Of a stretch of 44,988 nucleotides of DNA, positions 1-44,988 are shown one piece after another. The first letter of the stretch is position 1. The number at the start of each line of letters is the position of its first letter. The position numbers and the translations under genes are program-made. The stretch covers positions 1 to 44,988 of the forward strand of contig CAZXEZ010000001.1 in the NCBI GenBank assembly GCA_964640255.1, read 5' to 3'. Under the pieces are notes generated by a model. The model was not told the DNA's origin, ran no database searches, and saw only the letters and a list, made by a program, of their open reading frames with translations. This DNA comes from an uncultured Methanosarcinales archaeon (lineage in GTDB: Archaea > Nanobdellota > Nanobdellia > Woesearchaeales > ARS49).

Positions 1-2
1 TT

Positions 3-848
3 CAGAATGCAGAAAAGCTAGAGGCACTTGATTCTGCAAAAAAACTCGAATTATTGAGGGGGAAAGTGATTGCGTGCCTGTTCTATGAGCCAAGCACAAG
101 GACAAGAGACAGCTTTAAGACAGCAATAGCAAGAATGGGGGCAAGTACGATAGGATTTGACAGTGCAGACGCAACATCTGGCAAAAAAGGAGAATCACTT
201 CATGATACTATCAAGATGTATGATGGGTATGCAGATTTAGTTGTCATGAGGCATACCAAGGATGGAAGCGCAAAACTAGCTTCAGAAGTTGCAAAAATAC
301 CTGTAATCAATGCAGGAGACGGCAAGAACCAGCACCCTACACAGACCCTGCTTGATCTTTACACCATCAAAAAGATACACGGCAGCTTATTCAACCTTAA
401 TGTTGCTTTGGTGGGTGACTTAAAATACGGCAGGACAGTCCACTCCCTGGCACAGGCATTGAACATGTTTAATTGCAGGCTGTTCTTAGTGTCACCCCCT
501 TCTTTGAAGATGCCTGACCATATGATTGAGGAGCTAAACAATTACTCTGAGCATGAAAAAATACAAGACATAATAAGCAGGGCAGACATCTTGTACATGA
601 CACGGATACAGAGAGAAAGATTTCCAGATGAAAATGAATACCAAAAAATCAAGAATGTATACATGTTAAATGCAGAAATGCTGAAGAATGTAAGGCCAAA
701 CATGAAAGTGATGCATCCTTTGCCAAGAGTGAATGAGATCAACAAAGACGTGGACGACACTCCTTATGCACATTATTTTGAGCAGGCGCAGAATGGAGTG
801 ATCATAAGAATGGCAGTATTAGGAATGCTATTAGGTGCAAAATGGTAG
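3..848 (+). CDS. pyrB: aspartate carbamoyltransferase catalytic subunit, 5' end outside the window
   Basis: The frame is open from nt 3, so the TTG at 54 in the ORF track is not the true start. Contains the STRTR carbamoyl-phosphate motif plus HPTQ and HPLPR motifs. Directly followed by pyrI. Confidence 0.95.
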   Translation, partial: QNAEKLEALDSAKKLELLRGKVIACLFYEPSTRTRDSFKTAIARMGASTIGFDSADATSGKKGESLHDTIKMYDGYADLVVMRHTKDGSAKLASEVAKIPVINAGDGKNQHPTQTLLDLYTIKKIHGSLFNLNVALVGDLKYGRTVHSLAQALNMFNCRLFLVSPPSLKMPDHMIEELNNYSEHEKIQDIISRADILYMTRIQRERFPDENEYQKIKNVYMLNAEMLKNVRPNMKVMHPLPRVNEINKDVDDTPYAHYFEQAQNGVIIRMAVLGMLLGAKW

Positions 849-1300
849 AAGAAAAAGAGATGATTGTGAGGAAAATCGAGAATGGTATTGCGATAGACCA
901 CATCCCAAAGATGTCAAGCTCAAAAATAATCCAGATACTCAAACTCTACAACAGATTTGAGTTCTATACAGGAATAAACTGCAACTCAGGCAAAATCGGA
1001 AAAAAAGATTTTATCAAAATAGTCAATGGGGATGTGAGCAATGAGGAGCTCAATAAAATCGCATTAGTGGCGCCAGGAGCGACTGTGATGAGAATAAAAA
1101 ACTATGAAATAGTTGAAAAAATACCAATAACAATATCAGACGAGATAAAGAATCTGGTAAAATGCCCAAACATAGGATGCATAACAAACCAAGAGCCTTA
1201 CAAGATAACGCATTTCATCAAATTAAGCGAAAAACCAATGAAAATAAAATGCAAGTTCTGCGAAAGAACATTTAAAGAAGGAGAATTTGAGTTCTTATAA
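842..1300 (+). CDS. pyrI: aspartate carbamoyltransferase regulatory subunit
   Basis: Overlaps the pyrB stop by 7 nt. C-terminal Zn domain CPNIGC...CKFC is typical of PyrI. Confidence 0.9.
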   Translation: MVEEKEMIVRKIENGIAIDHIPKMSSSKIIQILKLYNRFEFYTGINCNSGKIGKKDFIKIVNGDVSNEELNKIALVAPGATVMRIKNYEIVEKIPITISDEIKNLVKCPNIGCITNQEPYKITHFIKLSEKPMKIKCKFCERTFKEGEFEFL

Positions 1301-1747
1301 GCCTTTCTGCAGTTTCTCAATCAATTCAACGCCTTTTTTCTTGGCATACTCTTTTGCATCAAGCACAGACTGTCTGTCTTTTTTTGAGGTATCAAAAACA
1401 TCCATGCAAAGATTGTTTACCTGGTTTCTCAGCAAATCAAAATCGCCAATTTTGCTAAGTAAATCAGCAAACTCAGCCTCTGCTTTTTCTTTAATAAGTA
1501 TTTGTGCATAGGTAAGGTTTTCCTTGGCCTCAAGCCACTTGAGCTTGACAGACAAATCATCCTCTCCAAGAGACTCTGCCATCTCAAGAGCCTCTGCCTC
1601 ACAGGCAGCACCTTTGCACGCAGTATTAAATGCACTGCTCAAAATTTTCAAAAGCTCTTTTTCTCTCTCTACTTCTTCCTTAACCAGGGTATCACGATAT
1701 AAGCCATAATTGCTGTTATGATGACTATAATCCAGAACAGTTTCCAT
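1295..1747 (-). CDS. hypothetical charged helical protein
   Basis: ORF-track ORF 1295..1801. Its first 18 codons look non-coding and overlap a small TM ORF, so the ATG at 1747 is preferred. No family recognised. Confidence 0.45.
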   Translation of the reverse strand: METVLDYSHHNSNYGLYRDTLVKEEVEREKELLKILSSAFNTACKGAACEAEALEMAESLGEDDLSVKLKWLEAKENLTYAQILIKEKAEAEFADLLSKIGDFDLLRNQVNNLCMDVFDTSKKDRQSVLDAKEYAKKKGVELIEKLQKGL

Positions 1748-1842
1748 GTTATGAACCCTGCTGCAACAAAAATAAGTCCTAGAATCAAGACAACTGTGCA
1801 AATTATTGCCAAAACTTTTATTGAAGTTGATTTTAGGTTCAT
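1669..1842 (-). CDS. small two-helix membrane protein (57 aa), not in ORF track
   Basis: The ATG overlaps the TGA of the upstream DUF1385 gene (ATGA at 1842..1839). Hand translation: MNLKSTSIKVLAIICTVVLILGLIFVAAGFITWKLFWIIVIITAIMAYIVIPWLRKK. Confidence 0.4.
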   Translation of the reverse strand: MNLKSTSIKVLAIICTVVLILGLIFVAAGFITWKLFWIIVIITAIMAYIVIPWLRKK

Positions 1843-2681
1843 TTTACCGCATTCAAAGCCTTAATAGCAACCTCTAATTGTTTTAATGAAGGTTCTTTTG
1901 TAGTAAGTTTTTGTGTCCAGATACCTGGAGCTATTATGATTTTAATTATCTTGTTATCTTTAAATCTATACGCAATCTTTACAGCTTCATAGCCAATGCC
2001 TGCAATCAAAGGGATGAACAAAATCCTCAATGGGATGTTGACATACCATCTAGGGTCTTTGATCAATGAGAAGAGCAAGATACTTACAACAATTACAAAG
2101 ACTAACAAGCTTGTACCGCATCTGATATGTTCCTTGGGATATTTCTTCGCATTCTTAGGAGTTAACTTAACACCTGCTTCATAGCAATTGACTGACTTAT
2201 GCTCTGCGCCATGATACCTGAATATCTCTTTCATGTCTGCCATACAACCGATCATAATCAGGTATAAGAAGAAAATGATGATTCTGAAAACACCGTCTAT
2301 CAAGTTAAACAGGAAATTAGTCTGCTTTATGAATAGTTTTGCCAGATAATAAGGAGCAATAATAAAAATTAAAATCGTTGCAATAGTTGCAATGAGAAAA
2401 GTGACGCCAAGCTCTTTTTTAGAGATCTGTTCTTCTTTTTTATCTGTCTGCTGATTAGCAGACCAAGTCAAGGCTTTCATGCCCAAGACCATCATCTCAA
2501 TAAGGTTGACAAAACCTCTGACAATAGGAATCGTCAATATCCTGTATTTTTTTGAGAGGGCCCTGTAGCGCATCCTCTTAGTTATGATCTTACCTTTTTT
2601 TCTCACAGAAACAGCCACTTTTGAGTCTGACTTCATCATCACGCCTTCAATCACTGCCTGACCGCCTATATGTTTTTTCAT
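1839..2681 (-). CDS. DUF1385 (YqhQ-like) membrane protein
   Basis: GGQAVIEGVMMK near the N-terminus and the YHGAEHK motif, plus several TM helices. Start set at MKKHIGGQ. Confidence 0.8.
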   Translation of the reverse strand: MKKHIGGQAVIEGVMMKSDSKVAVSVRKKGKIITKRMRYRALSKKYRILTIPIVRGFVNLIEMMVLGMKALTWSANQQTDKKEEQISKKELGVTFLIATIATILIFIIAPYYLAKLFIKQTNFLFNLIDGVFRIIIFFLYLIMIGCMADMKEIFRYHGAEHKSVNCYEAGVKLTPKNAKKYPKEHIRCGTSLLVFVIVVSILLFSLIKDPRWYVNIPLRILFIPLIAGIGYEAVKIAYRFKDNKIIKIIIAPGIWTQKLTTKEPSLKQLEVAIKALNAVK

Positions 2682-2781
2682 AATTGCACTGGAGAATATG
2701 ATGTTTATAAATGTTTGGCTAGATTTAAGCTGTTCAGAAGAGTTCAATCATAATCAAATACGGAAAATATTTAATCTAATG

Positions 2782-2946
2782 CTAGTCATAGGCGATAACT
2801 ACAGGAACCCTGATATTTCCTTGTTTACTCCAAACTTCCTGTCCTTCTTCTGATAAAGTATACTTTGCAGTAGCTTCATCAAGTGTTCTTATTTTAGGGC
2901 TTTCTCTTAATGGAAATCCTGTTATGTATTTTATAACTTGTTTCAT
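2782..2946 (-). CDS. small hypothetical protein (54 aa), not in ORF track
   Basis: ATG..TAG ORF read by hand: MKQVIKYITGFPLRESPKIRTLDEATAKYTLSEEGQEVWSKQGNIRVPVVIAYD. It fills an otherwise empty 300-nt gap. Confidence 0.25.
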   Translation of the reverse strand: MKQVIKYITGFPLRESPKIRTLDEATAKYTLSEEGQEVWSKQGNIRVPVVIAYD

Positions 2947-3053
2947 ATTTATTATTAGACTGAAAGAGTTTATAGATGTTTCTATTTTTACCTTTACAAG
3001 GTGGTAACAAAAAAGAGCAAATCTTTAAATACTAATAAAGCTGTAAATAGTAT

Positions 3054-3515
3054 GTGGAAAATATCCTTAAAGCTGCAAAAAAGCTGTATTCAGGCGAAGT
3101 AAATAGCAGATATACTATTGAGATGCTTGCGAAGGATAGTGGAGTTAACCTTGTTATTTTAAAAGGATTAGATAAAGGAATTGAGCTATTTACTGATATG
3201 TACATAGCTCCAAACAAACAGATGAGTCATGTTGAAATTGCAGAACATTTAAAAAATAGTTATGGTATTGAACCTAAAGTCACGCATAGAGTTTTACTTG
3301 ATTTATCAGTAAAAGGATTGAAAGCTTATCAGTTATATAGAGAAAGAAAAATTCATTCAAGGCGTGTTGCAGGCAATGCAGTTGGATTAGATGGTTTTAC
3401 TTTTGAATATTTCTTTTGGCGACAAGGAATGTCAGATAGGCCATCTAAAAAGAAACTAAAATGTGAAATGAAATTAGAAAGTTTGATTATAAATATTAAA
3501 GATTTAGCTGCCTAG
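3054..3515 (+). CDS. hypothetical protein
   Basis: 153-aa ORF with GTG start. TTTAAATA box at about 3026. No family recognised. Confidence 0.5.
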   Translation: MENILKAAKKLYSGEVNSRYTIEMLAKDSGVNLVILKGLDKGIELFTDMYIAPNKQMSHVEIAEHLKNSYGIEPKVTHRVLLDLSVKGLKAYQLYRERKIHSRRVAGNAVGLDGFTFEYFFWRQGMSDRPSKKKLKCEMKLESLIINIKDLAA

Positions 3516-4100
3516 TTCTATTCCATATTCCCGGAAAATATTTTCATGTTTGTTTGGTTTGTAATTCAATGCTTTTAGAATTTTTAAAAAATTTGTAAAA
3601 TCCTCTTCTTTAACTAAACCTTGTTGAAGGCAATATTTTCCGAATGGTATCAAACTAATATACTCAACATGACGTTCTATTGTTCTATTCTCTCGGTCGA
3701 ACATATCTTCCGCTCCATCGTTCGCTAATAATGCAGAGAGCCCTTGCTCTGAGGCAAGTACAAATGTTTCACATTCTCCTCTATTTCTTAGACTATCTTT
3801 TCCGCCCATATACTGGTTCAACAAGTATTCGACTTTGGCTTGGTCACCAACTGAAACTTTTCTTACTATGTCTTGTGTAATAAAATCTTTAGCAATTTGT
3901 GGACATCTCCTATGCATTTCTATTTCTTCTTGGACTTTTTCTGGAATAATTATCTTTTTATAAACTTCTTTGAGACTGTCTATATCTAAGTTAGTCGTGA
4001 CTTCAAAATCTGTATATTTGTTCCACTCAGTTTTAATCTCCTTTATCTTTGCTAAGTGCCATATGGGCGCAGTATTTGAACATATAACTTTGTGTACCAT
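3504..4100 (-). CDS. PIN-like nucleic-acid-binding protein (COG2405/DUF3368-like)
   Basis: N-terminus MVHKVICSNTAPIWHLAKI, IIIPEKVQEEI and GECETFVLASEQG resemble the vvsNtsPLi..L / iiP.aV.eE / GEaEaiaLA pattern. The TATA at 4121..4130 fits a leaderless ATG at 4100. Confidence 0.55.
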   Translation of the reverse strand: MVHKVICSNTAPIWHLAKIKEIKTEWNKYTDFEVTTNLDIDSLKEVYKKIIIPEKVQEEIEMHRRCPQIAKDFITQDIVRKVSVGDQAKVEYLLNQYMGGKDSLRNRGECETFVLASEQGLSALLANDGAEDMFDRENRTIERHVEYISLIPFGKYCLQQGLVKEEDFTNFLKILKALNYKPNKHENIFREYGIELGS

Positions 4101-4120
4101 GATATAAATGGATATGAAGC

Positions 4121-4130
4121 ATTTATAAAG
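4121..4130 (-). promoter_or_regulatory. TATA box (CTTTATAAAT on minus strand)
   Basis: Lies 21-30 nt upstream of the ATG at 4100. Confidence 0.45.
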
Positions 4131-4215
4131 CTTTTGATTATTCACTACTAATCAGTCAATATTATTAAAACTTCTCAGAAGTGCCCCATGTCTTATGAAA
4201 TCCCCAAAAATCAGC

Positions 4216-4593
4216 CTAAACAGCTGTGCAAGTTAGCTCAGAACTGGGCAATTGTTCTTTTATTGTCTGTATTATTATTGGATTTTTCTCTATGATTTTG
4301 TTTCTTGCCTGTATCTGGAAAACAAGCAGGATTTCTATTTTTCCTTCACCAACATTCACAGTAAAATTCCATTTAGGAATCTTCATCAAATCCTTTTTTT
4401 CTAATCCAAGAAATTTTGATGCTTCAAATATCTGGATTCCTGTGATAAAACCTTCAGAATCAATGTCTATCACAATATTATCTAATTCTATAGATTTAGC
4501 ATATTCCCTGCCTTTTGCTTTAAAGAATAATATATCTTGTTTATAGTCATAATCCATTTCTCCTTTTTCTTTTAAAATTTTCTTGCAAATCAT
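4216..4593 (-). CDS. DUF2283-like small protein
   Basis: MDYDYKQDILFFK resembles the YD.e.D.lyi signature of DUF2283. The ATG overlaps the TGA of the upstream hydrolase gene (ATGA). Confidence 0.55.
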   Translation of the reverse strand: MICKKILKEKGEMDYDYKQDILFFKAKGREYAKSIELDNIVIDIDSEGFITGIQIFEASKFLGLEKKDLMKIPKWNFTVNVGEGKIEILLVFQIQARNKIIEKNPIIIQTIKEQLPSSELTCTAV

Positions 4594-5222
4594 AATTCTA
4601 CCTCTTTCAGTGGTTCTAATATAATAACTTTTATGTTCTTTGCTTCTAACAATTCTTTAAACCACTCTGCATCATCCAGAGAGCCCATCAAAGAACCCCA
4701 ATGAGAGGGAATGGCAAGCTTTGGCATTATCACTTCTGCTGCTCTTGCTGCTTCTTTAGCATCCATCACAAAAGTTCCTCCGACAGGAAGGATGATGATG
4801 TCTGCCTTGACTTTAGTCATCTCAGGGGTGTAGCTAGAATCACCGGCACAGTAAATTGTCTTTTTTTCTGCTTCAATCAAGTAACCAAAACCAGTTCCTT
4901 TAGGATGTGCCTGAGGCCTGTCAATTGTGTAAGAATCAACAGGAGTTATCTTGATATCTTCAAAATCCCAAGTCTTGCCTGCCTCTGCAGTGATTCCTGC
5001 TGTATGTGAGATAACATCTCTTTGGCCAAGAATTACTGTGTTTTCCTGCCTGATTTTCTTAATTAATGCTAGCCTGCAATTGCTGTAGTGCCATCTTGAG
5101 ACAAGAATGAAATCTGCCAGATCCTTGTACTCCTCTGGCTCGCCTTTGTACGGGTCGATATAAATAACTTTTTTGCCTATCTTTAATTCAAAACTAGCAT
5201 GGCCAAACCATTTGATTAGCAT
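4590..5222 (-). CDS. metallo-beta-lactamase-fold hydrolase (UPF0173-like)
   Basis: MLIKWFGHASFELKIGKKVIYIDPY N-terminus, with downstream GDS and LPVGG motifs. Start moved to the ATG at 5222. Confidence 0.8.
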   Translation of the reverse strand: MLIKWFGHASFELKIGKKVIYIDPYKGEPEEYKDLADFILVSRWHYSNCRLALIKKIRQENTVILGQRDVISHTAGITAEAGKTWDFEDIKITPVDSYTIDRPQAHPKGTGFGYLIEAEKKTIYCAGDSSYTPEMTKVKADIIILPVGGTFVMDAKEAARAAEVIMPKLAIPSHWGSLMGSLDDAEWFKELLEAKNIKVIILEPLKEVEL

Positions 5223-5319
5223 AGAATAAAAATAGCTAATGCAGTATATAAATTTTTGTGTCATAATGCTTAAATAGGTGAAGTGCTGTGTCATGCAAAA
5301 CCTAAAATGAGGTGATAGA

Positions 5320-5625
5320 TTGGCAAAACTCACTCCAGTTGAGCGAAATCAAAAAAGATTAAGAATTCATGCAGAAAATTTTGATTTTGAAGATTTAGGC
5401 ATTAAAGATTTACGCAAAATTGTCTGCGCCAGCTTGGCGCTTTGTGAAATGGCTGCATTTCATGATATGCCCGATGTAAGAGCAAAGGATTTGTATGTCA
5501 CGCAAAATATAGGCGGTTCATTCTCTTATGAGTATCACTACAATCACGGGCCAGTGCCTCTTCAAAACAAATATCCTCAATCAACCTTAGACCGATTGGC
5601 TCGCAAATATAAGATTAAGGTTTAG
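5320..5625 (+). CDS. hypothetical protein
   Basis: 101-aa ORF with TTG start, preceded by GAGGTGA 5 nt upstream. Confidence 0.5.
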   Translation: MAKLTPVERNQKRLRIHAENFDFEDLGIKDLRKIVCASLALCEMAAFHDMPDVRAKDLYVTQNIGGSFSYEYHYNHGPVPLQNKYPQSTLDRLARKYKIKV

Positions 5626-5636
5626 GCGAAGTAAAG

Positions 5637-5644
5637 TTTAAATA
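5637..5644 (+). promoter_or_regulatory. TATA box TTTAAATA
   Basis: Lies 26 nt upstream of the ATG at 5670, preceded by purine-rich BRE-like AAAG. Confidence 0.45.
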
Positions 5645-5669
5645 TAAGTAATTATTTAATCGTCATAAC

Positions 5670-6290
5670 ATGAAAAAGAGGGTGTTGATCATACTGCTAA
5701 CAGTGTTACTTGCCAGTTTTGTGTGCGCTGAAGGCACACCAAGAACTGATTCTATGACAGATCTTCCGAAAATAGAGAGGCAGACAAACTTTATGGGAGA
5801 CAATGTGCACATACTTCTGATAGAAGACCTTGCTGAAAGAATGGGAGTGCAGGTAGAGGAGCTTGATGTAAAACTGATTGAGATGCAGCAAAAGATAGAG
5901 GAATTAGAGAGAATAAAGTCAGCTTCGCAGGGCTCAACAAGAGCAACAGGGTATGCGATTCAATTAAATGAACTAAATGGGGAATTGACAGAGATGAGAA
6001 GATCAATAAATGAAATAAAAAATGCGCAAGTAGTGGCGCAGCCTGAAGCAAAGAAAAACAGTAATCTAGGAGCATATATCATGGCATTACTCGGCTTTAA
6101 TGGGATATTACTAATTCTTGTGACTGGCCTGATAATCCACAAAAAAGCGCAAAAAGAACCCACAAAAACACTCCATGAATACATAGCACACTGTGTAGAT
6201 GATGGAGAAACTAAAAAAGAAATAAAAGAAGACTTGTTAACACAAGGCTGGCCTTCTGGACAAATTGACAAAGCAATGAAAGAAGTTTAA
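5670..6290 (+). CDS. secreted/membrane-anchored coiled-coil protein with conserved cytoplasmic tail
   Basis: N-terminal signal sequence, coiled-coil segment and C-proximal TM helix. The tail HEYIAHCVDDGETKKEIKEDLLTQGWPSGQIDKAMKEV resembles the tail of the 1491-aa protein. Confidence 0.7.
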   Translation: MKKRVLIILLTVLLASFVCAEGTPRTDSMTDLPKIERQTNFMGDNVHILLIEDLAERMGVQVEELDVKLIEMQQKIEELERIKSASQGSTRATGYAIQLNELNGELTEMRRSINEIKNAQVVAQPEAKKNSNLGAYIMALLGFNGILLILVTGLIIHKKAQKEPTKTLHEYIAHCVDDGETKKEIKEDLLTQGWPSGQIDKAMKEV

Positions 6291-8191
6291 TTACCTCTTT
6301 CTAAAAGCAATGCAACTGGTTCTTCCTGAATTGCAGGATATCTCAATGAAGCATTTCTGAAGTCGTCTGTTATTGTTGCCAAAACACCATATCTTGACTG
6401 GCCTTTCCATTCAGTGACTCCTTGATGCATCCTAGGAACCATTGGAAGTGTTACATCCATTCCACTACCAGCCATGCAGAACTCCAGGTCAACAACCTCG
6501 TCAACACTCTTGCCGTCAATCTTGTCAGCAGAAGTGCTTACATTCGCTGTAATAACATGCTGTGTAGCTGTTGGAACAGTCAACTTTGCACCATACTTGT
6601 CAATGATTGGAACAGATGAGCCGTCAATGACTCCATCTCCATTCAGGTCTATTGCAATATTGCCTGTATTAACATCCACAATCACCTTGAATGAGGTGCC
6701 ACCCACAACAATGCTTGCTTCTCCAGTATTTGCATCATATGTTGCTTCTCTTGCACCTGTTGCAATATCTGTGAAGCTCAGTTTTCTGTTAACAGTGTCA
6801 ACGCTGTCATACTGTAGTATGCGCGTAAAATCAGTTGCACCTGTCAGGACAAACTGTGTTCCAGCAGTGATGCTATAATCAGTGCTGCTTGTTCCCTCTG
6901 TCATGACAAGCTTTTTCTGCAGAGCCCTGTCTGTGGCAGAAGTTCCAACATTCTCTATGAAATCTACAGCATTGTACGCTATGTTTTCCTTGTTTGTGAA
7001 AGTCAGTGTGTAGGAACTGTCAGTTGCAGTTGTTGCATAATTGAATTCTATACTAGAGTAAACTCTGTCAAGCAGATTTCCTTTGCCATCGTCTCTCTTT
7101 GGAGCAAGTCCATTAAAGCCAACACCAACTAAAGAAGCTCCTGGATTATCCAAATGGTCAGACAAGCTCTCTGTTGGTGGTACAAAGATGTCTGTGTCTG
7201 TCACAGAGTTAGCAAGCAATTCATAAGCAAGACTGTTAATTGTGATTTCAGAGCCGTTTACTGTTGCACTGATCCTTGCCCTGGCATCTGTGTCCTGCAG
7301 AAAATATCCAAAAATACCATTTCCACTTACAGTGCCTGAGAAATCAGCATCATTGACATCTGTGTCTGTGATACTAACTTTTTGTGCACCAATGCTAAAG
7401 GTTGCCTTGCTGTTTGAAGCATTTGCAGTTCCGATAAACTGACCATTAACTAAAACATCAAGTGCTCCTATGCTTAGATTATCTGTAATTTCACCATTAA
7501 CCTGCCATTTAGCGCTGTAAGTGCCATTTCCATTATCAGATGTGCTTACTAGCTTGACATCATAATCAACACCCTCAACACCTAAAATCATGGAATCACC
7601 AGCATTCAAGGTAGCTGTAACTTTACCTGTCATCAATTCCAGCTTAACCTCGTCAATCTCACTGCCCATCCACCGGGTCTTTGCTTTTGTAATCCTGTAG
7701 TTCTTTCCGCCAATGTTAAGGCTTTGCTGTAAAAGATCAATTAAATTTCCATTAGCATCAACACTAGATGTAAAACCATCCTGGAATTTCCAGTTCATTG
7801 TGTAAAGAACATCATCATGTGCTGCGTGCAGGAAAACACCAAGGTTTCCCAGATTATCTTTTGCAAATCTAGGGGTAAGTGTGCCAAAATCCATTGTTTG
7901 AGAAACAACAAGAGACTCGTTTCCTGCCTCTGTCATGATAGAATCATTAAGAAGATGAGGAAATCTATTCTTTGCAAGTGTTCCATAATGCTCAAATAAT
8001 GACTCGTTAAGCTCTAGTCTTGTTGAGTCAGAAACATAGTTTCCTTGATCGTCTACTGTTATTTGTGTATCACTGTCTTTAGAACATCCGCCGAATAAAA
8101 GTGTGGCTAATGCTGCTAGTCCTAATGTAGCTTTAACTGCTGTTTTTCTTATAAATCCTTGTTTTTTCTTCATTTTAGTCATCTCCCCCAT
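6287..8191 (-). CDS. cell-surface (S-layer-like) lipoprotein
   Basis: Signal peptide with lipobox-like LLFGGC. Long Thr/Ser/Asn/Asp-rich beta-type sequence and a DLNGDGVIDG Ca-binding-like motif. The real start may be MKKKQGF at 8173, which follows a GGGGGAG Shine-Dalgarno (SD) sequence. Confidence 0.7.
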   Translation of the reverse strand: MGEMTKMKKKQGFIRKTAVKATLGLAALATLLFGGCSKDSDTQITVDDQGNYVSDSTRLELNESLFEHYGTLAKNRFPHLLNDSIMTEAGNESLVVSQTMDFGTLTPRFAKDNLGNLGVFLHAAHDDVLYTMNWKFQDGFTSSVDANGNLIDLLQQSLNIGGKNYRITKAKTRWMGSEIDEVKLELMTGKVTATLNAGDSMILGVEGVDYDVKLVSTSDNGNGTYSAKWQVNGEITDNLSIGALDVLVNGQFIGTANASNSKATFSIGAQKVSITDTDVNDADFSGTVSGNGIFGYFLQDTDARARISATVNGSEITINSLAYELLANSVTDTDIFVPPTESLSDHLDNPGASLVGVGFNGLAPKRDDGKGNLLDRVYSSIEFNYATTATDSSYTLTFTNKENIAYNAVDFIENVGTSATDRALQKKLVMTEGTSSTDYSITAGTQFVLTGATDFTRILQYDSVDTVNRKLSFTDIATGAREATYDANTGEASIVVGGTSFKVIVDVNTGNIAIDLNGDGVIDGSSVPIIDKYGAKLTVPTATQHVITANVSTSADKIDGKSVDEVVDLEFCMAGSGMDVTLPMVPRMHQGVTEWKGQSRYGVLATITDDFRNASLRYPAIQEEPVALLLERGN

Positions 8192-8224
8192 AAGTGTGAT
8201 TATAGGGTATAGAGCGGCTGATTC

Positions 8225-8232
8225 TTTATAAA
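8225..8232 (-). promoter_or_regulatory. TATA box TTTATAAA
   Basis: About 30 nt upstream of the 8191 start. Confidence 0.4.
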
Positions 8233-8279
8233 GCTTAGGGTGTATTGTTACTTGACAGTAGTTCTAATAAGAATAAGCA

Positions 8280-8594
8280 TTATTTCCTTGATTCATAGTC
8301 ATTGATGACTTTGTCTAGATGCTCTAGCCTGTTTTTTTGCTTTTTTTCAGCCTCTTGTTACTCCTGCATGCCAAGAACAACATCACGCTGGATATCCTCT
8401 ACAGTATCCACAATCTTTGCAGCAACCTAAGGAGCCCATTTTTTCAGACTTCTGTCAGCCATGTATGCTTCTTTTTCAACCTTGCAGAGAGCATACTCTA
8501 TGTCCCTGCTGTGCGTGTATCCCACATAGACACCAACACCAAAGCTGACAGCTAAAGCTGTTGCGCAGCCTATTAAATAGTTTTTAATCTCCAT
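8280..8594 (-). pseudogene. tandem paralog of 8616..8915 with two in-frame stops
   Basis: A single frame of 105 codons reads MEIKNYLIGCATALAVSFGVGVYVGYTHSRDIEYALCKVEKEAYMADRSLKKWAP*VAAKIVDTVEDIQRDVVLGMQE*QEAEKKQKNRLEHLDKVINDYESRK*. The stops are TAG at 8427..8429 and TAA at 8358..8360. N- and C-termini align with the neighbouring gene. Confidence 0.6.
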
Positions 8595-8615
8595 GATTCT
8601 CACCGACTCAAAAAA

Positions 8616-8915
8616 TCATTCTTTTGACTCGTGTTCTTCGATTACTTTGTCTAGGCGATCCAGGCGCTCTTTTCTCATATCTGCTGCTTCATCCTTTGTC
8701 TTGCCAGTCTTTATTTGATCCATGATACCCATTCCATATTCTGCAGGACCAGGAGATGATTCTCTCAAAGCCTCACTTCCTGCAGCCATGAATCTTTCTG
8801 CCTTTGCAAGACCATACTGGATATCCTTGCTGTACTTGCAGCCAAGATATGTTCCAGCACCCATACCTACGGCAAATGTAGCCGCTAACCCGATTAAATA
8901 TTTTTTAACGCTCAT
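8616..8915 (-). CDS. small N-terminally anchored membrane protein
   Basis: 99-aa ORF with a Gly-rich TM helix (LIGLAATFAVGMGAGTYLG) followed by a charged helical tail. Confidence 0.65.
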   Translation of the reverse strand: MSVKKYLIGLAATFAVGMGAGTYLGCKYSKDIQYGLAKAERFMAAGSEALRESSPGPAEYGMGIMDQIKTGKTKDEAADMRKERLDRLDKVIEEHESKE

Positions 8916-9005
8916 GACAATATGTATATTTGGAAGGTATAAGAACCTGTGTTGTATACTTTGCTACACAAACTTTATAAATGACCTTCTATTATCAATA
9001 CTTAC

Positions 9006-9060
9006 CATGAAACGAGTTGATTGTATTCATTGTGGATAAACTGAATTCTTATTTGATTAG
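9006..9060 (+). repeat. about 55-nt box, copy 1 (core TGATTGTATTCATTGT)
   Basis: Imperfect repeat of 9175..9229. Lies just downstream of the TTTATAAA box at 8974..8981. Confidence 0.6.
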
Positions 9061-9174
9061 TTCCAACTCTAAACTTTACAAAATTTTAGAAGTCAAAGAT
9101 GTGAGACGCAAGGTCTCACGAGCGAGCTCGATTATTCTGCAGATGGTTCGCAACATAGCAAATATGTGCGAATT

Positions 9175-9229
9175 TATGATGCGAAGTGATTGTATTCATT
9201 GTTAGTAGATGTAATTCTAATATTTTTTA
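9175..9229 (+). repeat. about 55-nt box, copy 2
   Basis: Same core TGATTGTATTCATTGT. Ends 1 nt before the truncated tRNA-His-like gene. Confidence 0.6.
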
Positions 9230-9230
9230 T

Positions 9231-9294
9231 GGCGGCAGTGGCGTAATGGCAGCGTACAGGACTGTGGCTCCTGTGGAGCGGGTTCGATTCCCAC
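9231..9294 (+). pseudogene. tRNA-His(GUG)-like gene lacking the 3' acceptor strand
   Basis: Has G-1, acceptor 5' strand GCGGCAG, D arm, a perfect anticodon stem CAGGA/TCCTG with loop CTGTGGC, and a TTCGATT T-loop. One mismatch in the T stem. No complement to the acceptor strand follows. Confidence 0.6.
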
Positions 9295-9413
9295 CTAACT
9301 TTGGAAAAGTTAGGATCAAAGGCGCTCCTTGTTCGAACTCAAGAAGCAACCTATATGATGTTTGCTCACGCAAACATGTATTTTACTCTTCTTTCGTTCT
9401 CACAATGTCACGC
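9295..9413 (+). repeat. 119-nt structured repeat, copy A
   Basis: Starts with hairpin CTAACTTT-GGA-AAAGTTAG and ends CACAATGTCACGC. Aligns along its full length with copies B and C. Confidence 0.8.
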
Positions 9414-9422
9414 AGTGACTAT

Positions 9423-9494
9423 GGCGGTAATGGTGTATTGGCAGCATATAAGACTGTGGATCTTATGGTGCGGGTTCGATTCCCGCTTGCCGCC
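9423..9494 (+). tRNA. tRNA-His (anticodon GUG) with encoded G-1
   Basis: Cloverleaf folded by hand. G-1 pairs with C73. Acceptor GCGGTAA/TTGCCGC, D stem GTGT/GCAT, anticodon stem TAAGA/TCTTA with loop CTGTGGA, T arm GCGGG-TTCGATT-CCCGC. No encoded CCA. Confidence 0.9.
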
Positions 9495-9613
9495 CTAACT
9501 TTAGAAAAGTTAGGATCAAAAGGCGCTCTTTGTTCAGGCTCCAGAAGCAATCCATCAGATGTTTTCTTCGAAAACATGGACTCAACTCTTCTCTCGCCTT
9601 CACAATGTCGCGC
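9495..9613 (+). repeat. 119-nt structured repeat, copy B
   Basis: Begins immediately after the tRNA-His discriminator base. Same architecture as copies A and C. Confidence 0.8.
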
Positions 9614-9626
9614 AAACGGTTCCGCC

Positions 9627-9658
9627 CTAACTTTAGAAAATGGAGAATCAAAGGGCGG
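9627..9658 (+). repeat. partial, degenerate 5' part of the 119-nt repeat
   Basis: CTAACTTTAGAAAATGGAGAATCAAAGGGCGG compared with CTAACTTTAGAAAAGTTAGGATCAAAAGGCGC. Preceded by GGTTCCGCC, which resembles a tRNA 3' remnant. Confidence 0.5.
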
Positions 9659-9673
9659 TATTTCTCAAAAAGA

Positions 9674-9681
9674 TTTATATA
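9674..9681 (+). promoter_or_regulatory. TATA box TTTATATA upstream of hisS
   Basis: 26 nt upstream of the ATG at 9707. An AGGTGA Shine-Dalgarno sequence lies at 9695..9700. Confidence 0.45.
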
Positions 9682-9706
9682 TACTAATGAATGCAGGTGA
9701 ATTAAA

Positions 9707-10966
9707 ATGAAATATCAAGCACCTAAAGGAATGGAAGATTATTATCCAGAAGAAGAAGCAGTAAAAAACAAGATCTTTCAGGTATTCAGGGATGTGGCTG
9801 TTAGATACGGCTTTCAGGAAGTCAGCAACCCTGCGATGGAGTCTTTCAAGCTATTGTCTGCTAAATCCGGGGAAGAGATAAAACAACAGATATTCATGAT
9901 AGAGAAAAGAGGCTCTGAAGACCTGGGCCTGAGATTTGACTTGACAGTGCCAATAACAAGATTATTCGTCACAAAACAGAGAGAGCTCACAAAACCAGTG
10001 AAATGGTTCTCAATCGGAAAGATGTGGAGGTATGAAGCTCCGCAAAAAGGGAGATTAAGAGAGTTTAGCCAATTAAGTATAGAGATGTTTGGCTCTGACA
10101 AGCCAGAGGCAGATGCTGAATTGCTTAATATGATAATCGACATAATGAAAGGGCTAGGTCTTACTGACAAAGATTTCTTTATCAAGATGAATAACAGGAA
10201 ATTACTAGAAGGAATACTTCTTACTGCAATCAAAAAAGAGCAGTTAGAGGCTGTCACACGTGTTATTGACAAGTCCAAGAAGCTGACAGATGCTGAATTT
10301 GAGCAGGAATTGCTTGATCTGGGCCTGGATAACTTTAAAATCGAGAGAATAAGGCATGCAATACAATTCAACGGCAATCCAAGCAAGGTCTTGAAAGAAA
10401 TCAGAGAGCATTTTGCAGACATTCCAGAGGAAACAAAAGCAGGAATAACTGAGATGGAGAACATCTGCAAACTAGTTGATGAAAGATACATCGTGCTAGA
10501 CCTGTCTGTTGCTAGAGGTTTGGCATATTATACAGGAACAGTGTTTGAGGTGTTTGACAAGCAAGAGAAGTTCAGGAGCATGGCAGGCGGCGGAAGATAT
10601 GACAACATGGTAAAATTATTCGGTGGAGAGAACTGCCCTGCAACAGGCTTTGCAATAGGGGAAGCTGTGACAACACTTGTTTTGCAGGACTGCAATAAAT
10701 TGCCAAAACCAGAACTGGGGCCTGAATATTTTGTTGCTGTTGTGAGCGAAGATGTAAAAGAAGATGCAATAAAATTAGCACAGAAACTAAGGAAGAAATA
10801 TAGAGTAGATATTGACTTGATGGGCAGGAAACTGAAGAAACAGTTTGAGTATGCCAATAGTATTGGTGCAAAAAAAGTGATTGTTGTGGGTCCTGATGAA
10901 GTCAAGGCAAAAGAATTCACTGTAAAAGACATGAAGACAGGGAAGGAAGAGAAAAAGAAGTTCTAG
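9707..10966 (+). CDS. hisS: histidine--tRNA ligase
   Basis: N-terminal APKGMEDYYP, class II motif 2 WRYEAPQKGRLREFSQ and GGGRYD motif 3 region, plus a C-terminal anticodon-binding domain. Confidence 0.95.
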   Translation: MKYQAPKGMEDYYPEEEAVKNKIFQVFRDVAVRYGFQEVSNPAMESFKLLSAKSGEEIKQQIFMIEKRGSEDLGLRFDLTVPITRLFVTKQRELTKPVKWFSIGKMWRYEAPQKGRLREFSQLSIEMFGSDKPEADAELLNMIIDIMKGLGLTDKDFFIKMNNRKLLEGILLTAIKKEQLEAVTRVIDKSKKLTDAEFEQELLDLGLDNFKIERIRHAIQFNGNPSKVLKEIREHFADIPEETKAGITEMENICKLVDERYIVLDLSVARGLAYYTGTVFEVFDKQEKFRSMAGGGRYDNMVKLFGGENCPATGFAIGEAVTTLVLQDCNKLPKPELGPEYFVAVVSEDVKEDAIKLAQKLRKKYRVDIDLMGRKLKKQFEYANSIGAKKVIVVGPDEVKAKEFTVKDMKTGKEEKKKF

Positions 10967-11009
10967 AGTAAAGAAAAGCTTAAATATTCCTTATGTATTC
11001 TACTAAAAT

Positions 11010-11378
11010 ATGGATGGTGGTACAGGAACTGGCAGTACAGAAGATAAACTAGCTGTAGTCACACTTAGAGAATATATTTTACATGGCGAAGAATTATGCA
11101 GATTGCCAGATAGAGGACTACATCAAAATCAGAATCCTATTTTTTTCAGGGCAGATTTTTTAGAAGGCAAACTAGAGCGGTATGAAGGAACATGGGTAGC
11201 GTATCAAAAAGGAATTCTTTGCGGACAGAGCGCAGATGGAAAGAAATTGCGCCATGAAGCTACTTGTCATTACGGCGGTTCAGGACTGACAGTATTCCCT
11301 GTGCCTGCCACAAAGGGCGCTACGATAGATGACATCAATGCAAAAATAGATGAAGCTGTTGAAAAAGCATTACAATAA
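11010..11378 (+). CDS. hypothetical protein (possibly DUF5678-like)
   Basis: 122-aa ORF with a TTAAATA box about 25 nt upstream. YEGTWVAYQKGILCG resembles the y.GkWVAi..g.vv motif, but only weakly. Confidence 0.45.
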   Translation: MDGGTGTGSTEDKLAVVTLREYILHGEELCRLPDRGLHQNQNPIFFRADFLEGKLERYEGTWVAYQKGILCGQSADGKKLRHEATCHYGGSGLTVFPVPATKGATIDDINAKIDEAVEKALQ

Positions 11379-11411
11379 GTTTTTAAAACAAATATACTTC
11401 TTTGAGAAAAC

Positions 11412-12284
11412 ATGTGGGATATACTTGCGAGAACATCATTCATAGCAATACTTGCAAGGTATGGCCAGGATGGGATGACGCTACAGGAAATCATAGAAAA
11501 GGACCAAGAGATATTTCATTTTGATATGGAACATGTTTTTTCTGAAAAAGAGCCATCCTTGGTATTTCCTAGTTGTGTTGTAAAAAAAGTAGAAAAATAC
11601 TTTCTAAAGCCAGGAACTGCAGGGAGAGAATGGGCAGAGAGAACAATACAAAACGCATTAGAAGGCAAAGTTGCAGATAGCTATGATCCAAGAGTGATTG
11701 TCGGTGATTGGGGAGAATCAATAGTGAGAAATGCTTTTGATTTGAGAGAGACAGAAGACGATGATATGCCTGATCTAGTATCAAAAGATGGTTCTCTTTA
11801 TGTTGAGGTAAAGACAACTGCATTCAATAATGGAGGAGTCATAAAAGGGAGGCAGTTGACAAGGTTTGACGAAATAATCAATACAAGAAGATTTTATGCT
11901 TTTGTTTTTCATTCCCTAACAGGAAACATGGGTAGAACATACCCAAATGAGGAAAGATTGTATGCTGCACTTTCCCTAAAATCAATTTATCTGCTGCCGT
12001 TCAGTATTGTAGAAGCACATTTTCATAACACCAAGAAAAAACCATATCCTGACGGAGATGTGTTTGTGCAGTTAAATGAAAAACAGGCAGAACACATCTT
12101 TTCAGGAGACTATGGAATCTGGAAAGTAAGCCTTAATCTCTCTCCAACAGCATACTCTAGAAAAGAACTTCATGAACGCGTAACTCTTGTGACAAGAAAT
12201 GCCATGCTAGAAGACAGAATCACAAAAGCATTCAAGCCTGAGGTGATTGAGGCTGCCTGCAGATCTCCTGCAGATGAGGAATGA
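11412..12284 (+). CDS. wHTH plus PD-(D/E)XK nuclease-fold protein
   Basis: N-terminal ILARYGQDGMTLQEII looks winged-helix-like. GDWGESIV...MPDLVSKDGSLYVEVKT fits the E...PD...(D/E)xK catalytic pattern. Confidence 0.55.
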   Translation: MWDILARTSFIAILARYGQDGMTLQEIIEKDQEIFHFDMEHVFSEKEPSLVFPSCVVKKVEKYFLKPGTAGREWAERTIQNALEGKVADSYDPRVIVGDWGESIVRNAFDLRETEDDDMPDLVSKDGSLYVEVKTTAFNNGGVIKGRQLTRFDEIINTRRFYAFVFHSLTGNMGRTYPNEERLYAALSLKSIYLLPFSIVEAHFHNTKKKPYPDGDVFVQLNEKQAEHIFSGDYGIWKVSLNLSPTAYSRKELHERVTLVTRNAMLEDRITKAFKPEVIEAACRSPADEE

Positions 12285-14079
12285 GCATCCTGCTCCAGGT
12301 CTCATATTTCTCAGAATACTCTGGATCCTGCATCAGTTCTTCAATAGGGATCATTTTTCCTGAAATAATAGAATCCTCTTTTGGTTCAACTGTCCCATCA
12401 ACGTGAATTGCATAAACAAGGCCAAAATGAACCCTGTCAACAGGCTTGTCATAAGCCATTAATGTCCCAACCAACTGCGGTTCTGTATATGTTCCAGGCA
12501 CATCCATTATTCCTTTCTTAACTATCTTGGTCTCTTCTCTCATCACCTCTCTTTCCAGGCCATTCCTTATGTAATCTTTTGGACCGTCTTTTTTTGTTAT
12601 GTGGCCGCCAACACCAATAGAGTGCTTTCCAAACAGTCTTTTCTCCCCAAAATTCTCAATATCTGCAGCCCTGACATATGTAAAAACAGTTTCATCAGGA
12701 CCAAACATTACAACATAGGGAATAACTTGAAGCACTAATGTATCTTCTTCACAATCATAGCGGTTATGAAAGAATCCGTTTTCAGCATCCCTGAATAATG
12801 CCTCTGCTTTTTCAAGCGTCATTAATTCAAAACCGTCTTTTGTCTCTCTATGCGCATTCAGGACGTTAGCATCCTGCACCAAGACATCCTTGTTAAGCCT
12901 GTGATAATTCCTTGCAGCATGGCCAAAATCAAAAGCATTGAAAAATTTTGCTGGCTTAGGGCCAACCTGGTCAAAATAATTTGAGCCAATTTCATTACCG
13001 TATAATTTGTCAGGCACAGGTGTCCTGAAAACATCTAATTTGCTTACAGGCAGGCCATCCTGCAATTCAATATCCGACAATTCATTAGAGCGAATCTCAA
13101 AAACCAAATTACCCTGAAAGCCGTTGTCAATAAAGCCGGCAAAGTGCATAGGGCCCCTGAACCCTATTTTTGAGTGTGTCCTTAATTCCATGTTCAGGTG
13201 CGCAGGCACTTTCAGCAATTCTTTGGAAGACAGAAGATAGTAATTGACCCTCTTGACAGTCATCCGCCCGTTTCCTGTTATCGGCTCAAAAAAATCCTCT
13301 GCTTTATAGTGCTTTATTTTCTTGACATCAATTGGCTCTGGATTTTTTCTTGCCCTCAAGCCAATGATGCCCTCTGTCCTATCCCCTGATAAGTCAAGAC
13401 GCGCCAAAAGACCATCTGTAACAAAAGCATCTGGAGGCAATGGTTTTCCTGACCTGTCAAACAACATAGGATTTTTCTTTAATTCTTCCATTAATTCGGC
13501 ATTTGTCAAACGTGCATCAAATCCCTTGAAGAATTTCAATTGATTCAGGGAAATTCCTGCATAAAGGATCATATTAAATGCCTGCGGCTGCAATAATAAC
13601 CACAGATCCAACTCCCTGTCTGGCCCTGCTGTGGGCAGTATCTCATCAAAACTAGGACTAAGATCACCTAATAATCTTGTGTCAAGAAAAGTCCTGCCAA
13701 AAGTGCTCTTAGGAGAAGATTCAATATGTTCATCTTCAGCAAGCCTTATTTTTTCTTCTAGAGGCACTATGTAGGTGTAGCCGATCTTAAATTCATGCCC
13801 TTGGCTTATGTCAACCTTTCTTCTCTGTCTCTTAGGCAGTCTCAAGAGTGCTTGATAGATTGTTTCATTCCTGTCAGGGCGAAACAAGCCGTGTTTCTCA
13901 GTATCAAGAACAAAGGCCTCTTCTCTTAATGTTGGCTCAAAAGAAGAGGGCTGTATCTGCCCTTCATCAAAGATAGTTGCACCAATATTTATCTTTCCAG
14001 ACTTAATAGCTTCCCTAATCTGCTGAGAAGCAAAACAGTAGCTCAATAAACCCACCATAACCTTGAGAATGGTATGCAC
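12232..14079 (-). CDS. dCTP deaminase (DCD family, dUTPase fold) fused to a YmaB-like Nudix/MutT phosphoesterase domain
   Basis: The N-terminal roughly 360 aa match the PF06559-type pattern (IREAI..G.I, IQPSSFEP, YIVPLEE, SPKSTFGR, HFAGFIDNGF, VFEIR). The C-terminal roughly 190 aa match COG4112/YmaB (VIPYVVMF, GEKRLFGKHSIGVGGHI, LEREVMREE, VHFGLVY). The alternative start ATG at 14058 gives MVGLLS. Confidence 0.65.
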   Translation of the reverse strand: MHTILKVMVGLLSYCFASQQIREAIKSGKINIGATIFDEGQIQPSSFEPTLREEAFVLDTEKHGLFRPDRNETIYQALLRLPKRQRRKVDISQGHEFKIGYTYIVPLEEKIRLAEDEHIESSPKSTFGRTFLDTRLLGDLSPSFDEILPTAGPDRELDLWLLLQPQAFNMILYAGISLNQLKFFKGFDARLTNAELMEELKKNPMLFDRSGKPLPPDAFVTDGLLARLDLSGDRTEGIIGLRARKNPEPIDVKKIKHYKAEDFFEPITGNGRMTVKRVNYYLLSSKELLKVPAHLNMELRTHSKIGFRGPMHFAGFIDNGFQGNLVFEIRSNELSDIELQDGLPVSKLDVFRTPVPDKLYGNEIGSNYFDQVGPKPAKFFNAFDFGHAARNYHRLNKDVLVQDANVLNAHRETKDGFELMTLEKAEALFRDAENGFFHNRYDCEEDTLVLQVIPYVVMFGPDETVFTYVRAADIENFGEKRLFGKHSIGVGGHITKKDGPKDYIRNGLEREVMREETKIVKKGIMDVPGTYTEPQLVGTLMAYDKPVDRVHFGLVYAIHVDGTVEPKEDSIISGKMIPIEELMQDPEYSEKYETWSRMLIPHLQEICRQPQSPQA

Positions 14080-14152
14080 ATATATAAGATTTTTTGAAAA
14101 AGCGATGAATTTATAAATGAAGGAATACTAGACAGGTGTGTAAATAATTGGG

Positions 14153-14401
14153 GTGAAGAGCTTGGCAAAAAAACAAAAAAGCAAATTAATGTATGCAATC
14201 ACCGCGATAGTTGCTGTAATAATCATAATAGCAGCAGTGGGTTATTTCAAGATAACAGGAAGCCCTACTGTAGAGGCATTCTTGAATGTTTACAAAGGAG
14301 ATGTGCAGGTAGACCATGGACAGGGCTGGGCAGGTGCCACAGACGGCATGGATCTTGCTTTTGACCACAAACAGATGCTAAAAGATGAAGGATTGATATG
14401 A
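14153..14401 (+). CDS. small membrane-anchored protein
   Basis: 82-aa ORF with GTG start (or the ATG at codon 13) and one TM helix, AITAIVAVIIIIAAVGYF. Confidence 0.5.
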   Translation: MKSLAKKQKSKLMYAITAIVAVIIIIAAVGYFKITGSPTVEAFLNVYKGDVQVDHGQGWAGATDGMDLAFDHKQMLKDEGLI

Positions 14402-14442
14402 TACTTATATTTTTCAGTCTACAAAACTTTAAATATTCCTGA

Positions 14443-15033
14443 ATGCTGCTTAAGATTATGCCTATATTTCATGATCCAGAAAGCGAATTACTTGCAGAAT
14501 TGCGAGAAAAAGTTCTAAAAGATGGAGTGCCTTATGAAAAAACAGATTTATCAAAGATCTTGCAGAAAACAGGGTATGAAGGCTGTCCGCCTCTTTTGAT
14601 TGGAGAATACCGCCCTTTTGAGGACGTAAGTGTTGAAGTTGTCATGGCAATGAAGGGCTCTAGAACTGCCATTATTCTTATACCTAACAAAGGATGGTCT
14701 CCACTAGGTGATTTTAACAATGAAACAGGAAAATATCATAAAGCTTATTTTTTACACACAGATGGTAAACTAGTAGAAGAAGCAGACGGGCGTATTTATA
14801 ATGAATTCAATACGCTTAAAAATGCAAGAGATGCAGCAGGACTAGAGACAAGAGTAGAAGAAATAACAGCAGAAGAATTTGCAGAAATGATGGTAGGAAC
14901 AATGCGGAGAGAGCATCCATTGATAGTTGAGAGTGTTACTGCGGCATCTAAGAATACAGTTAACCGACACAAGCCTCCTTGGTATACAAGAGCTTATCGC
15001 GCATTAAAAAGAGTGTTTAAGAAGGGTCAATAA
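14443..15033 (+). CDS. hypothetical protein
   Basis: 196-aa ORF with a TTTAAATA box about 15-20 nt upstream. No family recognised. Confidence 0.55.
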   Translation: MLLKIMPIFHDPESELLAELREKVLKDGVPYEKTDLSKILQKTGYEGCPPLLIGEYRPFEDVSVEVVMAMKGSRTAIILIPNKGWSPLGDFNNETGKYHKAYFLHTDGKLVEEADGRIYNEFNTLKNARDAAGLETRVEEITAEEFAEMMVGTMRREHPLIVESVTAASKNTVNRHKPPWYTRAYRALKRVFKKGQ

Positions 15034-16237
15034 CCCTTCCTAAAAACAAGATATTTCCACTATTTCTCTCCTGAATCAAGAAAATGAATGGGTGGTCTGC
15101 ACGGAAAGTCTTGGTCATCGGCATTGCAGACAGCGTCATGTCCACTCCTGTTGCAGCAGCTGCCTCTGTGCCTTCTTCATTCACCTCAACAAAAGCCTGA
15201 TGAACAACTATGCCTATAAAGAGTTCTTTTTTGCCATTCATTCCAGAGAAATCAGCACCCATTGAGAATGCTGTAGGCATACCCATGTTTGCTAAAATGT
15301 CTGAAAGAGAATACTTTGTCTCAAAAGTGAACTTAGGGATGTAGACATCCAAAGTTTCATGCCTTAAAGCGCCTCTCCACGCCCCAAGATCGTCTGCGCT
15401 TATTGTTCTTTCAAGTTCTGTCAAATCATTATCTTTAGGAAGCAGGACTAAAATAGACAGCTCTTCACCGTCATAAGGCATCTCTAGAATCTGCATTTTA
15501 TCGTCTTCATAATAATTGAATTCTTCCTCATGCATGCTCATCATAGGAACCTGAATTGTTTTTTCAGGGTTAATCCTAAAATCAGCATCAAAAGTGTCGC
15601 TTTTCTCAAACTGCTTTAACCAAGTCCCCTTGAAATAAATTGCATTAGTAAGCACTAGCCTTGTCATGTCAGTCAAAACACCCTTTTCAAAAAGGTTTTT
15701 TATCTTATCATTAGTGTGATCCTCAACCCAATCATTGATTGCTGTTCTTGCCTGCTCTGTATTGCCGATAAAATCAACATTAGTTGCTTTTCCAGCATAA
15801 TATTTTTCCACAAGATTTAGGTATTCCGGCAAAAATGGATAATCTTTCTGCGCCCACAGAGCATTTGCAGTGAATAATTGATATTTCTTGTCTTTCTTGT
15901 TGATATCATTGAACAATTTTGCAAAAGAAGAGTGTCTTACTTCTGCATCAGGGAGGTGCATTGCATTCTTCATCTCGTCAGCTGTCTGACCCCTGGCGCC
16001 TTCATAAGTCATTGACAAGGCACTAGCCAAGCTCCAGGGAGATATGAAAACATTGCCTGGCTCTTGGCTTACTGCAGAATAAATATCCAAGCCAAACTGG
16101 TTGTTTGCCTTTACAAGCTCATTGATACCTTCTTCAGTTGTGCCAGTATCGTCTGTTATTGGAATCTCAATCTGGGGCGCGCACCCAAGCAAAAGCATGC
16201 TTAAGATGAGCAATGGAACAATGATTTTTGATTTCAT
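15017..16237 (-). CDS. serpin-family protease inhibitor, secreted/lipid-anchored
   Basis: SPWSLASALSMTYEGARGQTADEM and the C-terminal FRADHPFIFLIQERNSGNILFLGRVIDPS serpin signature. Signal peptide with LLLGC. Confidence 0.9.
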   Translation of the reverse strand: MKSKIIVPLLILSMLLLGCAPQIEIPITDDTGTTEEGINELVKANNQFGLDIYSAVSQEPGNVFISPWSLASALSMTYEGARGQTADEMKNAMHLPDAEVRHSSFAKLFNDINKKDKKYQLFTANALWAQKDYPFLPEYLNLVEKYYAGKATNVDFIGNTEQARTAINDWVEDHTNDKIKNLFEKGVLTDMTRLVLTNAIYFKGTWLKQFEKSDTFDADFRINPEKTIQVPMMSMHEEEFNYYEDDKMQILEMPYDGEELSILVLLPKDNDLTELERTISADDLGAWRGALRHETLDVYIPKFTFETKYSLSDILANMGMPTAFSMGADFSGMNGKKELFIGIVVHQAFVEVNEEGTEAAAATGVDMTLSAMPMTKTFRADHPFIFLIQERNSGNILFLGRVIDPS

Positions 16238-16352
16238 AATAACAAGAAAGACAGTTATTTATAAATATATGCCGATTTAGTAAGGTAAAAAGCTAAAAAT
16301 AATATTAATAAAAGAAAAAAAAAGTTTCTAACTTGCTCTGCTTTCCATAGAA

Positions 16353-16619
16353 TCAGAATCTGTCTCTTCTTGGCCTTCTATTCTTATAGCATTCCTGGCA
16401 ATAAACAGGCCTGTCGCCGCTTGGCTTGAACGGAACCTTGCATTTCTTGCCGCATTCTGCACATGTTGCTTCAAATTCTTCACGTGGTCCGCGATCTCCT
16501 CGAAAGCCTCCTCTGCTCCCTCCGCTAAATCCGCCTTCGCGCTTTTTACCAAATCCGCCTTCACGCTTTCTGCCAAATCCGCCTTCGCGCTTTCCGCGAA
16601 AGCCACCATCTTCTCTCAT
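16353..16619 (-). CDS. RGG/RKRE-repeat protein with C-terminal CxxC-x17-CxxC zinc ribbon
   Basis: GGFGRKRE units followed by CAECGKKCKVPFKPSGDRPVYCQECY. Preferred over the overlapping alternative-frame ORF 16328..16609. Confidence 0.75.
   Translation of the reverse strand: MREDGGFRGKREGGFGRKREGGFGKKREGGFSGGSRGGFRGDRGPREEFEATCAECGKKCKVPFKPSGDRPVYCQECYKNRRPRRDRF
16527..16598. repeat. 3 x 24-nt tandem coding repeat
   Basis: AAATCCGCCTTCGCGCTTTTTACC / ...CACGCTTTCTGCC / ...CGCGCTTTCCGCG. Encodes the GGFG(R/K)KRE units. Confidence 0.85.
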
Positions 16620-16937
16620 GTTCTTTCCTCCGATGTATAAGAAACCTTAAGTCTCCTATATCTGACACTCTAAGAAACGATAGGGGTTTATAAACATTAG
16701 CTTTTTTGGCACATATGAACCAGTAATCAGGAAATCAGGAATAATTAAGGAAAACAGTTGCTATCTAGAGCAAGAATTAAAAATGTCACCCTGTAGTAGT
16801 TAGAACCGAAAGCTTTATAAAGGGGTATTGATTATTACTATTCATAGAGCATTACTATTGACGAGAGAGCACTTGCTCATTACATGAACATTTCGCTTTT
16901 TCTGAGAAGTGCTAAATATTGAACGAGGTATGAAATA

Positions 16938-18113
16938 ATGAATAAATTTGAAAATTTTGGCCTGAGTCAGCCACAATTAATGACTATAAAAAAATTAGGA
17001 TTTACCGAACCAACCCAAATCCAGGAGCAATCCATCCCAGAAATAGTAAAGGGAAAGGATGTCGTAGGAGAATCAGCAACTGGTTCTGGGAAGACACTGG
17101 CTTTTGGGTGCGGTATCGCAGAGCATGTAGAGCCTGGAAAAGGCTTGCAAGCATTGGTTTTAGCACCTACAAGAGAGCTTGCAGAGCAGGTCAAATGCAT
17201 GCTAAAAGAGATTTCACAGCACAAAAATCTGAAAATAATCAGCATATATGGCGGAGTCTCTATCAATCCACAGATTCATGACCTGCCAAGAGCAGATGTA
17301 GTTGTAGCTACACCAGGAAGATTTTTAGACCACCTACAAAGGAGAACAGTAGATACCTCAAAAATCAAGATACTGGTCCTAGACGAAGCAGATCGTATGC
17401 TTGACATGGGATTTATCGATGATGTAGAGCAGATAATCAAGGTTTGTCCCAAGAAAAGGCAGACAATGTTTTTCTCTGCAACAATCTCATCCAGAATAAA
17501 AGAGCTGGCCAAAAGATACATGGCAAAGCAAATCAATGTATCTGCCAAAAGGCTGGTTGACCCTGCTAAACTTAGGCAGGTATACTACAATATCCTAAAA
17601 AACAAGAAATTGTCCCTGCTTGCACACCTGCTGCAGCACGAGAATTCAGGATTAGTTATGGTCTTCTGCAATTCAAGGAAAACCACAGATTTTGTTGTCA
17701 AGAATCTTAAGACGAATAAAATAAGCGCTATTTCGATTCATGGCGGCTTGTCACAGAACAAGCGAACAAAGACGATTAACCTATTCAATAATGCAAAGGT
17801 AGGGGTATTAGTCTGTACAGATGTTGCTGCACGAGGCCTGGATATCGACAATGTCTCTCATGTATATAACTATGAGATCCCTAAAGATCCAAAAGATTAT
17901 GTGCATAGAATAGGGAGAACAGCCAGAGCAGGAGAGGAAGGCATGGTAGTCAACTTACTGTGCGACTATGACCACGACCATTTCTCAAGGGTATTGAACG
18001 AGTACCGCTCATTCAATGTCAAGAACATGCAGACGCCTGTCATGAAGAGAATCGCAGTCAGAATGGAGAGGCAACCAAGAAGAATGCCTTTCCATAGACA
18101 GAGACGGAGATGA
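16938..18113 (+). CDS. DEAD-box ATP-dependent RNA helicase
   Basis: Q-motif region, motif I ATGSGKT, DEAD, SAT and HRIGRTARAG. GAGGT Shine-Dalgarno sequence 8 nt upstream. Long (about 300 nt) upstream non-coding region. Confidence 0.95.
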   Translation: MNKFENFGLSQPQLMTIKKLGFTEPTQIQEQSIPEIVKGKDVVGESATGSGKTLAFGCGIAEHVEPGKGLQALVLAPTRELAEQVKCMLKEISQHKNLKIISIYGGVSINPQIHDLPRADVVVATPGRFLDHLQRRTVDTSKIKILVLDEADRMLDMGFIDDVEQIIKVCPKKRQTMFFSATISSRIKELAKRYMAKQINVSAKRLVDPAKLRQVYYNILKNKKLSLLAHLLQHENSGLVMVFCNSRKTTDFVVKNLKTNKISAISIHGGLSQNKRTKTINLFNNAKVGVLVCTDVAARGLDIDNVSHVYNYEIPKDPKDYVHRIGRTARAGEEGMVVNLLCDYDHDHFSRVLNEYRSFNVKNMQTPVMKRIAVRMERQPRRMPFHRQRRR

Positions 18114-18122
18114 AAAGGAAGT

Positions 18123-18130
18123 CTTTATAA
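18123..18130 (+). promoter_or_regulatory. TATA box TTTATAAA upstream of the cold-shock gene
   Basis: Followed at 18133..18149 by the perfect inverted repeat GTGGTTAA-T-TTAACCAC, then an SD sequence and the ATG at 18196. Confidence 0.45.
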
Positions 18131-18195
18131 AGAGTGGTTAATTTAACCACTAAATTGCCAAGAGTTATTACTTGGTGAAGAGGTAATGAGGAAAA

Positions 18196-18513
18196 ATGAA
18201 AGGAAAAGTAAAATTTTTTAACGACACCAAAGGATTCGGCTTTATAGCTGGAGAAGATGGCAAAGAATACTTTGTTCATCAGACTGGCTTAAAAGAAGGA
18301 GTAACATTAAGGGAAGAAGACGCTGTTGTCTTTGAAGTAGAGCAAGGAGACAGAGGTCCAAAAGCAGTTAATGTTGCTATGGATGAAGCTGGTGCAGAGG
18401 AAGTTACTGAGGAAGCTGCAGAAGAGGCTCCTGAGGAAACAACTGAAGAAGCACCTGAAGAAGAATCTGCGGAAGAAGAAAAATCCGAAGAAACTGAAGA
18501 AAAAGAAGAATAA
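18196..18513 (+). CDS. cold-shock domain protein with acidic C-terminal tail
   Basis: MKGKVKFFNDTKGFGFI and FVHQTGL (RNP1/RNP2-type CSD motifs). About 40-aa Glu/Ala-rich tail. Confidence 0.9.
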   Translation: MKGKVKFFNDTKGFGFIAGEDGKEYFVHQTGLKEGVTLREEDAVVFEVEQGDRGPKAVNVAMDEAGAEEVTEEAAEEAPEETTEEAPEEESAEEEKSEETEEKEE

Positions 18514-18631
18514 GTAAAACTAATTCTTATTGATTTTAGTTTTTATTTTTTTATTTTAATTAGATTTAAGTTTGTTTAAACAGTTTATACTGGAGTTTTT
18601 TAAGGAAATTAATTCTTTATCCTAGGGGAAA

Positions 18632-19405
18632 ATGACTGAAAGATATGAAGAATTTTACAAGGATAATTGGGCAGAAGTGTATGGTTTTTGGCACAAAATG
18701 ATTACAAGAGGGGAGCGCCAGGTTGATCTATTAGAAGAAACTATCAAAAAGACAGATAAAAACACAATACGCATGCTAGATGTTGGTTGTGGCCAAGGTG
18801 ACGAAGTCAAAGAGGCACTGTCAAGAGTACCTTACAGAAAGCTTCAGATCACTGCAAATGACACTTCTAGAGAAGCATTGGAGAGATATGCAAGAAATAA
18901 TCCTGCAGAAGAGCTCGTTCAGGAAAGATTAGAGAACCTTCCTGCAAAACTCACTAAAAAATATGATTTTATCCTTTTCTCCCACTGCCTGTACTCTGTT
19001 AATCTTAAAGGATTGTTCAGTAAATACTTAGGCCTGCTGTCTGATAGAGGGCAGATTTTGATTTTCCTGGACTCAAAAGAGAGCGGACTCAAGAAACTGC
19101 AGCAACGATTCTGGGACAGGGTTCACGGCACATCTTTTGATGAAAATACTGCAGAAACTGTAGTAAATGATTTGTCTGAACAAAAGATACCTTATGAAAC
19201 TATTCCTTTTTCTAATTTCATGGATCTGGATAAGCTACAAGAGATTGATGAAGACGGCATTGCCCAGTTAATTATTCCTTTTGCATTCAGGACAAAAGAT
19301 CTTGATAGACTTGTTGTAGAAGATGCAGTAGCTTACATCAAAACACTGGAAAAAGAGAGAAAGATTGAGAATAACACTTATGCGATTGTGGTAAGAAAAA
19401 AGTGA
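18632..19405 (+). CDS. class I SAM-dependent methyltransferase
   Basis: Motif I MLDVGCGQGDE. The acidic loop and FSHCLY region are consistent with a Rossmann methyltransferase. Confidence 0.75.
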   Translation: MTERYEEFYKDNWAEVYGFWHKMITRGERQVDLLEETIKKTDKNTIRMLDVGCGQGDEVKEALSRVPYRKLQITANDTSREALERYARNNPAEELVQERLENLPAKLTKKYDFILFSHCLYSVNLKGLFSKYLGLLSDRGQILIFLDSKESGLKKLQQRFWDRVHGTSFDENTAETVVNDLSEQKIPYETIPFSNFMDLDKLQEIDEDGIAQLIIPFAFRTKDLDRLVVEDAVAYIKTLEKERKIENNTYAIVVRKK

Positions 19406-19438
19406 ATCTTTATAAAAAGTTAAGAATTGCTAGACTAG

Positions 19439-20257
19439 ATGTTACTTGGATATAATCAACCCAGGCCTACTGAAGAAAATTACAGGGATTTTCGAGACAA
19501 GCTTGTTACAGGCTTGAAAGATTTAGGCATAGCAGGCCTATCTTTAATGCTTTATGGTTCTTATATACGTGGCGATTACAATCCTGGAAGAAGCGACATA
19601 GATGCTGTTATGATATTTCCTGATGATGTTGTGATAGACAAGAGAAATCTTGCACAGGTGGCAATAGTTCTTCATAAGGCCTTGAAAGGAAATAACATTC
19701 CATTTCAAGTCTCTGTATCAGACTTGACAACCATGAAAGATGCAAGATTTAATACATATGATGAATCTTTCAAGAACTATTTTTTTGATGAAGAAGAAAC
19801 GATTGTTATTGGACCAGATTATAGAGCGGAATTCAGGTATGAACTCCCAACTATGAGCGAACAAACACCTGTAAGATTCAACCTAAGAAAATCAAGAACA
19901 GGATTATTGTTTGCAGAGCATGATCGACACGAAGATCATGAGACCTTCTTGAGAAGATTCACAAAAACAATGGATGCTGCCAGCAGAGGCTCAAAACAGA
20001 TACTATTCTTTATGGATGGCACACTAAGAAAAACAAGGTTTGCTGCAGAAGACTTAGTGGCAGACGTATTTCCAGAGATAGACAGCACTCCTTTATCAAG
20101 AATCAGAAAATTATATCAAAATCCTGCAAAAATAGACGCTATTTACGAAAAACCAGAGGAAATTATGCTATTATGGAATGCTACAGTCACTTTTTTTGAA
20201 GAGATGATCAGAGGATATATCAGGAAAGCACCTCGTGAAAAAGGTTGGGATAAGTGA
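19439..20257 (+). CDS. nucleotidyltransferase-domain protein (Pol-beta superfamily)
   Basis: LMLYGSYIRGDYNPGRSDIDAVMIF fits the GS...D.D signature. Confidence 0.7.
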   Translation: MLLGYNQPRPTEENYRDFRDKLVTGLKDLGIAGLSLMLYGSYIRGDYNPGRSDIDAVMIFPDDVVIDKRNLAQVAIVLHKALKGNNIPFQVSVSDLTTMKDARFNTYDESFKNYFFDEEETIVIGPDYRAEFRYELPTMSEQTPVRFNLRKSRTGLLFAEHDRHEDHETFLRRFTKTMDAASRGSKQILFFMDGTLRKTRFAAEDLVADVFPEIDSTPLSRIRKLYQNPAKIDAIYEKPEEIMLLWNATVTFFEEMIRGYIRKAPREKGWDK

Positions 20258-20409
20258 GCAAAACTTCAATTTATTCCCTGAAAATCCTTCGGAAAATTCC
20301 AGGCAAGGCATATAAAGAGTAAACCTGCTAAGTTCTTATGATTAAACCAAAACCTTTATATAACGTTTTGTTATATTTTATTATAACATGTTATATGAGG
20401 TGGATGATA

Positions 20410-20637
20410 ATGGTACAAGCAATAATAACCTTAGGAGAGCATGAAGATAGAGTGCTCACCATCATTAAAGGTAAATTCGGGCTAAAAAACAAGTCAGATG
20501 CGGTGAATTTTGTAATTGAAAGATTTGAGGAAGAGCTGCTTGAGCCGCAATTAAGGCCAGAATACAAGAAAGAATTAACTAAAATCATCAAAGGAAAACA
20601 TCTCTCTAAAAAAGAATTTGAAAAAGAGGTAGGTTAA
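20410..20637 (+). CDS. DUF2683-like antitoxin candidate
   Basis: MVQAIITLGEHEDRVLTIIKGKFGLKNKSDAVNFVIERFEEELLEP matches the DUF2683 pattern. Start moved from 20338. Directly precedes the RelE-like gene. Confidence 0.6.
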   Translation: MVQAIITLGEHEDRVLTIIKGKFGLKNKSDAVNFVIERFEEELLEPQLRPEYKKELTKIIKGKHLSKKEFEKEVG

Positions 20638-20639
20638 AA

Positions 20640-20906
20640 TTGTATGAATCTCGGTATAGTATAAAATTAGCTAAAAAATTAAAAAAACTGAAGAAAAAGA
20701 ATTTAAAACATTATTTGTTTGTTAGACAAAAAATGAATGAAATCTTAGAAAACCCACATCATAAACATAAAGAATTACGCTATTCAATGAAAAATGTCAA
20801 CAGAATTCATCTCGGACATTTTGTTTTAATTTTTATAATAGAGCATACCAAGAAAACAATTTCTTTTGAAGACTACGATCATCACGACAAAATATATAAA
20901 AATTAG
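20640..20906 (+). CDS. RelE/ParE-superfamily toxin candidate
   Basis: 88 aa with TTG start, 2 nt after the upstream stop. Basic N-terminus and C-terminal RIHLGHFVLIFIIEH...DYDHHDKIY resemble the RelE fold pattern. Confidence 0.5.
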   Translation: MYESRYSIKLAKKLKKLKKKNLKHYLFVRQKMNEILENPHHKHKELRYSMKNVNRIHLGHFVLIFIIEHTKKTISFEDYDHHDKIYKN

Positions 20907-20918
20907 AAAATAAAAAAA

Positions 20919-21983
20919 TCAAAGAGTTTCTATGCCCAACTCCTCATTAAAGTGCTTAGCTTGAGGGCTAGACCGGGTTGGGTCTGCTTTTCCAAGTATC
21001 CATGGTGACTGGACTCCTGTAACTATTGTCATAACCAAAAGCTTTCCCTTCATCTCTTCAGAGACTCTTGCTCCCCAGATTACGTTAGCGTCGTCATCCA
21101 TGCTCTCTGTGACCATCTCTCCTGCCCTGTTTATCTCATCCAAAGTTAAGTCTGGGCCTCCGCATATCTGAATCAATGCTCCTGTTGCCCCTTTGTAGCT
21201 GATGTCCAACAATGGGTTGCTTAATGCGCCTTTAACAGCTTCATCAACCCTGTTGTTTGTGTCAGAGCTGCCCACTCCAATAGCTGCAACTCCTCCATTT
21301 GTCATGATAGCTTTTACGTCTGCATAGTCCAGGTTAACCAAGCTTGGAACTGCGATTGTCTCGACAATTCCTTTTATCATGGTTGAAATCAGCTCATTTG
21401 CCACTGCAAATGCCTGTTGTACTGGCAAGTTGCCTGCAATGCAAACTAGCCTATTATTGTCAATAACGATAACTGTATCACAGACCTCTCTTAATTGCTG
21501 CAATCCAAATTCAGCCTTATCAATCCTTGCCCTCTCAATATTAAAAGGCATTGTCACTGTTCCAATAACAATTGCGCCCATCTCTTTAGCAACTGAAGCA
21601 ATAACTGGAGCAGCTCCTGTACCTGTGCCGCCTCCTTGTCCTGCACAGACAAATACCATGTCTGTGTTACGAAGAGACTCTTTTATCTGCAGCATGCTTT
21701 CCTGAGCAGCTTCTGCTCCTCTCTGCGGGTATCCGCCACAACCCAGCCCGCGTGTTAAATCGCGACCGATCAAGAACTTTCGATCTGCTGAAGAAATATC
21801 AATATGTTGCTTGTCTGTATTCACAGCGACGATTTCTGCCCCGCGAATACCTTTCTTGTATAACCAAGAAACCATGTTGTTACCAGCACCACCGACGCCA
21901 ATAACCTTAATATTTGCCTGTCCAAAATCAGCCTCTTGCTGGGCTGGTTCCTGCGCCATTGCGCTCTTTACAATAAAATCCAT
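20919..21983 (-). CDS. ftsZ: cell division GTPase FtsZ
   Basis: GVGGAGNNMV and the GGGTGTGAAPVIA tubulin signature. Start set at MDFIV, which has a GGAGGT SD sequence 9 nt upstream. The ORF track extends to 22022. Confidence 0.95.
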   Translation of the reverse strand: MDFIVKSAMAQEPAQQEADFGQANIKVIGVGGAGNNMVSWLYKKGIRGAEIVAVNTDKQHIDISSADRKFLIGRDLTRGLGCGGYPQRGAEAAQESMLQIKESLRNTDMVFVCAGQGGGTGTGAAPVIASVAKEMGAIVIGTVTMPFNIERARIDKAEFGLQQLREVCDTVIVIDNNRLVCIAGNLPVQQAFAVANELISTMIKGIVETIAVPSLVNLDYADVKAIMTNGGVAAIGVGSSDTNNRVDEAVKGALSNPLLDISYKGATGALIQICGGPDLTLDEINRAGEMVTESMDDDANVIWGARVSEEMKGKLLVMTIVTGVQSPWILGKADPTRSSPQAKHFNEELGIETL

Positions 21984-22382
21984 TTTCACTCGAACCTCCA
22001 CTTTGTGTCTTTGATTGTTCAAAAAGCATATCTCTTACTTTAGTGAGAGATTGTCTGGTTTATGCTGCCATTGGTTTTTGAACATTAAAAATGTCCTGTA
22101 TTTCAGTACGGGAATTTTTTATTTGTATGAAAGGGAAAAAAAGGCTCTCCAGGGTTTGTGGGTTTGGGGGGTGGTCTGTTTAGAGAAACAGTGGAGAGCC
22201 TTTGTTTCAGCATGACCATTTCTCAATCTTAGTATCCTAATATCATATTTTTGTATACTGATATAAACAATTACCAATTCATATATAAATGTTTCTATAT
22301 TTTTATATACTGGTGGCTATATGTCGGGATTTTCTATGACAGTATAGAAATCACAACATTTATATAGGGAATATTATTCTCT

Positions 22383-22823
22383 GTGAAATTAGGGGAGTGG
22401 TATAGAGAAAAGTGTGAGAGCATGGTAATCTTATTTGATCGGTTTAATTTATCGTCGGACATCTTTGAAATAATCTTTTCTACTGAGCAGCAGAAGATAG
22501 TCGCAAAAGAACTGATCAAATTTACCATCGAGAATACTGGAGAGATTACCAAGACACAGATGAGTTTTTTTGCAACGCAATTACATGATGGCAAGTACGA
22601 ATGTGTCTTAGATTCCGGAGTGCACAAGGGCAAGAAGGCAAAACTGAGCTACAACAAAAGACAATTCTACGACAGGATATTAACGCCGATGAAATCAATG
22701 GGCTTGATTGATTATGATCTTTACAAGAAAACGTACAAGATTTCTGATAAATTCTCAAATGACATGATGAAGATAGGCCTGATGTGGAAAGCTGAGTTAA
22801 GGAAGTTTGGTGTTAAGATATAA
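22383..22823 (+). CDS. hypothetical protein, probable winged-helix C-terminus
   Basis: 146 aa with GTG start. Its last 100 nt are duplicated at 23572..23671. Confidence 0.55.
   Translation: MKLGEWYREKCESMVILFDRFNLSSDIFEIIFSTEQQKIVAKELIKFTIENTGEITKTQMSFFATQLHDGKYECVLDSGVHKGKKAKLSYNKRQFYDRILTPMKSMGLIDYDLYKKTYKISDKFSNDMMKIGLMWKAELRKFGVKI
22720..22819 (+). repeat. 100-nt direct repeat, copy 1 (3' end of the 146-aa gene)
   Basis: 98/100 identical to 23572..23671. Both mismatches are synonymous third positions. Confidence 0.9.
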
Positions 22824-23153
22824 ATGACCAGCCCGCACGATAAACTGCTATACCAAGTTTCAGGGGCCATTTCCCGCATTTTTGATTTGTCATTTCTTAA
22901 AACAGCAGGATATGGGTCGAATCCTAGAAATATAGAGGATACTCTTGAGATAGACATGCTTGGCCAAAAAGGCAACATACTTTATGTATTCGAGGTAAAA
23001 ACAAACGAGAATGATACCTCTGAAGCGATAACACAGTTAAAAAACAGGCATTTAGGACTGAATTTGAACAAGGATAATATAGTCAATAAACAGAAGCAGC
23101 TGCCGCATTATGACTACATAAAATTGTTCATAGTGACTCCAAAGAATGTGTAG
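22824..23153 (+). CDS. small PD-(D/E)XK-like nuclease-fold protein
   Basis: EIDMLGQKGNILYVFEVKT fits D...(D/E)xK. The ATG directly follows the upstream TAA. Confidence 0.45.
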   Translation: MTSPHDKLLYQVSGAISRIFDLSFLKTAGYGSNPRNIEDTLEIDMLGQKGNILYVFEVKTNENDTSEAITQLKNRHLGLNLNKDNIVNKQKQLPHYDYIKLFIVTPKNV

Positions 23154-23263
23154 GAGATAAATGAAAAAGGCAGCCTTTTAAACAGGTGGCAGCTAGATAA
23201 AGTCATGAAAACCCCAGAAATAATCCAATAAGTTTAAATAGTTTAAAGACAGTAAAGAATAAC

Positions 23264-23569
23264 ATGAAATATCAAATCACAACCAAAAATAGAAAAGATT
23301 TTTTGGCATTACAGAACATATTAGATGATACCCTAAAAAATGGTGTTGTTGAAAGAACGATTCGTGGTGGTTTAATAACTCAGAACCAGGATAGTGCAAA
23401 AGTCACATATACTGGCCCAAACGTGTCTGCATATTTTGAGTTTGATAAGGTAAACGGCACATATGCTGGTGCTCTGGTTGTTGAGAAGGCACCAGAAGAG
23501 GCAGCAAATAAATTAGCTGCTAGAATAAAGAAAGAATTGCCTGCCCTAAAACCAGAAACTAAATCTTAG
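23264..23569 (+). CDS. hypothetical protein
   Basis: 101-aa ORF with a TTTAAATA box about 30 nt upstream. Confidence 0.5.
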   Translation: MKYQITTKNRKDFLALQNILDDTLKNGVVERTIRGGLITQNQDSAKVTYTGPNVSAYFEFDKVNGTYAGALVVEKAPEEAANKLAARIKKELPALKPETKS

Positions 23570-23571
23570 TT

Positions 23572-23671
23572 TTTACAAGAAAACATACAAGATTTCTGAT
23601 AAATTCTCAAATGACATGATGAAGATAGGCCTGATGTGGAAAGCTGAGTTAAGGAAGTTTGGGGTTAAGAT
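23572..23671 (+). repeat. 100-nt direct repeat, copy 2 (orphan gene 3' end)
   Basis: Encodes ...YKKTYKISDKFSNDMMKIGLMWKAELRKFGVKI followed by a stop, but has no 5' gene body. Confidence 0.9.
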
Positions 23672-23719
23672 TTAATATATTTCAAAAGGTTTAAATAGTT
23701 TCTTCACTAAGGATATTTT

Positions 23720-23956
23720 ATGGCAAAGATTCTTGAATCTGAATTAAGAGAAGAAAAAGTAAAACAAGCAGTAGACTTGTATTATGCTAGATTTGGTACT
23801 GAGGAGAGTGTTACTGTAAACGAAGCTGCGGCAAAATATGACATAAAAGGAATAGAAATTCATATGTATATTGCTGCAAGAACAGATGATGGTTTAGGAA
23901 TGCCTGAAACTCATGCAGAAGCAAAGAAATATCGTATTAATTTAATGCAATTATGA
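23720..23956 (+). CDS. hypothetical small protein
   Basis: 78-aa ORF with a TTTAAATA box about 25 nt upstream. Confidence 0.5.
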   Translation: MAKILESELREEKVKQAVDLYYARFGTEESVTVNEAAAKYDIKGIEIHMYIAARTDDGLGMPETHAEAKKYRINLMQL

Positions 23957-24446
23957 TAGTTTTCTAATTAATTCTTGTACATATGGCCGCCTAAAATTTA
24001 CTGCCAACAATTCATTCAAATATTTCAAAGAATCCTTTCTCGCAAACATTCCTTTTTCTTCTGCAATTTCGTATAAGTTTGCAATATCTCTTACTTGTCC
24101 GTGTCTGCCTAACTTGACTTCAGCCTCTTTATTAGCAAACAACATCTCATCTGCATCACTATAAAACTTGTGCGTGATCAATACTTCTATATCTGCCACA
24201 TCAGCTAATTCAAGTTTCTGAGACCACCTGCTGACTAATTTATCAAATCGCCTTTTTTCTTGTATAACCGCAGGAGGAATAATGAAATTATTTTGAACGA
24301 ATGTTTGATCTACTTGGAGAAATGTGACGATTTCACTAAGCGTTCCTGGAGACGTATAAACAGCATCGTATAAATCCCTAATTAAGTACAGTCTCCCAAT
24401 TTTGTCTAGCCATATTGCGGGGGGATGTATTAGATACGACTTTCAT
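23951..24446 (-). pseudogene. COG2405-type PIN-domain gene interrupted by a frameshift at a G6/C6 run
   Basis: The ATG at 24446 gives MKVVSNTSP, then a stop after 22 codons. The adjacent frame continues PAIWLDKIGRLYLIRDLYDAVYTSPGTLSEI...IIPPAVIQE... down to 23951. The frames switch at 24419..24424. Confidence 0.65.
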
Positions 24447-24470
24447 TTTATTAATTTAAAAGAATCAAAG

Positions 24471-24480
24471 TATTTAAAGA
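24471..24480 (-). promoter_or_regulatory. TATA box (TCTTTAAATA on minus strand)
   Basis: 25-34 nt upstream of the ATG at 24446. Confidence 0.45.
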
Positions 24481-24506
24481 TTATTATTTTTATTATTTAT
24501 GGGTGG

Positions 24507-24584
24507 TTATTTAGTCAAAACTTCTACCTTATCTGTAATCAACAGAGTATGTTCTGCCTGAGAGACCATTCCTTTGTTTTTCTC
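24507..24584 (-). repeat. orphan copy 'a' of the map gene 3' end (78 nt)
   Basis: Aligns with 28425..28499 of the live map gene, from the stop codon inward. Confidence 0.85.
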
Positions 24585-24664
24585 TGGTTAAACAAAAATT
24601 AACCACTATTAAGTGATTAAAAAACCAAAGATTTAAATACTCACGAATATTAACATGTAGCACC

Positions 24665-25435
24665 ATGAGCAAAGATGAATCAGTGGAATTTCAAACAAAG
24701 GAATTTCAAGAGGGTGAATTTAGACAAGTAATTGAAAGGTCTAAAGAATTGATAGCCAGAGGGTATTTTACCGGAATAAATTTTCTGCAATCAGAGGAGC
24801 CCCTGCCGACAAATTCAATAATCGTCCACTTTCTTCACGACAGCGAACAACATTTGGATGAAATCATATCCGCCGTGCCTGCTGCGCGTTTGGTAGTCCC
24901 TAGATTCACGTGCTACATGCTAAATCCTAAATATTTTCAAAAGCCCAATTTTGCTGAAGAATACCGAGATGTAGTTTTTTTCGATTCTAACTTTAATATA
25001 ATCACAGTTGAGGAGGCGATTGCAAAACCTTTGGGCGTGACAGTACTTAACCGAGAGTTGGATTTAATAGTCCCGCTTCACGGCAGTAAAGATTTATACG
25101 ATACTGTGCAAGCTTTGCAAGAGGCAGACAAAGAAGGCCCTTATCAGTGGATAGATCCGGTTCTTATTGTGAAAACAAAAACGCCTGTTACTGCTCTAGA
25201 AGGTTTTGTTGACAAACAGTATATTAGTATTGCAAAAGAAAGAGAAGAGTTTTATTCAATCTTAACCGACGAGGAAAGAACTGATGCCCTATCGAATTAT
25301 TTAGATAAATTGTGTGCAGCCACAAAAATAGGAACATTACAAAGAAGTGACGTTGTTTTCAATGCAAGCCAAGTAAACAAAAAGTTTGCAGATTTCTTAG
25401 TTAATATTCAGAACCAGCTTCGAATTCTTGAATAG
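24665..25435 (+). CDS. hypothetical protein
   Basis: 256-aa ORF with a TTTAAATA box about 25 nt upstream. No family recognised. Confidence 0.55.
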   Translation: MSKDESVEFQTKEFQEGEFRQVIERSKELIARGYFTGINFLQSEEPLPTNSIIVHFLHDSEQHLDEIISAVPAARLVVPRFTCYMLNPKYFQKPNFAEEYRDVVFFDSNFNIITVEEAIAKPLGVTVLNRELDLIVPLHGSKDLYDTVQALQEADKEGPYQWIDPVLIVKTKTPVTALEGFVDKQYISIAKEREEFYSILTDEERTDALSNYLDKLCAATKIGTLQRSDVVFNASQVNKKFADFLVNIQNQLRILE

Positions 25436-25718
25436 TTTCTCGCAATCTTTGTTTAGAATAAACACCTGTAAGTTTTTGAGAGCCTCCACCACGCACACCT
25501 TTTTCAAACGCCTCTTGTAATAGATTAACAACACCATTTTTATGTATGCGGCACTTATATTCTATTTCTCCCCAACCATATCGCCATTCACTAATACATC
25601 CGTCATCAGGTAATTCTGCAAGAACTTCAATTAATTTTGGTAGATTCTCCTGACTAATACAATCTAAACCTTCTATTTCTGGGTCTTCTGATGCTTTTCG
25701 CAATGTTTCTACTAACAT
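25401..25718 (-). CDS. hypothetical protein
   Basis: 105-aa ORF, convergent with and overlapping the 256-aa gene by 35 nt. Confidence 0.45.
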   Translation of the reverse strand: MLVETLRKASEDPEIEGLDCISQENLPKLIEVLAELPDDGCISEWRYGWGEIEYKCRIHKNGVVNLLQEAFEKGVRGGGSQKLTGVYSKQRLRETIQEFEAGSEY

Positions 25719-25790
25719 TTTCCTATGAATTATATGTCTCTAGAAGTATATAAATCTTTTGAAATAAATCTAGTAATATACGTAAAATAA

Positions 25791-26000
25791 CTAAATCTTA
25801 ATCAAAACTTCTACTTTATCTGTAATCAACAGAGTATGTTCTGCCTGTGAGACTATCCCTTTGTTTTTCTCGACTAAAGGAGGGAATTGCTTGATAATAT
25901 TGTTTTTCAGGAGTTCTCTCAATGCAAAATTAGTCTTGCCCAGGCCGAACTTTTTTGAGAGCCATCTTGTTGTGAATGGTAATGTCTTGTAGTTTTCGCC
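25791..26000 (-). pseudogene. orphan copy 'b' of the map gene 3' end (210 nt, 69 codons plus stop)
   Basis: Encodes GENYKTLPFTTRWLSKKFGLGKTNFALRELLKNNIIKQFPPLVEKNKGIVSQAEHTLLITDKVEVLIKI, colinear with the Map C-terminus. There is no gene body upstream. Confidence 0.9.
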
Positions 26001-27388
26001 TATGTCTGCGTTTCCCCAAAGCTTCAAAATCAGCTGAAATCCAATTCTTCTTCACTTAGCTGTTTTTGAACACTTCAAAACTGTTTCGTCATTTTCGAGT
26101 TTTAGAGCTTGTAGCCCTGAAATTCGAGCATTTCAGAGTTTTTACTCTCTAGTAAGTTTATGACGCTTTTTAGAAAATCCATCATAACTACTCCTTAATG
26201 ACGAAACCTTTATAAAGGATTACTGCCTTTAGCAAATCATTACCTTTAGAGGGGCGGAAAAATGACTGAAAACAAAAAAGAATCAGAAAATGAAGTAAGG
26301 CGCAGAGTATATCTTAAAAAGGCAATACAAGACTTTACTGAAGCAATTAGATTAAACCCAAAATATGATCAATATTATGTGAATCGCGGGATTGTTTATT
26401 CTAATCCACATGTTCGCGAGGTTATACAATATCTTAATCAGAATGGTCTAAGAGCAGAATTAAAAGACTCTGCACTTCAGGGAGATGATGTTGACATTCT
26501 TGCAACAGGAAGCCTTGAGGACATAACAGAAGTGACCTGTGCATTAAATGGAGCCAAGGATATTGCAGATCCATTCTACAGCACAGCTAGAGACAGTGAA
26601 GATTACACTGTTGTGCATGAAGGTGAAAATGTTGCTTACATGCGCGAGAATCTTGCACAGCTGTTCAAGATACTTGTCGGCGACACAAAAATTCATGTCG
26701 GATTGAAAACAAAGCCAAGTATTGATTAATTTTTTTTATTTCATATGCCTTGAAAAAGAGACCCTAAAATGCCGATGACAAAAACATTATGCGGAGTTCT
26801 GCACGATGAGGCAGACAAAGAGGAGATACAGCAAGTTCTAGATCTGATAGATAATACAAATCCCGCGAAAGTAGGATTAGAGATTACCAATAAATATGCA
26901 GAAACCAATCACTGCCCTGAATTTTTTGATAGGATACATGATTATGCAAGGACAAATGGAAGAAGGATAGTTCCTTTAGAGCACCAGCTTGCTCATGAAA
27001 AATACAGCATAGTAAACGCAGTTGTGCTGGTGCTTGAAGACAAGTTATCAAGGGAAAACCTTGAATTTTTGCTGCAGTACACTACAATTGAATTAAAAAA
27101 GAGATTCGCCTTAAAATCTTCACAAATACGCGCACTTGAAGAGAATCAAAAAACAACCAAACATGCACTCAAGCTGCTTGATAGTAATCCAACAAAAGAG
27201 GAAGCTATCAAATGGTATGAAGAAGCAGAAACTGAAAGAGAAAAACACATGTTAAACAGGATTCTGCGGCATAATCCAGATCTTGTTATTATTGGGGTCA
27301 AGCATGCAGAAGCAATAAAAGACAACCTGCAGGAGTATCAGTATATTTGCCTTGCAAAAAGAGATGCAGAAGGTATTTTTGAATCATA
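26001..27388. mobile_element. putative inserted cassette II (two genes)
   Basis: Bounded by map 3'-end fragments b and c. Confidence 0.45.
26262..26729 (+). CDS. hypothetical protein with one TPR-like repeat
   Basis: AIQDFTEAIRLNPKYDQYYVNRGIVY. TTTATAAA box upstream. Confidence 0.5.
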   Translation: MTENKKESENEVRRRVYLKKAIQDFTEAIRLNPKYDQYYVNRGIVYSNPHVREVIQYLNQNGLRAELKDSALQGDDVDILATGSLEDITEVTCALNGAKDIADPFYSTARDSEDYTVVHEGENVAYMRENLAQLFKILVGDTKIHVGLKTKPSID

Positions 27389-27389
27389 A
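26769..27389 (+). CDS. hypothetical protein
   Basis: 206-aa ORF. The stop abuts map fragment c. Confidence 0.5.
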   Translation: MPMTKTLCGVLHDEADKEEIQQVLDLIDNTNPAKVGLEITNKYAETNHCPEFFDRIHDYARTNGRRIVPLEHQLAHEKYSIVNAVVLVLEDKLSRENLEFLLQYTTIELKKRFALKSSQIRALEENQKTTKHALKLLDSNPTKEEAIKWYEEAETEREKHMLNRILRHNPDLVIIGVKHAEAIKDNLQEYQYICLAKRDAEGIFES

Positions 27390-27439
27390 TTTAGTTATTA
27401 CTTCCACCTTATCTGTAATCAACAGAGTATGTTCTGCCT
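27389..27439 (-). repeat. orphan copy 'c' of the map gene 3' end (about 51 nt)
   Basis: CTTCCACCTTATCTGTAATCAACAGAGTATGTTCTGCCT aligns with the live gene end. Contains a 5-nt diverged patch. Confidence 0.75.
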
Positions 27440-27862
27440 TTACTCCTCGACTAATGACGTTAAGAACTGGATAATCTTTGTTATTTCTTCCTTGTTTTTC
27501 TCATAAAAAGAGATATCAACTGCTTCACCGTAATAATGTAACAGGTTTCTTAAATAACTCATTTCTGAAATAAAATTAGCTTCAAACTCATTATCTGAAT
27601 GCTTTCGGTAAAAATAAGAGATAAGACATTGATGATTCTTTGATTTCAAGCCATGTTTTAGCAATAATGCCACAAGCAATTCCTTGATAATCTCATAATA
27701 ACCCTCAATGATAAAAGAAACATTATCTTGATTAACTTGCTGGATGTCAACAAATTTTCTTCTTTTAATGACTGTATCCAATATGGAACTGATCTTTTCC
27801 TTGTCAGGAGTCACAGTTCTGATAAATTGCCGCCTGCATTCGCCCCAATCCATCAAATTCAT
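27440..27862 (-). CDS. HEPN-domain protein (toxin candidate)
   Basis: 140-aa helical protein. YLRNLLHYYG resembles an R-x(n)-H HEPN motif. 4-nt overlap with the upstream nucleotidyltransferase gene. Confidence 0.55.
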   Translation of the reverse strand: MNLMDWGECRRQFIRTVTPDKEKISSILDTVIKRRKFVDIQQVNQDNVSFIIEGYYEIIKELLVALLLKHGLKSKNHQCLISYFYRKHSDNEFEANFISEMSYLRNLLHYYGEAVDISFYEKNKEEITKIIQFLTSLVEE

Positions 27863-28365
27863 CTTATTTTAAAAAACCCCGTAATCCTGATTCCGTTAAC
27901 CACATTATTAAATAAGTTGTCTGGCAAATTATTGATACTCTGTTCAGTAAAAAGCTGGATTTTGTGGCCCAATATCTTCTCAAATTTGGCCAAGTCCAAA
28001 TCCTGTTTCTTTAAGGCTTCAACAAACAAGTCAACATCACTTTCTTTAGCTGATTCGCCTTTCCTGAAACTGCCAAAAAGAATTATGCAGGACGGTCTTA
28101 ATTTCTCTGTTAAATACTCTATCAAACCGCTTTCAAATAACTCCTTAATATAAAAAAAGGTCTTTTCCGTTTTAAACAAAGCAGTACTGACTGCCTCGTT
28201 TTCTTTATTTACTCTTCTGCTTTTTTTAAGCTCTCTTAAATATTTATGAACAGTTGATTTTGGAATCCTTGTCTTTTTGGCTAGTTCCCGAACTGTAAAC
28301 TGCTTCTCAGGATACTCGTAAAAAATCCTTAGAATTTTGTCCAAATTATTGTACTTTAGTCCCAT
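27859..28365 (-). CDS. wHTH plus minimal nucleotidyltransferase (MNT, antitoxin candidate)
   Basis: LFGSFRKGESAKESDVDLFV fits GS...G....SD.DL. N-terminal FTVRELAKKTRIPKSTVHKYLRELK is an HTH. Confidence 0.7.
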   Translation of the reverse strand: MGLKYNNLDKILRIFYEYPEKQFTVRELAKKTRIPKSTVHKYLRELKKSRRVNKENEAVSTALFKTEKTFFYIKELFESGLIEYLTEKLRPSCIILFGSFRKGESAKESDVDLFVEALKKQDLDLAKFEKILGHKIQLFTEQSINNLPDNLFNNVVNGIRITGFFKIR

Positions 28366-28421
28366 TTTATGTCCTTAAGTCCCAATAAATGGATTAACTA
28401 TTTAAATGTTGTGCTTTTTCC

Positions 28422-29330
28422 TTAAGATTTAGTCAAAACTTCTACCTTATCTGTAATCAATAAAGTGTGCTCTGCCTGAGAGACTATCCCTTTGTTTTTC
28501 TCGACTAAAGGAGGGAATTGCTTGATAATGTTGTTTTTCAGGAGTTCTCTCAATGCAAAATTAGTCTTGCCTAAGCCGAATTTAGAGGATAACCATCTTG
28601 TTGTGAAAGGCAAGGTCTTGTAGTTCTCGCCGACAAACTTAAGTATTTCCCTGGCAAAAGGGCTTCTGACAGGCTTTGGGTTTGTGAGCATGAAGATGTT
28701 AGCTCTCTCTGACTCGTATATCATTCCTGCACCATCAGTTGCAAAAGGCTCGATAGCAATGCACATATTCTCCTCTATTTCAGTGTCATCGCCAGTGTCA
28801 AAATTAGGGATTGTTGGATCTGTGTGGATATCGTAATAATCCAATCCATGGCCGCTTAAATTCTTTATAGGCGAGAAACCATGACTAGAGATAGTCTCTT
28901 GGATGGTCTTTCCAATCTCTCCTAAAGTTGTTCCAATCTGAACAATCTTGATTGCATTATTCAGGGCCTCTCTAGAGGCTTTTACCAAATCAGAATATTT
29001 TCCGCTCAGATCAACTGTAAGAGCATTGTCTCCTATTGCTCCTTCAAAACAGGCACCAACATCCAGGCAGGCAACCTGATCCTCAAACACAATCTTATCG
29101 TCTGGATCTGCACAATAATGCGCAGCAATATGGTCGCAGGAAATCTGTGCAGGAAAAGCAGGTATTGCACCCAAGTCTACAATCTTTTTCTCTATCAAAT
29201 CAGAGACCTCTAGCAGAGTTGCGCCTTTCTTTATTAATCCTCCACCGTATTCAAGGGCCTGCGCTGCAATCTTCCCGGCTTTTTTCCATTTCTCTATGTC
29301 TTCTGGAGTTAACTCTGTTTCTTCTTCCAT
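28422..29330 (-). CDS. map: type 2 (archaeal) methionine aminopeptidase
   Basis: Pita-bread fold motifs (AHYCADPDD, LDVGA, HGL, IAIEPFAT) and the C-terminal winged-helix insert typical of MetAP2-type enzymes. Confidence 0.9.
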   Translation of the reverse strand: MEEETELTPEDIEKWKKAGKIAAQALEYGGGLIKKGATLLEVSDLIEKKIVDLGAIPAFPAQISCDHIAAHYCADPDDKIVFEDQVACLDVGACFEGAIGDNALTVDLSGKYSDLVKASREALNNAIKIVQIGTTLGEIGKTIQETISSHGFSPIKNLSGHGLDYYDIHTDPTIPNFDTGDDTEIEENMCIAIEPFATDGAGMIYESERANIFMLTNPKPVRSPFAREILKFVGENYKTLPFTTRWLSSKFGLGKTNFALRELLKNNIIKQFPPLVEKNKGIVSQAEHTLLITDKVEVLTKS

Positions 29331-29449
29331 AGGTAGTGGAGAATTACAATGTCTTTATATTTGTTGCGGTAAGTAGAACTAGAGAAAACTAATGATAAAT
29401 TCCACGATTTGTATTGCGATGTTGATTGATGTCATTTTAGTCTCGCTTT

Positions 29450-29488
29450 ATAAAAAAAGGAAAATTAGAAATCCGGGGGGATTTCTAA
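29450..29488 (-). terminator. hairpin plus T-tract downstream of the signal peptidase gene
   Basis: Perfect 10-bp stem TTAGAAATCC/GGATTTCTAA with a 4-nt loop (29465..29488), followed on the minus strand by TTTTCCTTTTTTT. Confidence 0.5.
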
Positions 29489-29529
29489 ATTCCCAAAAAC
29501 AAATAGGTTTTTGCGAAAAATAAAAAAAT

Positions 29530-30228
29530 CTAATAGATAAACGCTATAGCTTTTCTCTGAAGCTGCTCAAATCTGATCCTTCCAGGGTCTGGAATCGGAT
29601 TGTTGTCACCTTGGAAAATAGCATACCAGCCATCCTCGTCCTGGCCAATCTCCTTGATTCTGTGGATTATGTTTCCATAATCTGTCTTATAGGAAACTAT
29701 GTCACCAACCCTTACATCAGATGTTCTCTGAGGAACTACCTCTATAGCGTTGTGTTGTGCGTCAAATACAGGGTCCATAGAGTTTGTGTCAGCAAAAGCT
29801 GCCAAGATCGGACTCTGAACGTCTATAACAACCTTGTCTGGATAGATGTGAATTTGGTATTCCTTGATATAGTCGCCAGGAGAGTCTCTCTCTGGAATAA
29901 CTTCTGGGAACTTACTGTATTCTGGGCCGAATACACTAAAGTCCATGTTCTGAACTTCTGCCATTGTAATCTCTCTATAATCTGGAACTGTTGCCAGTTT
30001 AGGTTCTGGACAAACAGGAACCTCTGGACAGACCTGTTCATTGTCTTGATCAACTAATGGAGTTTCATCTACTTGCACATCAGCAAGAGATGCGCTGTCT
30101 CCCTGCACAGGAACTGGAACATTGTCCTGTATAGGGGCAGTCATGTTGGCTCCAATTGCACCAGCTGCAGCGCCGAACGCAAAAACAACCATTAAAATCA
30201 CTGCAAACAATTTGTTTCTCAGTTTCAT
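29530..30228 (-). CDS. S26-family (Sec11/SPase I-like) signal peptidase with long N-terminal extension
   Basis: TNSMDPVF (SM.P Ser motif), GDIVSY...IIHRI and QGDNNPIPD. Start set at MKLRNK, which has a GGGGGT SD sequence. Confidence 0.6.
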   Translation of the reverse strand: MKLRNKLFAVILMVVFAFGAAAGAIGANMTAPIQDNVPVPVQGDSASLADVQVDETPLVDQDNEQVCPEVPVCPEPKLATVPDYREITMAEVQNMDFSVFGPEYSKFPEVIPERDSPGDYIKEYQIHIYPDKVVIDVQSPILAAFADTNSMDPVFDAQHNAIEVVPQRTSDVRVGDIVSYKTDYGNIIHRIKEIGQDEDGWYAIFQGDNNPIPDPGRIRFEQLQRKAIAFIY

Positions 30229-30487
30229 TGTTATTACCCCCAAGTAAACACTGTTATTGCTAAATATGTATGTTCTAGTATATAAAGGTTTTGTTTTTTG
30301 TCACTAAGGAATGGTAAACAGTGCTTTTAGAGGGTGAGCTTAATTATTACCATATGCAAAATAATTAGTTGGTCAATTGTTTGCAATATGCAAAATATAT
30401 GATGTTAACTATAGGTTATAGCACTTAAAAAAAAAGAGCAACCTATAAATAGAATCAAATACTTTACTCTATCTGGTGGGGAAATAA

Positions 30488-31639
30488 ATGAACATATCCA
30501 ACATTCTAATGATAGGCTTCTTAATAGCACTCAGCCTGACTATATTGATCTTTAGAAAGAGATTTGTTTTCCAGAGCTTTGGGAAAATATTTTATTTCGG
30601 AATGTACAAGACAAAAGTAGGGCTGAAGCTGATGGACAGATGGTCTAAAAAATACCCAAGAATATTGACGAGGCTGTGCTATCTGTCAATAGTGATTGGA
30701 TTCTTGGGAATGATACTGGTAGTATTTGACCTGATAAAATCAGGATACCAGATATTGACTGGAACAAGCACATTATCAGTCGGACTGGTATTGCCTGTTC
30801 AGGCAAAAGGAGTGTTTTATGTCCCATTTATTTATTGGATAATCGCAATAGCAGTCATCGTTGTCATACACGAGTTTTCACATGGATTGATAGCAAGACT
30901 GCATAAAATAAAAGTAAGGAGCTCTGGAGTTGCATTCTTAGGAATCATTATACCATTAATACCTGCAGCATTTGTAGAGCCAGATGAAAAACAATTAAGA
31001 AAAGCATCCAGGTTCAAGCAATTAAGTGTCTATGCAGCAGGACCATTTGCAAACATTGTCTTTGGATTTCTATTCTTAGGAATATTTGCACTGATACTAA
31101 ACCCATTTGCAGCCTCTTTATACAATTTTGAGGGCGTAAAAGTAAATGATTTTATGGGTGCTGAAAGTCCTGCAGAGATAAGCGGCATGGCAACAGGAGA
31201 GATAATAACAGAGATAAATGATGCTGAGATAAAGAATACAGAGGATTTTCTTAAATCAATAGAAGATGCAGAGCCAGGAGATGTTGCAGAGATAAAGACC
31301 ACAGAAAAAAGTTATTCTGTTTTATTAGAGGAAGATCCAGCTGAGAAAGATGCATTCTTAGGAGTTTGGGTATCAACAGAGAAGACAATGAAAGACAAAA
31401 GTTTATTCTCTTATTTCATAATCTGGGTGACTGACTTGTTCTACTGGTTATTTTTATTGAACTTAGGAGTGGGGTTGTTTAACCTGGTTCCAATCGGGCC
31501 TATTGACGGTGGAAGAATGCTCCAGACAGTGCTTGAAAAAGTGATGCCTAATAAACGTGCAACAAGAGTGTGGCACACTGTGAGTGTTGTTGTGTTGATG
31601 ATTATCGTCAGTAATATTATTTATGCTTTTGTCGCTTAA
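30488..31639 (+). CDS. site-2 protease (M50 family) with PDZ-like insert
   Basis: HEFSHGLIA (HExxH) and NLVPIGPIDGGRM (NxxPxxxxDG). Multiple TM helices. Confidence 0.9.
   Translation: MNISNILMIGFLIALSLTILIFRKRFVFQSFGKIFYFGMYKTKVGLKLMDRWSKKYPRILTRLCYLSIVIGFLGMILVVFDLIKSGYQILTGTSTLSVGLVLPVQAKGVFYVPFIYWIIAIAVIVVIHEFSHGLIARLHKIKVRSSGVAFLGIIIPLIPAAFVEPDEKQLRKASRFKQLSVYAAGPFANIVFGFLFLGIFALILNPFAASLYNFEGVKVNDFMGAESPAEISGMATGEIITEINDAEIKNTEDFLKSIEDAEPGDVAEIKTTEKSYSVLLEEDPAEKDAFLGVWVSTEKTMKDKSLFSYFIIWVTDLFYWLFLLNLGVGLFNLVPIGPIDGGRMLQTVLEKVMPNKRATRVWHTVSVVVLMIIVSNIIYAFVA
31609..31637 (+). repeat. 29-nt direct repeat, copy 1 (last codons of the S2P gene)
   Basis: CAGTAATATTATTTATGCTTTTGTCGCTT, identical to 31764..31792. 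Confidence 0.9.
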
Positions 31640-31758
31640 GCGCGATATTGTGAAGGCGAGAGAAGAGTTGAACCCCTGTTTGCGAAGCAAACAGCTGACA
31701 GAATGCTTCTCGAGCCTGAACAAAGAGCGCCCTTTGATCCTAACTTTTTCAAAGTTAG
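31640..31758 (-). repeat. 119-nt structured repeat, copy C
   Basis: The reverse complement aligns end to end with copies A and B. It forms the core of the 126-nt insert 31638..31763. Confidence 0.8.
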
Positions 31759-31763
31759 ATTGA

Positions 31764-31792
31764 CAGTAATATTATTTATGCTTTTGTCGCTT
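31764..31792 (+). repeat. 29-nt direct repeat, copy 2
   Basis: Identical to the S2P gene end. Here it is followed by GA, giving the presumed ancestral TGA stop. Confidence 0.9.
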
Positions 31793-31865
31793 GAGTTCTC
31801 TTTCATAACATTTATATACAAGATGTTTCTATTCCCTAGTAACTTACTAGAGAAAGGTGATTTAA

Positions 31866-32273
31866 ACGAAACTGTCAACAAAATCAGAATATGCCTGCCT
31901 TGCACTGGTCGACCTGTCAAAGCAGTACAACAAAGGCCTTGTCAAGATAGAAAGCATAGCCACCAGGCAGCACATACCGAAAAAATACCTTGAACAGATC
32001 CTGCTTCTGCTGAAAACATCTGGCTATCTGAAAAGCAAAAGGGGTTCAGAAGGAGGGTACAAACTCTCAAAGCCCCCAAACAAGATATCTGTTGCAGAGA
32101 TAGTCAGGCTAATGGACGGGGCTCTAGCTCCTGTCGAGTCAGTGAGCAAGTATTTTTACGAGCCGACTCCGATATCAAAGAACAAACAGCTGATAAAGAT
32201 GTTTAAGGAAATAAGGGATTATGTCTCCAAAAAACTGGAGAATACAACATTTGCAGATCTCATAAAGAAATAA
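31866..32273 (+). CDS. Rrf2-family transcriptional regulator with ACG at the expected start position (not in ORF track)
   Basis: 136-codon frame read by hand: (T)KLSTKSEYACLALVDLSKQYNKG...KSKRGSEGGYKLSKPPNKISVAEIVRLMDGALAP. TAA lies immediately upstream and a GGTGA SD sequence lies 5 nt before the ACG. Confidence 0.7.
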   Translation, partial: TKLSTKSEYACLALVDLSKQYNKGLVKIESIATRQHIPKKYLEQILLLLKTSGYLKSKRGSEGGYKLSKPPNKISVAEIVRLMDGALAPVESVSKYFYEPTPISKNKQLIKMFKEIRDYVSKKLENTTFADLIKK

Positions 32274-32341
32274 TATTTTTTTGTCATTATTTGTATAGTA
32301 AAACCATAGAAAAAGTATAAATAAGGAAAGGTGATAAGACG

Positions 32342-33181
32342 ATGGTATTTGAGATAGGTTTGGGTATCTTTTTGATTATAGCTACGCTAGCGTTTGTAAT
32401 GGAGTTGATTGATGCAGGATTGGGAATGGGGTATGGAACTGTATTGACGCCGCTGTTGCTGGCTTTTGGGCAGTCTCCTCTTGTGGTAGTCCCATCTGTA
32501 CTGCTTTCGCAGGCAATTGGGGGAGCCACAGCAGCTATATTCCATCACAGATATGATAATGTAAATTTCAGACCTAAATCCACAAACCTAAAAAAAATAG
32601 GCTGTGCACTTAATAAATACGGATTTATCAAATGCTTTAAGCGAGGATTCTCCAAAGACCTGAAAATAGTTTTTGCAATAACATTTCTCGGCGTAATTGC
32701 AACTGTTATTGGCGCATTCACTGCACTAAACATACCAAAATGGATGCTAAAAGGATATATAGGCTTGCTAGTAACAGCGATCGGCCTGATACTGGTACTT
32801 CGAAGGAAAAACTTCCAGTTTTCCTGGAAAAAAATGATGGGAGTCGGGCTACTTGCATCGTTCAATAAAGGAATGTCTGGCGGAGGATTTGGCCCTGTGA
32901 CAACAGGCGGACAGATCATTGCAGGCAACCACCACAAAAGCGCAATAGGATGCACGACCCTGTCTGAAGTGCCTATCTGCCTGGCAGGATTTATAACATA
33001 TCTTTTACTCAACGGGCTGCAAGGCTATGGCCTGCTTACTGCGTTATCTGTCGGAGCAATAATTGGAGCACCAATAGGCGCACTGTTCACAACAAAACTG
33101 AGATCCAAAAAAATAAGATATGTATTAGGGATGCTTATCCTATTACTGGGAGCATGGACAATAATCAAGCTCTTGATTTGA
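32342..33181 (+). CDS. TSUP/TauE-SafE family anion exporter
   Basis: About 8 TM helices. Shows the internal duplication typical of DUF81 (ELIDAGLGMGYGTVLTPLL; GMSGGGFGPV). Confidence 0.8.
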   Translation: MVFEIGLGIFLIIATLAFVMELIDAGLGMGYGTVLTPLLLAFGQSPLVVVPSVLLSQAIGGATAAIFHHRYDNVNFRPKSTNLKKIGCALNKYGFIKCFKRGFSKDLKIVFAITFLGVIATVIGAFTALNIPKWMLKGYIGLLVTAIGLILVLRRKNFQFSWKKMMGVGLLASFNKGMSGGGFGPVTTGGQIIAGNHHKSAIGCTTLSEVPICLAGFITYLLLNGLQGYGLLTALSVGAIIGAPIGALFTTKLRSKKIRYVLGMLILLLGAWTIIKLLI

Positions 33182-33191
33182 GGTAAAAAAA

Positions 33192-33392
33192 ATGGAAACA
33201 AACAAAAGATCTCTTGCAAAATCCCTCACATACAGGGGACTAGCAGTGCTTTATCTGCTCGCGGCAGTTTTTTTGTTCACAAAAAAGTTAGAGAATGCCA
33301 TATATGTGACAGCAGCATTTCAGGTTATAATGGTGGCAATCTACTTTTTGCATGAACGGGTATGGAATAAAATACCTTGGGGCCAGAAATAG
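33192..33392 (+). CDS. DUF2061-like small membrane protein
   Basis: RSLAKSLTYRGLAVL followed by two TM helices. Confidence 0.6.
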   Translation: METNKRSLAKSLTYRGLAVLYLLAAVFLFTKKLENAIYVTAAFQVIMVAIYFLHERVWNKIPWGQK

Positions 33393-33416
33393 AAATACTT
33401 TTATACTTTTTATTTT

Positions 33417-33656
33417 TTGTTTCTTTTTATGAACAGACCAAAATTAAATTATTTCGTCGATATAGGGATGGCAATAGCTTTTGCGATAGTTGCTGTTACA
33501 GGCATACTAAAACTTCCTGCATTAGGGGGGAAAACTAGAGATTACATGCTTTTGCATGACTGGGCAGGTGTTGTGCTGGCTGCTTTTGTGCTATTACACT
33601 TGATTCTGCACTGGAATTGGATAATTTGCATGACAAAAGGTTTTTTCAATAAATAA
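33417..33656 (+). CDS. DUF4405-like small membrane protein
   Basis: LLHDWAGVVLAAFVLLHLILHWNW. Two TM helices. Confidence 0.55.
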   Translation: MFLFMNRPKLNYFVDIGMAIAFAIVAVTGILKLPALGGKTRDYMLLHDWAGVVLAAFVLLHLILHWNWIICMTKGFFNK

Positions 33657-33957
33657 ATGTTTTTTTCTGTGCAGTGATAATACTCTATGTATAAAACTCA
33701 TTAATTAACCATATTGCAGATAATCACAATAGTGCTCTTAGTATATTATAACAGAAATTTATAACAGAAATGCTAAATATTAGTATTACTTGTCAGCATT
33801 TCTGAATATACCAACTGTGGATTACTATTTGATTATTTTGCACAGTTATTATATATACACAATATATATACACAAGCACAGGTATTTATGCTGAAATCAG
33901 CGAAAATTGGAAATTTAAAAAAAGTTCTAAATTCGTTAAAAAAACATTTTTTTTAAC

Positions 33958-33972
33958 GAAAAGTTTATATAT
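33958..33972 (+). promoter_or_regulatory. BRE/TATA-like 15-mer GAAAAGTTTATATAT
   Basis: Lies 38 nt upstream of the ATG at 34010. The identical 15-mer precedes the second giant gene. Confidence 0.5.
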
Positions 33973-34009
33973 AGTATATTCTAAGAGTAGATTAAAAAAG
34001 AGCGATAGT

Positions 34010-37000
34010 ATGAAAAGAACAATAATACTTGCAGCAATTCTAATTATAGGTGTTTTACTTATTTCCAGCTGCAAGCCAGCTGGAAGAGCAATAGCACAGC
34101 CAGATGTCACTGGAAGAGACCTTGATAATTTTCCTAGTAACCTGTTTCACGAATTTGACCTAGAACAGATGCCAATACCAGTAAAGATATACACAGATCT
34201 TGCTTTTGCAAACATTGCAAATCAACTAGTGGCAGAGATAGAAGTAAAGATGTGCGAAGGCATGCAAACAAATGGAGAGGGCTGTTCATATACTTTTGAA
34301 CCAGACTTTATTGATTCAATAGATAATATTCCAAGATTCATCGCAATAGGAACCTGTGATGATGAAACAATAAGCTCTTTGCTTGATGACAGCACTTGTG
34401 AAGACCTCGTAGAGCATAAGGCACTTATACAATATGTTGAGACAGGACAATTAGTGATAGCAGGAGGAACAGAAGCTGACGCAATAGCTGCTGTTGATAC
34501 ATTAATGGCTTACTTAAACGAAGGAGTGTATCTGAATGGATATTATTCAGACATAATAAACACAGAAAATCTCATCGCAGCAAGCCACATAACCCCAACA
34601 AACGAAGTAAAATACACTGCACAATTCATGTTTAAAGAAGGAACAAACGTAATAATGAGTCCTCTAGAGATTCCTTATGATAAAGAGACTGTGACTGCAT
34701 TCTTTGGAGCTAATATAGACAAGATAAACAAGATATATCTTTATGATACTGATGCAGGAGCATACATGGGTGTCTATAACCCAGATACAGACGTGCCAAG
34801 CAACATAGTTAATTTTGCAGAAAGAGATTATTTATATGTAGTAGATGCAAAAGAAGACTTTGATATAACTGTATTCGGGGCAGAACCACCTGCTGCAAGC
34901 TTGGCAGGGTATTACAACGTGCCTTTAGATACAAAAAAAGTACTAAATGCATTCATAACAGGAGCAGCTGTCAACTCAATAACAGGAGGAGCAGTTGCAG
35001 GGCAGGTATATGCAACAGACCCGCTTTATCAATGCAGAAGAACATCACCTGTATCACAAGTACACGATTATTATGTATCTTTGGTGTATCCTTGTCCTGT
35101 AGATGATACATTAGGCATCTTAGGAAGAGTGTATAGCTACTCAGAACCACAACCAGCAAATACAGTATTATTAAAATACTGCTACTGGCCACATCACGAC
35201 GACCACTTACTTGCAATAAATGTGTGTGACCCAGACACACAAGACCAAGCAGACACACCAAACCTAGGCTATGTTTATGCAACAAAACCAACAGGCATTG
35301 ATACAATTCCATTGTATAGATGTATATTTACCAGCAACGGAGAACATTTCCAAACAAGCATAAACCCTTGTCCAGATGGCAGTGACCAAGAAGGAGTGTG
35401 GTACATGCTTCCATTCTGCAGTGAAACAGACCAAGGAAAAGACCTATTTACAAAAGGAACGACAACAGGACTGATAGAACAGTATCCTAAAACAGAAATA
35501 GATACTTGCGTTGGTACGACAAGAGTAGAAGAAGCATACTGTGACAGCGAAACTCTTCCTCATGGAGTGAAAGAAGAATTACTAGACTGCCCAAGCGAAA
35601 CCACGTGCCAAGAAGGAGAATGTGTCTGGACCGGGGAAGAAGAAGCCTGGATGTGGGCGTGCAGGGATGATTCTAATGTTGGTGACTTGGTATATGATCA
35701 CTATGTAACAGCCCCAACAGGACAATATGAATATAAAAACGCATGCGGAACAGCAGACCTAACACAAAGAATCATAGGAAAAGTATTCAAAGTGCCAAAA
35801 CAAGACACGCAAAAACTAACACTCTGCGAAGACTACACAAACAATAATGACAGAGAAGTCATCCTGGGAGACTGCCCACCAGGAACAGACATATTAAAAG
35901 AAATAGGATTTGTCTATATAACTCCACAAGAAGGAACAATACCTGCAACAAAATGCAAATTCACAGCAAATAATGAAAAATTTGTGATAAATGGAAACGG
36001 CTGCCCTTCAGGAGCAGACAAACTATTCACATTCTATGTAATGCCATTCTGCACAATAAGTGAAGACAACACAGAACCAGGAATAACAGAATCAGAATTG
36101 TACATAGGTACCAAAGACTCTGTATTCAGCCTAGTAGACGGAGACAAAACATGGTATGATGAATGCACAAACGGAAAACTAAGGCAATATTACCGCGACC
36201 CAACAAACCTTGAAGGCAACATAGGGATTGCTTCAAAAGAAGAAGACTGCCCAACAGACACGATATGCGAAGATGGCAAGTGCAAAGGACAGATAACAAA
36301 ACTATTATACCGCTGTTATAACATTCAGCACTGGAGCGGCTCACCAACATTACTTGATCATTATGTATCATTTGACCCTAATTGTGAAGGAAATAATGTA
36401 GACGGCCCAATAGGCCACATATATCAAGAAGAGTTCTGGAAAGCTGAACCAAACCTGGAAACAGCATACCAGTGCCATAGACAAACAAGACATCACAGCC
36501 ACACATGGACAGATCATTTCTTATCAAAAGATGCAAATTGTGAAGGACAAAACGTTGATTCCTTAGTTGGATATCTGCCATCAAGCTCATCTGACAAGAC
36601 AACAACATACTACAGATGCTTAGGAACAGAGGCCAAGGGTGGATTTGACCACTTGATATCATCAAGAATAGGATGCGAAGGATATGTAAATGAAGAACTA
36701 GAGTTTTACTTCCTAAAAGAACCAGTAACTACAGTAGAAGGTGCACCAGAACCATCAGCAGAGCCAGCAAACCTGACAATAACAAAAACAGGACCTGCAA
36801 CAGCAGATGCAGGAGAAATAATAGAGTATGAAATACAAATCACAAATCCCACAGAAAACATGATATATTTCACATTAACTGAAAAGATTCCAGACTACAC
36901 AACATACATAAGCAACAGCAGGGACTGGGTTCCAACAGAAGAGACAGACACAGAAGTTGCTTGGGAGATGGGCATCCCAGGAAAAGATGGATACAGCGTG

Positions 37001-38485
37001 GACATACGCCTAAAATCAGACGAAAACACAACAAACGGAACAATAATCACAAATGAAATTGAAATTGAATTTAACACAAAAAATAAAAGTGCAACAGCAG
37101 AGACAGAAATACAGTCATCAATAACAGGACCAGAATGCGGAAATGGAATAATAGAAGCAGGAGAGGAATGTGATGACGGTAATTTAAACAGCGATACTAT
37201 GCCAGATGCCTGCAGAACAGATTGCAAACTTCCAAGCTGCGGTGATTCTGTTGTTGATACAGGAGAGGAATGTGATCCTCCAGATGGAATAACATGCGAT
37301 GCAAACTGCATGAACATAACACCACCACTACCGCCAGGAGTGCCACCATTAGTCCCACCACCAACACCACCACCTACATTACCACCATTCCCACACCAAT
37401 TTTATGGAAATGTGATAAATGGCGTGGCAGCCATGCCAATACAGGCAACACTTGGGGCAATAAACTTCAATACAGCAGTAGACACAAACATACAATATGG
37501 TTACACACCAATATTCCTAATAACAGGAACAACAGACGGAGCATTAATCTCATTTTATGTCAATAATTCATTTGATCAAACATACGCATTTCAGCAAGGC
37601 GCCTTGACACAATTAGACCTAACATATACTGCAGGAGGAGCACCTCCAACAGGACCAACATGCACAGACGGAATACAAAACCAAGATGAAACAGACGTGG
37701 ACTGCGGAGGAACAGTGTGCCCTAAATGTGATAAAAACGAGAATTGCACTAAAAATTCAGATTGTAAAACAAATTATTGCAAGAATGGAGTGTGCAAAGC
37801 AAGGCCAAGGCCAAGAGTTAGCGGAGGCGGTGGAGGAGGCAGAGGAAGATACGTCACTGCTGCACAAGATCTGTATGGAATGCCTCAGCAAGCAGAAACA
37901 GCCTGCTATGATGACTGGATATGCGACCCATGGAGCCCATGCTTAGATGGAATACAGACAAGAGAGTGCTTCTTGAATGATTATCCTGAATGCTTACTAG
38001 AGATGCCTAAACCAGAGACAACACAGTCCTGTGTAATGCCAGAACCAGAATATGTTCCGCCTGCAGCACCAACATGCTTTGACGGCATACAAAACCAAGA
38101 TGAAACATTCCCAGACTGCGGAGGAAGCATGTGCAAGCCATGTGATCCAAACCTTCCATGTAGAATTGACAGGGACTGCGTAACAAATTATTGCGACCCT
38201 ATAGCACAGATGTGCAGTTATCCATCAATTGTAGAGACTCCAAAACCACCAAGCAGATGGTGGATCTGGCTGATAGTAGCCTTGGCAGCAATAGGAGTAA
38301 TTGGAGGAACAATAGCAGCAATAGTACTCTTAAGAAAAAAAGAAGAACTCCCGAACCACAGGCTAAAAGACCTCCGGGAATACGTGGAAAAATACAAGAA
38401 AAAAGGCGTTTCTACTGAAAAAATACGAAAGAAAGTTCTAGAGCATGGCTGGAAAAAAGAAGCAGTAGAAAAGGTTTTAAAATAG
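34010..38485 (+). CDS. giant (1491 aa) multidomain cell-surface protein, C-terminally membrane anchored
   Basis: Signal peptide with LLISSC. Nine Cys-containing Y(R/Q)C...DH(Y/F/L)(V/L/I)S-type repeats. DUF11-like LTITKTGPA domain. CGNGIIEAGEECDDGN Cys-rich repeats and a Pro-rich linker. Two C.DGIQNQDET..DCGG..C..C modules, a TM helix and a basic tail. Confidence 0.9.
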   Translation: MKRTIILAAILIIGVLLISSCKPAGRAIAQPDVTGRDLDNFPSNLFHEFDLEQMPIPVKIYTDLAFANIANQLVAEIEVKMCEGMQTNGEGCSYTFEPDFIDSIDNIPRFIAIGTCDDETISSLLDDSTCEDLVEHKALIQYVETGQLVIAGGTEADAIAAVDTLMAYLNEGVYLNGYYSDIINTENLIAASHITPTNEVKYTAQFMFKEGTNVIMSPLEIPYDKETVTAFFGANIDKINKIYLYDTDAGAYMGVYNPDTDVPSNIVNFAERDYLYVVDAKEDFDITVFGAEPPAASLAGYYNVPLDTKKVLNAFITGAAVNSITGGAVAGQVYATDPLYQCRRTSPVSQVHDYYVSLVYPCPVDDTLGILGRVYSYSEPQPANTVLLKYCYWPHHDDHLLAINVCDPDTQDQADTPNLGYVYATKPTGIDTIPLYRCIFTSNGEHFQTSINPCPDGSDQEGVWYMLPFCSETDQGKDLFTKGTTTGLIEQYPKTEIDTCVGTTRVEEAYCDSETLPHGVKEELLDCPSETTCQEGECVWTGEEEAWMWACRDDSNVGDLVYDHYVTAPTGQYEYKNACGTADLTQRIIGKVFKVPKQDTQKLTLCEDYTNNNDREVILGDCPPGTDILKEIGFVYITPQEGTIPATKCKFTANNEKFVINGNGCPSGADKLFTFYVMPFCTISEDNTEPGITESELYIGTKDSVFSLVDGDKTWYDECTNGKLRQYYRDPTNLEGNIGIASKEEDCPTDTICEDGKCKGQITKLLYRCYNIQHWSGSPTLLDHYVSFDPNCEGNNVDGPIGHIYQEEFWKAEPNLETAYQCHRQTRHHSHTWTDHFLSKDANCEGQNVDSLVGYLPSSSSDKTTTYYRCLGTEAKGGFDHLISSRIGCEGYVNEELEFYFLKEPVTTVEGAPEPSAEPANLTITKTGPATADAGEIIEYEIQITNPTENMIYFTLTEKIPDYTTYISNSRDWVPTEETDTEVAWEMGIPGKDGYSVDIRLKSDENTTNGTIITNEIEIEFNTKNKSATAETEIQSSITGPECGNGIIEAGEECDDGNLNSDTMPDACRTDCKLPSCGDSVVDTGEECDPPDGITCDANCMNITPPLPPGVPPLVPPPTPPPTLPPFPHQFYGNVINGVAAMPIQATLGAINFNTAVDTNIQYGYTPIFLITGTTDGALISFYVNNSFDQTYAFQQGALTQLDLTYTAGGAPPTGPTCTDGIQNQDETDVDCGGTVCPKCDKNENCTKNSDCKTNYCKNGVCKARPRPRVSGGGGGGRGRYVTAAQDLYGMPQQAETACYDDWICDPWSPCLDGIQTRECFLNDYPECLLEMPKPETTQSCVMPEPEYVPPAAPTCFDGIQNQDETFPDCGGSMCKPCDPNLPCRIDRDCVTNYCDPIAQMCSYPSIVETPKPPSRWWIWLIVALAAIGVIGGTIAAIVLLRKKEELPNHRLKDLREYVEKYKKKGVSTEKIRKKVLEHGWKKEAVEKVLK

Positions 38486-38533
38486 GATACAGGCTCTCTA
38501 AAAGACTTCTAGGGGAAAACTCTGTATTTAAAA

Positions 38534-38548
38534 GAAAAGTTTATATAT
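38534..38548 (+). promoter_or_regulatory. BRE/TATA-like 15-mer GAAAAGTTTATATAT
   Basis: Identical to 33958..33972. Lies about 95 nt upstream of the ATG at 38644. Confidence 0.45.
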
Positions 38549-38643
38549 CTGTTGTATTATACTCATTATAATCGGGGGATGACAGCAATTTTCTAATTGG
38601 GCGCACTGATTTTAACTTGATTTAAAAAAAAAGAGTTAAGATC

Positions 38644-41600
38644 ATGAAAAAAACAATTAAATTCCCCATAGGCCCTATTCTGATATTCATTCTTATTTCA
38701 TTTTGTTTTTTTTTAAGTGCCTGTTCTCAGGATACCATCACTGCAAAAGTGGTAGAACCGCCACAAATTGGTGAAGAGTCTGATCTTTCAGAGACGTTAT
38801 CCATAGGTCTGACAGACAGTGATATTAAAACTGCTGAAGAAATATCTAAAGAGCCGGAAGATATCCAAGAAATCAGGCTTGAGGCTCCAAGGCCAAAGGT
38901 AGAGCCTGAAATCCAGAAGATAATCAAGGAAAAGCCAAAAGAAAAAGTAGAAGTTGTCATGATTGTCAAGAATGACAGAGATCTTGAGAGGATTTCTAAA
39001 TTAATTGAGGAAAGTTCTGGAGATGTAAAAGGAAAATACAAGGTAGGAGACGTTATCTCAGCAGAGATAGAGGCAGAAAAGCTTGAAGAGATATCAGAAG
39101 ATGATGCAATAGAAGAAATAGCATTAGAAAAAGAGTATTTTGCATTCCTGAATGAAAGCATACCGCAAATCAGTATAGATACTATAGCTTGGGCAAGCAA
39201 TTACACTGGAAAAGGCGTGAAAATAGCCATACTAGACACTGGAATTGACACAACTCACGAGATGTTTGGAAGCAGGATAATACTGTCAAAATCATTTAAT
39301 TCAGAAGGCGTGAATGACCTTAATGGCCATGGCTCGCACTGCGCAGGAATAGCAGCAGGAGATGGGAGATACAAAGGAGCTGCACCAGATGCTTCACTAC
39401 TTAATGCCAAAGTGTTGACAAGCCGTGGAAGCGGCAGAACATCTAATATAATAGCTGGAATAAACTGGGCTCTTGACCCAGATGGAAATTCCAGCACAGA
39501 TGATGGTGCTGATATCATCAGCATGAGCTTTGGGGGAGCTTTGACAGATTTAGACGGACCATTGGCAAGCGCAATAAAAGATGCTATTGATGAAGGAGTG
39601 GTATTTATCGCTGCTGCAGGCAATTGCAGACAAGGATGCGGAAGCTTCTTTGGGGTGACAATGCCAGGAAGCATGCCAGAAGTAATAACAGTAGGAGCAG
39701 TCAATGAAAACAACAATGCTGCTTCATTCAGTTCTGGAGACACTTTCCATAATTATATCAAGCCAGATGTAACTGCACCTGGCGCAAACATAATGTCTGC
39801 CACAAAAAATGGCGGCTATAAATCAGCAAGCGGAACCTCAATGAGCACGCCAATGGTGGCTGGCCTGATAGCATTGATGCTTGAGAAAGAAAGCTTAAGT
39901 CATGCTCAAATCAAAGCAAAACTAGAAAACACTGCGATTGATCTTGGTAGTTCTGGAAAAGATATAGCATATGGAAGTGGATTGGTTAATGTTAGTGCGA
40001 TATTTGCAAGTGAAGTGGTTGAGGTGAATGAGACAGAAGAGAGCGAAGATAATGAAACAGAAGAAATTATCTCAAATATCACAATTTCAACAGACAGTAA
40101 GATAATTGCAGAAGATGTTGGAGAGTTCAGGTTCTTGATTAAAAGAAATGTCTCAAGCAATATGTCGCATGCAATCTCACATAATAAAGCGATATATGCA
40201 AGAGATCTGCACAGGGTTTACTTAGAAGAAGTAATATTTGATACTGCCCTTAATTTTACAGATTACCTTTACCTTAATGTTCCATTAGGAACATCTGAAG
40301 AGATAGAATTTATCAATGGAAATTACTCTTATGTAAAATATGGCGATGAACTTGTATGGTACACAGGTAATGCTGTTTATTTTTTTGAAACACTGAATAT
40401 CAGCTTTAACGACACTGGACTAATTGCATTTTTAGATTCTTATTCTGAACAGACATCTAATAACGTTGGCACTGATTTTGAATCAAATGTACAAAACATG
40501 AAAAAAATTGAGGAAAAAGTTTTTGATGAGATAAATAAAAAGACAATACAAAAAATAAAAACAACAAGTTCGGGAAAAAACACAAGTTTCAAACTAATGT
40601 ATGGCGGTGATGACCCAGATGACGCTTACACCCTGGATTGGGGAGACAGAGAGTGGGAATCCTTCTACACAGAAGGGGCGGATAATTGGTATTACACAGA
40701 AACAGATGTAAAAGGCACGCTAATCTTTGAAATTACTGACATAAGCTCAGGGGATGATTTAGACTTGTACGTATATGATTACCGAGCAGATCGTTTAAAA
40801 TGTTACAGCGAAGAATGGGGCGATGATGACGAGTACTGCACAGTGTCTAAAACAACAACAAATACTTGGGGGTTCTACATTTTGGTATATCCTTATGAAA
40901 TAGATGGCTGGCGAGCAACAGGCTATATTGAAACAGACGCGTCATGCACAGCAGAATGGCTGGATGAATGGGACTGCCGCTCATGGGGCAACTTATACAG
41001 AAAATACCGAAATAGGGACTGCACTGTTGAATGGGAACACTATGTAGACTGTGATGATTATGATGATCCTGGCAGCTGGTATTGTTACAATGGCGATGCC
41101 AAGAAAGTATCTTATAATTATTATTGCGATTCTGATGTGAATCGCTGTGATTACAACCCAACCACAGATATGTATTATTGTGATTCAGCAGAAAAATGCA
41201 GCAGTGGAAGCTGTGTAGACAAGATCTGCAGTGATTACTCAAATAATGGAGGAACCTGCAGCTGGTCAGATTATTATTTTGACAATACTTATTGTGTGGG
41301 CAGCACAAACGGAGATCCTGCAGAGTGTGAGCCTTTTGGAAACACATATTGTTGGGACTACCTAGATTCCTGCACTTCTGACCAATATTGTAAAGATCCT
41401 ATTGGTTCATCACAAGGAGCACAATGCTTTGATTATGAGTGTTCTGTTGATTCTGTATCTTGGGACAAGACAAGTGCTGTGGTGGATACCAATGTAGGCA
41501 TAACTGTGCAGGGAAGCCACTGTGACAGTAGTGACCATGTAACCTTTGGAGTCTATGAAAATGACTGCTGGGGAGTGCTTGAAGCCTCTGCACAAGGAAA

Positions 41601-44600
41601 TGAAACAAACATGACTGCACAAGGAATATGCAATGATGCAGTCAATAAACAACCAGTAAAAGCAGATTTCTCAAGCAACAAGGCCACAAGCACATGGAAA
41701 GCAGAGTGGCAGAGTGATGTAAACGGAGACCCAGAACATTATGTTTATGCATATCTACAAGGAGACAGTGATGATGATACCAGATCAGGCAATAAACTGA
41801 CTGTATCTTGCAAAGACAATGATAATGACGGGCATAAGAGCAATACTTGCGGAGGAGATGACTGCAATGATAATGACGCAGCAAAATATCCAGGCAATAC
41901 AGAGATATGCGACCAAAAAGACAATGATTGCGACAATCAGGTTGATGAAGACGGGGCATGCGACTGCCACTTATCAAGCGTATCCTGGGACAAGACAAGT
42001 GCATCAATGAGCAGCACAGCTGGATTTAAGGTGTATGGAGACAGCAACTGCAACGGCAAATATGCCTCTATGCAGGTTTGGGAATATGACTGGTCTTCTG
42101 CAGACGATCCTGTCCAGAATAATCCATCAAACCCAAAATTCTCTAATGGTGTTGCTTCAGGCAGTTGGACTGCAGAATGGCAGTATGACGCAGGAACAAA
42201 ACCAGAATATTATCTTAAAGCAACTCAAGGAAGCTCAACAGTCACATCATCGAACCAGCTAACAGTCAGCTGCACAGACAGTGATGGAGATGGGTATACT
42301 AGTTCTGTTTGCGGAGGAAGCGACTGCAATGATGCAGATTCTAATATACATCCAGGCCACACAGAGAGCTGCAACGGAATAGACGATGACTGCAATAACC
42401 GAATTGACGAAACTTTTAATTTCCGGATAGACAATAATAATTGCGGAGCATGCCACATAAGATGCGGCGACATAGGCCAGTATTACCAGTGCCAAAACTA
42501 TGTCTGCATACGGCAAAGAGTTTGCGGTGATAACATATGCGAAGGACCAGAAACAAGTGCTAATTGTGCGCAAGACTGCTATGGAGACCTCAAAGTAGTC
42601 TCGATAAACGCCCCATCTGAGGTAGACCAAAATGATTATGTCACAATAAAGGCAACAGTAGAGAACAAAGGAACTTACACAGATCAATTAAACATTGAAG
42701 CAGGAATTGTTCCAGACTATTGGAGAGGAACAATCTTTTCAATGGAAGACAACATGTCAATACAGGCAGTTGGATTCACGACAAAATGCTGCCAAGGCAA
42801 TGCATATTATGACGCAAAAACAATCAGTCTAGGAGCAGGAGATTCAGAAGAAGTCACGTTTAATGTTTATGCCCCTAAAACCACAAGCACAGATGCCTGC
42901 GGACAGGCGTCATCAGGATATTATTCTGCATGGGATACATCCCACGAAGTCATGGTAGGTATATATCCTGCATGCGGCCAATCTTACACTCATTCTATCA
43001 CAAAAAACATCAAAGTAAAAGAAACACCCTGCAACTTTGACTCTGACTGCGGGCCTGGCGCAACATGTGAATATGATTCTGACAATCCTTCAAACAGCGC
43101 GTGTATACCAAACCCTTGCGAGACCCAATGCAGTTCAGATAATCTGTACTTCTGCGAAGGCTCTTCCCTTTACATGTGCAAGATGAATATAACAAACGGC
43201 TGCTACCAGAGAACATCTGTACAGACCTGTCCAGTAGGATATGAATGCATCAACGGAAAATCAAGCTGCCAGAAAATAGTGGCTAATACAGAGTTATCAA
43301 TTGAAGAAGCATCTGCCGGCACAATAGTACAAAAGCAGTCTGGAGATATCATCACTGTCAAACTTAAACACAATAAGAATGAAAACATCCAGCTGGAATA
43401 CGACCATGACTCATTCGCACTAGACACTTCCACCTGCCCAAGTGATTCTTTTCACATAACAAAAGATCAAGCATGCAAATTCACAATCAGTGATTATGCA
43501 TTAGGACAATATACTTTCACAGTCAAGAACGGAAATAAAAGAACAGTCAATGTAATATATCGCCCAGATTATCTGATAATAACCAACAAAGCAAAATTAT
43601 TGACTCGCTTCTCTGGCGACAAGACAGGAGTGAATGACCTGCTTGCAAAAGCATACCGTCATGCAGATGGCGCAGACAGAAAAGCAGTAATCTATGACAT
43701 GGATGATTATATCGGAGGACACCCGTGGGAACAACTAAGTGATTACAAAGAAACTCCAAGAGTTCAGGTGATGACAGACAATTCATACTCCTTAGATATA
43801 GGATATTTCATAAGAGACAAATGCGAAAAATGTGAGGGCGTTGTCATACTTGGCGGCGACTTTGTTGTTCCATACTACAGAAGAGATGTAAACATACTGG
43901 ACTGGAAGCTATTTTATTCTGATACAAGAATAGACAAAATATACAGCGAAATCCCTTACATCAAGAGAACAGAAAAAGATTTTGCAGAACTGGATGACTT
44001 ATTCATATTCAAGGGCTCATACAGAGGGAAAAAAGTAAAATTACTTCTGCCAGACAGTGTTTCATCTGACATGAGTTCACAAATAGCCAAATTCAAAGAT
44101 GTAATCAACAAAAGCTACAAGCCAAAAATCGAAGAAATAAAATCAAAAGACATTTACTGCAAAGACCAGAAATTATTTGAACAATATGACAGTGCAACAT
44201 TACTTATCATAGGAACAGAAGAAAACAACAATGCATACAAATGCCTGCCTTTTGTTGCAGGCTATGAGAACAGAGATACTGCGTTTATAGACATCAACCC
44301 ATGGGACGGCCGCGAATATTCTGTAATAATAAACACAGACGACCCGCATGTTCTAGAAGCCTTGACAAAAACAATTGAAAATGGAGAATACAAAAAACTA
44401 AAAGCAAAGGGCTGGTGGTATGTTGAGCTAAGTCTTGAAGCAGCATCTTATCTTATGCTTCTTGGTGAAGTAGTCACAGGCATACCGCTTGATACTGTTG
44501 CAGACGGAGCAGATAGTGTAAATGACTGCTGGGTCAGGAAAGACGGCATATCCTGCAAAATCAGCGTGGTAATGATGGGCATACCTTGGATTCCTGGCAA

Positions 44601-44988
44601 GCCATTCAAAAAAGCGTTAAAAGTAGTGAGGAAGACTGCCGGCAAACCTATTGAAGAATTCCTGGGAAAATACGGCACAGAGGCAATAAAGTTCCTGGCA
44701 AAAATCTGGAAAAAAGGAAAATTAACACAGGTGGGCAGATTATTCAAAACAGCAGGCGACAAATGGAATAATCTTTACCACATATTAAAAAGCTCGATTG
44801 GAGAAAAAATAATACACAAATGGGGCGATACTGCGCAAGACGGCGCTGCCAAAATGGTAAAGGTGATGGACGGCAGCGAAGCAGAGACATTGCTAAAAAA
44901 CAATGAAGAGATTGCAGAAGCCATAAGCACAGAGATAGGCAGAAGAAGTGATGACTTCTCTAAAATAAAAATAGAGAAATATTATGAT
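38644..44988 (+). CDS. giant (>2115 aa) secreted subtilisin-like (S8) protease / surface protein, 3' end outside the window; absent from the supplied ORF track
   Basis: I read all 2115 codons from the ATG at 38644 to the window end without a stop. Signal peptide with FLSAC. Subtilase motifs ILDTG, GHGSHCAG, AAGN and SGTSMSTPMVAG. PPC-like domain (DDLDLYVYD). Two Cys-rich D.D.DG..CGG.DC.D.D..PG..E.C...D.DC modules. CARDB-like segment. Confidence 0.9.
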   Translation, partial: MKKTIKFPIGPILIFILISFCFFLSACSQDTITAKVVEPPQIGEESDLSETLSIGLTDSDIKTAEEISKEPEDIQEIRLEAPRPKVEPEIQKIIKEKPKEKVEVVMIVKNDRDLERISKLIEESSGDVKGKYKVGDVISAEIEAEKLEEISEDDAIEEIALEKEYFAFLNESIPQISIDTIAWASNYTGKGVKIAILDTGIDTTHEMFGSRIILSKSFNSEGVNDLNGHGSHCAGIAAGDGRYKGAAPDASLLNAKVLTSRGSGRTSNIIAGINWALDPDGNSSTDDGADIISMSFGGALTDLDGPLASAIKDAIDEGVVFIAAAGNCRQGCGSFFGVTMPGSMPEVITVGAVNENNNAASFSSGDTFHNYIKPDVTAPGANIMSATKNGGYKSASGTSMSTPMVAGLIALMLEKESLSHAQIKAKLENTAIDLGSSGKDIAYGSGLVNVSAIFASEVVEVNETEESEDNETEEIISNITISTDSKIIAEDVGEFRFLIKRNVSSNMSHAISHNKAIYARDLHRVYLEEVIFDTALNFTDYLYLNVPLGTSEEIEFINGNYSYVKYGDELVWYTGNAVYFFETLNISFNDTGLIAFLDSYSEQTSNNVGTDFESNVQNMKKIEEKVFDEINKKTIQKIKTTSSGKNTSFKLMYGGDDPDDAYTLDWGDREWESFYTEGADNWYYTETDVKGTLIFEITDISSGDDLDLYVYDYRADRLKCYSEEWGDDDEYCTVSKTTTNTWGFYILVYPYEIDGWRATGYIETDASCTAEWLDEWDCRSWGNLYRKYRNRDCTVEWEHYVDCDDYDDPGSWYCYNGDAKKVSYNYYCDSDVNRCDYNPTTDMYYCDSAEKCSSGSCVDKICSDYSNNGGTCSWSDYYFDNTYCVGSTNGDPAECEPFGNTYCWDYLDSCTSDQYCKDPIGSSQGAQCFDYECSVDSVSWDKTSAVVDTNVGITVQGSHCDSSDHVTFGVYENDCWGVLEASAQGNETNMTAQGICNDAVNKQPVKADFSSNKATSTWKAEWQSDVNGDPEHYVYAYLQGDSDDDTRSGNKLTVSCKDNDNDGHKSNTCGGDDCNDNDAAKYPGNTEICDQKDNDCDNQVDEDGACDCHLSSVSWDKTSASMSSTAGFKVYGDSNCNGKYASMQVWEYDWSSADDPVQNNPSNPKFSNGVASGSWTAEWQYDAGTKPEYYLKATQGSSTVTSSNQLTVSCTDSDGDGYTSSVCGGSDCNDADSNIHPGHTESCNGIDDDCNNRIDETFNFRIDNNNCGACHIRCGDIGQYYQCQNYVCIRQRVCGDNICEGPETSANCAQDCYGDLKVVSINAPSEVDQNDYVTIKATVENKGTYTDQLNIEAGIVPDYWRGTIFSMEDNMSIQAVGFTTKCCQGNAYYDAKTISLGAGDSEEVTFNVYAPKTTSTDACGQASSGYYSAWDTSHEVMVGIYPACGQSYTHSITKNIKVKETPCNFDSDCGPGATCEYDSDNPSNSACIPNPCETQCSSDNLYFCEGSSLYMCKMNITNGCYQRTSVQTCPVGYECINGKSSCQKIVANTELSIEEASAGTIVQKQSGDIITVKLKHNKNENIQLEYDHDSFALDTSTCPSDSFHITKDQACKFTISDYALGQYTFTVKNGNKRTVNVIYRPDYLIITNKAKLLTRFSGDKTGVNDLLAKAYRHADGADRKAVIYDMDDYIGGHPWEQLSDYKETPRVQVMTDNSYSLDIGYFIRDKCEKCEGVVILGGDFVVPYYRRDVNILDWKLFYSDTRIDKIYSEIPYIKRTEKDFAELDDLFIFKGSYRGKKVKLLLPDSVSSDMSSQIAKFKDVINKSYKPKIEEIKSKDIYCKDQKLFEQYDSATLLIIGTEENNNAYKCLPFVAGYENRDTAFIDINPWDGREYSVIINTDDPHVLEALTKTIENGEYKKLKAKGWWYVELSLEAASYLMLLGEVVTGIPLDTVADGADSVNDCWVRKDGISCKISVVMMGIPWIPGKPFKKALKVVRKTAGKPIEEFLGKYGTEAIKFLAKIWKKGKLTQVGRLFKTAGDKWNNLYHILKSSIGEKIIHKWGDTAQDGAAKMVKVMDGSEAETLLKNNEEIAEAISTEIGRRSDDFSKIKIEKYYD

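Follow-up and report, generated by a model that had tools for sequence, protein, structure and literature searches.

Insertions that are bracketed by duplicated gene ends and carry no recombinase look like a little-described route of gene gain in streamlined archaea. The window, i.e., the whole 45-kb stretch of DNA analysed here (44,988 nucleotides), derives from a DPANN (Woesearchaeota) archaeon with a tiny and very gene-dense genome, in which neighbouring genes abut or even overlap. DPANN archaea in general have tiny, tightly packed genomes and, to our knowledge, few classical gene-transfer vehicles have been described for them. The repeats were established by self-blastn and by direct reading of the letters. 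The duplicated gene ends with their inserts are a real feature and not an artefact of assembly, and the same architecture is shared by assemblies that were made independently in different studies (L003, L013, L014, L018, L010 and L015). Because the sister genomes L001 and L002 hold empty sites, the inserts are genuine insertions, as a first-pass annotation of this DNA had assumed. Pfam scans covered about 60 ORFs of the window and the array ORFs of L003 and L021. In agreement with the annotation, no recombinase domain was detected among the window ORFs and the cargo is free of integrases; about 20 kb of arrays, those of L003 and L021 included, yielded neither an integrase nor a fragment of one, and none adjoins the starts of the arrays at map, tRNA-Lys and the 146-aa gene.

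Duplicated gene ends in the window

Downstream of map, three orphan 3' ends separate three two-gene cassettes, which confirms the earlier proposal of serial events at this gene:

28422-29330, minus strand: map, methionine aminopeptidase (Peptidase_M24, Pfam), the target gene
27465-28421, minus strand: cassette cas1, a toxin-antitoxin pair of an HTH-nucleotidyltransferase (MntA-like) and a HEPN protein (domain match, cross-genome identity)
27389-27464, minus strand: map orphan A, a repeat of the map 3' end with 51-56 nt well conserved
26001-27388, unstranded: cassette cas2, a 155-aa TPR protein and a 206-aa protein (ORFs, Pfam)
25796-26000, minus strand: map orphan B, 203-210 nt, 90% identity (self-blastn)
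24585-25795, unstranded: cassette cas3, a 256-aa ORF (plus), a 105-aa ORF (minus) and a palindrome-plus-TATA module by orphan C
24509-24584, minus strand: map orphan C, 76 nt, 92% identity (self-blastn)
23676-24508, unstranded: segment between the two outermost orphans, with a 78-aa ORF and an apparently disrupted minus-strand ORF; no Pfam match

All three map orphans lie on the map strand and in frame, and each is closed by a stop codon at, or at most one codon from, the original position. Each cassette has an orphan length of its own (51, 76 or 203 nt), and both flanks are of the host type. Orphan A encodes ...VEVITKL*, the C-terminus of the functional map of L002, and orphan B differs from map in 16 synonymous vs. 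three non-synonymous codons, with a stop codon replaced by another. The block CAGGCAGARCAYAC is kept in all copies of the map end, and orphan A starts inside it at AGGCAGA. Homologues of the 206-aa gene of cas2 are located upstream of map in L001, L002 and L003. In L001 the 3' ends of map and the 146-aa gene share 10 nt in a tail-to-tail overlap. The order of the cassettes differs between the window, L003 and L013.

At the 146-aa gene the insert starts at the base right after the stop codon, and all three differences between gene and orphan are synonymous. Orthologues of the gene occur in L001, L002, L003 and L013, all of which are devoid of the cassette:

22383-22823, plus strand: 146-aa target gene, the last 104 nt of which (22720-22823) are repeat copy 1 (self-blastn)
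22824-23571, plus strand: cassette with a 109-aa PD-(D/E)xK/YraN-like ORF and a 101-aa ORF
23572-23675, plus strand: orphan copy of the last 104 nt of the 146-aa gene, 97% identity

The insert at the S2P protease gene is a 119-nt element:

30488-31639, plus strand: S2P protease (Peptidase_M50, Pfam), the target gene
31640-31758, plus strand: 119-nt element in F orientation, directly 3' of the S2P stop codon (covariance model, 139 bits)
31759-31795, plus strand: orphan S2P 3' end with a TGA stop codon

The last 32 nt of S2P recur at 31764-31795 (about 41 nt if an indel is allowed), with TAA changed to TGA. L002 has no element at S2P, and the orphan of the window together with the downstream DNA corresponds to the uninterrupted arrangement of that genome, so the locus is not a tandem duplication. 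The S2P orphan of L014 bears the functional ending of L001.

The fourth locus is tRNA-His:

9232-9294, plus strand: pseudo-tRNA-His, 63 nt from the 5' side of another tRNA-His allele, without the 3' acceptor strand (Rfam tRNA, 39.6 bits)
9295-9413, minus strand: copy E1 of the 119-nt element, the RNA-like "F" strand being minus (covariance model, 132 bits)
9424-9495, plus strand: functional tRNA-His (GTG), 62.8 bits
9495-9613, minus strand: copy E2 of the element, abutting the tRNA-His 3' end (covariance model, 140 bits)
9622-9663, plus strand: partial repeat, composed of the terminal 5 nt of the tRNA (CCGCC) and a degenerate copy of the initial 37 nt of the element

A distal duplicate of the target's 3' end, claimed before for all four loci, was thus borne out at map, the 146-aa gene and S2P. 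At tRNA-His the 3' end is repeated at 9622 for only 5 nt, with the remainder of the 19-42-nt repeat representing the beginning of the element. The strong duplicate of this tRNA is the upstream 5' fragment, and a further copy of the element comes after it. The pseudo-tRNA keeps 20 of 25 pairs and has three compensatory ones, and its truncation point is the same in L015 and L010. L015, a co-occurring strain, is 99.8% identical to the window in the flank and just 85-89% in the tRNA-His/element segment. Truly tandem loci are tRNA-His in the window, L008, L016 and part of L017. The expectation that a duplicate is always present failed at a 1.5-kb insert between a methyltransferase gene and FtsZ, which has none whatsoever.

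Functional and orphan copies differ in 55 synonymous vs. 18 non-synonymous codons, and the synonymous bias is significant in eight of ten pairs (simulation, P <= 0.006). Together with the three compensatory pairs of the pseudo-tRNA this supports the earlier statement that the differences are synonymous or preserve pairing.

Exchange of cassettes between clades

The cassette cas1 is 90-92% identical to its counterparts in L003 and L013, whereas the map genes of those clades are only about 75% identical to that of the window. Its sharp boundaries lie 2-3 nt past the stop codon on one side and where the orphan starts on the other; since its identity exceeds that of map and its boundaries are sharp, cas1 has moved horizontally. 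The cassette cas3 is 89% identical to L003, again with sharp boundaries, and for both cassettes the identities (89-92%) stand against 75-84% for the core genes of these clades. For both exchanged cassettes, cas1 and cas3, the two flanking map-end copies are of the host-clade type, which fails to support the earlier view that the insert carries a diverged copy of its target. The window map is of the host type through its last codon and shows no mosaic 3' part, although the adjoining cas1 is imported. The window, L003 and L013 have an identical junction of cas1 with orphan A, and the junction of casX with a 76-nt orphan is alike at different array positions in L003 and L013. As the same cassette-orphan junction is found across clades and positions, the unit must travel together with its junction.

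The gene pair of the cas3 type has homologues in five other contexts. The flank is 76 nt of map in the window and L003, the duplicated 3' half of tRNA-Lys in L021, where an array with four partial tRNA-Lys repeats is present, and intergenic or promoter repeats of 47, 28 and 34 nt in L026, L028 and L019. Thus cassette contents do recur at other targets, as had been suspected, and since promoter DNA is duplicated as well, the rule is broader than the 3' ends to which it had been restricted; the duplicated 5' fragment of tRNA-His is a further exception. The cas3 family has termini that vary from context to context, and the hairpin modules which precede some orphans are not conserved either. No circular forms or junction reads were seen, and L027 is only a sub-interval of the integrated state in L026.

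The 119-nt element

The 119-nt element is an undescribed structured RNA. Its copies at three sites of the window, two at tRNA-His and one on the opposite strand at S2P, share 88% identity; the first-pass annotation had missed that these elements are the same. The fold comprises a long rod-like hairpin, a U-rich linker and an 8-bp hairpin. Covariation is of the RNA type, with 11 of 33 pairs covarying and G-U pairs on one strand only. Rfam returned no match over the element even at E <= 1, and only tRNA matched at the gathering score.

The element occurs at at least eight different gene ends and is usually flanked by a target duplication of 15-63 nt. In Type I copies, defined as those transcribed in the same direction as the target, the architecture is target end, 0-41 nt of filler, element and duplicate. 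Such sites are S2P, DNA ligase, ZPR1, tRNA-Met, tRNA-Gln and another tRNA end; at tRNA-His the element is antisense. The 3' hairpin fixes one junction precisely, and the variable filler lies at the other junction. The 3' junction shows a microhomology of 1-4 nt, and perfect repeats of 15, 21, 34 and 63 nt are present. Fillers 5' of the element gave no match to the flanks of any other copy, and the copies at MgtC (L007) and at tRNA-His of L013 have no detectable flanking repeat. At DNA ligase the orphan is a diverged, in-frame foreign C-terminus. The termini of the element (GCGCGAYATTGTG... and ...AAAGTTAG) are unrelated and there are no terminal inverted repeats. Within tRNA genes the junctions are located in the T-loop (tRNA-Met, tRNA-Gln and tRNA-His) or, for tRNA-Lys, in the anticodon loop, which we take to be classic crossover sublocations of tyrosine integrases.

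Origin of the insertions and known systems

The explanation we favour, which we regard as possible although short of probable, is a duplicative insertion of horizontally acquired DNA of the microhomology type, filtered by selection and followed by reshuffling at the repeats. A foreign or ectopic segment would be joined in without a cassette-encoded recombinase, likely through template switching mediated by microhomology or, at a staggered break, through illegitimate joining, so that the insert would end up between two copies of 15-210 nt of the target. Because neighbouring genes abut or overlap, an insertion would survive only if its duplication restores a whole gene end, tRNA or promoter, and this selection would make the inserts appear to be placed exactly at the stop codon. 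In their afterlife, which is partly shown by the exchange described above, the direct repeats would turn each insert into an exchangeable cassette, and recombination at the repeats would move, reorder and swap cassettes among related genomes, either by pop-out and pop-in of circles or by allelic homologous recombination with relatives. Repeat copies would be continually replaced by functional alleles circulating in the population, which is our proposed reason why the copies differ synonymously, and the same process would also copy the 119-nt element to new gene ends. What we infer here is the origin by template switching or illegitimate joining, together with the filter of selection and the circles as intermediates. 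Against the favoured explanation stand the shared cassette-orphan junctions with host-type repeats, which it accounts for only by later allelic replacement, the tRNA junctions in the T-loop or anticodon loop, the unmatched fillers 5' of the element, the copies at MgtC (L007) and at tRNA-His of L013 with no flanking repeat detected, and the fact that neither circles nor junction reads were seen. The joint picture reaches further and is, as a whole, rather doubtful: DPANN archaea may possess a general route of gene acquisition without a cassette-encoded recombinase, with essential-gene ends, tRNA ends and at times promoters as landing pads, by which any DNA is inserted with a 15-210-nt target duplication and later circulates as a cassette. 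It would include a new family of ~119-nt structured RNAs that copy themselves past stop codons, defined by the 3' hairpin and primed by microhomology. Copying of the element by template switching, or even mediated by RNA, could be a prokaryotic analogue of SINE-like target-primed insertion.

A serious rival, albeit an unlikely one, regards the inserts as miniature integrative elements or satellites that lack an integrase. Each cassette would carry an attP-like gene-end fragment beside a hairpin module, and a site-specific recombinase encoded elsewhere in the genome or by a helper would act on it in trans. The enzyme might be a tyrosine recombinase, and repeated integration could build the arrays. 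Orphan length and junction are indeed cassette-specific and conserved across clades, CAGGCAGARCAYAC with the start of orphan A inside it recurs in every map-end copy, the tRNA junctions fall into the T-loop or anticodon loop, and the arrays with partial gene or tRNA repeats, the tRNA-Lys array of L021 among them, resemble tycheposon islands. A low specificity as in the pTN3 integrase is possible, and this enzyme, which recombines any sequence pair sharing at least 104 bp, provides a precedent (PMC5495485). However, at least 12 unrelated targets including promoters would have to be recognized, with repeats down to 15-28 nt, the termini of the cas3 family vary between contexts, both repeats are of the host-clade type after transfer between clades, and the arrays (~20 kb) and the 45-kb window contain no integrase or fragment of one. 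The annotation had considered Campbell-type capture of circular DNA or a trans-acting system. Either may apply, but a single crossover with a foreign fragment does not predict the host-type flanks, and with perfect repeats of just 15-21 nt at some targets homologous capture of the 119-nt element is implausible there.

Displacement of 3' ends by homology-facilitated illegitimate recombination, as proposed for Rhs/T6SS effector arrays, is less credible. The 3' part of a relative's gene with its downstream DNA would be anchored by homology within the gene, and an illegitimate joint shortly before the resident stop codon would push the old end downstream as a 5'-truncated orphan. The allele-like differences of the copies, the S2P orphans (that of the window continuing into the uninterrupted L002 arrangement, that of L014 with the functional ending of L001), the foreign C-terminus at DNA ligase, the microhomology at the distal junction and the published precedent (PMC5361080) are in line with it. 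Yet the conserved unit is a cassette with its distal junction and not an orphan with the following cassette, and the same junction is found at different array positions, whereas each event should create an illegitimate distal junction of its own. The functional 3' end should moreover derive from the donor, while the window map is host-type throughout without a mosaic part beside the imported cas1, though a donor of the same clade is possible; and displacement cannot deliver the 119-nt element to new genes or into promoters. We consider a dedicated transposition system acting in trans with long, variable target-site duplications (a DDE enzyme of the IS1634/IS1549 type or a Cas1-like integrase) to be improbable. 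It would suit the perfect 15-63-nt repeats at many unrelated targets and the host-type flanks on both sides, and IS1634 is cited for direct repeats of variable length; IS1634 and IS1549 themselves create such long repeats. On the other hand, neither terminal inverted repeats nor conserved ends are present in the inserts, transposases and Cas1 were not seen, a given cassette keeps its repeat length from clade to clade, the allele-like divergence between repeats requires additional recombination, and the insert ends of the cas3 family already vary from event to event. Assembly artefacts, or ordinary tandem duplication followed by deletion, which had been named as the refuting outcome, are scarcely conceivable: some loci are truly tandem as listed above, but the architecture recurs in the six independent assemblies, the copies are diverged with a coding signature, at S2P the orphan and the DNA that follows it equal the empty site of L002, and the cassettes are unrelated to the flanking DNA.

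Among known systems, tycheposons of Prochlorococcus insert new modules by a conserved gene and push older ones outward, so that partial gene-end copies remain between the cargo of these streamlined hosts (10.1101/2020.12.28.424599). Like tycheposons and archaeal tRNA-integrating elements ("gene capture"), the arrays described here combine a full gene or tRNA with partial end repeats and tandem inserts (three orphans at map, one each at the 146-aa gene and S2P, four at tRNA-Lys of L021). They differ in that no integrase or remnant was found in any array examined here, in the small size of the modules (0.12-1.4 kb) and repeats (15-210 nt), and in the targets, which include essential protein genes, the 5' part of a tRNA and promoters. 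Arrays of Rhs/CDI/T6SS effector-immunity genes, attributed to homology-facilitated illegitimate recombination, likewise show 5'-truncated orphan 3' regions past an intact gene and successive horizontal additions without a dedicated recombinase (PMC5361080). Their orphans are polymorphic toxin tips that differ in function, in contrast to the near-identical housekeeping-gene ends found here, and the unit conserved here is the cassette with its distal junction instead of an orphan with the downstream DNA. In E. coli, e14 and phage 21 integrate into the protein gene icd and provide a replacement 3' end. There, too, the gene is restored with a synonymously diverged end and the original is left as a distal fragment, but these elements are full-size, encode their own integrase and use a single fixed att site. 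Integrons resemble the arrays in their small one- or two-gene cassettes with a recurring repeat similar to a recombination site and shuffled between genomes; they were rejected, as no intI is present at the array heads (map, tRNA-Lys or the 146-aa gene) and the separators are copies of host gene ends of the host-clade type instead of attC palindromes. In addition, many of the cassettes here have their own promoters. Insertion sequences of the IS1634/IS1549 type and MITEs share the long variable direct repeats and the small non-coding multicopy elements, and were dismissed in view of the unrelated element termini, the repeats of 15-63 nt and the lack of a detected transposase. A casposon does not fit either, with no Cas1 domain found, repeats of 15-210 nt in place of a target-site duplication of about 14-15 bp, and no terminal inverted repeats, nor does a diversity-generating retroelement: the window has no reverse transcriptase, and the differences between orphan B and map affect all four bases instead of template adenines alone and are mostly synonymous.

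The findings bear on how DPANN archaea gain toxin-antitoxin pairs, nucleases and defence-like genes. Gene gain at these loci never breaks the adjoining essential gene, and the cassettes are exchanged between lineages and reshuffled within the gene-end repeat arrays. The orphan gene ends represent dated "fossil alleles" which could be used to reconstruct the history of recombination. The 119-nt element, with its clear strand, covariation support and defined niche just past stop codons, is a putative terminator or 3'-UTR module, the function and copying mechanism of which are directly testable.

Insert loci in the window and their empty sites

The window (44,988 nt, G+C 38.5%) carries archaeal housekeeping genes, namely pyrBI, hisS, dCTP deaminase, DEAD-box helicase, ftsZ, map, S2P protease and an Rrf2 regulator, and its nearest public genomes are Candidatus Woesearchaeota MAGs. 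An exact database look-up of the map protein yielded no record. The first-pass annotation had described four loci at which inserted DNA begins at the 3' end of a gene and is bounded distally by a spare copy of that end, here termed orphan. The repeats were verified by self-blastn and direct sequence reading, and the loci comprise the following features:

28422..29330, minus strand: map (methionine aminopeptidase), target with three same-strand orphans downstream
27389-27464, map strand: map orphan A
25796-26000, map strand: map orphan B
24509-24584, map strand: map orphan C
cas1, cassette behind map: MntA-like nucleotidyltransferase and HEPN
cas2, cassette behind map: TPR protein and 206-aa protein
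cas3, cassette behind map: 256-aa ORF and 105-aa ORF
22383..22823: 146-aa gene, target of a 748-nt cassette
30488..31639: S2P protease gene, target, with a 119-nt non-coding element directly after it
9295-9413 and 9495-9613, strand opposite to the S2P copy: 119-nt element at tRNA-His

The three two-gene cassettes behind map are separated by orphans A, B and C. At the 146-aa gene the cassette starts at the first base past the stop codon, encodes a 109-aa PD-(D/E)xK/YraN-like ORF and a 101-aa ORF, and is followed by a 104-nt copy of the gene end. The element behind S2P precedes a copy of the last 32 nt of this gene (about 41 nt with an indel), in which TAA is changed to TGA. With 78-88% identity, the copies at tRNA-His represent the same 119-nt element. 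Neither further orphans (tblastn of the last 45 aa of each gene against the complete window) nor further element copies (covariance-model search of the window) were detected beyond these loci.

The proposed duplication of the tRNA-His 3' end held only in part: a distal repeat is present, but it is confined to CCGCC, next to the degenerate relic of a third copy of the element. Instead, a long duplicate lies upstream, a 63-nt 5' fragment of another tRNA-His allele, a pseudo-tRNA without the 3' acceptor strand. In a co-occurring strain (contig L015) the flank is 99.8% identical to the window, and the segment of pseudo-tRNA, element and second tRNA-His shows 85-89% overall identity; the differences are located in pseudo-tRNA and element, with no change in the functional tRNA-His. 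As no 3' exon follows copy 1, a split or intron-containing tRNA was rejected.

Empty sites in two sister genomes, L001 and L002, established that the inserts are real insertions. The convergent map and 146-aa genes of L001 share an overlap of 10 nt, without any DNA in between; in L002 the two enclose one small ORF but no orphans. The element is also absent from S2P of L002, where the TGA stop and downstream DNA correspond to the S2P orphan and downstream DNA of the window. Further arrays were found in two related contigs, L003 (map, cas1, A', casX, B', cas3, C') and L013 (map, casX, orphan, cas1, A'', 146-aa gene), in which casX is a cassette with a 285-aa protein. The order of cas1 and casX is swapped between both arrays, and cas2 of the window occupies the place of casX in L003. 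Since these arrays stem from independent assemblies of different studies, an assembly artefact is excluded.

Behind the S2P stop of L001 (919-960, reverse strand) lies GCGCGATATTTTGAA, identical to the start of the element at 14 of its first 15 nt; the DNA beyond it is unrelated. The S2P ending of L001 also resembles a hybrid of the functional and orphan copies of contig L014, and the site is possibly the scar of a lost element. Homologs of the cas2 206-aa gene (window 26769-27389) with about 70% nucleotide identity are ordinary neighbors just upstream of map in three sister genomes (L001 3286-3911, L002 5796-6407, L003 9323-9949, the latter with a weak ArdA-like match), so that a "core" neighbor gene appears as cassette cargo in the window.

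Allelic divergence of the copies and mobility of the cassettes

In ten pairs of functional and orphan gene ends, 55 synonymous and 18 non-synonymous codon differences were counted, and stop codons change solely to other stops. Random-mutation simulations gave a synonymous bias with P <= 0.006 in eight of the ten pairs, and the pseudo-tRNA-His carries three compensatory pairs, which bears out, as a bias, the earlier observation of synonymous or pair-preserving differences. Moreover, several orphans contain functional endings: orphan A encodes the exact functional map C-terminus of L002, the S2P orphan of L014 has the functional S2P ending found in L001, and a 66-nt ligase orphan in contig L012 is an in-frame, conservatively diverged C-terminus. 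Owing to this bias and these endings, the orphans are not neutrally decaying duplicates; they were parts of working genes for most of their divergence, or such alleles replace them continually. The absence of a reverse transcriptase and of adenine-specific mismatches led to the rejection of a diversity-generating retroelement.

As units with precise ends, the cassettes move horizontally. Core genes group the window with the array-free L001 and L002, with nucleotide identities of 79-80% for map (vs. 75-76% to L003 and L013) and 88-90% for ftsZ (vs. 81-84%). Cassette identities nevertheless reach 90-92% for cas1 (window, L003 and L013) and 89% for cas3 (window and L003). They fall sharply 0-3 nt past the stop at one boundary and with the first orphan bases at the other. 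Each cassette is flanked by two map-end copies of the host-clade type (...ITDKVEV... in the window, L001 and L002; ...(I/V)(E/D)DK(V/I)EIL... in L003 and L013), and a search for mosaic map genes with a donor-type 3' part found none. Orphan length is constant per cassette across genomes (51-56 nt for cas1, 76-78 nt for cas3 and casX), and casX and cas3, whose proteins are unrelated, have a distal module of about 55 nt with palindrome and TATA box in common. With 32.7-37%, the G+C content of the cassettes is lower than that of core genes. Viral contigs gave zero matches to the element pattern, the map C-terminus, the cas3 256-aa protein and the casX 285-aa protein, and thus no evidence of a viral carrier.

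A hairpin ends exactly at the cassette-orphan junction of the element, the 146-aa-gene cassette and the window cas3; neither cas3 of L003 nor casX of L013 conserves it, so the interpretation does not build on it. A GATTAT(G/C)(A/G)TC motif just upstream of two repeats is probably due to chance.

The 119-nt element and further insertion contexts

One metagenome scan located the element (GCGCGAYATTGTGA...CCTAACTTTTCTAAAGTTAG in F orientation, the RNA-like strand) at twelve loci. Same-strand copies lie behind the ends of S2P, DNA ligase, ZPR1, tRNA-Met and another tRNA, and a short variant lies behind tRNA-Gln. Antisense copies, whose 3' hairpin abuts the gene end, occur at MgtC (L007) and the tRNA-His 3' end (window, L013) with little or no detectable repeat; upstream of tRNA-His the element is antisense as well (window, L015, L010). 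Where a repeat is detectable, the target end is followed by 0-41 nt of unique filler, the element and the target-end duplicate, which begins within 0-6 nt of the 3' hairpin with a microhomology of 1-4 nt. The flanking repeats measure 15-63 nt and are perfect in L011 (15 nt), L017 (21 and 34 nt) and L010 (63 nt). Comparison of the 5' fillers of all copies for carried donor flanks revealed no significant sharing.

An alignment of 17 copies comprises 33 pairs, 11 of them with compensatory changes, and about 14 G-U cells in F orientation vs. one A-C. Selection therefore acts on an RNA of the F strand. The element is unmatched in Rfam even at E <= 1. The variant behind tRNA-Gln (L008 3845-4150), arranged in tandem with the last 16 nt of the tRNA and downstream DNA, has a different 24-nt hairpin and keeps the 3' module (TTTTTGATCC and the TAACTTTTTAAAAGTTA hairpin), which suggests that this module is the conserved working part.

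Cassette contents recur at different targets, as homologs of the cas3 gene pair in other DPANN contigs are found at tRNA-Lys and in promoter DNA. Intergenic, TATA-containing direct repeats flank the pair in L026 (47 nt), L028/L029 (28 nt) and L019/L020 (34 nt), so that the downstream host gene keeps a promoter; no repeat was found around the pair in L022-L025, and the cassette termini differ between contexts. The Logan contig L027 (SRR27205366_586120, 1216 bp, present in 3 samples) consists of exactly one cas3-type cassette and one repeat copy with a 23-nt terminal overlap, a layout that fits an excised circle as well as graph branching around a polymorphic insertion. As proof of a circular cassette it was rejected because it is identical to positions 778-1993 of the integrated L026 copy.

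In the more distant DPANN contig L021 (2014-10435), tRNA-Lys(CTT) is followed by four orphan tRNA 3' halves (near 5929, 7147, 9143 and 10400), which separate cassettes from one another; the cargo includes radical SAM, aldo-keto reductase and Peptidase_S51 genes and a cas3-like pair. A T-stem variant (CCCCT) and an upstream module are common to three of the four orphans and missing from the functional tRNA. No integrase was found in this array, and unannotated 284-314-aa proteins of the arrays gave no hint of one (Pfam, E <= 1).

A 1.5-kb insert of the window (19406-20918), located between a methyltransferase gene and the convergent ftsZ, encodes a 272-aa nucleotidyltransferase, a 99-aa ORF and a ParE toxin. 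L002 lacks the insert, and both genes abut there; unlike the other loci, this one has no flanking duplicate. The proposed restriction to gene 3' ends is thus too narrow, as a tRNA 5' fragment and promoter DNA are duplicated as well.

Proposed mechanism and relation to known systems

As noted initially, no recognizable recombinase is encoded in the window, and several arrays likewise yielded none, which excludes a cassette-borne recombinase for the sequences examined. The observations as a whole are not explained by any one classical mechanism. The Campbell-type capture considered at first, a single crossover, homologous or site-specific, predicts one donor-type flank after inter-clade transfer, whereas both flanks are host-type, and homologous recombination cannot use repeats of 15-28 nt or 73% identity. 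Displacement by homology-facilitated illegitimate recombination (PMC5361080) would create a new junction per event and a donor-type functional end, neither of which was observed (the latter as judged for donors from other clades), and pure target-site duplication predicts neither cassette-specific repeat lengths nor allele-like divergence.

On these grounds we favor a two-layer model. New inserts would originate from duplicative joining of the microhomology type, through template switching or at staggered breaks, which would account for arbitrary cassette ends, variable repeat lengths, the filler and the precise 3' junction of the element at its hairpin. In a genome of abutting and overlapping genes, selection would retain only inserts that regenerate a whole gene end, tRNA or promoter. 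In the second layer, the repeats would allow cassettes to be excised, re-inserted, reordered and exchanged among relatives, and functional alleles of relatives would steadily replace the repeats through allelic recombination. As its main rival we regard trans integration by a tyrosine recombinase, for which the cassette-specific junctions, a conserved block in every map-end copy and the position of the tRNA junctions in T-loop and anticodon loop speak; it is further supported by an archaeal integrase that recombines any two sequences with 104 bp or more in common (PMC5495485).

For Woesearchaeota and other DPANN archaea, a literature search retrieved no report of such cassettes. A comparable layout with partial gene ends as separators is known from tandem integrative elements such as tycheposons and from Rhs and T6SS displacement arrays, and e14 and phage 21 in icd provide synonymously diverging replacement 3' ends. 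The present arrays differ in several respects: none of those examined yielded a recombinase, the units are very small (119 nt to 1.4 kb), the targets are diverse (essential protein genes, both tRNA ends and promoters), the flanks are host-type on both sides, and one member is a structured RNA element not previously described.

Some further features of the window were recorded. A minus-strand gene (23951-24445) is apparently disrupted: the frame starting with the ATG at 24445 terminates after 23 codons, and an 82-aa ORF (23951..24199) continues it in another frame. It may be the decayed partner of a 78-aa ORF between the outermost orphans. This ORF has a weak version of a C-terminal motif of about 40 aa (..EY...GxS/T..I...L...GW......K) common to a 206-aa secreted protein and a 1491-aa surface protein (coordinates 5670-6290, 23720-23956 and 38366-38482). 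The latter (34010-38485) is one of two giant surface proteins with internal repeats of about 400 nt; the other (38626-44988, >2115 aa, running off the window) contains a subtilase S8 domain and MopE-type metal-binding repeats. The Rrf2-family regulator (31866-32273, Pfam E = 1.9e-34) has no ATG, GTG or TTG start, and its frame opens directly past a TAA with ACG AAA CTG TCA. The ACG opening after TAA recurs in L002 and L003, in the latter with codons identical to the window, which suggests a non-canonical start codon.

Follow-up and report, generated by a model that had tools for sequence, protein, structure and literature searches.

Here we describe a repeat family of 118 to 122 nt, referred to as E, that is probably a small, non-coding, non-autonomous DNA element, mobile now or in the past, of one Woesearchaeota clade. 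Its precise ends, its presence or absence at orthologous sites, its tandem amplification and partial deletion after insertion and its use as a recombination substrate were all observed, and in kind E is a small palindromic or MITE-like element, set apart by target duplications that are long and of variable length. A sequence-only reading of the DNA had proposed either a structured RNA or a MITE-like element. The mobile half of that proposal is supported by empty and filled sites, long duplications abutting the element, tandem amplification and an inversion, and a conserved fold stood as well, although one of the three helices cited had been mis-assigned; E is not a textbook MITE. An RNA function for E is possible.

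The window, that is, the whole 44,988-nt stretch of DNA that was analysed, contains three full copies of E, each 119 nt long, and one remnant (Table 1). The positions and common length of the full copies, and the start of a partial fourth copy at 9627, were confirmed, and when the entire window was scanned with the covariance model, filters being off, copies A, B, C and D were the only ones found. The window copies are mutually 78 to 88% identical, with 88% identity over 119 nt between B and C. The 5' hairpin CTAACTTT-NNN-AAAGTTAG and the 3' end CACAATRTCRCGC that the sequence-only reading had described were found in all three full copies, and it had been right that the element has neither terminal inverted repeats nor coding potential: the 5' CTAACTTT... 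and the 3' ...TCGCGC are not complementary, and E is without an ORF. In remnant D, which has 83% identity to the first 42 nt of copy B with flank, the long hairpin itself is deleted; the remnant at the equivalent position in locus L028 is 25 nt long, and its hairpin is intact.

TABLE 1 Copies of E and associated features in the window
Feature	Position	Strand	Description
Target duplication of copy A, left copy	9228..9292	+	Truncated pseudo-tRNA-His (about -4 to 65), without 3' acceptor strand
Element copy A, 119 nt	9295..9413	+	Covariance model 133 bits
Intact tRNA-His (GTG)	9424..9494	+	ARAGORN; Rfam 62.8 bits
Element copy B, 119 nt	9495..9613	+	Covariance model 138 bits; starts right behind the tRNA-His discriminator base
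13-nt remnant aaacggttccgcc	9614..9626	+	Resembles the tRNA-His 3' end with an internal deletion
Remnant D of an older copy	9627..9663	+	Degenerate 5' hairpin, linker and first bases of the long hairpin kept
Target-site duplication, gene-side copy	31604..31639	+	Final 36 nt of the site-2 protease gene, stop codon included; perfect 29-nt core 31609-31637
Element copy C, 119 nt	31640..31758	-	Covariance model 139 bits
Target-site duplication, displaced copy	31759..31794	+	Joined to the original downstream intergenic DNA; perfect 29-nt core 31764-31792

Filled and empty versions of one target can be compared at the site-2 protease gene (30488-31639), directly after whose stop codon copy C begins on the + strand. 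The filled sites (window, L026, L003, L010 and L018) have the order gene-X-E-X-same intergenic DNA, where X is 36 or 42 nt and includes the stop codon, and at the empty sites (L015/L016, L017, L025 and L027) the protease gene is followed directly by intergenic DNA. The sequence past the displaced copy in the window (gttctctttcataacatttatataca) matches the DNA after the stop codon in the empty loci L015 and L025, and the proteases of L015 (empty) and L018 (filled) are 94% identical. The repeats that flank copy C gave a local alignment score of 58, compared with a maximum of 25 in 200 shuffles. Across the filled sites, the junction at the 3' end of E is constant and the other junction shifts by 6 nt. 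The 36- and 42-nt duplications could stem from two insertions or from one insertion and a 6-nt deletion. Both flanking copies of C carry common lineage-specific changes that are missing from relatives, a pattern that fits duplication in place. In L018, both flanking copies are closer to the displaced copy of L003 and L010 than to the gene end of the sister locus L015, which indicates import of the allele.

At the tRNA-His locus, the pseudo-tRNA-His upstream of copy A is a 65-nt direct repeat with 83% identity to 9420-9484, the right target copy, which comprises 4 upstream nt and the first 61 nt of the intact tRNA-His. It gives an Rfam tRNA match of 39.6 bits over 9232-9302 and abuts the CTAAC of copy A directly. 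A split or intron-containing tRNA-His was rejected, as past copy A there is no 3' acceptor strand for the pseudo-tRNA. The insertion of copy A is missing in the closest relative, L028, whose HisRS is 95% identical to that of the window and which has neither copy A nor the pseudo-tRNA; L011 and L020 have both. Behind the tRNA gene, E starts exactly past the discriminator base at six loci (window copy B, L006, L021, L024, L028 and L019), one of them in a distant host, and the junction of copy B (ccgcc followed by CTAAC) recurs in L006, L021, L024 and L028. The 13-nt remnant behind copy B, which probably derives from a tRNA 3' end, has counterparts in L028 (aagcggttccgcc) and L021 (agatggttctgcc), and in both loci an E remnant comes next. 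Control of HisRS by a leader or T-box-like device was rejected, since the TATA-like box of HisRS (aaagatttatatata) lies downstream of the repeats and E is also found at unrelated genes. A "tRNA-Ser" called by ARAGORN at 9266-9352 and a 174-codon ORF at 9186-9710 are artefacts of the repeat region.

Pattern scans and walking of orthologous loci yielded 20 full copies of E, plus remnants, at 16 loci in Woesearchaeota MAGs and metagenomes. All 20 copies score 120-141 bits with covariance model R1; two of ten metagenome pattern matches (L009 and L013) were rejected as chance matches in GC-rich DNA. Across hosts whose HisRS N-termini are just 30% identical, E is 82-92% identical, a degree of sequence conservation that would fit horizontal spread or strong constraint. 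There is no pair of near-identical copies, and hence no sign of recent activity. Copies at one site in different genomes are no closer to each other than copies at different sites; therefore, gene conversion or selection on function must also act.

Repeats that abut both ends of E and score far above shuffles were found for 11 of 19 copies, their lengths by site being 21, 29-36, 42, 47-57, 68, 72 and 76 nt. In addition to the protease site, the sites at tRNA-His, DNA ligase and another gene carry such duplications. No flanking repeat was detectable at the other 8 of the 19 copies, including those directly after tRNA-His, EndA (L002) and MgtC (L005). E lies 0-10 nt beyond a stop codon or at or within tRNA-His, in mixed orientation (sense behind tRNA-His, EndA and MgtC; antisense behind the protease, the ligase and another gene), and the bases to its left vary (cgc, ctg, agc, aat, caa, aga and gcc). 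The flanking duplication abuts the outer hairpin, and the hairpin therefore belongs to the mobile unit. Subsequent events are recorded as tandem arrays and remnants in L012, L008 and the B-remnant-D series of the window, and in L019, where tRNA-His-E is fused to the protease gene. The latter is an inversion of a segment of ~22 kb relative to L018 and L021, the E at this locus being a hybrid between both parents.

E folds into a 5' hairpin of 8 bp (CTAACTTT-NNN-AAAGTTAG), a conserved linker (GGATCAAARG) and a single long interrupted hairpin, an imperfect palindrome of ~95 nt. Its four helices are parted by invariant 2x2 internal loops, which read TC/TC in the sense of the tRNA and GA/GA on the complementary strand. 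This conserved fold is real: over the 20 copies, pairing is kept in 96% of cells, both sides have changed in 13 of 34 pairs, and the covariation score is 0.188, compared with 0.075 for shuffles, none of 500 of which reached it; slid controls drop to 38-54% paired. Covariation in the apical hairpin and in the helix AAGAAG/CTTCTT versus GAGAAG/CTTCTC, noticed in the window copies, was borne out. The "outer helix" AAGGCG/CGCCTT of the sequence-only reading is unsupported, its paired percentage having been reached by 495 of 500 shuffles. The 3' CGCC(T) pairs with AGGC at alignment columns 42-45, and the actual outer helix is GCGC/GCGC. Copy A has GAAC/GTTC in place of AGGC/GCCT, which is a fully compensatory change and not a G-U one; the argument that G-U pairing pointed to RNA-level structure on the tRNA-sense strand therefore falls. 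A census of pairs in the 20 copies gave 651 Watson-Crick pairs, 2 pairs that are G-U when the tRNA-sense strand is read, 11 that are G-U on its complement, and 16 others, and what few wobble-type pairs there are (13 of 680 cells) thus favour the opposite strand. Such scarcity suits a hairpin formed by DNA, or a constraint that is neutral as to strand, no less well than a discrete RNA.

The fold could also mean that E is chiefly a structured RNA or cis-acting RNA hairpin kept by the host, either as a 3'-UTR stabilizer or terminator or as a small RNA, and that its spread is secondary. In line with this, compensatory changes preserve the fold even among same-site copies in different genomes, and the invariant internal loops read as tandem G-A pairs on the sense strand of the protease, the ligase and other upstream genes. 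This strand also folds better (-38 to -43 kcal/mol, z about -5) than the other (-30 to -37 kcal/mol), in L002 a longer variant of 243 nt retains the closing helices and has additional hairpins, and the sequence of E is more conserved than host proteins. We nevertheless consider such a primary role unlikely, as close relatives are without E at the same sites, its orientation to the neighbouring gene is not uniform, wobble pairs are nearly absent, unlike in most RNA families, and conservation of structure is equally expected if only foldable copies can move. There is also no Rfam match, so that the earlier statement that E is no known RNA family was correct: Rfam 15 at the gathering threshold gave tRNA only, and at E-values up to 10 on both strands nothing credible was found over the window copies or the L002 variant. 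On inspection, an H/ACA reading was rejected because the would-be pseudouridylation pocket is one-sided, a C/D-box reading because the C/D-like motifs vary between copies, and a K-turn reading because the G-A pairs lie in symmetric 2x2 loops without a 3-nt bulge.

For E as a mobile DNA element, we propose that an enzyme encoded elsewhere would nick both strands of the target at positions separated by tens of bases and join E between the nicks, with gap filling then yielding the target duplication. Several findings weigh against this account: the termini are not inverted repeats, so that the usual logic of DDE cut-and-paste transposition is inapplicable, the copies diverge from one another, eight of them have no detectable flanking repeat, and no candidate enzyme gene was found at the loci examined. 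If only those insertions survive whose duplication restores the 3' end of the gene, this would explain the position of E at gene ends. The substrate recognized for mobilization may be a folded single strand, more likely the one complementary to tRNA-His, which would be why the fold is kept, and E may in addition serve as the 3' UTR hairpin of the upstream gene. Precise removal of E would result from recombination between the duplications on either side of it, and homologous recombination between strains would spread filled alleles.

Neither a transposase nor a reverse transcriptase, integrase or Cas1 was found in the window or among the called genes of the walked loci, bar an rve-type IS in L025, which was rejected as a partner since it is unrelated and its end is unlike E. 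Pfam searches with 30 window proteins and with neighbours at other loci gave housekeeping genes only. No related autonomous element with the same ends was present in ~430 kb of loci or in viral, phage and plasmid collections, and a viral or plasmid origin was rejected, with no match to three patterns in IMG/VR or by blastn in phage and plasmid collections. A literature search found no prior account of such an element in Woesearchaeota or DPANN archaea.

Among known systems, E resembles MITEs and small palindromic repeats (the 127-bp ERIC/IRU elements, Correia elements, RUP and REP/BIME) in its size of ~120 nt, its non-coding nature and its dispersal at low to moderate copy number. It likewise is a hairpin-capable imperfect palindrome in intergenic DNA near gene ends, shows presence/absence polymorphism, acts as a rearrangement substrate and is flanked by a target duplication. 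Small size, lack of coding capacity, multiple copies and insertion polymorphism are thus traits of MITEs that E has. It differs from them in its asymmetry, one end having an additional hairpin plus linker of 28 nt, and in the absence of terminal inverted repeats (at least 10-15 bp), as its arms (GCGC...GAGAAG and CTTCTC...GCGC) start 28 nt inside the 5' end; moreover, no parent insertion sequence was found in the loci and collections searched, and its host is a DPANN archaeon. Target duplications of MITEs measure 2-10 bp (PMC11602168), whereas those of E are far longer, at about 21-76 nt, and variable.

The only insertion sequences that we found reported to have long variable direct repeats (8-514 bp, with the mechanism unexplained) are IS1549 and IS1634 of the IS1634 family (DDE), which is described as diverse in archaea (PMC2266710). 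These are 1.5-2 kb long and have terminal inverted repeats and a transposase gene, whereas E has neither inverted termini nor a transposase; most members of the family produce 5-6-bp duplications, and no IS1634-type gene was seen near E. Casposons occur in archaea, have tRNA gene 3' ends and that of a protein gene, aEF-2, as insertion sites, duplicate the target and form tandem arrays parted only by duplicated target (PMC9939771). However, they have terminal inverted repeats, a fixed duplication of 14-15 bp and cas1 and polB, none of which E has; cas1 and polB are absent from the loci examined, and the duplication length of E varies about four-fold. A casposon or Cas1 product was rejected, the only likenesses being the tandem arrays and the preference for 3' ends of tRNAs and of genes. 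In CRISPR spacer integration, a whole repeat of ~30 nt is duplicated.

Hairpin elements derived from IS200/IS605 (PATEs) and integron attC sites are similar to E in having no terminal inverted repeats and in acting as folded single-stranded hairpins with conserved unpaired bases, and the attC sites of one chromosome, such as the ~120-nt repeats of Vibrio cholerae, can be highly alike. In contrast to E with its long duplications, IS200/IS605 elements and attC sites produce none. An element of the IS200/IS605 type, which inserts next to a fixed tetra- or pentanucleotide, was rejected because none is conserved at the flanks of E. An attC site was rejected because its RYYYAAC ... GTTRRRY cores bracket the palindrome, whereas the CTAAC and GTTAG of E are 9 nt apart and form a 19-nt hairpin only, with the long palindrome outside; no cassette array or integrase was found at any locus.

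Less likely still than a primary RNA role is that E is a retroposed small RNA akin to eukaryotic SINEs and other target-primed retroposons. E would be transcribed behind tRNA-His, an RNase Z cut would set its 5' end, and a reverse transcriptase would copy the RNA into nicked targets. Such target-primed reverse transcription would give precise ends without inverted repeats and duplications of variable length, both of which E displays (21 to 76 nt), and as in SINEs there are truncated copies and a source copy physically linked to a tRNA gene. The exact start behind the discriminator base at six loci, distant host included, the constant 3' junction at the protease site as opposed to the 6-nt difference at the other junction, the A with which most 3' junctions begin, and remnants in L012 and L018 that keep just the last 10-17 nt of E all agree with it. 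It is disfavoured by remnants truncated at the other end (window D and L028), by L020, which has copy A without an E behind its tRNA-His, by the wobble bias (2 versus 11), which favours folding of the opposite strand, and by the end of E in GCGC with no A-rich or other 3' tail. The host is a prokaryote, a reverse transcriptase was not seen at any locus examined, with no RVT-family match in the Pfam lists of any locus, and we know of no such retroposon established in archaea. A diversity-generating retroelement was rejected since the positions that differ between flanking copies are not confined to adenines (L003 shows a/c, t/a, t/a, t/c and a/t), a tRNA is among the targets and no reverse transcriptase was seen.

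The least probable alternative is that E is passive cargo or a recombination site, with small circles carrying E and a gene-end copy integrating by a Campbell-type single crossover, or else by means of a site-specific recombinase with the hairpin as its target, and leaving the homologous segment duplicated on both sides; the flanking copies, usually just 80-97% identical, the imported allele in L018 and the recombination of E copies with each other in L019 would suit this, as would the 52-203-nt copies of gene 3' ends on both sides of further inserts in the window, but it gives no account of how one E with the same precise ends was first joined to at least five unrelated targets, the common changes in the flanks of copy C fit duplication in place, and no recombinase gene is linked to E.

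To our knowledge, no small prokaryotic element of this kind has been described as duplicating such long target stretches, and the mobile elements of DPANN archaea have barely been described. As a mobile DNA element, E provides a concrete, alignable case from this group with both empty and filled sites. Duplications of ~21-76 nt without terminal inverted repeats fall outside standard transposase models, and an element that is small, abundant and easily recognized could make the mechanism behind long variable duplications testable. E also shapes these tiny genomes: it makes a pseudo-tRNA-His, cuts off the functional tRNA-His from the DNA that lay upstream, adds hairpins to mRNAs and mediates an inversion of ~22 kb.

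Given the other inserts in the window with long duplications, the duplication may reflect an integration route used throughout the lineage and not a property of E. A further conjecture, to which we give little credence, is that E has been left by an insertion pathway of archaea not described before, in which defined segments of DNA, or segments derived from RNA, are placed just past stop codons and at tRNA-His, and tens to hundreds of target bases are duplicated. In its strongest form, E would be an archaeal SINE-like retroposon: RNase Z would free its RNA from the tRNA-His precursor, and this RNA would be copied into staggered nicks. The pathway would also have produced the other inserts of the window, those with 52-203-nt duplicates of gene 3' ends at their flanks.

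The hairpin repeat E is an insertion, and the decisive comparison is that of site-2 protease loci in related Woesearchaeota MAGs and metagenome contigs (L numbers). At the empty sites (L015/L016, L025, L027, and L017), nothing lies between the protease stop codon and the intergenic DNA towards Rrf2. At the filled sites (the window, L026, L003, L010, and L018), the order is the gene ending in X, then E, a second X, and the same intergenic DNA, with X being the last 36 nt (window and L026) or 42 nt (L003, L010, and L018) of the gene, stop codon included. All E copies at protease sites are bracketed by the duplicated gene end in this way, and the proteases of L015 (empty) and L018 (filled) are 94% identical. 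Likewise, the tRNA-His insertion represented by copy A is found in L011 and L020 and is missing in L028, a locus with 95% HisRS identity to the window. When left flanks were compared systematically with right flanks, repeats abutting both ends of E, with scores far exceeding shuffles, came to light for 11 of 19 copies. The tRNA-His duplication starts some 17 nt ahead of the tRNA and reaches tRNA position 65, leaving a pseudo-tRNA-His, which in the window lacks the 3' acceptor strand.

Positions in the window and flanking repeats of E at individual sites
Feature or locus	Position	Strand	Size or setting	Flanking repeat
Copy A of E	9295-9413	+	119 nt	
Copy B of E	9495-9613	+	119 nt	
Copy C of E	31640-31758	-	119 nt; directly past site-2 protease stop codon	29-36 nt (site-2 protease)
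X copies at copy C	31604-31639 and 31759-31794		perfect 29-nt core	
Remnant D	from 9627		partial E copy	
tRNA-His(GTG)	9424-9494		between copies A and B	
HisRS gene	9707-10966		last in tRNA-His layout	
Site-2 protease gene	30488-31639	opposite to copy C		
MetAP 3'-end copies	24509-24584, 25796-26000, 27389-27464, 28427-28631			
L001			unnamed gene ending ...KAERKKL	21-34 nt
L012			same ...KAERKKL gene as L001	32-36 nt
L003, L010, L018			site-2 protease	42 nt
L004			DNA ligase	47-57 nt
L008			DNA ligase	68 nt
Copy A, L020, L011			tRNA-His	65-76 nt

The window is ordinary chromosomal DNA of a Woesearchaeota archaeon: it carries PyrBI, HisRS, dCTP deaminase, serpin, DEAD helicase, FtsZ, MetAP, site-2 protease, Rrf2, and TauE genes, and the nearest matches of its proteins carry the name Woesearchaeota. 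Around tRNA-His, the order is pseudo-tRNA-His, copy A, tRNA-His(GTG), copy B, a 13-nt scrap, remnant D, and the HisRS gene. The three 119-nt copies and the partial copy described in the sequence-only reading were borne out on rereading, and a covariance model scored at every position found no further copy in the window. Full-length identity is 88% between copies B and C, and copy A shares 78 to 80% with them. An ARAGORN "tRNA-Ser(gga)" (9266-9352) and a 174-codon open reading frame (ORF) (9186-9710), both spanning the pseudo-tRNA and E repeats, are artefacts.

Beyond the window, a pattern scan (AAAGTTAGGATCAAAN{0,2}GGCGC) matched Woesearchaeota MAGs, one Methanosarcinales-labelled MAG, and eight metagenome contigs, two further metagenome matches being due to chance and not E; additional copies were gained by walking the orthologous protease and HisRS loci. 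The 20 full-length copies measure 118 to 122 nt and score 120 to 141 bits. No E-like sequence was found in IMG/VR, phage, and plasmid collections, and none of the literature searched describes E. Rfam had no match on either strand, in agreement with the sequence-only reading, which had recognised no known RNA family in E. An expanded, 243-nt variant (L002, 2379-2621, minus strand) shares the ends and closing helices and has three additional hairpins inside. Located in the sense direction between EndA and the gene that follows, where the CTAAC of E supplies the EndA stop codon, it has FEN1, RNase Z, histone, and Hjc as neighbours; the Methanosarcinales label of this MAG may be a binning error.

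Minimum-energy folds agree for all three window copies: a 5' 8-bp hairpin is followed by a single long interrupted hairpin with helices GCGC/GCGC, TTGT/ACAA, AGGC/GCCT, and GAGAAG/CTTCTC and an apical 8-bp stem. Across the alignment of 20 copies, 96% of cells are paired and 13 of 34 pairs have changed on both sides, a covariation reached by 0 shuffles, while slid controls fall to 38 to 54% paired. Because pairing and covariation beat these controls, the apical hairpin and the AAGAAG/GAGAAG helix of the sequence-only reading are right. Its outer helix, AAGGCG/CGCCTT, is not: it has zero covariation and competes with the supported AGGC/GCCT helix, and what had been taken for G-U rescue in copy A is a complete compensatory swap, to GAAC/GTTC. 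Nearly all pairing is Watson-Crick; the pair census (651 Watson-Crick, 2 G-U, 11 A-C, and 16 other cells) was taken on the strand co-directional with tRNA-His, on which the structure had been placed; its A-C cells are G-U on the other strand. The opposite strand also has the more stable folds (-38 to -43 kcal/mol at z of about -5, versus -30 to -37 kcal/mol), and two invariant 2x2 internal loops, TC/TC on the tRNA-sense strand, are tandem GA/GA there. Should a single strand fold, the opposite one is the likelier. That wobble pairs are so few is no argument for RNA rather than DNA.

The same precise ends of E occur at five or more unrelated targets and, as had been noted from the sequence, E has neither terminal inverted repeats nor coding potential. 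Being a discrete unit with such ends, no ORF, no inverted termini, and a compensated fold, E is concluded to be a non-autonomous mobile element. The finding is real, and of the two readings initially offered, structured RNA or MITE-like element, a mobile hairpin element is a better explanation than an RNA gene. The long duplications imply that the two target strands would have been cut at points tens of bases from each other, with the gaps filled afterwards. In a genome that has almost no intergenic space, an insertion would survive only if its duplication restores the end of the gene, in keeping with the position of E, 0 to 10 nt past stop codons. Neither the window nor the called genes of the walked loci encode a transposase, reverse transcriptase, Cas1, or integrase, except for an rve-type insertion sequence in L025, which is unrelated to E.

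An RNA-mediated, SINE-like route would account for several features: E starts exactly past the tRNA-His discriminator in six loci, duplication lengths vary, the protease site has a constant 3' junction and a variable 5' junction, and 3'-end remnants occur. However, no reverse transcriptase was found in the window or the called genes of the walked loci, E has no tail, remnants of opposite polarity also occur, and the wobble pairs are biased to the other strand. That E is an RNA hairpin or small RNA kept by the host would suit its conservation, its tandem G-A loops, and the larger variant in L002 but is difficult to reconcile with close relatives that do without E, mixed orientation, and scarce wobble pairs. 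Passive carriage by single-crossover or site-specific integration, suggested by nonidentical flanking copies, the L018 allele import, and other window inserts flanked by 52- to 203-nt copies of gene 3' ends, leaves the attachment of one E to many different targets unexplained.

As a mobile element, E behaves like small palindromic or MITE-like bacterial elements but lacks the defining terminal inverted repeats and short fixed duplication of a MITE, whose target duplications are 2 to 10 bp (PMC11602168). IS1549 and IS1634 make long variable duplications of 8 to 514 bp by an unexplained mechanism (PMC2266710); unlike E, both are complete insertion sequences whose ends are inverted. Casposons share with E a preference for tRNAs and gene 3' ends and tandem arrays but differ in having inverted ends and a fixed 14- to 15-bp duplication (PMC9939771). 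Reliance on folded single strands, as proposed for E, is also a feature of integron attC sites and hairpin elements of the IS200/IS605 type, yet they produce no target duplication. It is the long target duplications that make E unusual, and, with a minority probability, it represents an undescribed archaeal insertion mechanism.

The copies are old: pairwise identities are 78 to 92%, and copies at orthologous sites resemble each other no more than paralogous copies do; gene conversion or in-place selection on the fold must also act. Between hosts with just 30% identity in their HisRS N-termini, E is 82 to 92% identical, a sign of horizontal spread or strong constraint. Both X copies of L018 are like the displaced copy of L003/L010 and unlike the gene end of its sister L015, and filled alleles therefore move by homologous recombination too. 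Recombination between X copies would remove E precisely, which could explain its patchy distribution. Tandem E-X-E-X arrays occur in L012 and L008, and the order B-scrap-D, shared with L028 and L021, looks like a decayed tandem pair of tRNA 3' end plus E. Remnants are of two kinds, one in which the long hairpin is lost but the 5' hairpin and the linker remain (D and L028) and one reduced to the last 10 to 17 nt (L012 and L018). In L019 (1765-2060), tRNA-His-E is joined to a protease gene whose protein is the same as that of L018, and the E of L019 combines parts of the copies in L021 and L018; this inversion is the product of recombination between the two inverted E copies, which lie 22 kb apart in the window. 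The protease adjoins E-tRNA-His (reverse complement) in one sample and Rrf2 in another, a population-level inversion. In L018 (11272-11700), the second copy of the protease gene end is followed by 10 nt from the start of E (GTGCGATATT) and then by a segment of approximately 390 bp, whose 102-residue protein product has no match in Pfam, after which normal downstream DNA resumes; this segment may be cargo joined at the E remnant.

The truncated pseudo-tRNA-His of the window (9232-9294) hardly differs from the functional tRNA-His of the nearest relative, L028 (797-869). The intact tRNA-His differs from that type by many compensatory, AT-enriching stem changes and is of the type found in L011 and L024; it may be an import or the product of conversion. 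Across the clade, tRNA-His stems are unusually variable. Upstream of tRNA-His lie two mini-ORFs, 9007-9039 (MKRVDCIHCG*) and 9176-9205 (MMRSDCIHC*), with a common 15-nt core (gattgtattcattgt) and, between them, a perfect hairpin (gtgagac-gcaag-gtctcac, about 9101-9119). The mini-ORF pair is kept in L020, L021, and L028; L024 retains the hairpin and the second mini-ORF.

Duplicated gene ends also flank other inserts. The MetAP gene (28422-29330, minus strand) has four direct copies of its 3' end (52 to 203 nt, 70 to 92% identical); the three extra copies are spaced at 1.0 to 1.6 kb, small ORFs lie in the gaps, and every copy ends no more than about 2 nt from the stop codon. Neither a recombinase gene nor E-like ends are present at these repeats, which look like serial insertions at one gene end with the target duplicated each time. 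Finally, a 104-nt direct repeat (22720-22823 and 23572-23675, 97% identical), the 3' end of a 146-codon gene (22383-22823), encloses a 748-bp insert with two small ORFs that begins directly past the stop codon (taaATG). In L015 and L025, the repeat unit occurs only once and the insert is absent. The architecture is that of the E insertions, but the cargo is coding.

Follow-up and report, generated by a model that had tools for sequence, protein, structure and literature searches.

In the window analysed here, the whole stretch of 44,988 nucleotides from a Woesearchaeota (DPANN) archaeon, the 748-nt insert directly behind the conserved gene g133 is best read as one accessory cassette of a 5.6-kb array, occupying what would ancestrally have been a zero-length junction between g133 and map. 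We propose, at a probability of about 0.5, that the cassettes of this array accreted by recombination within conserved gene tails. Reciprocal recombination within the conserved 3' end of g133 or map would have brought in each cassette: the incoming DNA would bring its own copy of the gene tail with a cassette joined right behind the stop codon, and a single (Campbell-type) crossover in the tail would rebuild the gene to its stop, place the cassette directly behind it and displace the old tail downstream. Repeated events would stack cassettes between the two genes, and the resulting direct repeats would keep recombining, by gene conversion and probably by loop-out, releasing cassette-plus-tail units for transfer.

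The host gene g133 (22422–22823, + strand) encodes a conserved Woesearchaeota core hypothetical protein without a match in Pfam, NCBIfam or PDB. The ORF lister places its start at 22383 (GTG, 146 aa), the length adopted in the original prediction, but most of the 3952 homologues (75–88% identical) are 133 aa long, and the true start is therefore most likely the ATG at 22422, giving 133 aa. Its functional 3' end including the TAA (G1, 22720–22823, +) recurs as a displaced copy (G2, 23572–23675, +), out of frame with the neighbouring gene g101, at a start-to-start spacing of 852 nt and with 101 of 104 nt identical. A 100-nt repeat matching at 98/100 positions with synonymous differences had been predicted; that figure was reproduced on the same span, and the repeat extends for another 4 nt that take in the stop codon and hold the third difference (ATA/ATT, Ile), again a synonymous third position, as are all three. 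The insert between the copies (22824–23571) was correctly recognised, at a length of 748 rather than 752 nt, and it opens with an ATG immediately 3' of the g133 TAA, as described. Both copies translate to ...LRKFGVKI*, consistent with the earlier statement that each ends in VKI plus a stop and that the host gene stays intact. The 5' end of the repeat falls inside the invariant YDLYKKTYK motif of g133. Two-copy families at chance level in the same 45-kb scan reach only about 30–34 nt at 70–79% identity, so a 104-nt repeat lies far beyond chance.

Junctions were checked in Logan contigs from independent public metagenome runs. The g133-to-insert junction is present in X1, X2, X5 and X6, in the JGI contig L081 and in the related contigs L083–L085; the insert-to-G2 junction in X3 (23365–23615, 0 differences) and X9 (23442–23608); and the G2-to-downstream junction in X1, X2 and X5. 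The original prediction had made the duplication depend on spanning reads, and spanning contigs exist for all three junctions. The window is itself a metagenome contig, and the Logan contigs are of low depth (2–6×) and break at repeats, which might suggest an assembly artefact in which two strain variants were concatenated through their common 100-nt sequence. Yet all three junctions, including copy-specific variants, recur in contigs of different runs and studies from 2016 to 2024, and the left junction recurs, at about 83% identity, in a relative; we give this explanation practically no weight.

Comparison with relatives identifies the insertion site. The gene map (28422–29330, −), encoding a type II methionine aminopeptidase (Pfam Peptidase_M24; TIGR00501, E = 4.7e-94), is convergent with g133, and in relatives the two lie tail to tail with an overlap of at most 11 nt (11 nt in L003, L005 and L046; 4 nt in L007 and L017) or a gap of at most 8 nt (0 in L020 and L027; 8 nt in L011). 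These abutting or overlapping arrangements are empty sites, relative to which the predicted insertion holds, the two genes being separated by 5.6 kb in the window. The end of G2 (TTAAGATTTA) is the reverse complement of the window's map end, a complementarity that we interpret as a relic of the ancestral g133–map overlap. Cassette A, as we call the 748-nt insert, is missing from L001, L003 and other relatives, and the simpler history that had been set against insertion, a local tandem duplication of a larger segment followed by deletion, does not account for the foreign cassette DNA in between, which is missing from the closest relatives. A g133-tail duplication was found in none of 80 other GTDB species loci (1/81 counting the window), and this restriction to a single species-level locus speaks against accretion. 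Large g133–map 'islands' in the distant L019, L026, L033 and L038 were set aside, as they differ in synteny and hold housekeeping genes (gyrB, S3Ae, RIO kinase).

The array comprises five two-gene cassettes and four displaced tails, one from the 3' end of g133 and three from that of map, in the order g133, A, g133 remnant, B, map remnant, C, map remnant, D, map remnant, E, map. Each remnant borders its cassette on the side facing away from the gene, and all reach the stop region; the g133-repeat locus and the map-repeat locus form a single island flanked by the convergent gene pair, and the similar architecture earlier noted at map is borne out by its three displaced 3' ends. Cassette A (22824–23571, +) is followed, beyond G2, by cassette B (23676–24506; g78, 23720–23956, +, and g82, 23951–24199, −), which lies between the outermost g133 and outermost map remnants. 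Map remnant c4 (24507–24584, −; about the last 81 nt, 92%) separates it from cassette C (24585–25793; g256, 24665–25435, +, and g105, 25401–25718, −), which has 89% nucleotide identity to positions 13321–14701 of L002. Remnant c3 (25794–26003, −; about the last 210 nt, 90%, mosaic) precedes cassette D (26004–27385), with the TPR gene g155 (26262–26729, +) and g206 (26769–27389, +), and remnant c2 (27386–27439, −; about the last 56 nt, 84%) abuts the stop codon of the HEPN gene of cassette E (27440–28421, −). In cassette E, 92% identical to L002 at the nucleotide level, the HEPN gene (27440–27862) and the gene of an MNT nucleotidyltransferase with a wHTH (27859–28365) overlap by 4 nt. Pfam matches to NTP_transf_2 (1.3e-7), Polbeta (4.2e-8) and a wHTH in MNT, a weak match to HEPN (0.0058) and support from PADLOC mark cassette E as a HEPN-MNT pair of the type II toxin–antitoxin kind. 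By self-search of each island, map remnants occur also in L002 (three) and L004 (one), and in none of the other islands.

The same gene-tail architecture exists at the unrelated gene of an S2P (M50) protease, besides g133 and map. The last 37 nt of this gene (31604–31640) recur at 31759–31795 (whole unit 31604–31795, +) and flank 'el', a 118-nt noncoding structured element (31641–31758) whose structure is supported by seven compensatory pairs among three el copies. L001 provides an empty site, aligning with the second repeat copy. Neither el nor the repeats match Rfam, and the el core was not found in IMG/VR.

Cassettes C and E evidently move horizontally, because their identity between the window and L002 at 4-fold sites (79–82% for g256 and g105 of cassette C; 82–90% for hepn and mnt of cassette E) far exceeds the 47–62% of the core genes ftsZ, g133, map and g237. 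Contigs of runs X2 and X4 leave the window sequence at 28418, the boundary of cassette E. Cassette A, by contrast, has diverged from its counterpart in L083 (61–63% at 4-fold sites) as much as the core genes have (60–64%), and the claim of recent mobility therefore excludes it.

The repeats themselves tell a composite history. Across genomes each boundary is kept per cassette: the 5' boundaries lie at −56, −81 and −210 of map and at −104 (window) or about −50 (L084) of g133, and the 3' boundaries are constant, in the stop region. In L002 the counterparts of c4 and c2 (r2 and r3) have identical 5' boundaries and cassette flanks, and the interiors of both pairs resemble each host's own map gene. 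In either genome, remnants are 90–93% identical to the local map end, against 74–76% to the counterpart remnant of the other. Differences between map and c3 are clustered (13 in −205 to −151, 1 in −150 to −59 and 11 in −58 to −1), and c2, c3 and c4 have in common four synonymous states (−49, −46, −42 and −40) that are absent from the functional map end and fall within the 56 nt that go with cassette E. This mosaic pattern points to recombination between the copies.

Such remnants could also arise as long target-site duplications, whereby DNA would be captured at two single-strand breaks 37–210 nt apart near the stop and fill-in of the overhangs would duplicate the recipient's tail, by machinery that might be transposition-like, casposase/Cas1-like or end-joining. 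This would account for remnants that are closer to their own map end than to the counterpart remnant even though the cassettes are shared, and for the S2P case, whose 118-nt insert and 37-nt duplication are awkward for a circular intermediate; the codon-position spectrum of differences between map and c3, [5,3,16], likewise fits one constrained and one neutral copy. (We had considered that codon-position bias as proof of two functional origins, and rejected it since one constrained and one neutral copy give about the same spectrum.) However, remnant boundaries and cassette–remnant junctions do not differ between the window and L002. They were therefore formed a single time and have travelled or persisted with the cassette, instead of arising afresh with every insertion. 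The derived synonymous states common to c2, c3 and c4 and the clustered, mosaic differences also speak against duplication. No terminal inverted repeats were found at the cassette ends, those of cassette A included, and no transposase or Cas1 was found; the duplications, at 37–210 nt, are variable where those of transposons and casposons are short and fixed. We know of no prokaryotic system that yields duplications so long and so variable, and consider this explanation unlikely.

Relatives of cassette A bear on a further alternative. The cassette is found behind g133 in L083–L085 at 81–84% nucleotide identity, with an identical left junction (stop plus ATG), and its right boundary (23570/23571) is common to L082–L085. 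In L083–L085, the same cassette pair has a right flank different from that in the window: a map remnant of roughly 70 nt and then a g133 remnant of 46 nt, an order opposite to the native one and as would be expected of a circularised or unequally joined unit. Read as a join from inside map to inside g133, it would suit a version of the duplication-and-deletion history mentioned above, unequal or illegitimate recombination between two alleles with different g133–map cassettes (on sister chromosomes or in DNA from another strain), in which one non-homologous join creates a tandem; in the window the join would connect a point 2 nt beyond cassette A (TT) to position −104 of g133. Some five separate illegitimate joins would nevertheless be needed, all within 2 nt of cassette ends in the window, with every cassette gene and both core genes remaining intact, and this history leaves unexplained both the S2P/el case and why, in the comparison with L002, cassettes C and E are so much younger than the shared core genes. 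We regard it as rather improbable.

Recombination within gene tails, our preferred reading, shares several hallmarks with elements that integrate at gene 3' ends: direct repeats derived from the tail, a restored gene (g133, map and S2P) and empty sites in relatives. A further hallmark, an integrase gene within or beside the element, was not found: Pfam identified no integrase, transposase, other recombinase or Cas1 among the 56 ORFs of the window, and no integrase, transposase or other recombinase in the 29 ORFs of the islands of L001, L002, L004 and L006. Several ORFs have no Pfam match and could encode a novel enzyme. We infer a circular or tail-carrying intermediate, with strand exchange performed by host homologous recombination or by a trans-acting integrase, and lean slightly towards the homology-driven route. 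An archaeal integrase recombines any homologous pair down to about 100–104 bp (PMC5495485). Several observations count against accretion: repeat lengths of 37 to 210 nt would be atypical of one site-specific system, the S2P unit of 155 nt is very small as a double-stranded circle, the host-like repeat interiors call for gene conversion after insertion or for crossovers close to the 5' edge, and no circular or excised form was found. One X7 contig (depth 2.7, k = 31) joins 23663 back to 22812, running from the end of cassette A through the repeat to its start, but we rejected it as evidence for a circle, since at k = 31 the contig could have been mis-threaded through 86 identical nt, which would give the same return over 852 nt. 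A search of IMG/VR for g133 fragments that might act as an attP on viral or plasmid DNA returned none.

The cargo of cassette A does not point to insertion machinery. Its first gene, g109 (22824–23153, +), had been predicted as a 109-aa gene; the ORF stands, and it is a nonsense allele of a 135-aa protein (g135), putatively of a YraN-like PD-(D/E)XK type. Position 23151 reads T in the window where runs X2, X4 and X7 have C, and read-through extends to 23231. Full-length homologues of g135 exist, and the L084 copy is truncated. The predicted PD-(D/E)XK-like character agrees with a D...ExK core (D44 plus E57-V-K59; E57 is invariant in six of six homologues, and one distant member has ELG) and with profile matches that are weak but consistent: PADLOC CARF_PDDEXK (E = 1.4e-5), Pfam PDDEXK_9 (E = 0.056, weak) and NCBIfam YraN (E = 4.8e-5, 23 bits, below the cutoff of 111). 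An AF2 model of g135 has a mean pLDDT of 65 (low confidence); with it Foldseek gave no match below E = 0.03, and its weak list includes the nuclease-containing Hjc, RecU, McrBC, R2 and CidB. The second gene, g101 (23264–23569, +; 101 aa), is a conserved partner of the nuclease-like gene and has its own TATA-like box (TTTAAATA, 23234–23241). The start codon of g109 abuts the g133 stop (TAAATG), and g109 would be translationally coupled to g133. Both g109 and g101 are near-orphans, a metagenome scan having returned only the same strain, and no homologues were found in viral contigs; the pair is nevertheless kept in L083–L085, L086 and L087/L088 at 32–86% identity. We read it as a predicted toxin–antitoxin-like or defence-type selfish module, akin to HEPN-MNT.

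A nuclease-like gene with a PD-(D/E)XK-type core, directly behind a sequence as conserved as the invariant YDLYKKTYK, could instead recall homing, in which the cassette A protein would cut cassette-free g133 and repair would copy the cassette in. Repair of double-strand breaks does not duplicate the target, though, and here the target is duplicated, as it is around four other cassettes and the 118-nt element, all built alike without a nuclease gene. Unlike a free-standing homing endonuclease, the gene is not intact, carrying a nonsense codon in the strain of the window and being cut short in L084, and homologous g135/g100 pairs in the distant L086–L088 lack gene-tail repeats, having only a weak 35-nt match at 71% that we judged to be chance. 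Spread by homing is, in our view, very improbable.

Among known systems, integron arrays also consist of one- or two-gene cassettes, some promoterless, with typical toxin–antitoxin cargo and a first cassette expressed from upstream (here g109, through TAAATG). In contrast to them, the island has no IntI, attI or attC-type imperfect palindromes, an inverted-repeat scan of 22700–28500 finding no conserved palindromes at cassette ends, and its boundaries are copies of host gene tails. Cis-mobilizable elements at the 3' end of streptococcal fda and the ssrA islands of Dehalococcoides are reportedly integrase-less units with att-type 3'-end repeats, in tandem beside an intact gene; their repeats are said to be short (about 20–30 bp) and their integrase to be supplied in cis by a neighbouring element. 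No such integrase-supplying neighbour is present at the g133–map array. Integrated mobile elements (iMGEs) of Thaumarchaeota, and bacterial integrants at the 3'-distal ends of protein-coding genes, share with the window tail-derived repeats, a gene rebuilt with its stop, empty sites and a re-used site giving arrays (PMC6563490). The iMGEs, however, carry their own tyrosine recombinase, measure kilobases to tens of kilobases and have a median att of about 45 bp (PMC6563490), whereas the units described here span 0.12–1.4 kb, with one or two cargo genes, no recombinase and repeats of 37–210 nt. Tycheposon islands of Prochlorococcus (bioRxiv 10.1101/2020.12.28.424599) likewise occur in streamlined genomes, arise by successive integrations at one site where newer elements push older ones inward, and contain partial target-gene copies between elements and scattered integrase-less remnants. 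Tycheposons differ in targeting tRNA and tmRNA genes and in including complete elements that encode tyrosine recombinases. In the window, insertions lie instead behind a convergent pair of protein genes and behind S2P, and complete elements are absent. Int-pTN3 of Thermococcus (PMC5495485), a tyrosine recombinase of low sequence specificity and homology-dependent action, could make and resolve such structures without a fixed att, but it was shown for inversions and integrations in Thermococcales rather than for cassette arrays, and the window has no such gene. The microcin H47 genomic island of E. coli is reported to be similarly small, bounded by direct repeats and mobile without an encoded site-specific recombinase (PMC3191183, PMC5426353). 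It differs in belonging to a bacterium, in having short repeats that do not derive from gene tails and in not forming an array.

A broader possibility, which we put forward tentatively and think unlikely, is that this clade of Woesearchaeota (DPANN) has a dedicated and so far undescribed route for adding DNA, in which the last 40–200 nt of conserved genes, stop codon included, would serve as duplicated landing pads, without an element-encoded integrase, for protein-coding cassettes and a 118-nt structured noncoding element: a gene-tail counterpart of the integron, operating through a trans-acting recombinase or an Int-pTN3-type homology-dependent integrase. The genomes of DPANN archaea are tiny and tightly packed, and little is known of the ways in which these archaea gain accessory and defence-type genes. 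The locus would offer a concrete route, with cassettes stacked between two essential genes that normally overlap and duplicated tails keeping both intact, and at least two cassettes have passed between lineages far later than the divergence of the core genes. If the process is homology-driven, or served by a trans-acting recombinase of an unknown type, it could be the reason why streamlined genomes have 'additive' islands free of integrases, and if the mechanism is true, displaced gene tails that close with a stop codon would be a simple signature by which to search metagenomes.

The right end of cassette A (ACTAAATCTTA) has an 11-nt match to the sense end of map. With up to one mismatch allowed, the window holds 5 matches where 1.8 would be expected, a number that 4 of 100 shuffles also attain, so we did not build on it.

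The 3' end of g133, a 133-aa gene on the forward strand (22422–22823), occurs twice, as direct repeats at 22720–22823 (G1, functional) and 23572–23675 (G2, displaced) that agree at 101 of 104 positions, their three differences (ACG/ACA, GGT/GGG, ATA/ATT) each being a synonymous third position. The repeat starts inside the invariant YDLYKKTYK motif of g133 and both copies close with LRKFGVKI and TAA, G2 lying in a different frame from the preceding 101-aa ORF (g101). The 748 nt that separate them (22824–23571, cassette A) open with an ATG abutting the g133 TAA. The original prediction of a gene-tail duplication around a two-gene insert proved real, as every junction was recovered in Logan contigs from independent sequencing runs of several studies (2016–2024): g133 into cassette A in X1, X2, X5 and X6, cassette A into G2 in X3 (23365–23615, 0 differences) and X9, and G2 into downstream DNA in X1, X2 and X5. 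An assembly artefact, which near-identical repeats might invite, is barely credible beside these contigs. One X7 contig joined 23663 back to 22812, the pattern expected of a circle or tandem copy; mis-threading through the shared stretch explains the join equally well, so this contig (depth 2.7, k=31, alternative branches uncovered) was dropped as evidence for a circle.

The window comes from the chromosome of an archaeon of the Woesearchaeota (DPANN) and encodes pyrB/pyrI, hisS, a DEAD-box helicase, ftsZ, map, an S2P protease and giant surface proteins. Homologues of g133 (n = 3952) are nearly all 133 aa long at 75–88% identity, and those with names are listed as hypothetical proteins from Woesearchaeota or Nanoarchaeota; family and structure searches with g133 gave no match. 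The earlier reading of the locus was supported and widened, and the duplication belongs to a larger array of cassettes, free of any integrase, that lies between convergent core genes. Five cassettes of two genes apiece lie between g133 and the methionine aminopeptidase gene map (28422–29330, reverse strand): A (g109 and g101), B (g78 and g82), C (g256 and g105), D (the TPR gene g155 and g206) and E (HEPN and MNT). A g133 remnant comes directly after cassette A. On the map side, cassettes E, D and C each have a map remnant at the end that faces away from map, measuring ~56, ~210 and ~81 nt, respectively. The Yap Trench MAG locus (L002) contains three map remnants and has cassettes C and E in common with the window, L004 has one map remnant, and the long g133 remnant was found in the window only among the species-level loci compared. 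Searches of the window and of the L001, L002, L004 and L006 islands recovered neither an integrase nor a transposase or Cas1, and the cassette ends show no terminal inverted repeats and no palindromes of the attC type. The array belongs to a known class of integrative islands, those flanked by copies of the target gene's 3' end, and is here integrase-free, in a DPANN archaeon and at two convergent core genes.

The order ftsZ(−), g133(+), map(−), g237(−), S2P(+) recurs in 80 species-level loci, 23 of which have both g133 and a complete convergent map inside the fetched stretch. There, g133 and map overlap or lie within 8 nt of each other in 8 of the 23, with spacings of −11 nt (L003, L005, L046), −4 nt (L007, L017), 0 nt (L020, L027) and +8 nt (L011), and stand 0.4–1.1 kb apart in 6 of the 23; the window spacing is 5598 nt. 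Larger gaps in distant genomes contain housekeeping genes and were set aside as different synteny. The terminal sequence of G2, TTAAGATTTA, is the reverse complement of the window map end, a leftover of the ancestral g133/map overlap. Given the overlap of the ancestral stop regions, DNA inserted between g133 and map can leave both genes whole only by duplicating gene-end sequence or replacing it. Elsewhere around these loci, homologues of g206 (63–64% aa identity) sit between map and g237 in L001 (15328–15939) and L003 (12557–13182), and the first genes behind g133 in L006 (7386–7951) encode a MazF/PemK-like toxin with a MazE/AbrB-like antitoxin, a further toxin–antitoxin pair at the g133 hot spot, where gene-tail repeats were not detected. 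In the ftsZ–g133 intergenic region, 120 nt (22016–22137) are swapped for 12 nt (TGTATGAAAGGG) in runs X4 and X5. Contig L081 (JGI Ga0111034_1080124) is identical to window 20972–23144 and then carries 116 nt of unrelated, G+C-richer sequence (L081 2174–2289), probably the chimeric end of the contig.

Between the window and L002, 4-fold degenerate sites are 79–90% identical in hepn, mnt, g256 and g105 against 47–62% in ftsZ, g133, map and g237 (nucleotide identity 89–92% for whole cassettes, 77–81% for core genes), indicating that cassettes C and E were exchanged long after the two lineages split. The population data behind the array are of low depth, and X2 and X4 contigs depart from the window precisely where cassette E ends on its outer side (28418), which suggests that the HEPN-MNT cassette has another context in coexisting populations; an X2 contig also departs near the end of this cassette (27478). 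In L002, the map ORF is 4 codons longer and reaches into the HEPN-MNT cassette at the cassette's promoter-side end (17012–17027, ...ILTKNTTFK*), so that the cassette provides the last codons and stop of map.

Cassette–remnant junctions are identical in the two genomes (window map remnants c4 and c2 correspond to L002 r2 and r3, each pair with first base and cassette flank in common), so a cassette and its distal remnant behave as one unit. Illegitimate joining of allelic variants leaves the youth of cassettes C and E relative to the core genes unexplained and is improbable. Remnant interiors are 90–93% identical to their own host's map end and 74–76% to the corresponding remnant of the second genome. 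The sites at which map and c3 differ form a mosaic (13 in −205..−151, 1 in −150..−59 and 11 in −58..−1, counted back from the map end), and c2, c3 and c4 have four common synonymous states at −49..−40 that are absent from the functional map end and fall inside the 56 nt associated with cassette E. These patterns speak for recombination or gene conversion between repeat copies and for replacement of the functional tail, and against the mere decay of a duplication that arose once. A long target-site duplication from staggered breaks would likewise leave direct repeats around an insert, yet it sits poorly with the junctions and synonymous states that these remnants have in common, and we consider it unlikely. 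The codon-position spectrum of map against c3 ([5,3,16]) has a third-position bias, rejected as proof of two functional origins since one constrained and one neutral copy explains it equally well.

The best-supported account, to which we give a probability of about 0.5, is recombinational accretion of cassettes within gene tails. Incoming DNA with a gene-tail copy would recombine inside the resident tail; the crossover would rebuild the gene, place the cassette behind its stop codon and displace the old tail, and the tail repeats would continue recombining afterwards. Strand exchange could be performed by host homologous recombination or by a trans-acting integrase, comparisons for the latter being archaeal elements that integrate into the 3'-distal part of genes (PMC6563490) and Int-pTN3, which acts in a homology-dependent manner on segments of at least ~100 bp (PMC5495485).

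Cassette A has a longer history at its site. Its genes are near-orphans, with close relatives only in Logan contigs L083–L085 and ENA contig L082, where a related organism carries the pair (81–84% nt identity) behind g133 with the same stop-plus-ATG junction and right boundary. The flank there differs from the window, comprising a ~70-nt map remnant, a degenerate g133 remnant of 46 nt (score 46 versus ≤26 in 500 shuffles) and then another cassette; map before g133 is the native order reversed, as would be expected of a circularised or unequally joined segment with both gene ends. Between the window and L083, identity at 4-fold sites is equal in cassette A (61–63%) and core (60–64%), and the cassette is absent from L001 and L003, which by ftsZ are, respectively, at least as close and about as close to the window as L083; we infer that cassette A is old at the g133 site and patchily distributed. 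The recent mobility shown by cassettes C and E is not extended to it. Distant versions of the gene pair (L086, L087/L088; 31–45% identity in both partners) occur in other contexts without gene-tail repeats.

The g109 product has a D44...E57-x-K59 core and weak but concordant PD-(D/E)XK matches (PADLOC CARF_PDDEXK, 1.4e-5; NCBIfam YraN, 4.8e-5, below cutoff; Pfam PDDEXK_9, 0.056, weak). Its AF2 model is mediocre (pLDDT 65), and a fold search with it gave no significant match, the weak list including nuclease-containing Hjc, RecU, McrBC, R2 and CidB. Position 23151 is polymorphic, T in the window, X1, X3 and X6 (TAG, 109-aa product) and C in X2, X4 and X7 (CAG, 135-aa product), and the L084 copy is likewise truncated. 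Homing of cassette A by this nuclease-like product, for which the PD-(D/E)XK matches might speak, is very unlikely given its truncated alleles and the same architecture at cassettes without any nuclease gene. Lacking a promoter-like box of its own and starting at TAAATG, g109 is probably co-transcribed with g133; g101 has its own TATA-like box. A conserved, fast-evolving nuclease-like gene that is often broken and has a small conserved partner would fit a toxin–antitoxin or defence-type module.

The same architecture recurs at the S2P (M50) protease gene, whose last 37 nt (31604–31640) are found again at 31759–31795, bracketing a 118-nt noncoding insert that starts directly after the stop codon. 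L001 represents the empty site, its gene end aligning with the second copy, including the TGA stop. The insert (31641–31758, minus strand) is a structured repeat of ~120 nt, 'el', also present behind both tRNA-His copies of a tandem pair that lies shortly upstream of hisS (9228–9663) and followed there by a partial third 'el' copy. The first tRNA-His copy is without its 3' acceptor strand (39.6 bits; second copy, 62.8 bits). Three 'el' copies show seven compensatory pairs, and searches of Rfam and IMG/VR gave no match. Separately, a 33-nt promoter-like sequence (33940–33972 and 38516–38548, 79% identical) lies upstream and downstream of a 1491-aa repeat-rich gene, and a second giant ORF (>2100 aa) with a subtilase domain runs from ~38644 past the window end.

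Follow-up and report, generated by a model that had tools for sequence, protein, structure and literature searches.

Integrase-less accretion at gene 3′ ends (CIMEs, tycheposon islands and thaumarchaeal iMGEs) and arrays built by sequential displacement are already known. CIMEs and ICE/IME elements accrete in tandem at target-gene 3′ ends (PMC5704250), archaea carry arrays of integrated elements as well as integrations into the 3′-distal parts of protein genes (PMC6563490), and in the tycheposon islands of Prochlorococcus incoming elements push older ones in (10.1101/2020.12.28.424599). In the T6SS orphan effector-immunity arrays of Vibrio cholerae, displacement proceeds by homologous and homology-facilitated illegitimate recombination (PMC5361080); displacement of C-termini in Rhs/CDI systems is attributed to Jackson et al. 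2009, as cited in PMC5361080.

The island described here, which lies behind the methionine aminopeptidase gene (map) of a Woesearchaeota genome, shares features with several of these systems. It shares with CIME/ICE accretion the restoration of the gene on integration, the tandem integrase-less elements and an empty site in relatives. However, CIMEs are decayed ICE/IME elements of several kb that depend on a related integrase-bearing element at the same site, whereas here neither integrase nor element backbone was seen, the units are ∼1 kb, and the repeats (37-210 nt) have a cassette-specific length and evolve with the host copy. Tycheposon islands likewise occur in streamlined hosts, lie beside a conserved gene and hold partial anchor copies among their cargo modules, but a tyrosine recombinase and anchoring at tRNA genes are their defining features; the anchors here are mainly protein-coding, no recombinase was found in the ORFs scanned, and only the tRNA-Lys array of one relative (L016) is similar in form.

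T6SS and Rhs displacement arrays also place acquired modules beside a conserved anchor, with older modules pushed downstream and pieces of the anchor kept before them, and they are reshuffled and exchanged by ordinary homologous recombination with no recombinase involved. Their anchor, however, is a toxin gene whose variable C-terminus is swapped and whose immunity genes are retained. The archaeal arrays are anchored on housekeeping or unrelated genes (map, a 146-aa gene, M50, SpoIIM and tRNAs) and contain an intact duplicate of the whole ORF end; anchor and cargo have no relation to each other, cassettes stack from both convergent genes, and the host belongs to the DPANN. Chromosomal integrons resemble the map island as ordered arrays of small cassettes that include toxin-antitoxin genes, with end repeats of variable length and additions at a fixed site. 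In contrast to integrons, the island has no intI, its repeats are gene-end copies rather than attC hairpins, and its cassettes have their own promoters and occur in both orientations.

Anatomy of the map island

The window (the whole 45-kb stretch of DNA analysed) belongs to a tiny-genome archaeon, and the loci of its relatives (L numbers) were seen up to 20 kb around the site. The island (22824-28421) lies between two convergent genes and contains five cassettes. Anchor gene 1 is the live map gene (28422..29330, minus strand), whose 302-aa product matches Pfam Peptidase_M24 (E 1e-31) and whose orthologues in Woesearchaeota MAGs have 85-89% aa identity. Anchor gene 2 is a live gene for a 146-aa protein (22383..22823, plus strand) with a weak transcriptional-regulator match; its position beside FtsZ is conserved across all related loci. 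In L001 the site is empty and the two genes overlap by 11 nt, and this tail-to-tail overlap is the ancestral state. We conclude that 22824-28421 is an additive genomic islet.

The last 210 nt of live map (28422-28631, minus strand) served as reference copy of the map repeat, and the last 104 nt of the live 146-aa gene (22720-22823, plus strand) as that of the second repeat. Repeat finding and blastn recovered the four co-oriented minus-strand copies of the map end reported in the earlier note, each in the map frame and with its own stop: the live end (TAA) and orphans of 51 nt (27389..27439; 84% identity to the live end, E 2e-10; TGA), 203-210 nt (25791..26000; 90%, E 6e-75; TAG) and 76-78 nt (24507..24584; 92%, E 1e-26; TAA). 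An orphan 3′ end of the 146-aa gene (23572..23675, plus strand; 104 nt, 97% identical, with its own stop) was detected by repeat finding and tblastn. Because each cassette has a copy of the anchor gene's last 51-210 nt at its distal end, the live gene is still complete after an insertion, and an orphan end lies behind the new cassette. Repeated insertion at both anchors piles the cassettes up and moves the older ends further in.

The array order in the window is A-B-C-E-[146 fragment]-D. Units measure ∼0.75-1.4 kb and mostly hold two genes, their proteins are unrelated to one another, and the cassettes with recognisable function are of toxin-antitoxin or defence type. The three two-gene blocks of 1.0-1.4 kb described earlier (A, B and C) stand, but the extent of the array had been underestimated: the cassettes at 23676-24506 and 22824-23571 and the 104-nt duplicate of the 146-aa gene end had been missed, and the five cassettes were built up from both sides.

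Cassette A (27440..28421, minus strand, 982 nt) has its own TATA-like box and carries a toxin-antitoxin-type pair, a 168-aa wHTH-nucleotidyltransferase (MNT; 27859-28365, minus strand; Pfam NTP_transf_2 and Polbeta, above cut-offs) and a 140-aa HEPN-like protein (27440-27862, minus strand; weak Pfam HEPN match, E 0.006, below cut-off), with PADLOC matches to PDC-M05A and PDC-S09. The 51-nt orphan begins immediately past the HEPN stop codon, in frame. Cassette B (26001..27388, plus strand, 1388 nt) encodes a 206-aa protein (26769-27389, plus strand), homologues of which (64% aa identity) lie upstream of map in L001 and L002. Its second gene, for a TPR-like protein of 155 aa (26262-26729, plus strand; TPR_11, E 4.5e-5, below cut-off), is matched by a homologue in the array of L003. 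In cassette C (24585..25790, 1206 nt) a 105-aa gene (25401-25718, minus strand) and a 256-aa gene (24665-25435, plus strand) converge and overlap, and a promoter and the palindrome TAACCACTATTAAGTGATTA (24600-24619) adjoin the following map fragment. Only 17 proteins belong to the 256-aa family; all come from Woesearchaeota or Nanoarchaeota, and their genes are invariably paired with a small convergent gene; a search with the AlphaFold model (pLDDT 86) gave no PDB fold match.

The innermost cassette, E (23676..24506, 831 nt), has ORFs of 78 aa (23720-23956, plus strand) and 82 aa (23951-24199, minus strand), the latter apparently truncated because the gene called there in L026 has 140 aa. In L026 the cassette E segment lies directly between cassette A's fragment and the live 146-aa gene end, which occupies the position of the window's 104-nt orphan copy; an E-like gene follows map in L008. 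Cassette D (22824..23571, plus strand, 748 nt), inserted at the 146-aa gene end, encodes a 109-aa PD-(D/E)xK/YraN-like nuclease (22824-23153, plus strand; PADLOC CARF_PDDEXK, E 1e-5; NCBIfam YraN, E 5e-5, below cut-off); its second gene (23264-23569, plus strand) has a 101-aa product. This cassette was not found in any relative examined.

Related loci and horizontal mobility

Comparison of the map locus among related Woesearchaeota, as the earlier note had proposed, revealed variants with 0 (L001), 1, 2 or at least 6 cassettes. Shared cassettes occur in different orders, namely A-E in L026, X-A in L009, A-X-C-B′-... in L003 and C-A in L027. Six other loci carry cassette A behind map, and cassette C has 91% nt identity to its counterpart in L003 (dS about 0.3) and 94% to that in L027. 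Between lineages, dS is 0.19-0.35 for cassette genes and 1.05-4.4 for the core genes that flank them, compared over identical genome pairs (for cassette A, 0.19-0.35 versus 1.7-4.4), a synonymous divergence 5-10 times lower in the cassettes. Moreover, identity rises from 55-78% to 90-98% exactly at cassette borders. Because dS is far below that of core genes and identity changes sharply at the borders, we conclude that the cassettes are horizontally mobile and foreign, in agreement with the earlier proposal. In L009 the innermost orphan still overlaps the 146-aa gene by the ancestral 11 nt, which marks it as the original map end in its old position; this, the empty site and the varying counts and orders bear out the view that repeated insertion displaced older map ends.

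Orphan ends differ from live ends mainly by synonymous changes. Between the 210-nt orphan and live map there are 25 nt differences, 17 of them in third positions. Besides the stop codon, 15 sense codons differ synonymously and three non-synonymously (S16K, T67I and S69I), close to the count made previously by hand, and the NG86 values (dN 0.041, dS 0.545, dN/dS 0.076) bear out the earlier inference of divergence as a functional allele. The orphan map ends also have CAGAACATACTCTGTTG in common where the live gene has CAGAGCACACTTTATTG, as had been stated.

Co-oriented repeats spaced 1.0-1.6 kb apart might instead have arisen by tandem duplication of map in place, or of its end with a downstream gene, followed by decay, or by an assembly chimera across the repeat. 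Some orphans do decay: the cassette A fragment has changed from AEHT to AECI in L003 and contains an in-frame TAG in L026. Nevertheless, map gene bodies have left no trace between the copies, the cassette proteins are mutually unrelated, cassette dS is far under that of the flanks and dN/dS is only 0.08 for the 210-nt copy, so that we find such an origin very hard to credit. An assembly chimera is unlikely: an independent contig from JGI, L013, matches the head of cassette C, the 210-nt copy and cassette B at 100% identity, and tail-to-fragment junctions were found again in assemblies of other samples (L003, L009, L024, L026 and L027).

Gene-end fragments and the route of insertion

Fragment lengths vary, as had been noticed, but not arbitrarily, since each cassette has a fragment of constant length. 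A fragment of 51-56 nt follows cassette A in six genomes, with the same 5′ border in L003, L009, L024, L026 and L027/L028, and one of 78-87 nt follows cassettes C and X (87 nt after cassette C in L003 and L027). The 5′ border is thus cassette-specific. On the head side, three different cassette heads all join at one point, directly after ACTAAR. A common 5′ border near -88 is possible for cassettes A, C and X, and in cassette A, TTAGTCGAG stands just ahead of a 16-nt gap relative to map.

Fragments behind the same cassette in different clades are 55-69% identical, and those behind different cassettes in the same genome are 78-94% identical. Fragment sequence follows the host clade rather than the cassette, which fits recombination or conversion with resident copies. 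The idea that a cassette brings its own map 3′ end holds for the last codon and stop, which stay linked to the downstream cassette head; between distant lineages it fails for the remainder, where identity drops to the host level at the borders.

The same architecture was found at an M50 peptidase gene, with a 37-nt repeat, at SpoIIM in L029, where 6/6 differences in the orphan end are synonymous, and at tRNA-Lys in L016, whose array has four partial tRNA copies and a cassette C homologue in the opposite orientation relative to the anchor. Its recurrence at unrelated anchors (146-aa gene, M50, SpoIIM and tRNA-Lys) argues against one specific att site. The 3′ ends of tRNA genes, as in L016, are a classic integrase target.

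The main rival explanation is a site-specific integrase acting in trans. Integrase-less, cis-mobilisable elements, CIME-like or tycheposon-satellite-like, would use a tyrosine or serine recombinase encoded elsewhere (genome, virus or plasmid), with a core in map's last ∼50 nt and other integrases for other anchors; the gene end would be the attP, and tandem integrations would push older elements inwards. Direct repeats that match the target gene's 3′ end and restore an intact ORF every time, the fixed junction after ACTAAR, the cassette-specific repeat length, the empty site in L001 and the cassette C homologue within the L016 tRNA-Lys array all favour this explanation, which has precedents (PMC6563490, PMC5704250, 10.1101/2020.12.28.424599). 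However, at least five or six anchor genes would demand equally many specificities, the units are uniformly tiny (0.75-1.4 kb) and lack a decayed element backbone, and, given a host-clade repeat sequence and an identity drop on both cassette sides, a single fixed crossover would need added gene conversion. Consistent with the earlier note, no integrase or transposase was found by Pfam among 40 larger and island ORFs of the window, nor by Pfam, PHROGs, NCBIfam and PADLOC in the scanned window ORFs and relatives' island ORFs. About ten cassette arrays or islands yielded no integrase gene or remnant, and the viral contigs searched gave nothing related. We consider a trans-acting integrase less likely than homologous recombination.

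The comparisons above establish the anatomy of the arrays, the horizontal movement of the cassettes and their sequential displacement. As to the enzymology, we favour with moderate confidence, and by inference, homologous recombination between the gene-end repeats rather than an integrase. The repeated gene ends would provide portable homology for events driven by RadA-type recombination. A circularised cassette plus gene end could integrate Campbell-style, or linear DNA from a relative's array could enter by unequal double crossover; such recombination would insert, excise and reshuffle cassettes, and gene conversion would keep the repeats host-like. New cassette-plus-fragment units might arise from a rare illegitimate join inside the gene end, like homology-facilitated illegitimate recombination, and a dedicated recombinase would be unnecessary.

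Several points weigh against homologous recombination. A recombinase might act in trans from outside the 45 kb seen, or from a virus or plasmid. Fixed borders are a site-specific outcome; otherwise linkage must decay up to the edge of homology. Stretches of 37-56 nt at about 80% identity are short for recombination between clades, and the origin of new units requires an unobserved illegitimate event, several times. No circular or excised cassette form was observed.

A palindrome at cassette tails

The palindrome TAATCACT-N4-AGTGATTA, whose right arm mimics the map terminal octamer TGACTAAR, recurs at cassette tails, namely those of C, of X and of two more L003 cassettes with mutually unrelated cargo proteins. 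It could be an attC-like site, with the map end as attI, in an integron-like system with a novel recombinase. The exact pattern occurs in map-island cassettes only (L003/L010, L027 and the window) and was not seen beside C homologues located elsewhere; at 15876-15907 and 17066-17098 of L003 it leads directly into ∼9-13 nt from the map terminus, and a long fragment is absent. We nevertheless consider such a system improbable, given that the palindrome is missing from cassettes A, B, D and E, the cassettes have promoters of their own and mixed orientations, and no integrase adjoins the array. The repeats have no significant single-strand fold (z +0.6 to -2.2), which upholds the earlier statement that they are unlike attC; the accompanying contrast with att cores was overstated, since integrase-less accretion at gene 3′ ends is known. 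The resemblance of the palindrome to the map end spans only 7-13 nt, and related palindromes upstream of C homologues in L017 and L018 fit an autoregulatory promoter operator.

Cassettes inserted at two overlapping gene ends

The 3′ end of the methionine aminopeptidase gene (map) is present in four copies in the window, as an earlier note had reported and as a repeat search and BLAST confirmed. In addition to the live end in the intact gene (28422-28631; 210 nt, the reference copy), orphan ends, which are spare copies found behind a cassette, lie at 25791-26000 (203-210 nt, 90% identity to the live end, E 6e-75), 24507-24584 (76-78 nt, 92%, E 1e-26) and 27389-27439 (51 nt, 84%, E 2e-10). All four copies are co-oriented and in the map reading frame, each has its own stop codon, and the duplicated ends code for the same conserved C-terminus. 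Between the 210-nt orphan and the live end there are 25 nucleotide differences, of which 17 fall at third-codon positions; by codon, the differences comprise 15 synonymous sense codons plus the stop versus three non-synonymous codons (dN 0.041, dS 0.545, ratio 0.076). The ratio upholds the proposal that this fragment diverged as a functional map allele.

The closest relatives of the map protein (85-89% amino acid identity) come from Woesearchaeota (DPANN) MAGs and from marine or sediment metagenome contigs. In the related locus L001 (WJJT01000027), map (6786-7697, plus strand) and a 146-aa gene (7687-8127, minus strand) are convergent with an 11-nt overlap and are followed by FtsZ. Because the window has the same flanks as this empty site (146-aa gene at 22383-22823, FtsZ at 20919-22022), all of 22824-28421 is inserted DNA. 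The three blocks separating the map-end copies (cassettes A, B and C; 982, 1388 and 1206 nt) each contain two ORFs and TATA-like boxes. These are the three cassettes that the earlier note had described, and the description of them stands; the total does not, as the island has five. Behind the 78-nt map orphan lies cassette E (23676-24506), followed by a 104-nt orphan of the 146-aa gene 3′ end (23572-23675; 97% identical, with its own stop codon) and by cassette D (22824-23571), which abuts the live 146-aa gene and has one gene for a small PD-(D/E)xK/YraN-like nuclease and another for a 101-aa protein. The related locus L026 has the simpler order map-A-fragment-E-146, and because E adjoins the live 146-aa gene end there, D must have entered the window at the 146-aa gene, leaving the old end on E. 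The insertion of D mirrors the map-side process, and the island grows from both anchors. We conclude that mobile cassettes were inserted sequentially at two overlapping gene ends, with displacement of earlier cassettes and duplication of the gene end.

Searches of the cassette proteins (Pfam, PHROGs, NCBIfam, PADLOC and PDB sequence) identified only MNT, a weak HEPN, a weak TPR and the small PD-(D/E)xK/YraN-like nuclease. In Pfam, the MNT domain of cassette A scored 32.3 bits as NTP_transf_2 (cut-off 21) and 33.7 bits as Polbeta (cut-off 26.9), and the HEPN match was weak (17.2 bits versus a cut-off of 22). An exact-sequence look-up of the window MNT protein returned no matching record. The 256-aa protein of cassette C gave a confident model (pLDDT 86) that had no structural neighbour in the PDB (E > 0.1). 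We rejected the idea that the cassette proteins themselves are recombinases, as the family and PDB sequence searches gave no recombinase.

Variable arrays and exchange between lineages

Comparison of the map locus among relatives, as suggested in the earlier note, revealed variable arrays that range from the empty site in L001 to the multi-cassette islands of L003 and L010. L002 and L007 carry one 122-aa gene without repeats, L008 an E-like gene, L026 A-E, L024 and L025 A followed by two small genes, and L009 X-A, where X is a cassette seen only in relatives. L003 and L010 carry A-X-C-B′, then a 123+251-aa cassette and a frameshifted 122-aa-like gene; L027 and L028 carry C-A within an array that extends on either side, with 94% nucleotide identity to the window cassettes; and the window carries A-B-C-E-[146 fragment]-D. 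A JGI contig (L013) is identical to the window over the C head, the 210-nt orphan and B, and tail-to-fragment junctions were seen again in assemblies of different samples, so that assembly chimerism is not credible as the source of the repeats. We regard an assembly artefact as effectively excluded, and likewise a tandem duplication of map. Tandem duplication of paralogous cassettes was also rejected, since the 256-, 285-, 226- and 251-aa proteins share no mutual BLASTP similarity.

Flanking core genes of the window are saturated at synonymous sites relative to L003 and L009, with dS values of 3.0 and 4.4, respectively, for map, 2.2 and 1.8 for FtsZ, and 2.2 and 1.7 for the 146-aa gene; against L003, dS is 1.8 for the M50 peptidase gene and 1.05 for a 237-aa gene. 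For the cassette genes (window versus L003 or L009), dS is 0.35 for MNT, 0.19-0.25 for HEPN, 0.29 for the 105-aa gene, 0.34 for the 256-aa gene and 0.35 for the 155-aa gene. In a sliding window, identity is 55-78% over the map end, steps up to 90-98% precisely where the cassette head begins, and drops again in the fragment behind the cassette. These sequence comparisons show that the cassettes are horizontally mobile units.

Two further features were observed around map. In L003, a deletion (10885-10903) removed the normal last codon and stop of map, so that the ORF continues for five extra codons within the cassette A head. Immediately upstream of map (window ~29372-29379) is a second variable spot, where relatives hold 1.2-4.2 kb of extra genes (L001 3284-6744, L002 5703-9959, L003 8768-10001), among them a homologue (64% amino acid identity) of the 206-aa gene of window cassette B. 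No flanking repeats were detected at this spot. The 237-aa gene is followed by a conserved 18-codon mini-ORF.

Repeats, known systems and candidate mechanisms

The length of the fragment behind a cassette is cassette-specific: 51-56 nt behind A in six genomes, 78-87 nt behind C in three, 78-86 nt behind X in two, and 210 nt behind B. Its sequence is specific to the host clade, as fragments behind the same cassette in different clades are 55-69% identical over the shared 49 nt, and those behind different cassettes in one genome or clade are 78-94% identical over the same stretch. Plain target-site duplication was rejected on the first of these grounds, because a cassette keeps its fragment length in genomes with different neighbours and cassette orders; a single fixed crossover would fit the second only together with gene conversion. 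On the head side, the junction has a fixed position after ACTAAR, and the last codon and stop go with the head of the downstream cassette: CTTTGA precedes A in L027 and L009, TAACC precedes E, which comes after C in the window and after A in L026, and A[T/A]TTAG precedes C in both the window and L003. On either side of a cassette, the interior of the repeat groups with the host clade. The innermost orphan of L009 retains the 11-nt overlap with the 146-aa gene, and the original map end was therefore left in place. Some orphans have decayed, as in the A fragments of L003 (AEHT to AECI) and L026 (an in-frame TAG). When orphans were painted with clade-diagnostic sites, the interior (approximately -38 to -14 from the stop) was host-type and the 5′ edge of the L003 C fragment was foreign-type (17 of 18 nt as in the window-clade map), although the informative sites are too few to separate homologous recombination from site-specific exchange. 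The 5′ edge of the 78-nt copy in the window may be foreign-type too.

The mechanism we favour, to which we give about an even chance of being correct, is RadA-type recombination that uses the repeats as portable homology. A circular molecule of gene end plus cassette would integrate by one crossover or, alternatively, linear DNA of another array would integrate by an unequal double crossover; either route would leave the live gene complete and, behind it, the cassette and an orphan that has the cassette's own 5′ border and a 3′ part from the host. Recombination between repeats would excise or reorder cassettes, and gene conversion with repeated exchange would wear away donor sequence up to the homology edges, thereby giving sharp identity borders. 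New units would arise by a rare illegitimate join inside a gene end, as in homology-facilitated illegitimate recombination (PMC5361080 and references cited there). Because the anchor genes overlap, only insertions that duplicate a gene end would keep both genes intact.

The main competing explanation, accretion like that of CIMEs or tycheposons driven by a site-specific recombinase acting in trans, is in our judgment possible but unlikely. The junction fixed after ACTAAR, an array at a tRNA-Lys gene in locus L016 and a 5′ border near -88 that A, C and X may share all argue for such an enzyme, whereas the many different anchors, the host-like repeat interiors and the failure to find an integrase argue against it. 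In agreement with the earlier reading that the window lacks an integrase or transposase, a Pfam scan of 40 of its larger and island ORFs detected neither, and no Cas1 either; the island ORFs scanned in relatives and the precomputed annotations of the other loci likewise yielded none of these genes. Direct repeats that carry the target-gene 3′ end and restore the gene are found here as in CIMEs and other integrative elements, but CIME accretion also predicts an integrase or its remnant in the element or a co-resident one, and neither was found in the window island, the L003, L014 and L016 cassette ORFs scanned, or the annotations of the other loci. Tycheposons combine a tyrosine recombinase with a tRNA anchor, whereas the window anchors are protein-coding and no recombinase was found; partial tRNA repeats of the tycheposon kind occur only in L016. 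Searches of IMG/VR for viral or plasmid carriers, using a degenerate DNA pattern of the repeat core, the map C-terminal peptide and the 256-aa protein, gave no match.

Other known systems were compared in the same way. Transposons and casposons are defined by terminal inverted repeats and a transposase or Cas1, neither of which was found here (the repeat search of the window reported no terminal inverted repeats), and they leave a short target-site duplication of fixed length, in contrast to the cassette-specific repeats of 37-210 nt. Integrons have intI next to attI, but Pfam detected no intI among the window ORFs or the neighbouring ORFs of L002 and L003 that were scanned. Integron cassettes also end in a hairpin attC, whereas single-strand DNA folds of the repeats and tails gave z-scores of +0.6 to -2.2 with no common hairpin spanning the repeat. 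Furthermore, integron cassettes are mostly promoterless, co-oriented and expressed from Pc, in contrast to the TATA-like boxes in each cassette and the use of both strands here. An integron-like system built on a palindrome present at some cassette tails is accordingly a rival we consider highly improbable. Orphan arrays of Rhs, CDI and T6SS loci likewise stack acquired modules behind a conserved anchor and keep a piece of it, but their anchor is a polymorphic toxin gene whose variable C-terminal domain is displaced, whereas the window anchor is a housekeeping gene with a conserved end, methionine aminopeptidase, that is unrelated to the cargo. The island lacks defining features of integrons, tycheposons and transposons. 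Its logic is closest to that of sequential displacement arrays (T6SS effector-immunity arrays and Rhs/CDI orphans) and of tandem accretion at gene 3′ ends, as in CIMEs, tycheposon islands and archaeal iMGE arrays; among thaumarchaeal iMGEs, 14 of 68 elements lie in 3′-distal parts of protein genes (PMC6563490). The literature searched contained nothing like this array for DPANN.

Duplicated ends at other anchors and associated palindromes

An orphan in-frame gene end behind a small insert recurs at anchors other than map. At the M50 peptidase gene, 37-nt repeats (31604-31640 and 31759-31795) flank a non-coding element of ~120 nt; the insert is shared by L003, where the repeats are those of the L003 allele, and the site is empty in L002. 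In the Woesearchaeota MAG contig L029 (GCA_043819375.1, JBDREV010000131), the last 43 nt of SpoIIM are repeated (4694-4736 and 5660-5702) around a single Bro-N-domain gene, and all six differences between the copies are synonymous; a second MNT-type pair adjoins this site. In L016 (ERZ27293411 k141_635173, 4014-12434), the 3′ 33-49 nt of a live tRNA-Lys(CTT) recur behind it in four orphan copies, which delimit blocks of 1.2-3.8 kb in an array that runs off the contig end and has no annotated integrase. One of these blocks is homologous to cassette C (244 + 105 aa), with its orientation to the anchor reversed. Among direct repeats in ~230 kb of related DNA, the gene-end type was prominent, mainly at the map, M50 and tRNA-Lys sites.

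The genomes of DPANN archaea are very small and densely packed, and little is understood of the ways in which these archaea acquire and swap accessory genes, the majority of which resemble defence or toxin-antitoxin genes. The locus described here is a concrete, recurrent route of gene gain, in which cassettes cross lineages whose core genes are synonymously saturated and land between overlapping genes without damage because each brings a spare gene end. If homologous recombination suffices, the route would parallel integrons and tycheposon islands in a minimal, recombinase-free form; with a hidden recombinase, it would instead be a new archaeal cassette system. Either way, in-frame orphan ends with mainly synonymous changes relative to the live end provide a search signature for flexible islands and mobile cargo in uncultivated archaea. 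A broader and more speculative reading, which we consider rather doubtful, is a general DPANN gene-capture system, integron-like in function and distinct in mechanism, in which ordinary gene 3′ ends attach ~1 kb cassettes that circulate between lineages. Its anchors so far may be map, the 146-aa gene, the M50 peptidase gene, SpoIIM, tRNA-Lys and possibly tRNA-His; its driver may be a still unrecognised recombinase or host homologous recombination alone; and its recognition elements may be a cassette-borne palindrome and the fixed ACTAAR junction.

The palindrome, TAAYYACT-N4-AGTRRYTA (TAATCACT-N4-AGTGATTA), occurs at 24600-24619 in the window, at 792-811 in L027 and at four places in L003 (13179-13198, 14463-14482, 15876-15895 and 17066-17085). 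It lies just upstream of a TATA box, at the tails of cassettes with unrelated cargo proteins, and in two L003 cassettes no more than ~9-13 nt of map-terminal sequence come after it. It could serve as an operator or as a recombination site. Palindromes of different sequence but similar build are found upstream of C homologues in L017 and L018. In L014 (6565-9664), two-gene units of 1.3 and 1.75 kb, one of them with a homologue of the 256-aa protein, are bounded by promoter-like repeats (41-59 nt) that contain the palindrome GTATATACGTATATAC, which makes another cassette-like array, here without gene-end repeats.

The ~120-nt element has three copies in the window, at 9303-9415 and 9498-9615 (both plus strand) and at 31640-31758 (opposite orientation), with a terminal hairpin (CCTAACTTT...AAGTTAGG). 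Two copies follow tRNA-His or tRNA-His-like genes, and the third is at the M50 gene end with its 37-nt duplicate. An Rfam scan of the window gave two tRNA matches only, and the element has no Rfam family. The region 9228-9663 contains, in order, a tRNA-His-like sequence (9232-9302) truncated so that it lacks the 3′ acceptor strand, the element, an intact tRNA-His (9424-9494), the element again, and a short repeat of the tRNA end and terminator. ARAGORN called the first tRNA-His-like copy as tRNA-Ser(gga) at 9266-9352, a call that is probably spurious. Elsewhere in the window, a 1491-aa ORF (34010-38485) shows strong AT skew and internal diverged repeats (37643-37738/38057-38152 and 36356-36402/36512-36558), and it probably encodes a repetitive surface protein.

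Follow-up and report, generated by a model that had tools for sequence, protein, structure and literature searches.

A 119-nt structured element inserted at housekeeping-gene ends in a clade of Woesearchaeota, with long duplications of the target gene end

Insertion with long target duplication has been described from bacteria (Nobusato et al. 2000; Furuta, Abe & Kobayashi 2010, PMC2853133), where long and variable duplications of a target surround an insert devoid of mobility genes. The screen of the Kobayashi group considered repeats of >30 bp, and no archaeal case passed it, so that the phenomenon has been confined to bacteria (PMC2853133). Among insertion sequences, IS1630 generates duplications of 19-26 bp (cited in PMC2853133), and integrons have been found in archaea, the DPANN archaea being reported among their carriers (PMC9668308). 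Insertion with long target duplication is the closest precedent for the insertions described here, which came to light in a 44,988-nt stretch of DNA from an uncultured archaeon (contig CAZXEZ010000001.1, positions 1 to 44,988, hereafter the window).

The site-2 protease gene of the window (S2P, peptidase M50; 30488..31639, + strand; PF02163, with site-2 proteases of Candidatus Woesearchaeota as homologues) has as its last 29 nt the sequence CAGTAATATTATTTATGCTTTTGTCGCTT, which occurs at exactly two sites, 31609-31637 and 31764-31792. The first-pass annotation had described a perfect 29-nt duplication at this gene end, and the match is indeed exact at both sites and found nowhere else in the window, a third site being absent even when 3 mismatches are allowed. 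None of 100 dinucleotide shuffles matched the 29-mer (expectation 0), and the repeat grows to 32 nt if one mismatch (TAA versus TGA) is tolerated. The two copies are separated by 126 non-coding nucleotides (31638-31763), made up of the junction bases AA (31638..31639, +), a 119-nt core, here called element E (31640..31758, +; 141.9 bits with covariance model R1), and an ATTGA filler (31759..31763, +). The core stands in the same sense as S2P, in the orientation designated the GA strand. Compared with 9495-9613, directly 3' of tRNA-His, it is a reverse complement with 88% identity, in agreement with the earlier assignment of the insert to a 119-nt repeat also present beside tRNA-His. The proximal repeat (DR1, 31609..31637, +) is the functional gene end, in which GCT T is completed to GCT TAA by the first two bases of the insert. 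The distal repeat (DR2, 31764..31792, +) is followed by GA, with which it forms a relic TGA stop (GCT TGA; 31792-31794), and then by native downstream sequence. All S2P alleles bearing E have TAA with G(C/T)GCGAT next, and TGA is the stop of the empty alleles presented below, which bears out the first-pass observation that the insert exchanged the stop codon and left the protein unchanged.

Since the insertion allele is present in four independent assemblies, namely the window and the identical filled structures of JGI 3300028837, Logan SRR3095939 and JGI 3300008517, it is not an assembly artefact, and the shuffles and independent assemblies together rule out artefact and chance alike. The empty allele predicted for the window consists of the S2P end followed by TGAGTTCTC, and the predicted site ...GCTTGAGTTCTC... 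is seen in relatives. L003 (S2P 92% identical in amino acids) reads ...gcatttgttgctTGAgttctctttcacaacatttatata and L006 (87%) reads ...cttttgtagcaTGAattctgtttcacaacatttatata, each having a single S2P end with native downstream sequence next. An empty site in relatives had been chosen beforehand as the test of an insertion, and these two relatives provide it. On the S2P tree the presence of E is patchy, L009 being filled and its sister L006 (94% amino acid identity) empty, and a covariance model search of L003-L008 found no diverged extra copies of E near the empty S2P sites. Nor is the 29-mer a part of the repeat family, the case that would have spoken against an insertion: the repeats around every other copy of E are different ones, each originating from the gene targeted by that copy, and the 29-mer is therefore derived from the target and not from E. 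The reading of the locus as an insertion is supported by these alleles.

Downstream of DR2, the sequence GTTCTCTTTCA...TTTATATA agrees with that of the empty-site relatives, and the distal repeat leaves the native promoter context of the neighbouring gene whole. This gene (31866..32273, +), not part of E, encodes an Rrf2-family regulator (PF02082, E = 2e-34, match from residue 3) with a conserved ACG start located 7-8 nt past GGTGAT. Its TTTATATA box (31811..31818, +), which would be an archaeal TATA box, is conserved in the empty-site relatives and intact after the insertion. The ACG start is kept in L003, L006, L009 and L015, and because relatives without the insert thus share it, the suggested link between the insert and the aberrant start codon was rejected. 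The effect of the insertion on both S2P and Rrf2 is probably close to neutral.

A total of 21 distinct copies of E was found, all within one genus-level clade of Woesearchaeota and at a low copy number (~3 per genome fragment sampled). They occupy at least eight contexts, including S2P, ATP-dependent DNA ligase, ZPR1, an intron-containing tRNA and both sides of tRNA-His. All 21 have the common ends (T)GCGCGA... and ...AAAGTTAG, and the 5' end, (T)GCGCGAYATTGTGA, is not an inverted copy of the 3' end, CTAACTTTnnnAAAGTTAG. The 5' part of E is a long rod hairpin (31640..31730, +) with four helices set apart by three tandem G.A/A.G internal loops, and with one further internal loop and an apical stem that are both variable, the fold having a computed energy of -44.4 kcal/mol (z = -6.9). 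Across the alignment of copies, 98.2% of the cells are paired and 9 pairs show double compensatory changes, a result equalled in 0/500 shuffles. The six GA dinucleotides of the loops are invariant in 20-21 of the 21 copies, and the paired positions contain 35 G:T cells against 3 A:C cells. These patterns show that the fold is under selection and strand-specific. The exact 3' end of E is formed by a small invariant hairpin, CTAACTTT-nnn-AAAGTTAG (31740..31758, +), and in nearly all copies the distal repeat begins right after ...AAAGTTAG. The loop of the small hairpin holds a T-run.

No Rfam family matched E, either at the gathering thresholds or at E-values up to 10, only two tRNAs passing; the best sub-threshold match was CRISPR-DR57 (17.9 bits versus a threshold of 39, E = 0.2). 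A CRISPR-like repeat was dismissed, this single weak match lying on the small hairpin and an array being absent. On inspection, an H/ACA or K-turn RNA was also rejected, as the ACA sits in a covarying helix and becomes ACG in several copies, and the symmetric G.A loops lack the 3-nt bulge of a K-turn. The template and variable repeat pair of a diversity-generating retroelement (DGR) did not survive inspection either, the mismatches not being adenine-specific and the targets being housekeeping genes. A programmable guide loop of the bridge-RNA or omega-RNA kind was rejected, as the mean longest match, by identity or complementarity, between the hypervariable apical region and the flanks was no greater for a copy's own flanks (6.6 nt) than for those of other copies (6.63 nt). 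A carrier virus or plasmid was sought in IMG/VR, where two pattern scans yielded chance matches only, and among the INPHARED phages and PLSDB plasmids, none of which contained E. Candidate loci L012, L014, L019, L020, L024 and L029-L033 were discarded as chance pattern matches without E.

The tRNA-His locus of the window holds two copies of E. The functional tRNA-His (GTG; 9423..9494, +; ARAGORN; Rfam 62.8 bits), with an encoded G-1, is directly followed by copy B (9495..9613, -; R1 142.9 bits), whose small hairpin begins at the base after the tRNA discriminator, which is the RNase Z position and the boundary of E at this locus. The arrangement of copy B recurs in L035, L036, L040, L018, L010 and L026, and E adjoins tRNA-His in every HisRS-linked locus examined (HisRS identities 88-95%). 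Together, these loci place the resident locus of E directly 3' of tRNA-His, within a single genus-level clade of Woesearchaeota. Copy A (9295..9413, -; R1 129.1 bits) lies between the complete tRNA-His and a truncated one. The latter, a pseudo-tRNA-His (9232..9294, +; Rfam 39.6 bits), comprises positions 1 to ~62 without the 3' acceptor strand and, with the functional tRNA, makes up the direct repeat (83%) of copy A. It is identical in 60/62 bases to the functional tRNA-His of L035, the functional tRNA-His of the window being a different allele. Beyond copy B, positions 9614..9663 (+) contain the filler AACGGTT, then CCGCCC and a degenerate small-hairpin region, and correspond as a repeat (19 nt exact) to the 3' end of tRNA-His together with the beginning of copy B. 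With the two tRNA-His copies of its own genome, the S2P copy shares 88% and 78% identity, and with the nearest copy sampled 89.9%. As it is at least 10% diverged from all sampled copies while its repeats match 29/29, it is not a recent copy from its own tRNA-His locus, and recent intragenomic copying was rejected. In their tree, the E copies do not group by location.

The repeats flanking E each derive from the end of the local gene and range from 19 to ~84 nt. At S2P they measure 29/32 nt in the window and 43-57 nt in L009, L015 and L025, and at the ligase gene 26/47/69 nt overall, with 47 nt in L016 and, in L023, ~69 nt shared by the first and second ligase-end copies, the third matching over only ~26 nt. 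The ZPR1 repeat is 21 nt, the L022 tRNA repeat 36 nt and the tRNA-His repeats 62-84 nt long. All protein-gene repeats end 0-5 nt past the stop codon and the tRNA repeats reach the tRNA end, the inner junction of three tRNA-associated events lying in or adjoining the T-arm. The repeats of S2P, ligase, ZPR1 and the tRNAs are wholly different, with no common core across at least six unrelated targets. A target duplication, as originally proposed, is supported in so far as the repeat is target-derived; a staggered cut of the transposase type is probably not its origin, given the spread of lengths and the ends at gene termini. Filler at the junction opposite ...AAAGTTAG amounts to 0-13 nt, or 38 nt in the case of L022, and L009, L022 and L023 show microhomology to GTTAG. 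Stubs of 10-27 nt occur at the 5' end of E in L009, L027 and L022, where a crossover in L010 is also located. Arrays of the form A-E-A-E-A exist in L023, L027 and the tRNA-His locus, the middle ligase-end copy of L023 being only ~55-70% identical to its neighbours. Roughly 8 to 10 independent insertion events lie behind these rules. The alleles compared show E to have been copied to the termini of several housekeeping genes, with an insert that is polymorphic among close relatives. Judged in the same way, gene-end-duplicating insertion is a recurrent event at housekeeping genes other than S2P, and one without a described mechanism.

Duplicated gene ends in the window are not restricted to E, and unrelated cargo is flanked by repeats of 50-203 nt. 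ORF 22383-22823 has its final 104 nt duplicated at 23572-23675, the two copies enclosing an insert of 748 nt that contains two ORFs, and the target is single-copy in the empty alleles of the L005 and L009 comparison. The 3' end of MetAP is present in four copies with three cassettes in between. Four loci of the window (S2P, tRNA-His, MetAP and ORF 22383-22823) therefore combine added sequence with a duplicated gene end. A Pfam scan of ~30 window ORFs detected neither integrase, transposase or reverse transcriptase domains nor any of Cas1 or HUH type, and no mobility domain was found by Pfam in a 102-aa ORF 3' of the L009 insert. Near the inspected E copies there was likewise no recombinase or reverse transcriptase.

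Once in place, the inserts take part in recombination. The S2P genes of L009 and L006 are 97-100% identical over nt ~600-1080, falling to 77% in the last ~60 nt; the foreign tract of L009 begins ~15 nt upstream of the repeat, and its DR2 is not host-like. This allele shows that filled alleles pass between lineages via recombination. In L010, S2P-E continues into the reverse complement of tRNA-His, with an E that is a recombinant of both copies, showing that inverted E copies recombine and thereby invert the ~22 kb between tRNA-His and S2P.

Like insertion with long target duplication, the events described here consist of an insert and a long direct repeat of a unique target, tens to hundreds of bp in length, with no transposase or integrase in or by the insert, and they are seen by comparing filled with empty alleles. 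The target is single-copy in the empty allele, the repeat length is variable, and in both cases the repeats often overlap gene 3' ends and permit array amplification. The 29/32-nt repeat of the window is borderline against the >30 bp of the bacterial screen. The differences lie in the cargo, which in the bacterial cases comprises kb-sized restriction-modification genes, whereas E is a structured unit of 119 nt with exact ends and a residence at tRNA-His, and in the position of the repeats, which end at the stop codon for E and straddle it in bacteria.

Our preferred explanation, to which we assign a probability of roughly 55%, is that E is a cargo of a cargo-independent form of insertion with long target duplication. 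The same gene-end duplications surround unrelated cargo in the window, which argues for a process independent of the cargo, and the duplication would then be produced by a recombination or repair process of the lineage and not by a transposase-type staggered cut. E would be the smallest cargo, probably entering as a single-stranded copy of the GA strand, either a processed RNA or its cDNA or ssDNA. Its invariant 3' end ...AAAGTTAG would be joined via microhomology at a variable point in the last codons of the target, and its 5' end at the stop codon, at times with a few filler bases. If processed RNA were the substrate, the GA-strand RNA would extend from (U)GCGCGA to ...AAAGUUAG. The upstream gene is intact after insertion, and the displaced gene-end copy is still joined to the native downstream DNA. 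Several observations weigh against this explanation. Random staggered nicks or ordinary repair predict no rule that places the repeat ends 0-5 nt past the stop codon, and such a rule is what would be expected of an element-borne, att-like gene end. Some repeat copies look foreign (L023, tRNA-His), and a gene end brought in by the element, or an allele exchanged afterwards, would account for them better than a simple local duplication. The number of independent events is small, and the S2P event, given its divergence, did not arise by recent copying from its own tRNA-His locus.

The classical logic of integrases that target tRNAs and gene ends, reportedly laid out by Williams in 2002, is a repeat that runs from within a gene to its terminus and restores the gene. 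E could be a miniature integrative element (CIME or att remnant) that carries the target gene end and is integrated in trans by a tyrosine or serine recombinase or by Campbell-type short homology; the 29-mer would be an att or homology segment in place of a duplication made by the insertion, and arrays would grow by same-site tandem accretion. The terminal repeats with a restored gene, the T-arm junctions of the three tRNA events, the A-E-A-E-A arrays together with the MetAP cassette array, the foreign-looking repeat copies and the recombination hot spot at the 5' end of E (the L010 crossover and the L009, L027 and L022 stubs) are all in keeping with such an element. We nevertheless regard it as unlikely, since every target would require its own element-borne gene end, no identical att core is shared by the at least six unrelated targets, and repeat lengths are unequal at one and the same gene (29 versus 42-52 nt at S2P, 26/47/69 nt at the ligase gene). 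Moreover, there is no integrase or other recombinase in the 45-kb window or by the inspected copies, E is absent from the viral and plasmid collections, a double-stranded circle of ~155 bp around a 119-nt element is implausibly small, and the foreign tract and non-host DR2 of L009 fit a two-sided allele replacement, not an att crossover. Small structured repeats of prokaryotes such as REP/BIME, Correia/NEMIS, ERIC and MITEs end in inverted repeats or carry REP heads, make short duplications of fixed length or no duplication at all, and are mostly present in many copies. E resembles these families, archaeal MITEs included, in being short, non-coding, hairpin-forming, multi-copy and located 3' of genes, and its copies can likewise promote rearrangements. 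It would be a most improbable classical MITE, however, even with direct repeats of the target on both sides and with some IS families, such as IS1630, making long variable duplications (PMC2853133). A staggered-cut transposase would leave the 29-mer as an ordinary target-site duplication of short, fixed length, whereas the 19-84 nt observed go far beyond any fixed stagger, differ at the same gene and end at gene termini. The ends of E are asymmetric and lack IS-matching terminal inverted repeats, the copies are few, the G.A motifs are strand-specific and the window encodes no transposase.

Retroposition would account for other features of E. We know of no SINE-like retroposon in prokaryotes, and the similarities to eukaryotic SINEs and processed retrocopies reside in a discrete tRNA-linked unit, variable duplications, mobilization in trans and one precise, microhomologous junction opposite a variable one with filler. 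The template reverse-transcribed at a target nick might be an end-processed RNA, namely the GA strand cut at the antisense tRNA-His start or the tRNA-His 3' trailer freed by RNase Z. The exact ends of E, the 3' one at the tRNA-His processing site of the resident locus, are consistent with this, as are the unequal repeat lengths, the lack of terminal inverted repeats and of a window transposase, and the strand-specific conservation of a fold with G:U pairs and tandem G.A motifs. In addition, DGR reverse transcriptases are reported from DPANN archaea. We consider an archaeal retroposon of this kind doubtful, as neither the window nor the inspected loci encode a reverse transcriptase partner, no internal promoter was identified in E, an A-rich tail is replaced by the invariant ...AAAGTTAG against the repeat, and 5'-truncated copies are lacking. 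Repeats of up to 84-104 nt exceed typical target-primed duplications, the stop-codon rule is left unexplained, and the MetAP cassettes, promoters included, have the same gene-end duplications, which points to a process at the level of DNA. Equally speculative is the broader proposal of a general transposase-free route of insertion in these Woesearchaeota, immediately behind stop codons and at tRNA ends and with duplication of the gene terminus, with E a processed RNA derived from tRNA-His that was copied in, which would be the first prokaryotic SINE-like retroposon or RNA-templated insertion. E might, finally, be immobile, a cis-acting 3'-UTR or terminator module with repeats formed by local tandem duplication or slippage around its hairpin. 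Purifying selection on the fold, the sense orientation directly 3' of stop codons and the T-run in the loop would suit such a role, which is very improbable all the same: it is largely refuted by the empty sites in close relatives, the same 119-nt unit with identical ends recurs at unrelated genes and in both orientations to tRNA-His, and the tree of copies does not follow their location.

Integron attC sites are also imperfect, strand-specific hairpins directly 3' of a stop codon, and the small hairpin of E, CCTAAC...GTTAGG, resembles the RYYYAAC/GTTRRRY cores. In attC, R''/R' cores pair at the foot of a hairpin of 57-141 nt, in arrays of cassettes, whereas the 91-nt hairpin of E is closed at its base by GCGC/GCGC and not AAC/GTT, and the AAC/GTT-like hairpin is no longer than 19-21 nt. 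The E junction falls outside GTTAG instead of inside G|TT, long target-gene repeats make up the flanks, and neither IntI nor E-bounded cassette arrays were found.

The genomes of DPANN archaea are tiny, compact and highly mosaic, and the manner in which they gain cassettes is poorly understood. The four window loci point to a recurrent, uncharacterised route that spares housekeeping genes, of which E, the smallest cargo found, is a tractable marker that can be followed thanks to its exact ends, its resident copy and the empty sites. The finding bears on insertion with long target duplication in bacteria, the mechanism of which is unsolved, and the present case would extend the phenomenon to archaea. 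For the host clade, copies of E represent portable homology, as seen in the 22-kb inversion and in allele exchange, and their insertion creates pseudo-tRNA fragments that mislead tRNA annotation and places a selected, structured sequence into 3' UTRs.

The gene for the site-2 protease (S2P, M50; 383 aa, 30488-31639) ends in the proximal copy of a 29-mer, CAGTAATATTATTTATGCTTTTGTCGCTT, that occurs exactly at 31609-31637 and 31764-31792 and nowhere else in the window at up to three mismatches; no such pair is expected by chance. The first-pass annotation had described a perfect duplication around a 126-nt insert, and this exact pair, unique in the window, is indeed present and grows to 32 nt once one mismatch (TAA versus TGA) is allowed. 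A core of 119 nt (31640-31758), here called E, sits inside the 126 nt separating the copies and is an 88% reverse-complement match to 9495-9613, beside tRNA-His, which bears out the proposed kinship with the repeat at that tRNA. The identical filled allele was found in three further independent assemblies, and chance and assembly artefact were therefore both rejected as the origin of the pair. As also proposed, the stop codon was replaced (TGA to TAA) and the S2P protein left unaltered. The names on S2P and HisRS homologues put the host within Candidatus Woesearchaeota (DPANN lineage).

The predicted empty sites were found in the relatives L003 (S2P 92% identical in amino acids; ...GCATTTGTTGCT TGA GTTCTCTTTCACAACATTTATATA) and L006 (87%; ...GTAGCA TGA ATTCTGTTTCACAACATTTATATA), each with a single S2P gene end joined straight to the Rrf2 promoter region. 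The insertion is thus polymorphic: on the S2P tree, E is present in the window and the relatives L009/L010, L015 and L025, and absent from L003, L004 and L006, and the empty S2P of L006 and the filled S2P of L009 are 94% identical. The earlier reading of the insertion was essentially right and the finding real, except that the aberrant start of the downstream Rrf2 regulator gene (PF02082, 31866-32273) had been tied to the insert. This gene has no ATG, GTG or TTG start; its frame opens with ACG (31866-31868) directly after TAA, 7-8 nt downstream of GGTGAT, and does likewise in the empty-site relatives. The ACG is kept in L003, L006, L009 and L015, and this conservation suggests a genuine non-canonical start codon; the aberrant start is ancient and conserved and did not arise from the insert. 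The TTTATATA box of Rrf2 (31811-31818) has its native spacing kept by the distal repeat.

A scan each of species-representative genomes and of metagenomes, together with the surroundings of homologues of S2P and HisRS, yielded 21 distinct copies of E, all on Woesearchaeota contigs. E is a discrete element with identical ends in every copy (5' (T)GCGCGAYAT..., 3' ...AAAGTTAG) and one architecture throughout, in which a 91-nt rod hairpin is followed by a 9-nt linker and an invariant 8-bp hairpin, CTAACTTT-nnn-AAAGTTAG. Support for this fold is strong: standard pairs fill 98.2% of pair cells, with compensatory double changes at nine pairs; the observed values were reached in 0/500 shuffles, and pairing collapses to 34-48% in slid registers. 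Paired positions on the S2P-sense strand hold 35 G:T cells versus 3 A:C cells, and 20-21 of the 21 copies show no change in the six GA dinucleotides that build three tandem G.A/A.G internal loops. Because this conservation is strand-specific, it argues that selection acts on the folded single strand, be it RNA or ssDNA. Hypervariability, with compensating changes, marks the apical loop and stem, and no Rfam family matches E. One more copy, partial and diverged, comes from a contig in a Methanosarcinales-labelled MAG (L013, 2458-2621), with clear likeness only in the 3' 72 nt (46 bits, model); the contig may be mis-binned, or the copy may be remotely related to the family or have been transferred.

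The copies at gene ends obey a common rule. Read on the GA strand, the gene runs into repeat copy 1, a filler of 0-13 nt (38 nt in the E-bearing locus L022), E, repeat copy 2 and native downstream DNA. Copy 1 stops 0-5 nt past the stop codon, and copy 2 directly adjoins ...AAAGTTAG, the window S2P being the exception (+5 nt); microhomology of 4-5 nt to GTTAG is found at several junctions. At S2P the repeat measures 29/32 nt in the window and 43-57 nt in L009, L015 and L025; at ATP-dependent DNA ligase 47 nt in L016 and ~69 nt in L023, where three gene-end copies accompany two E elements and the ~69 nt apply to the first two, the third matching only ~26 nt; at ZPR1 21 nt (L011); at an intron-containing tRNA 36 nt (L022); and at tRNA-His 62-84 nt (window, L026). 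Since every target has repeats of its own, which match the gene at that site, the 29-mer is target-derived and not part of the E family, as the first-pass annotation had supposed. Evidence against a fixed staggered cut, as in classical transposon duplication, comes from the repeat lengths (19 to 84 nt, unequal at one gene), the lack of terminal inverted repeats on E and the gene-terminus rule. That E is a classical MITE is very improbable, and a non-mobile cis element would be just as surprising.

The resident locus of E is tRNA-His, which it adjoins in every clade member with a retrieved HisRS locus (HisRS identity 88-95%). In one arrangement, exemplified by copy B (9495-9613, minus strand), the small hairpin begins at the base right after the discriminator of functional tRNA-His (9423-9494), where RNase Z would cut; it was found in the window, L035, L036, L040, L018, L010 and L026. 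In the other (copy A, 9295-9413, minus strand), a truncated tRNA-His (positions 1 to ~62) precedes E, a few bases and a complete tRNA-His; it was found in the window, L026 and L037-39, and L037, which has no B copy, provides an empty site for B. At 9232-9352 of the window, the truncated tRNA-His and E's small hairpin form a fusion, and the tRNA-Ser(gga) called there by ARAGORN (9266-9352) is an artefact of this structure. The pseudo-tRNA is identical to the functional tRNA of L035 at 60/62 positions, and the functional tRNA-His and copy B resemble their L036 counterparts. The native upstream region stays with the truncated gene. Downstream of E comes the functional tRNA-His, which represents another allele and may rely on read-through for its transcription.

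Filled S2P alleles pass between lineages by recombination; between L009 and its empty sister L006, S2P identity is 97-100% for nt ~600-1080 and then falls to 77% across the last ~60 nt. The tree of E copies is incongruent with location, the S2P copy of L009 sharing 95% identity with the copies at tRNA-His in the window and in L036. The window S2P copy differs from every sampled copy by at least 10%, yet its flanking repeats are perfect, so that either an unsampled conspecific served as donor or the repeats evolve in concert. E copies also recombine with each other. In L010, from a different sample of the same series and with the same S2P protein as L009, the S2P copy runs straight into tRNA-His, in reverse complement, and the genes upstream of it. 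A segment of ~22 kb has been inverted between the oppositely oriented copies at tRNA-His and S2P; the recombinant E puts the crossover inside its first 27 nt, and the inversion is polymorphic within the series (L010 1838-2030 versus L009 11153-11330 and L040 2245-2434). Stubs of 10-27 nt from the 5' end of E terminate arrays in L009, L027 and L022. A conserved 102-107-aa ORF with no Pfam match, absent from the window and the empty-site relatives, follows the distal S2P repeat in L009 (102 aa; 11350-11658), L015 (from 4566) and L025 (from 6238), and may have been carried in by this insertion or a previous one.

Duplication of the same kind surrounds unrelated cargo in the window. The last 104 nt of a 146-aa ORF (22383-22823), including its TAA stop (22720-22823), recur at 97% identity 852 nt downstream (23572-23675). 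A 109-aa ORF, its ATG immediately past the stop codon, opens the intervening 748 nt (22824-23571), which end 2 nt beyond the stop of another ORF, of 101 aa. The arrangement is empty in the relatives L005 and L009. The locus represents a second insertion that duplicates a gene end. Downstream of MetAP (28422-29330), the 3' end of that gene occurs four times (24509-28631, minus strand; copies of 50-203 nt, 70-92% identity), separated by three cassettes of 1.0-1.6 kb that encode, among others, a TPR protein and a HEPN and nucleotidyltransferase pair, besides unknown ORFs, with no integrase in the array, which looks like tandem accretion at a gene end. None of ~30 ORFs scanned in the window encodes a domain of an integrase, transposase or reverse transcriptase, or a Cas1 or HUH domain. 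Toxin-antitoxin-like pairs at 20338-20906 (a small ORF followed by a ParE/RelE-family toxin) and 27440-28365 (HEPN and nucleotidyltransferase) lie in the variable FtsZ-MetAP region, consistent with a hotspot for acquired cassettes. A palindrome, TTAACCACT-nnnn-AGTGrTTAA, stands beside repeat boundaries at two unrelated loci (window 24599-24620, L027 252-273; ~0.04 chance matches expected in the window) and could be another small structured repeat. The closest described phenomenon to the gene-end duplications of E is bacterial insertion with long target duplication, found by genome comparison at restriction-modification genes, with long, variable and unique repeats, without mobility genes and by a mechanism that remains unknown (PMC2853133).

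A mini-integrative element of the att/Campbell type that carries the gene end would best explain why the repeats obey the stop-codon rule and why some of their copies look foreign, but is unlikely given the many unrelated targets, the variable repeat length and the fact that no recombinase was found in the window or near the inspected copies. SINE-like retroposition of E, to which the asymmetric junctions and the coincidence of its exact ends with the tRNA processing site would point, is more doubtful still, as no reverse transcriptase was found in the window or the inspected loci, E has no tail and the same repeats surround promoter-bearing cassettes. We favour, with a probability of about 0.55, a composite route in which a cargo-independent recombination or repair process would make the gene-end duplication, E would enter as a single-stranded copy, its 3' end would be joined through microhomology within the gene's last codons, and its 5' end at the stop codon.

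No textbook element, E is a structured element of DPANN archaea that is new and low in copy number, and its insertions duplicate gene ends in a manner known only as an unexplained bacterial phenomenon. An RNA-mediated or otherwise novel insertion route, if true, would make E categorically new.
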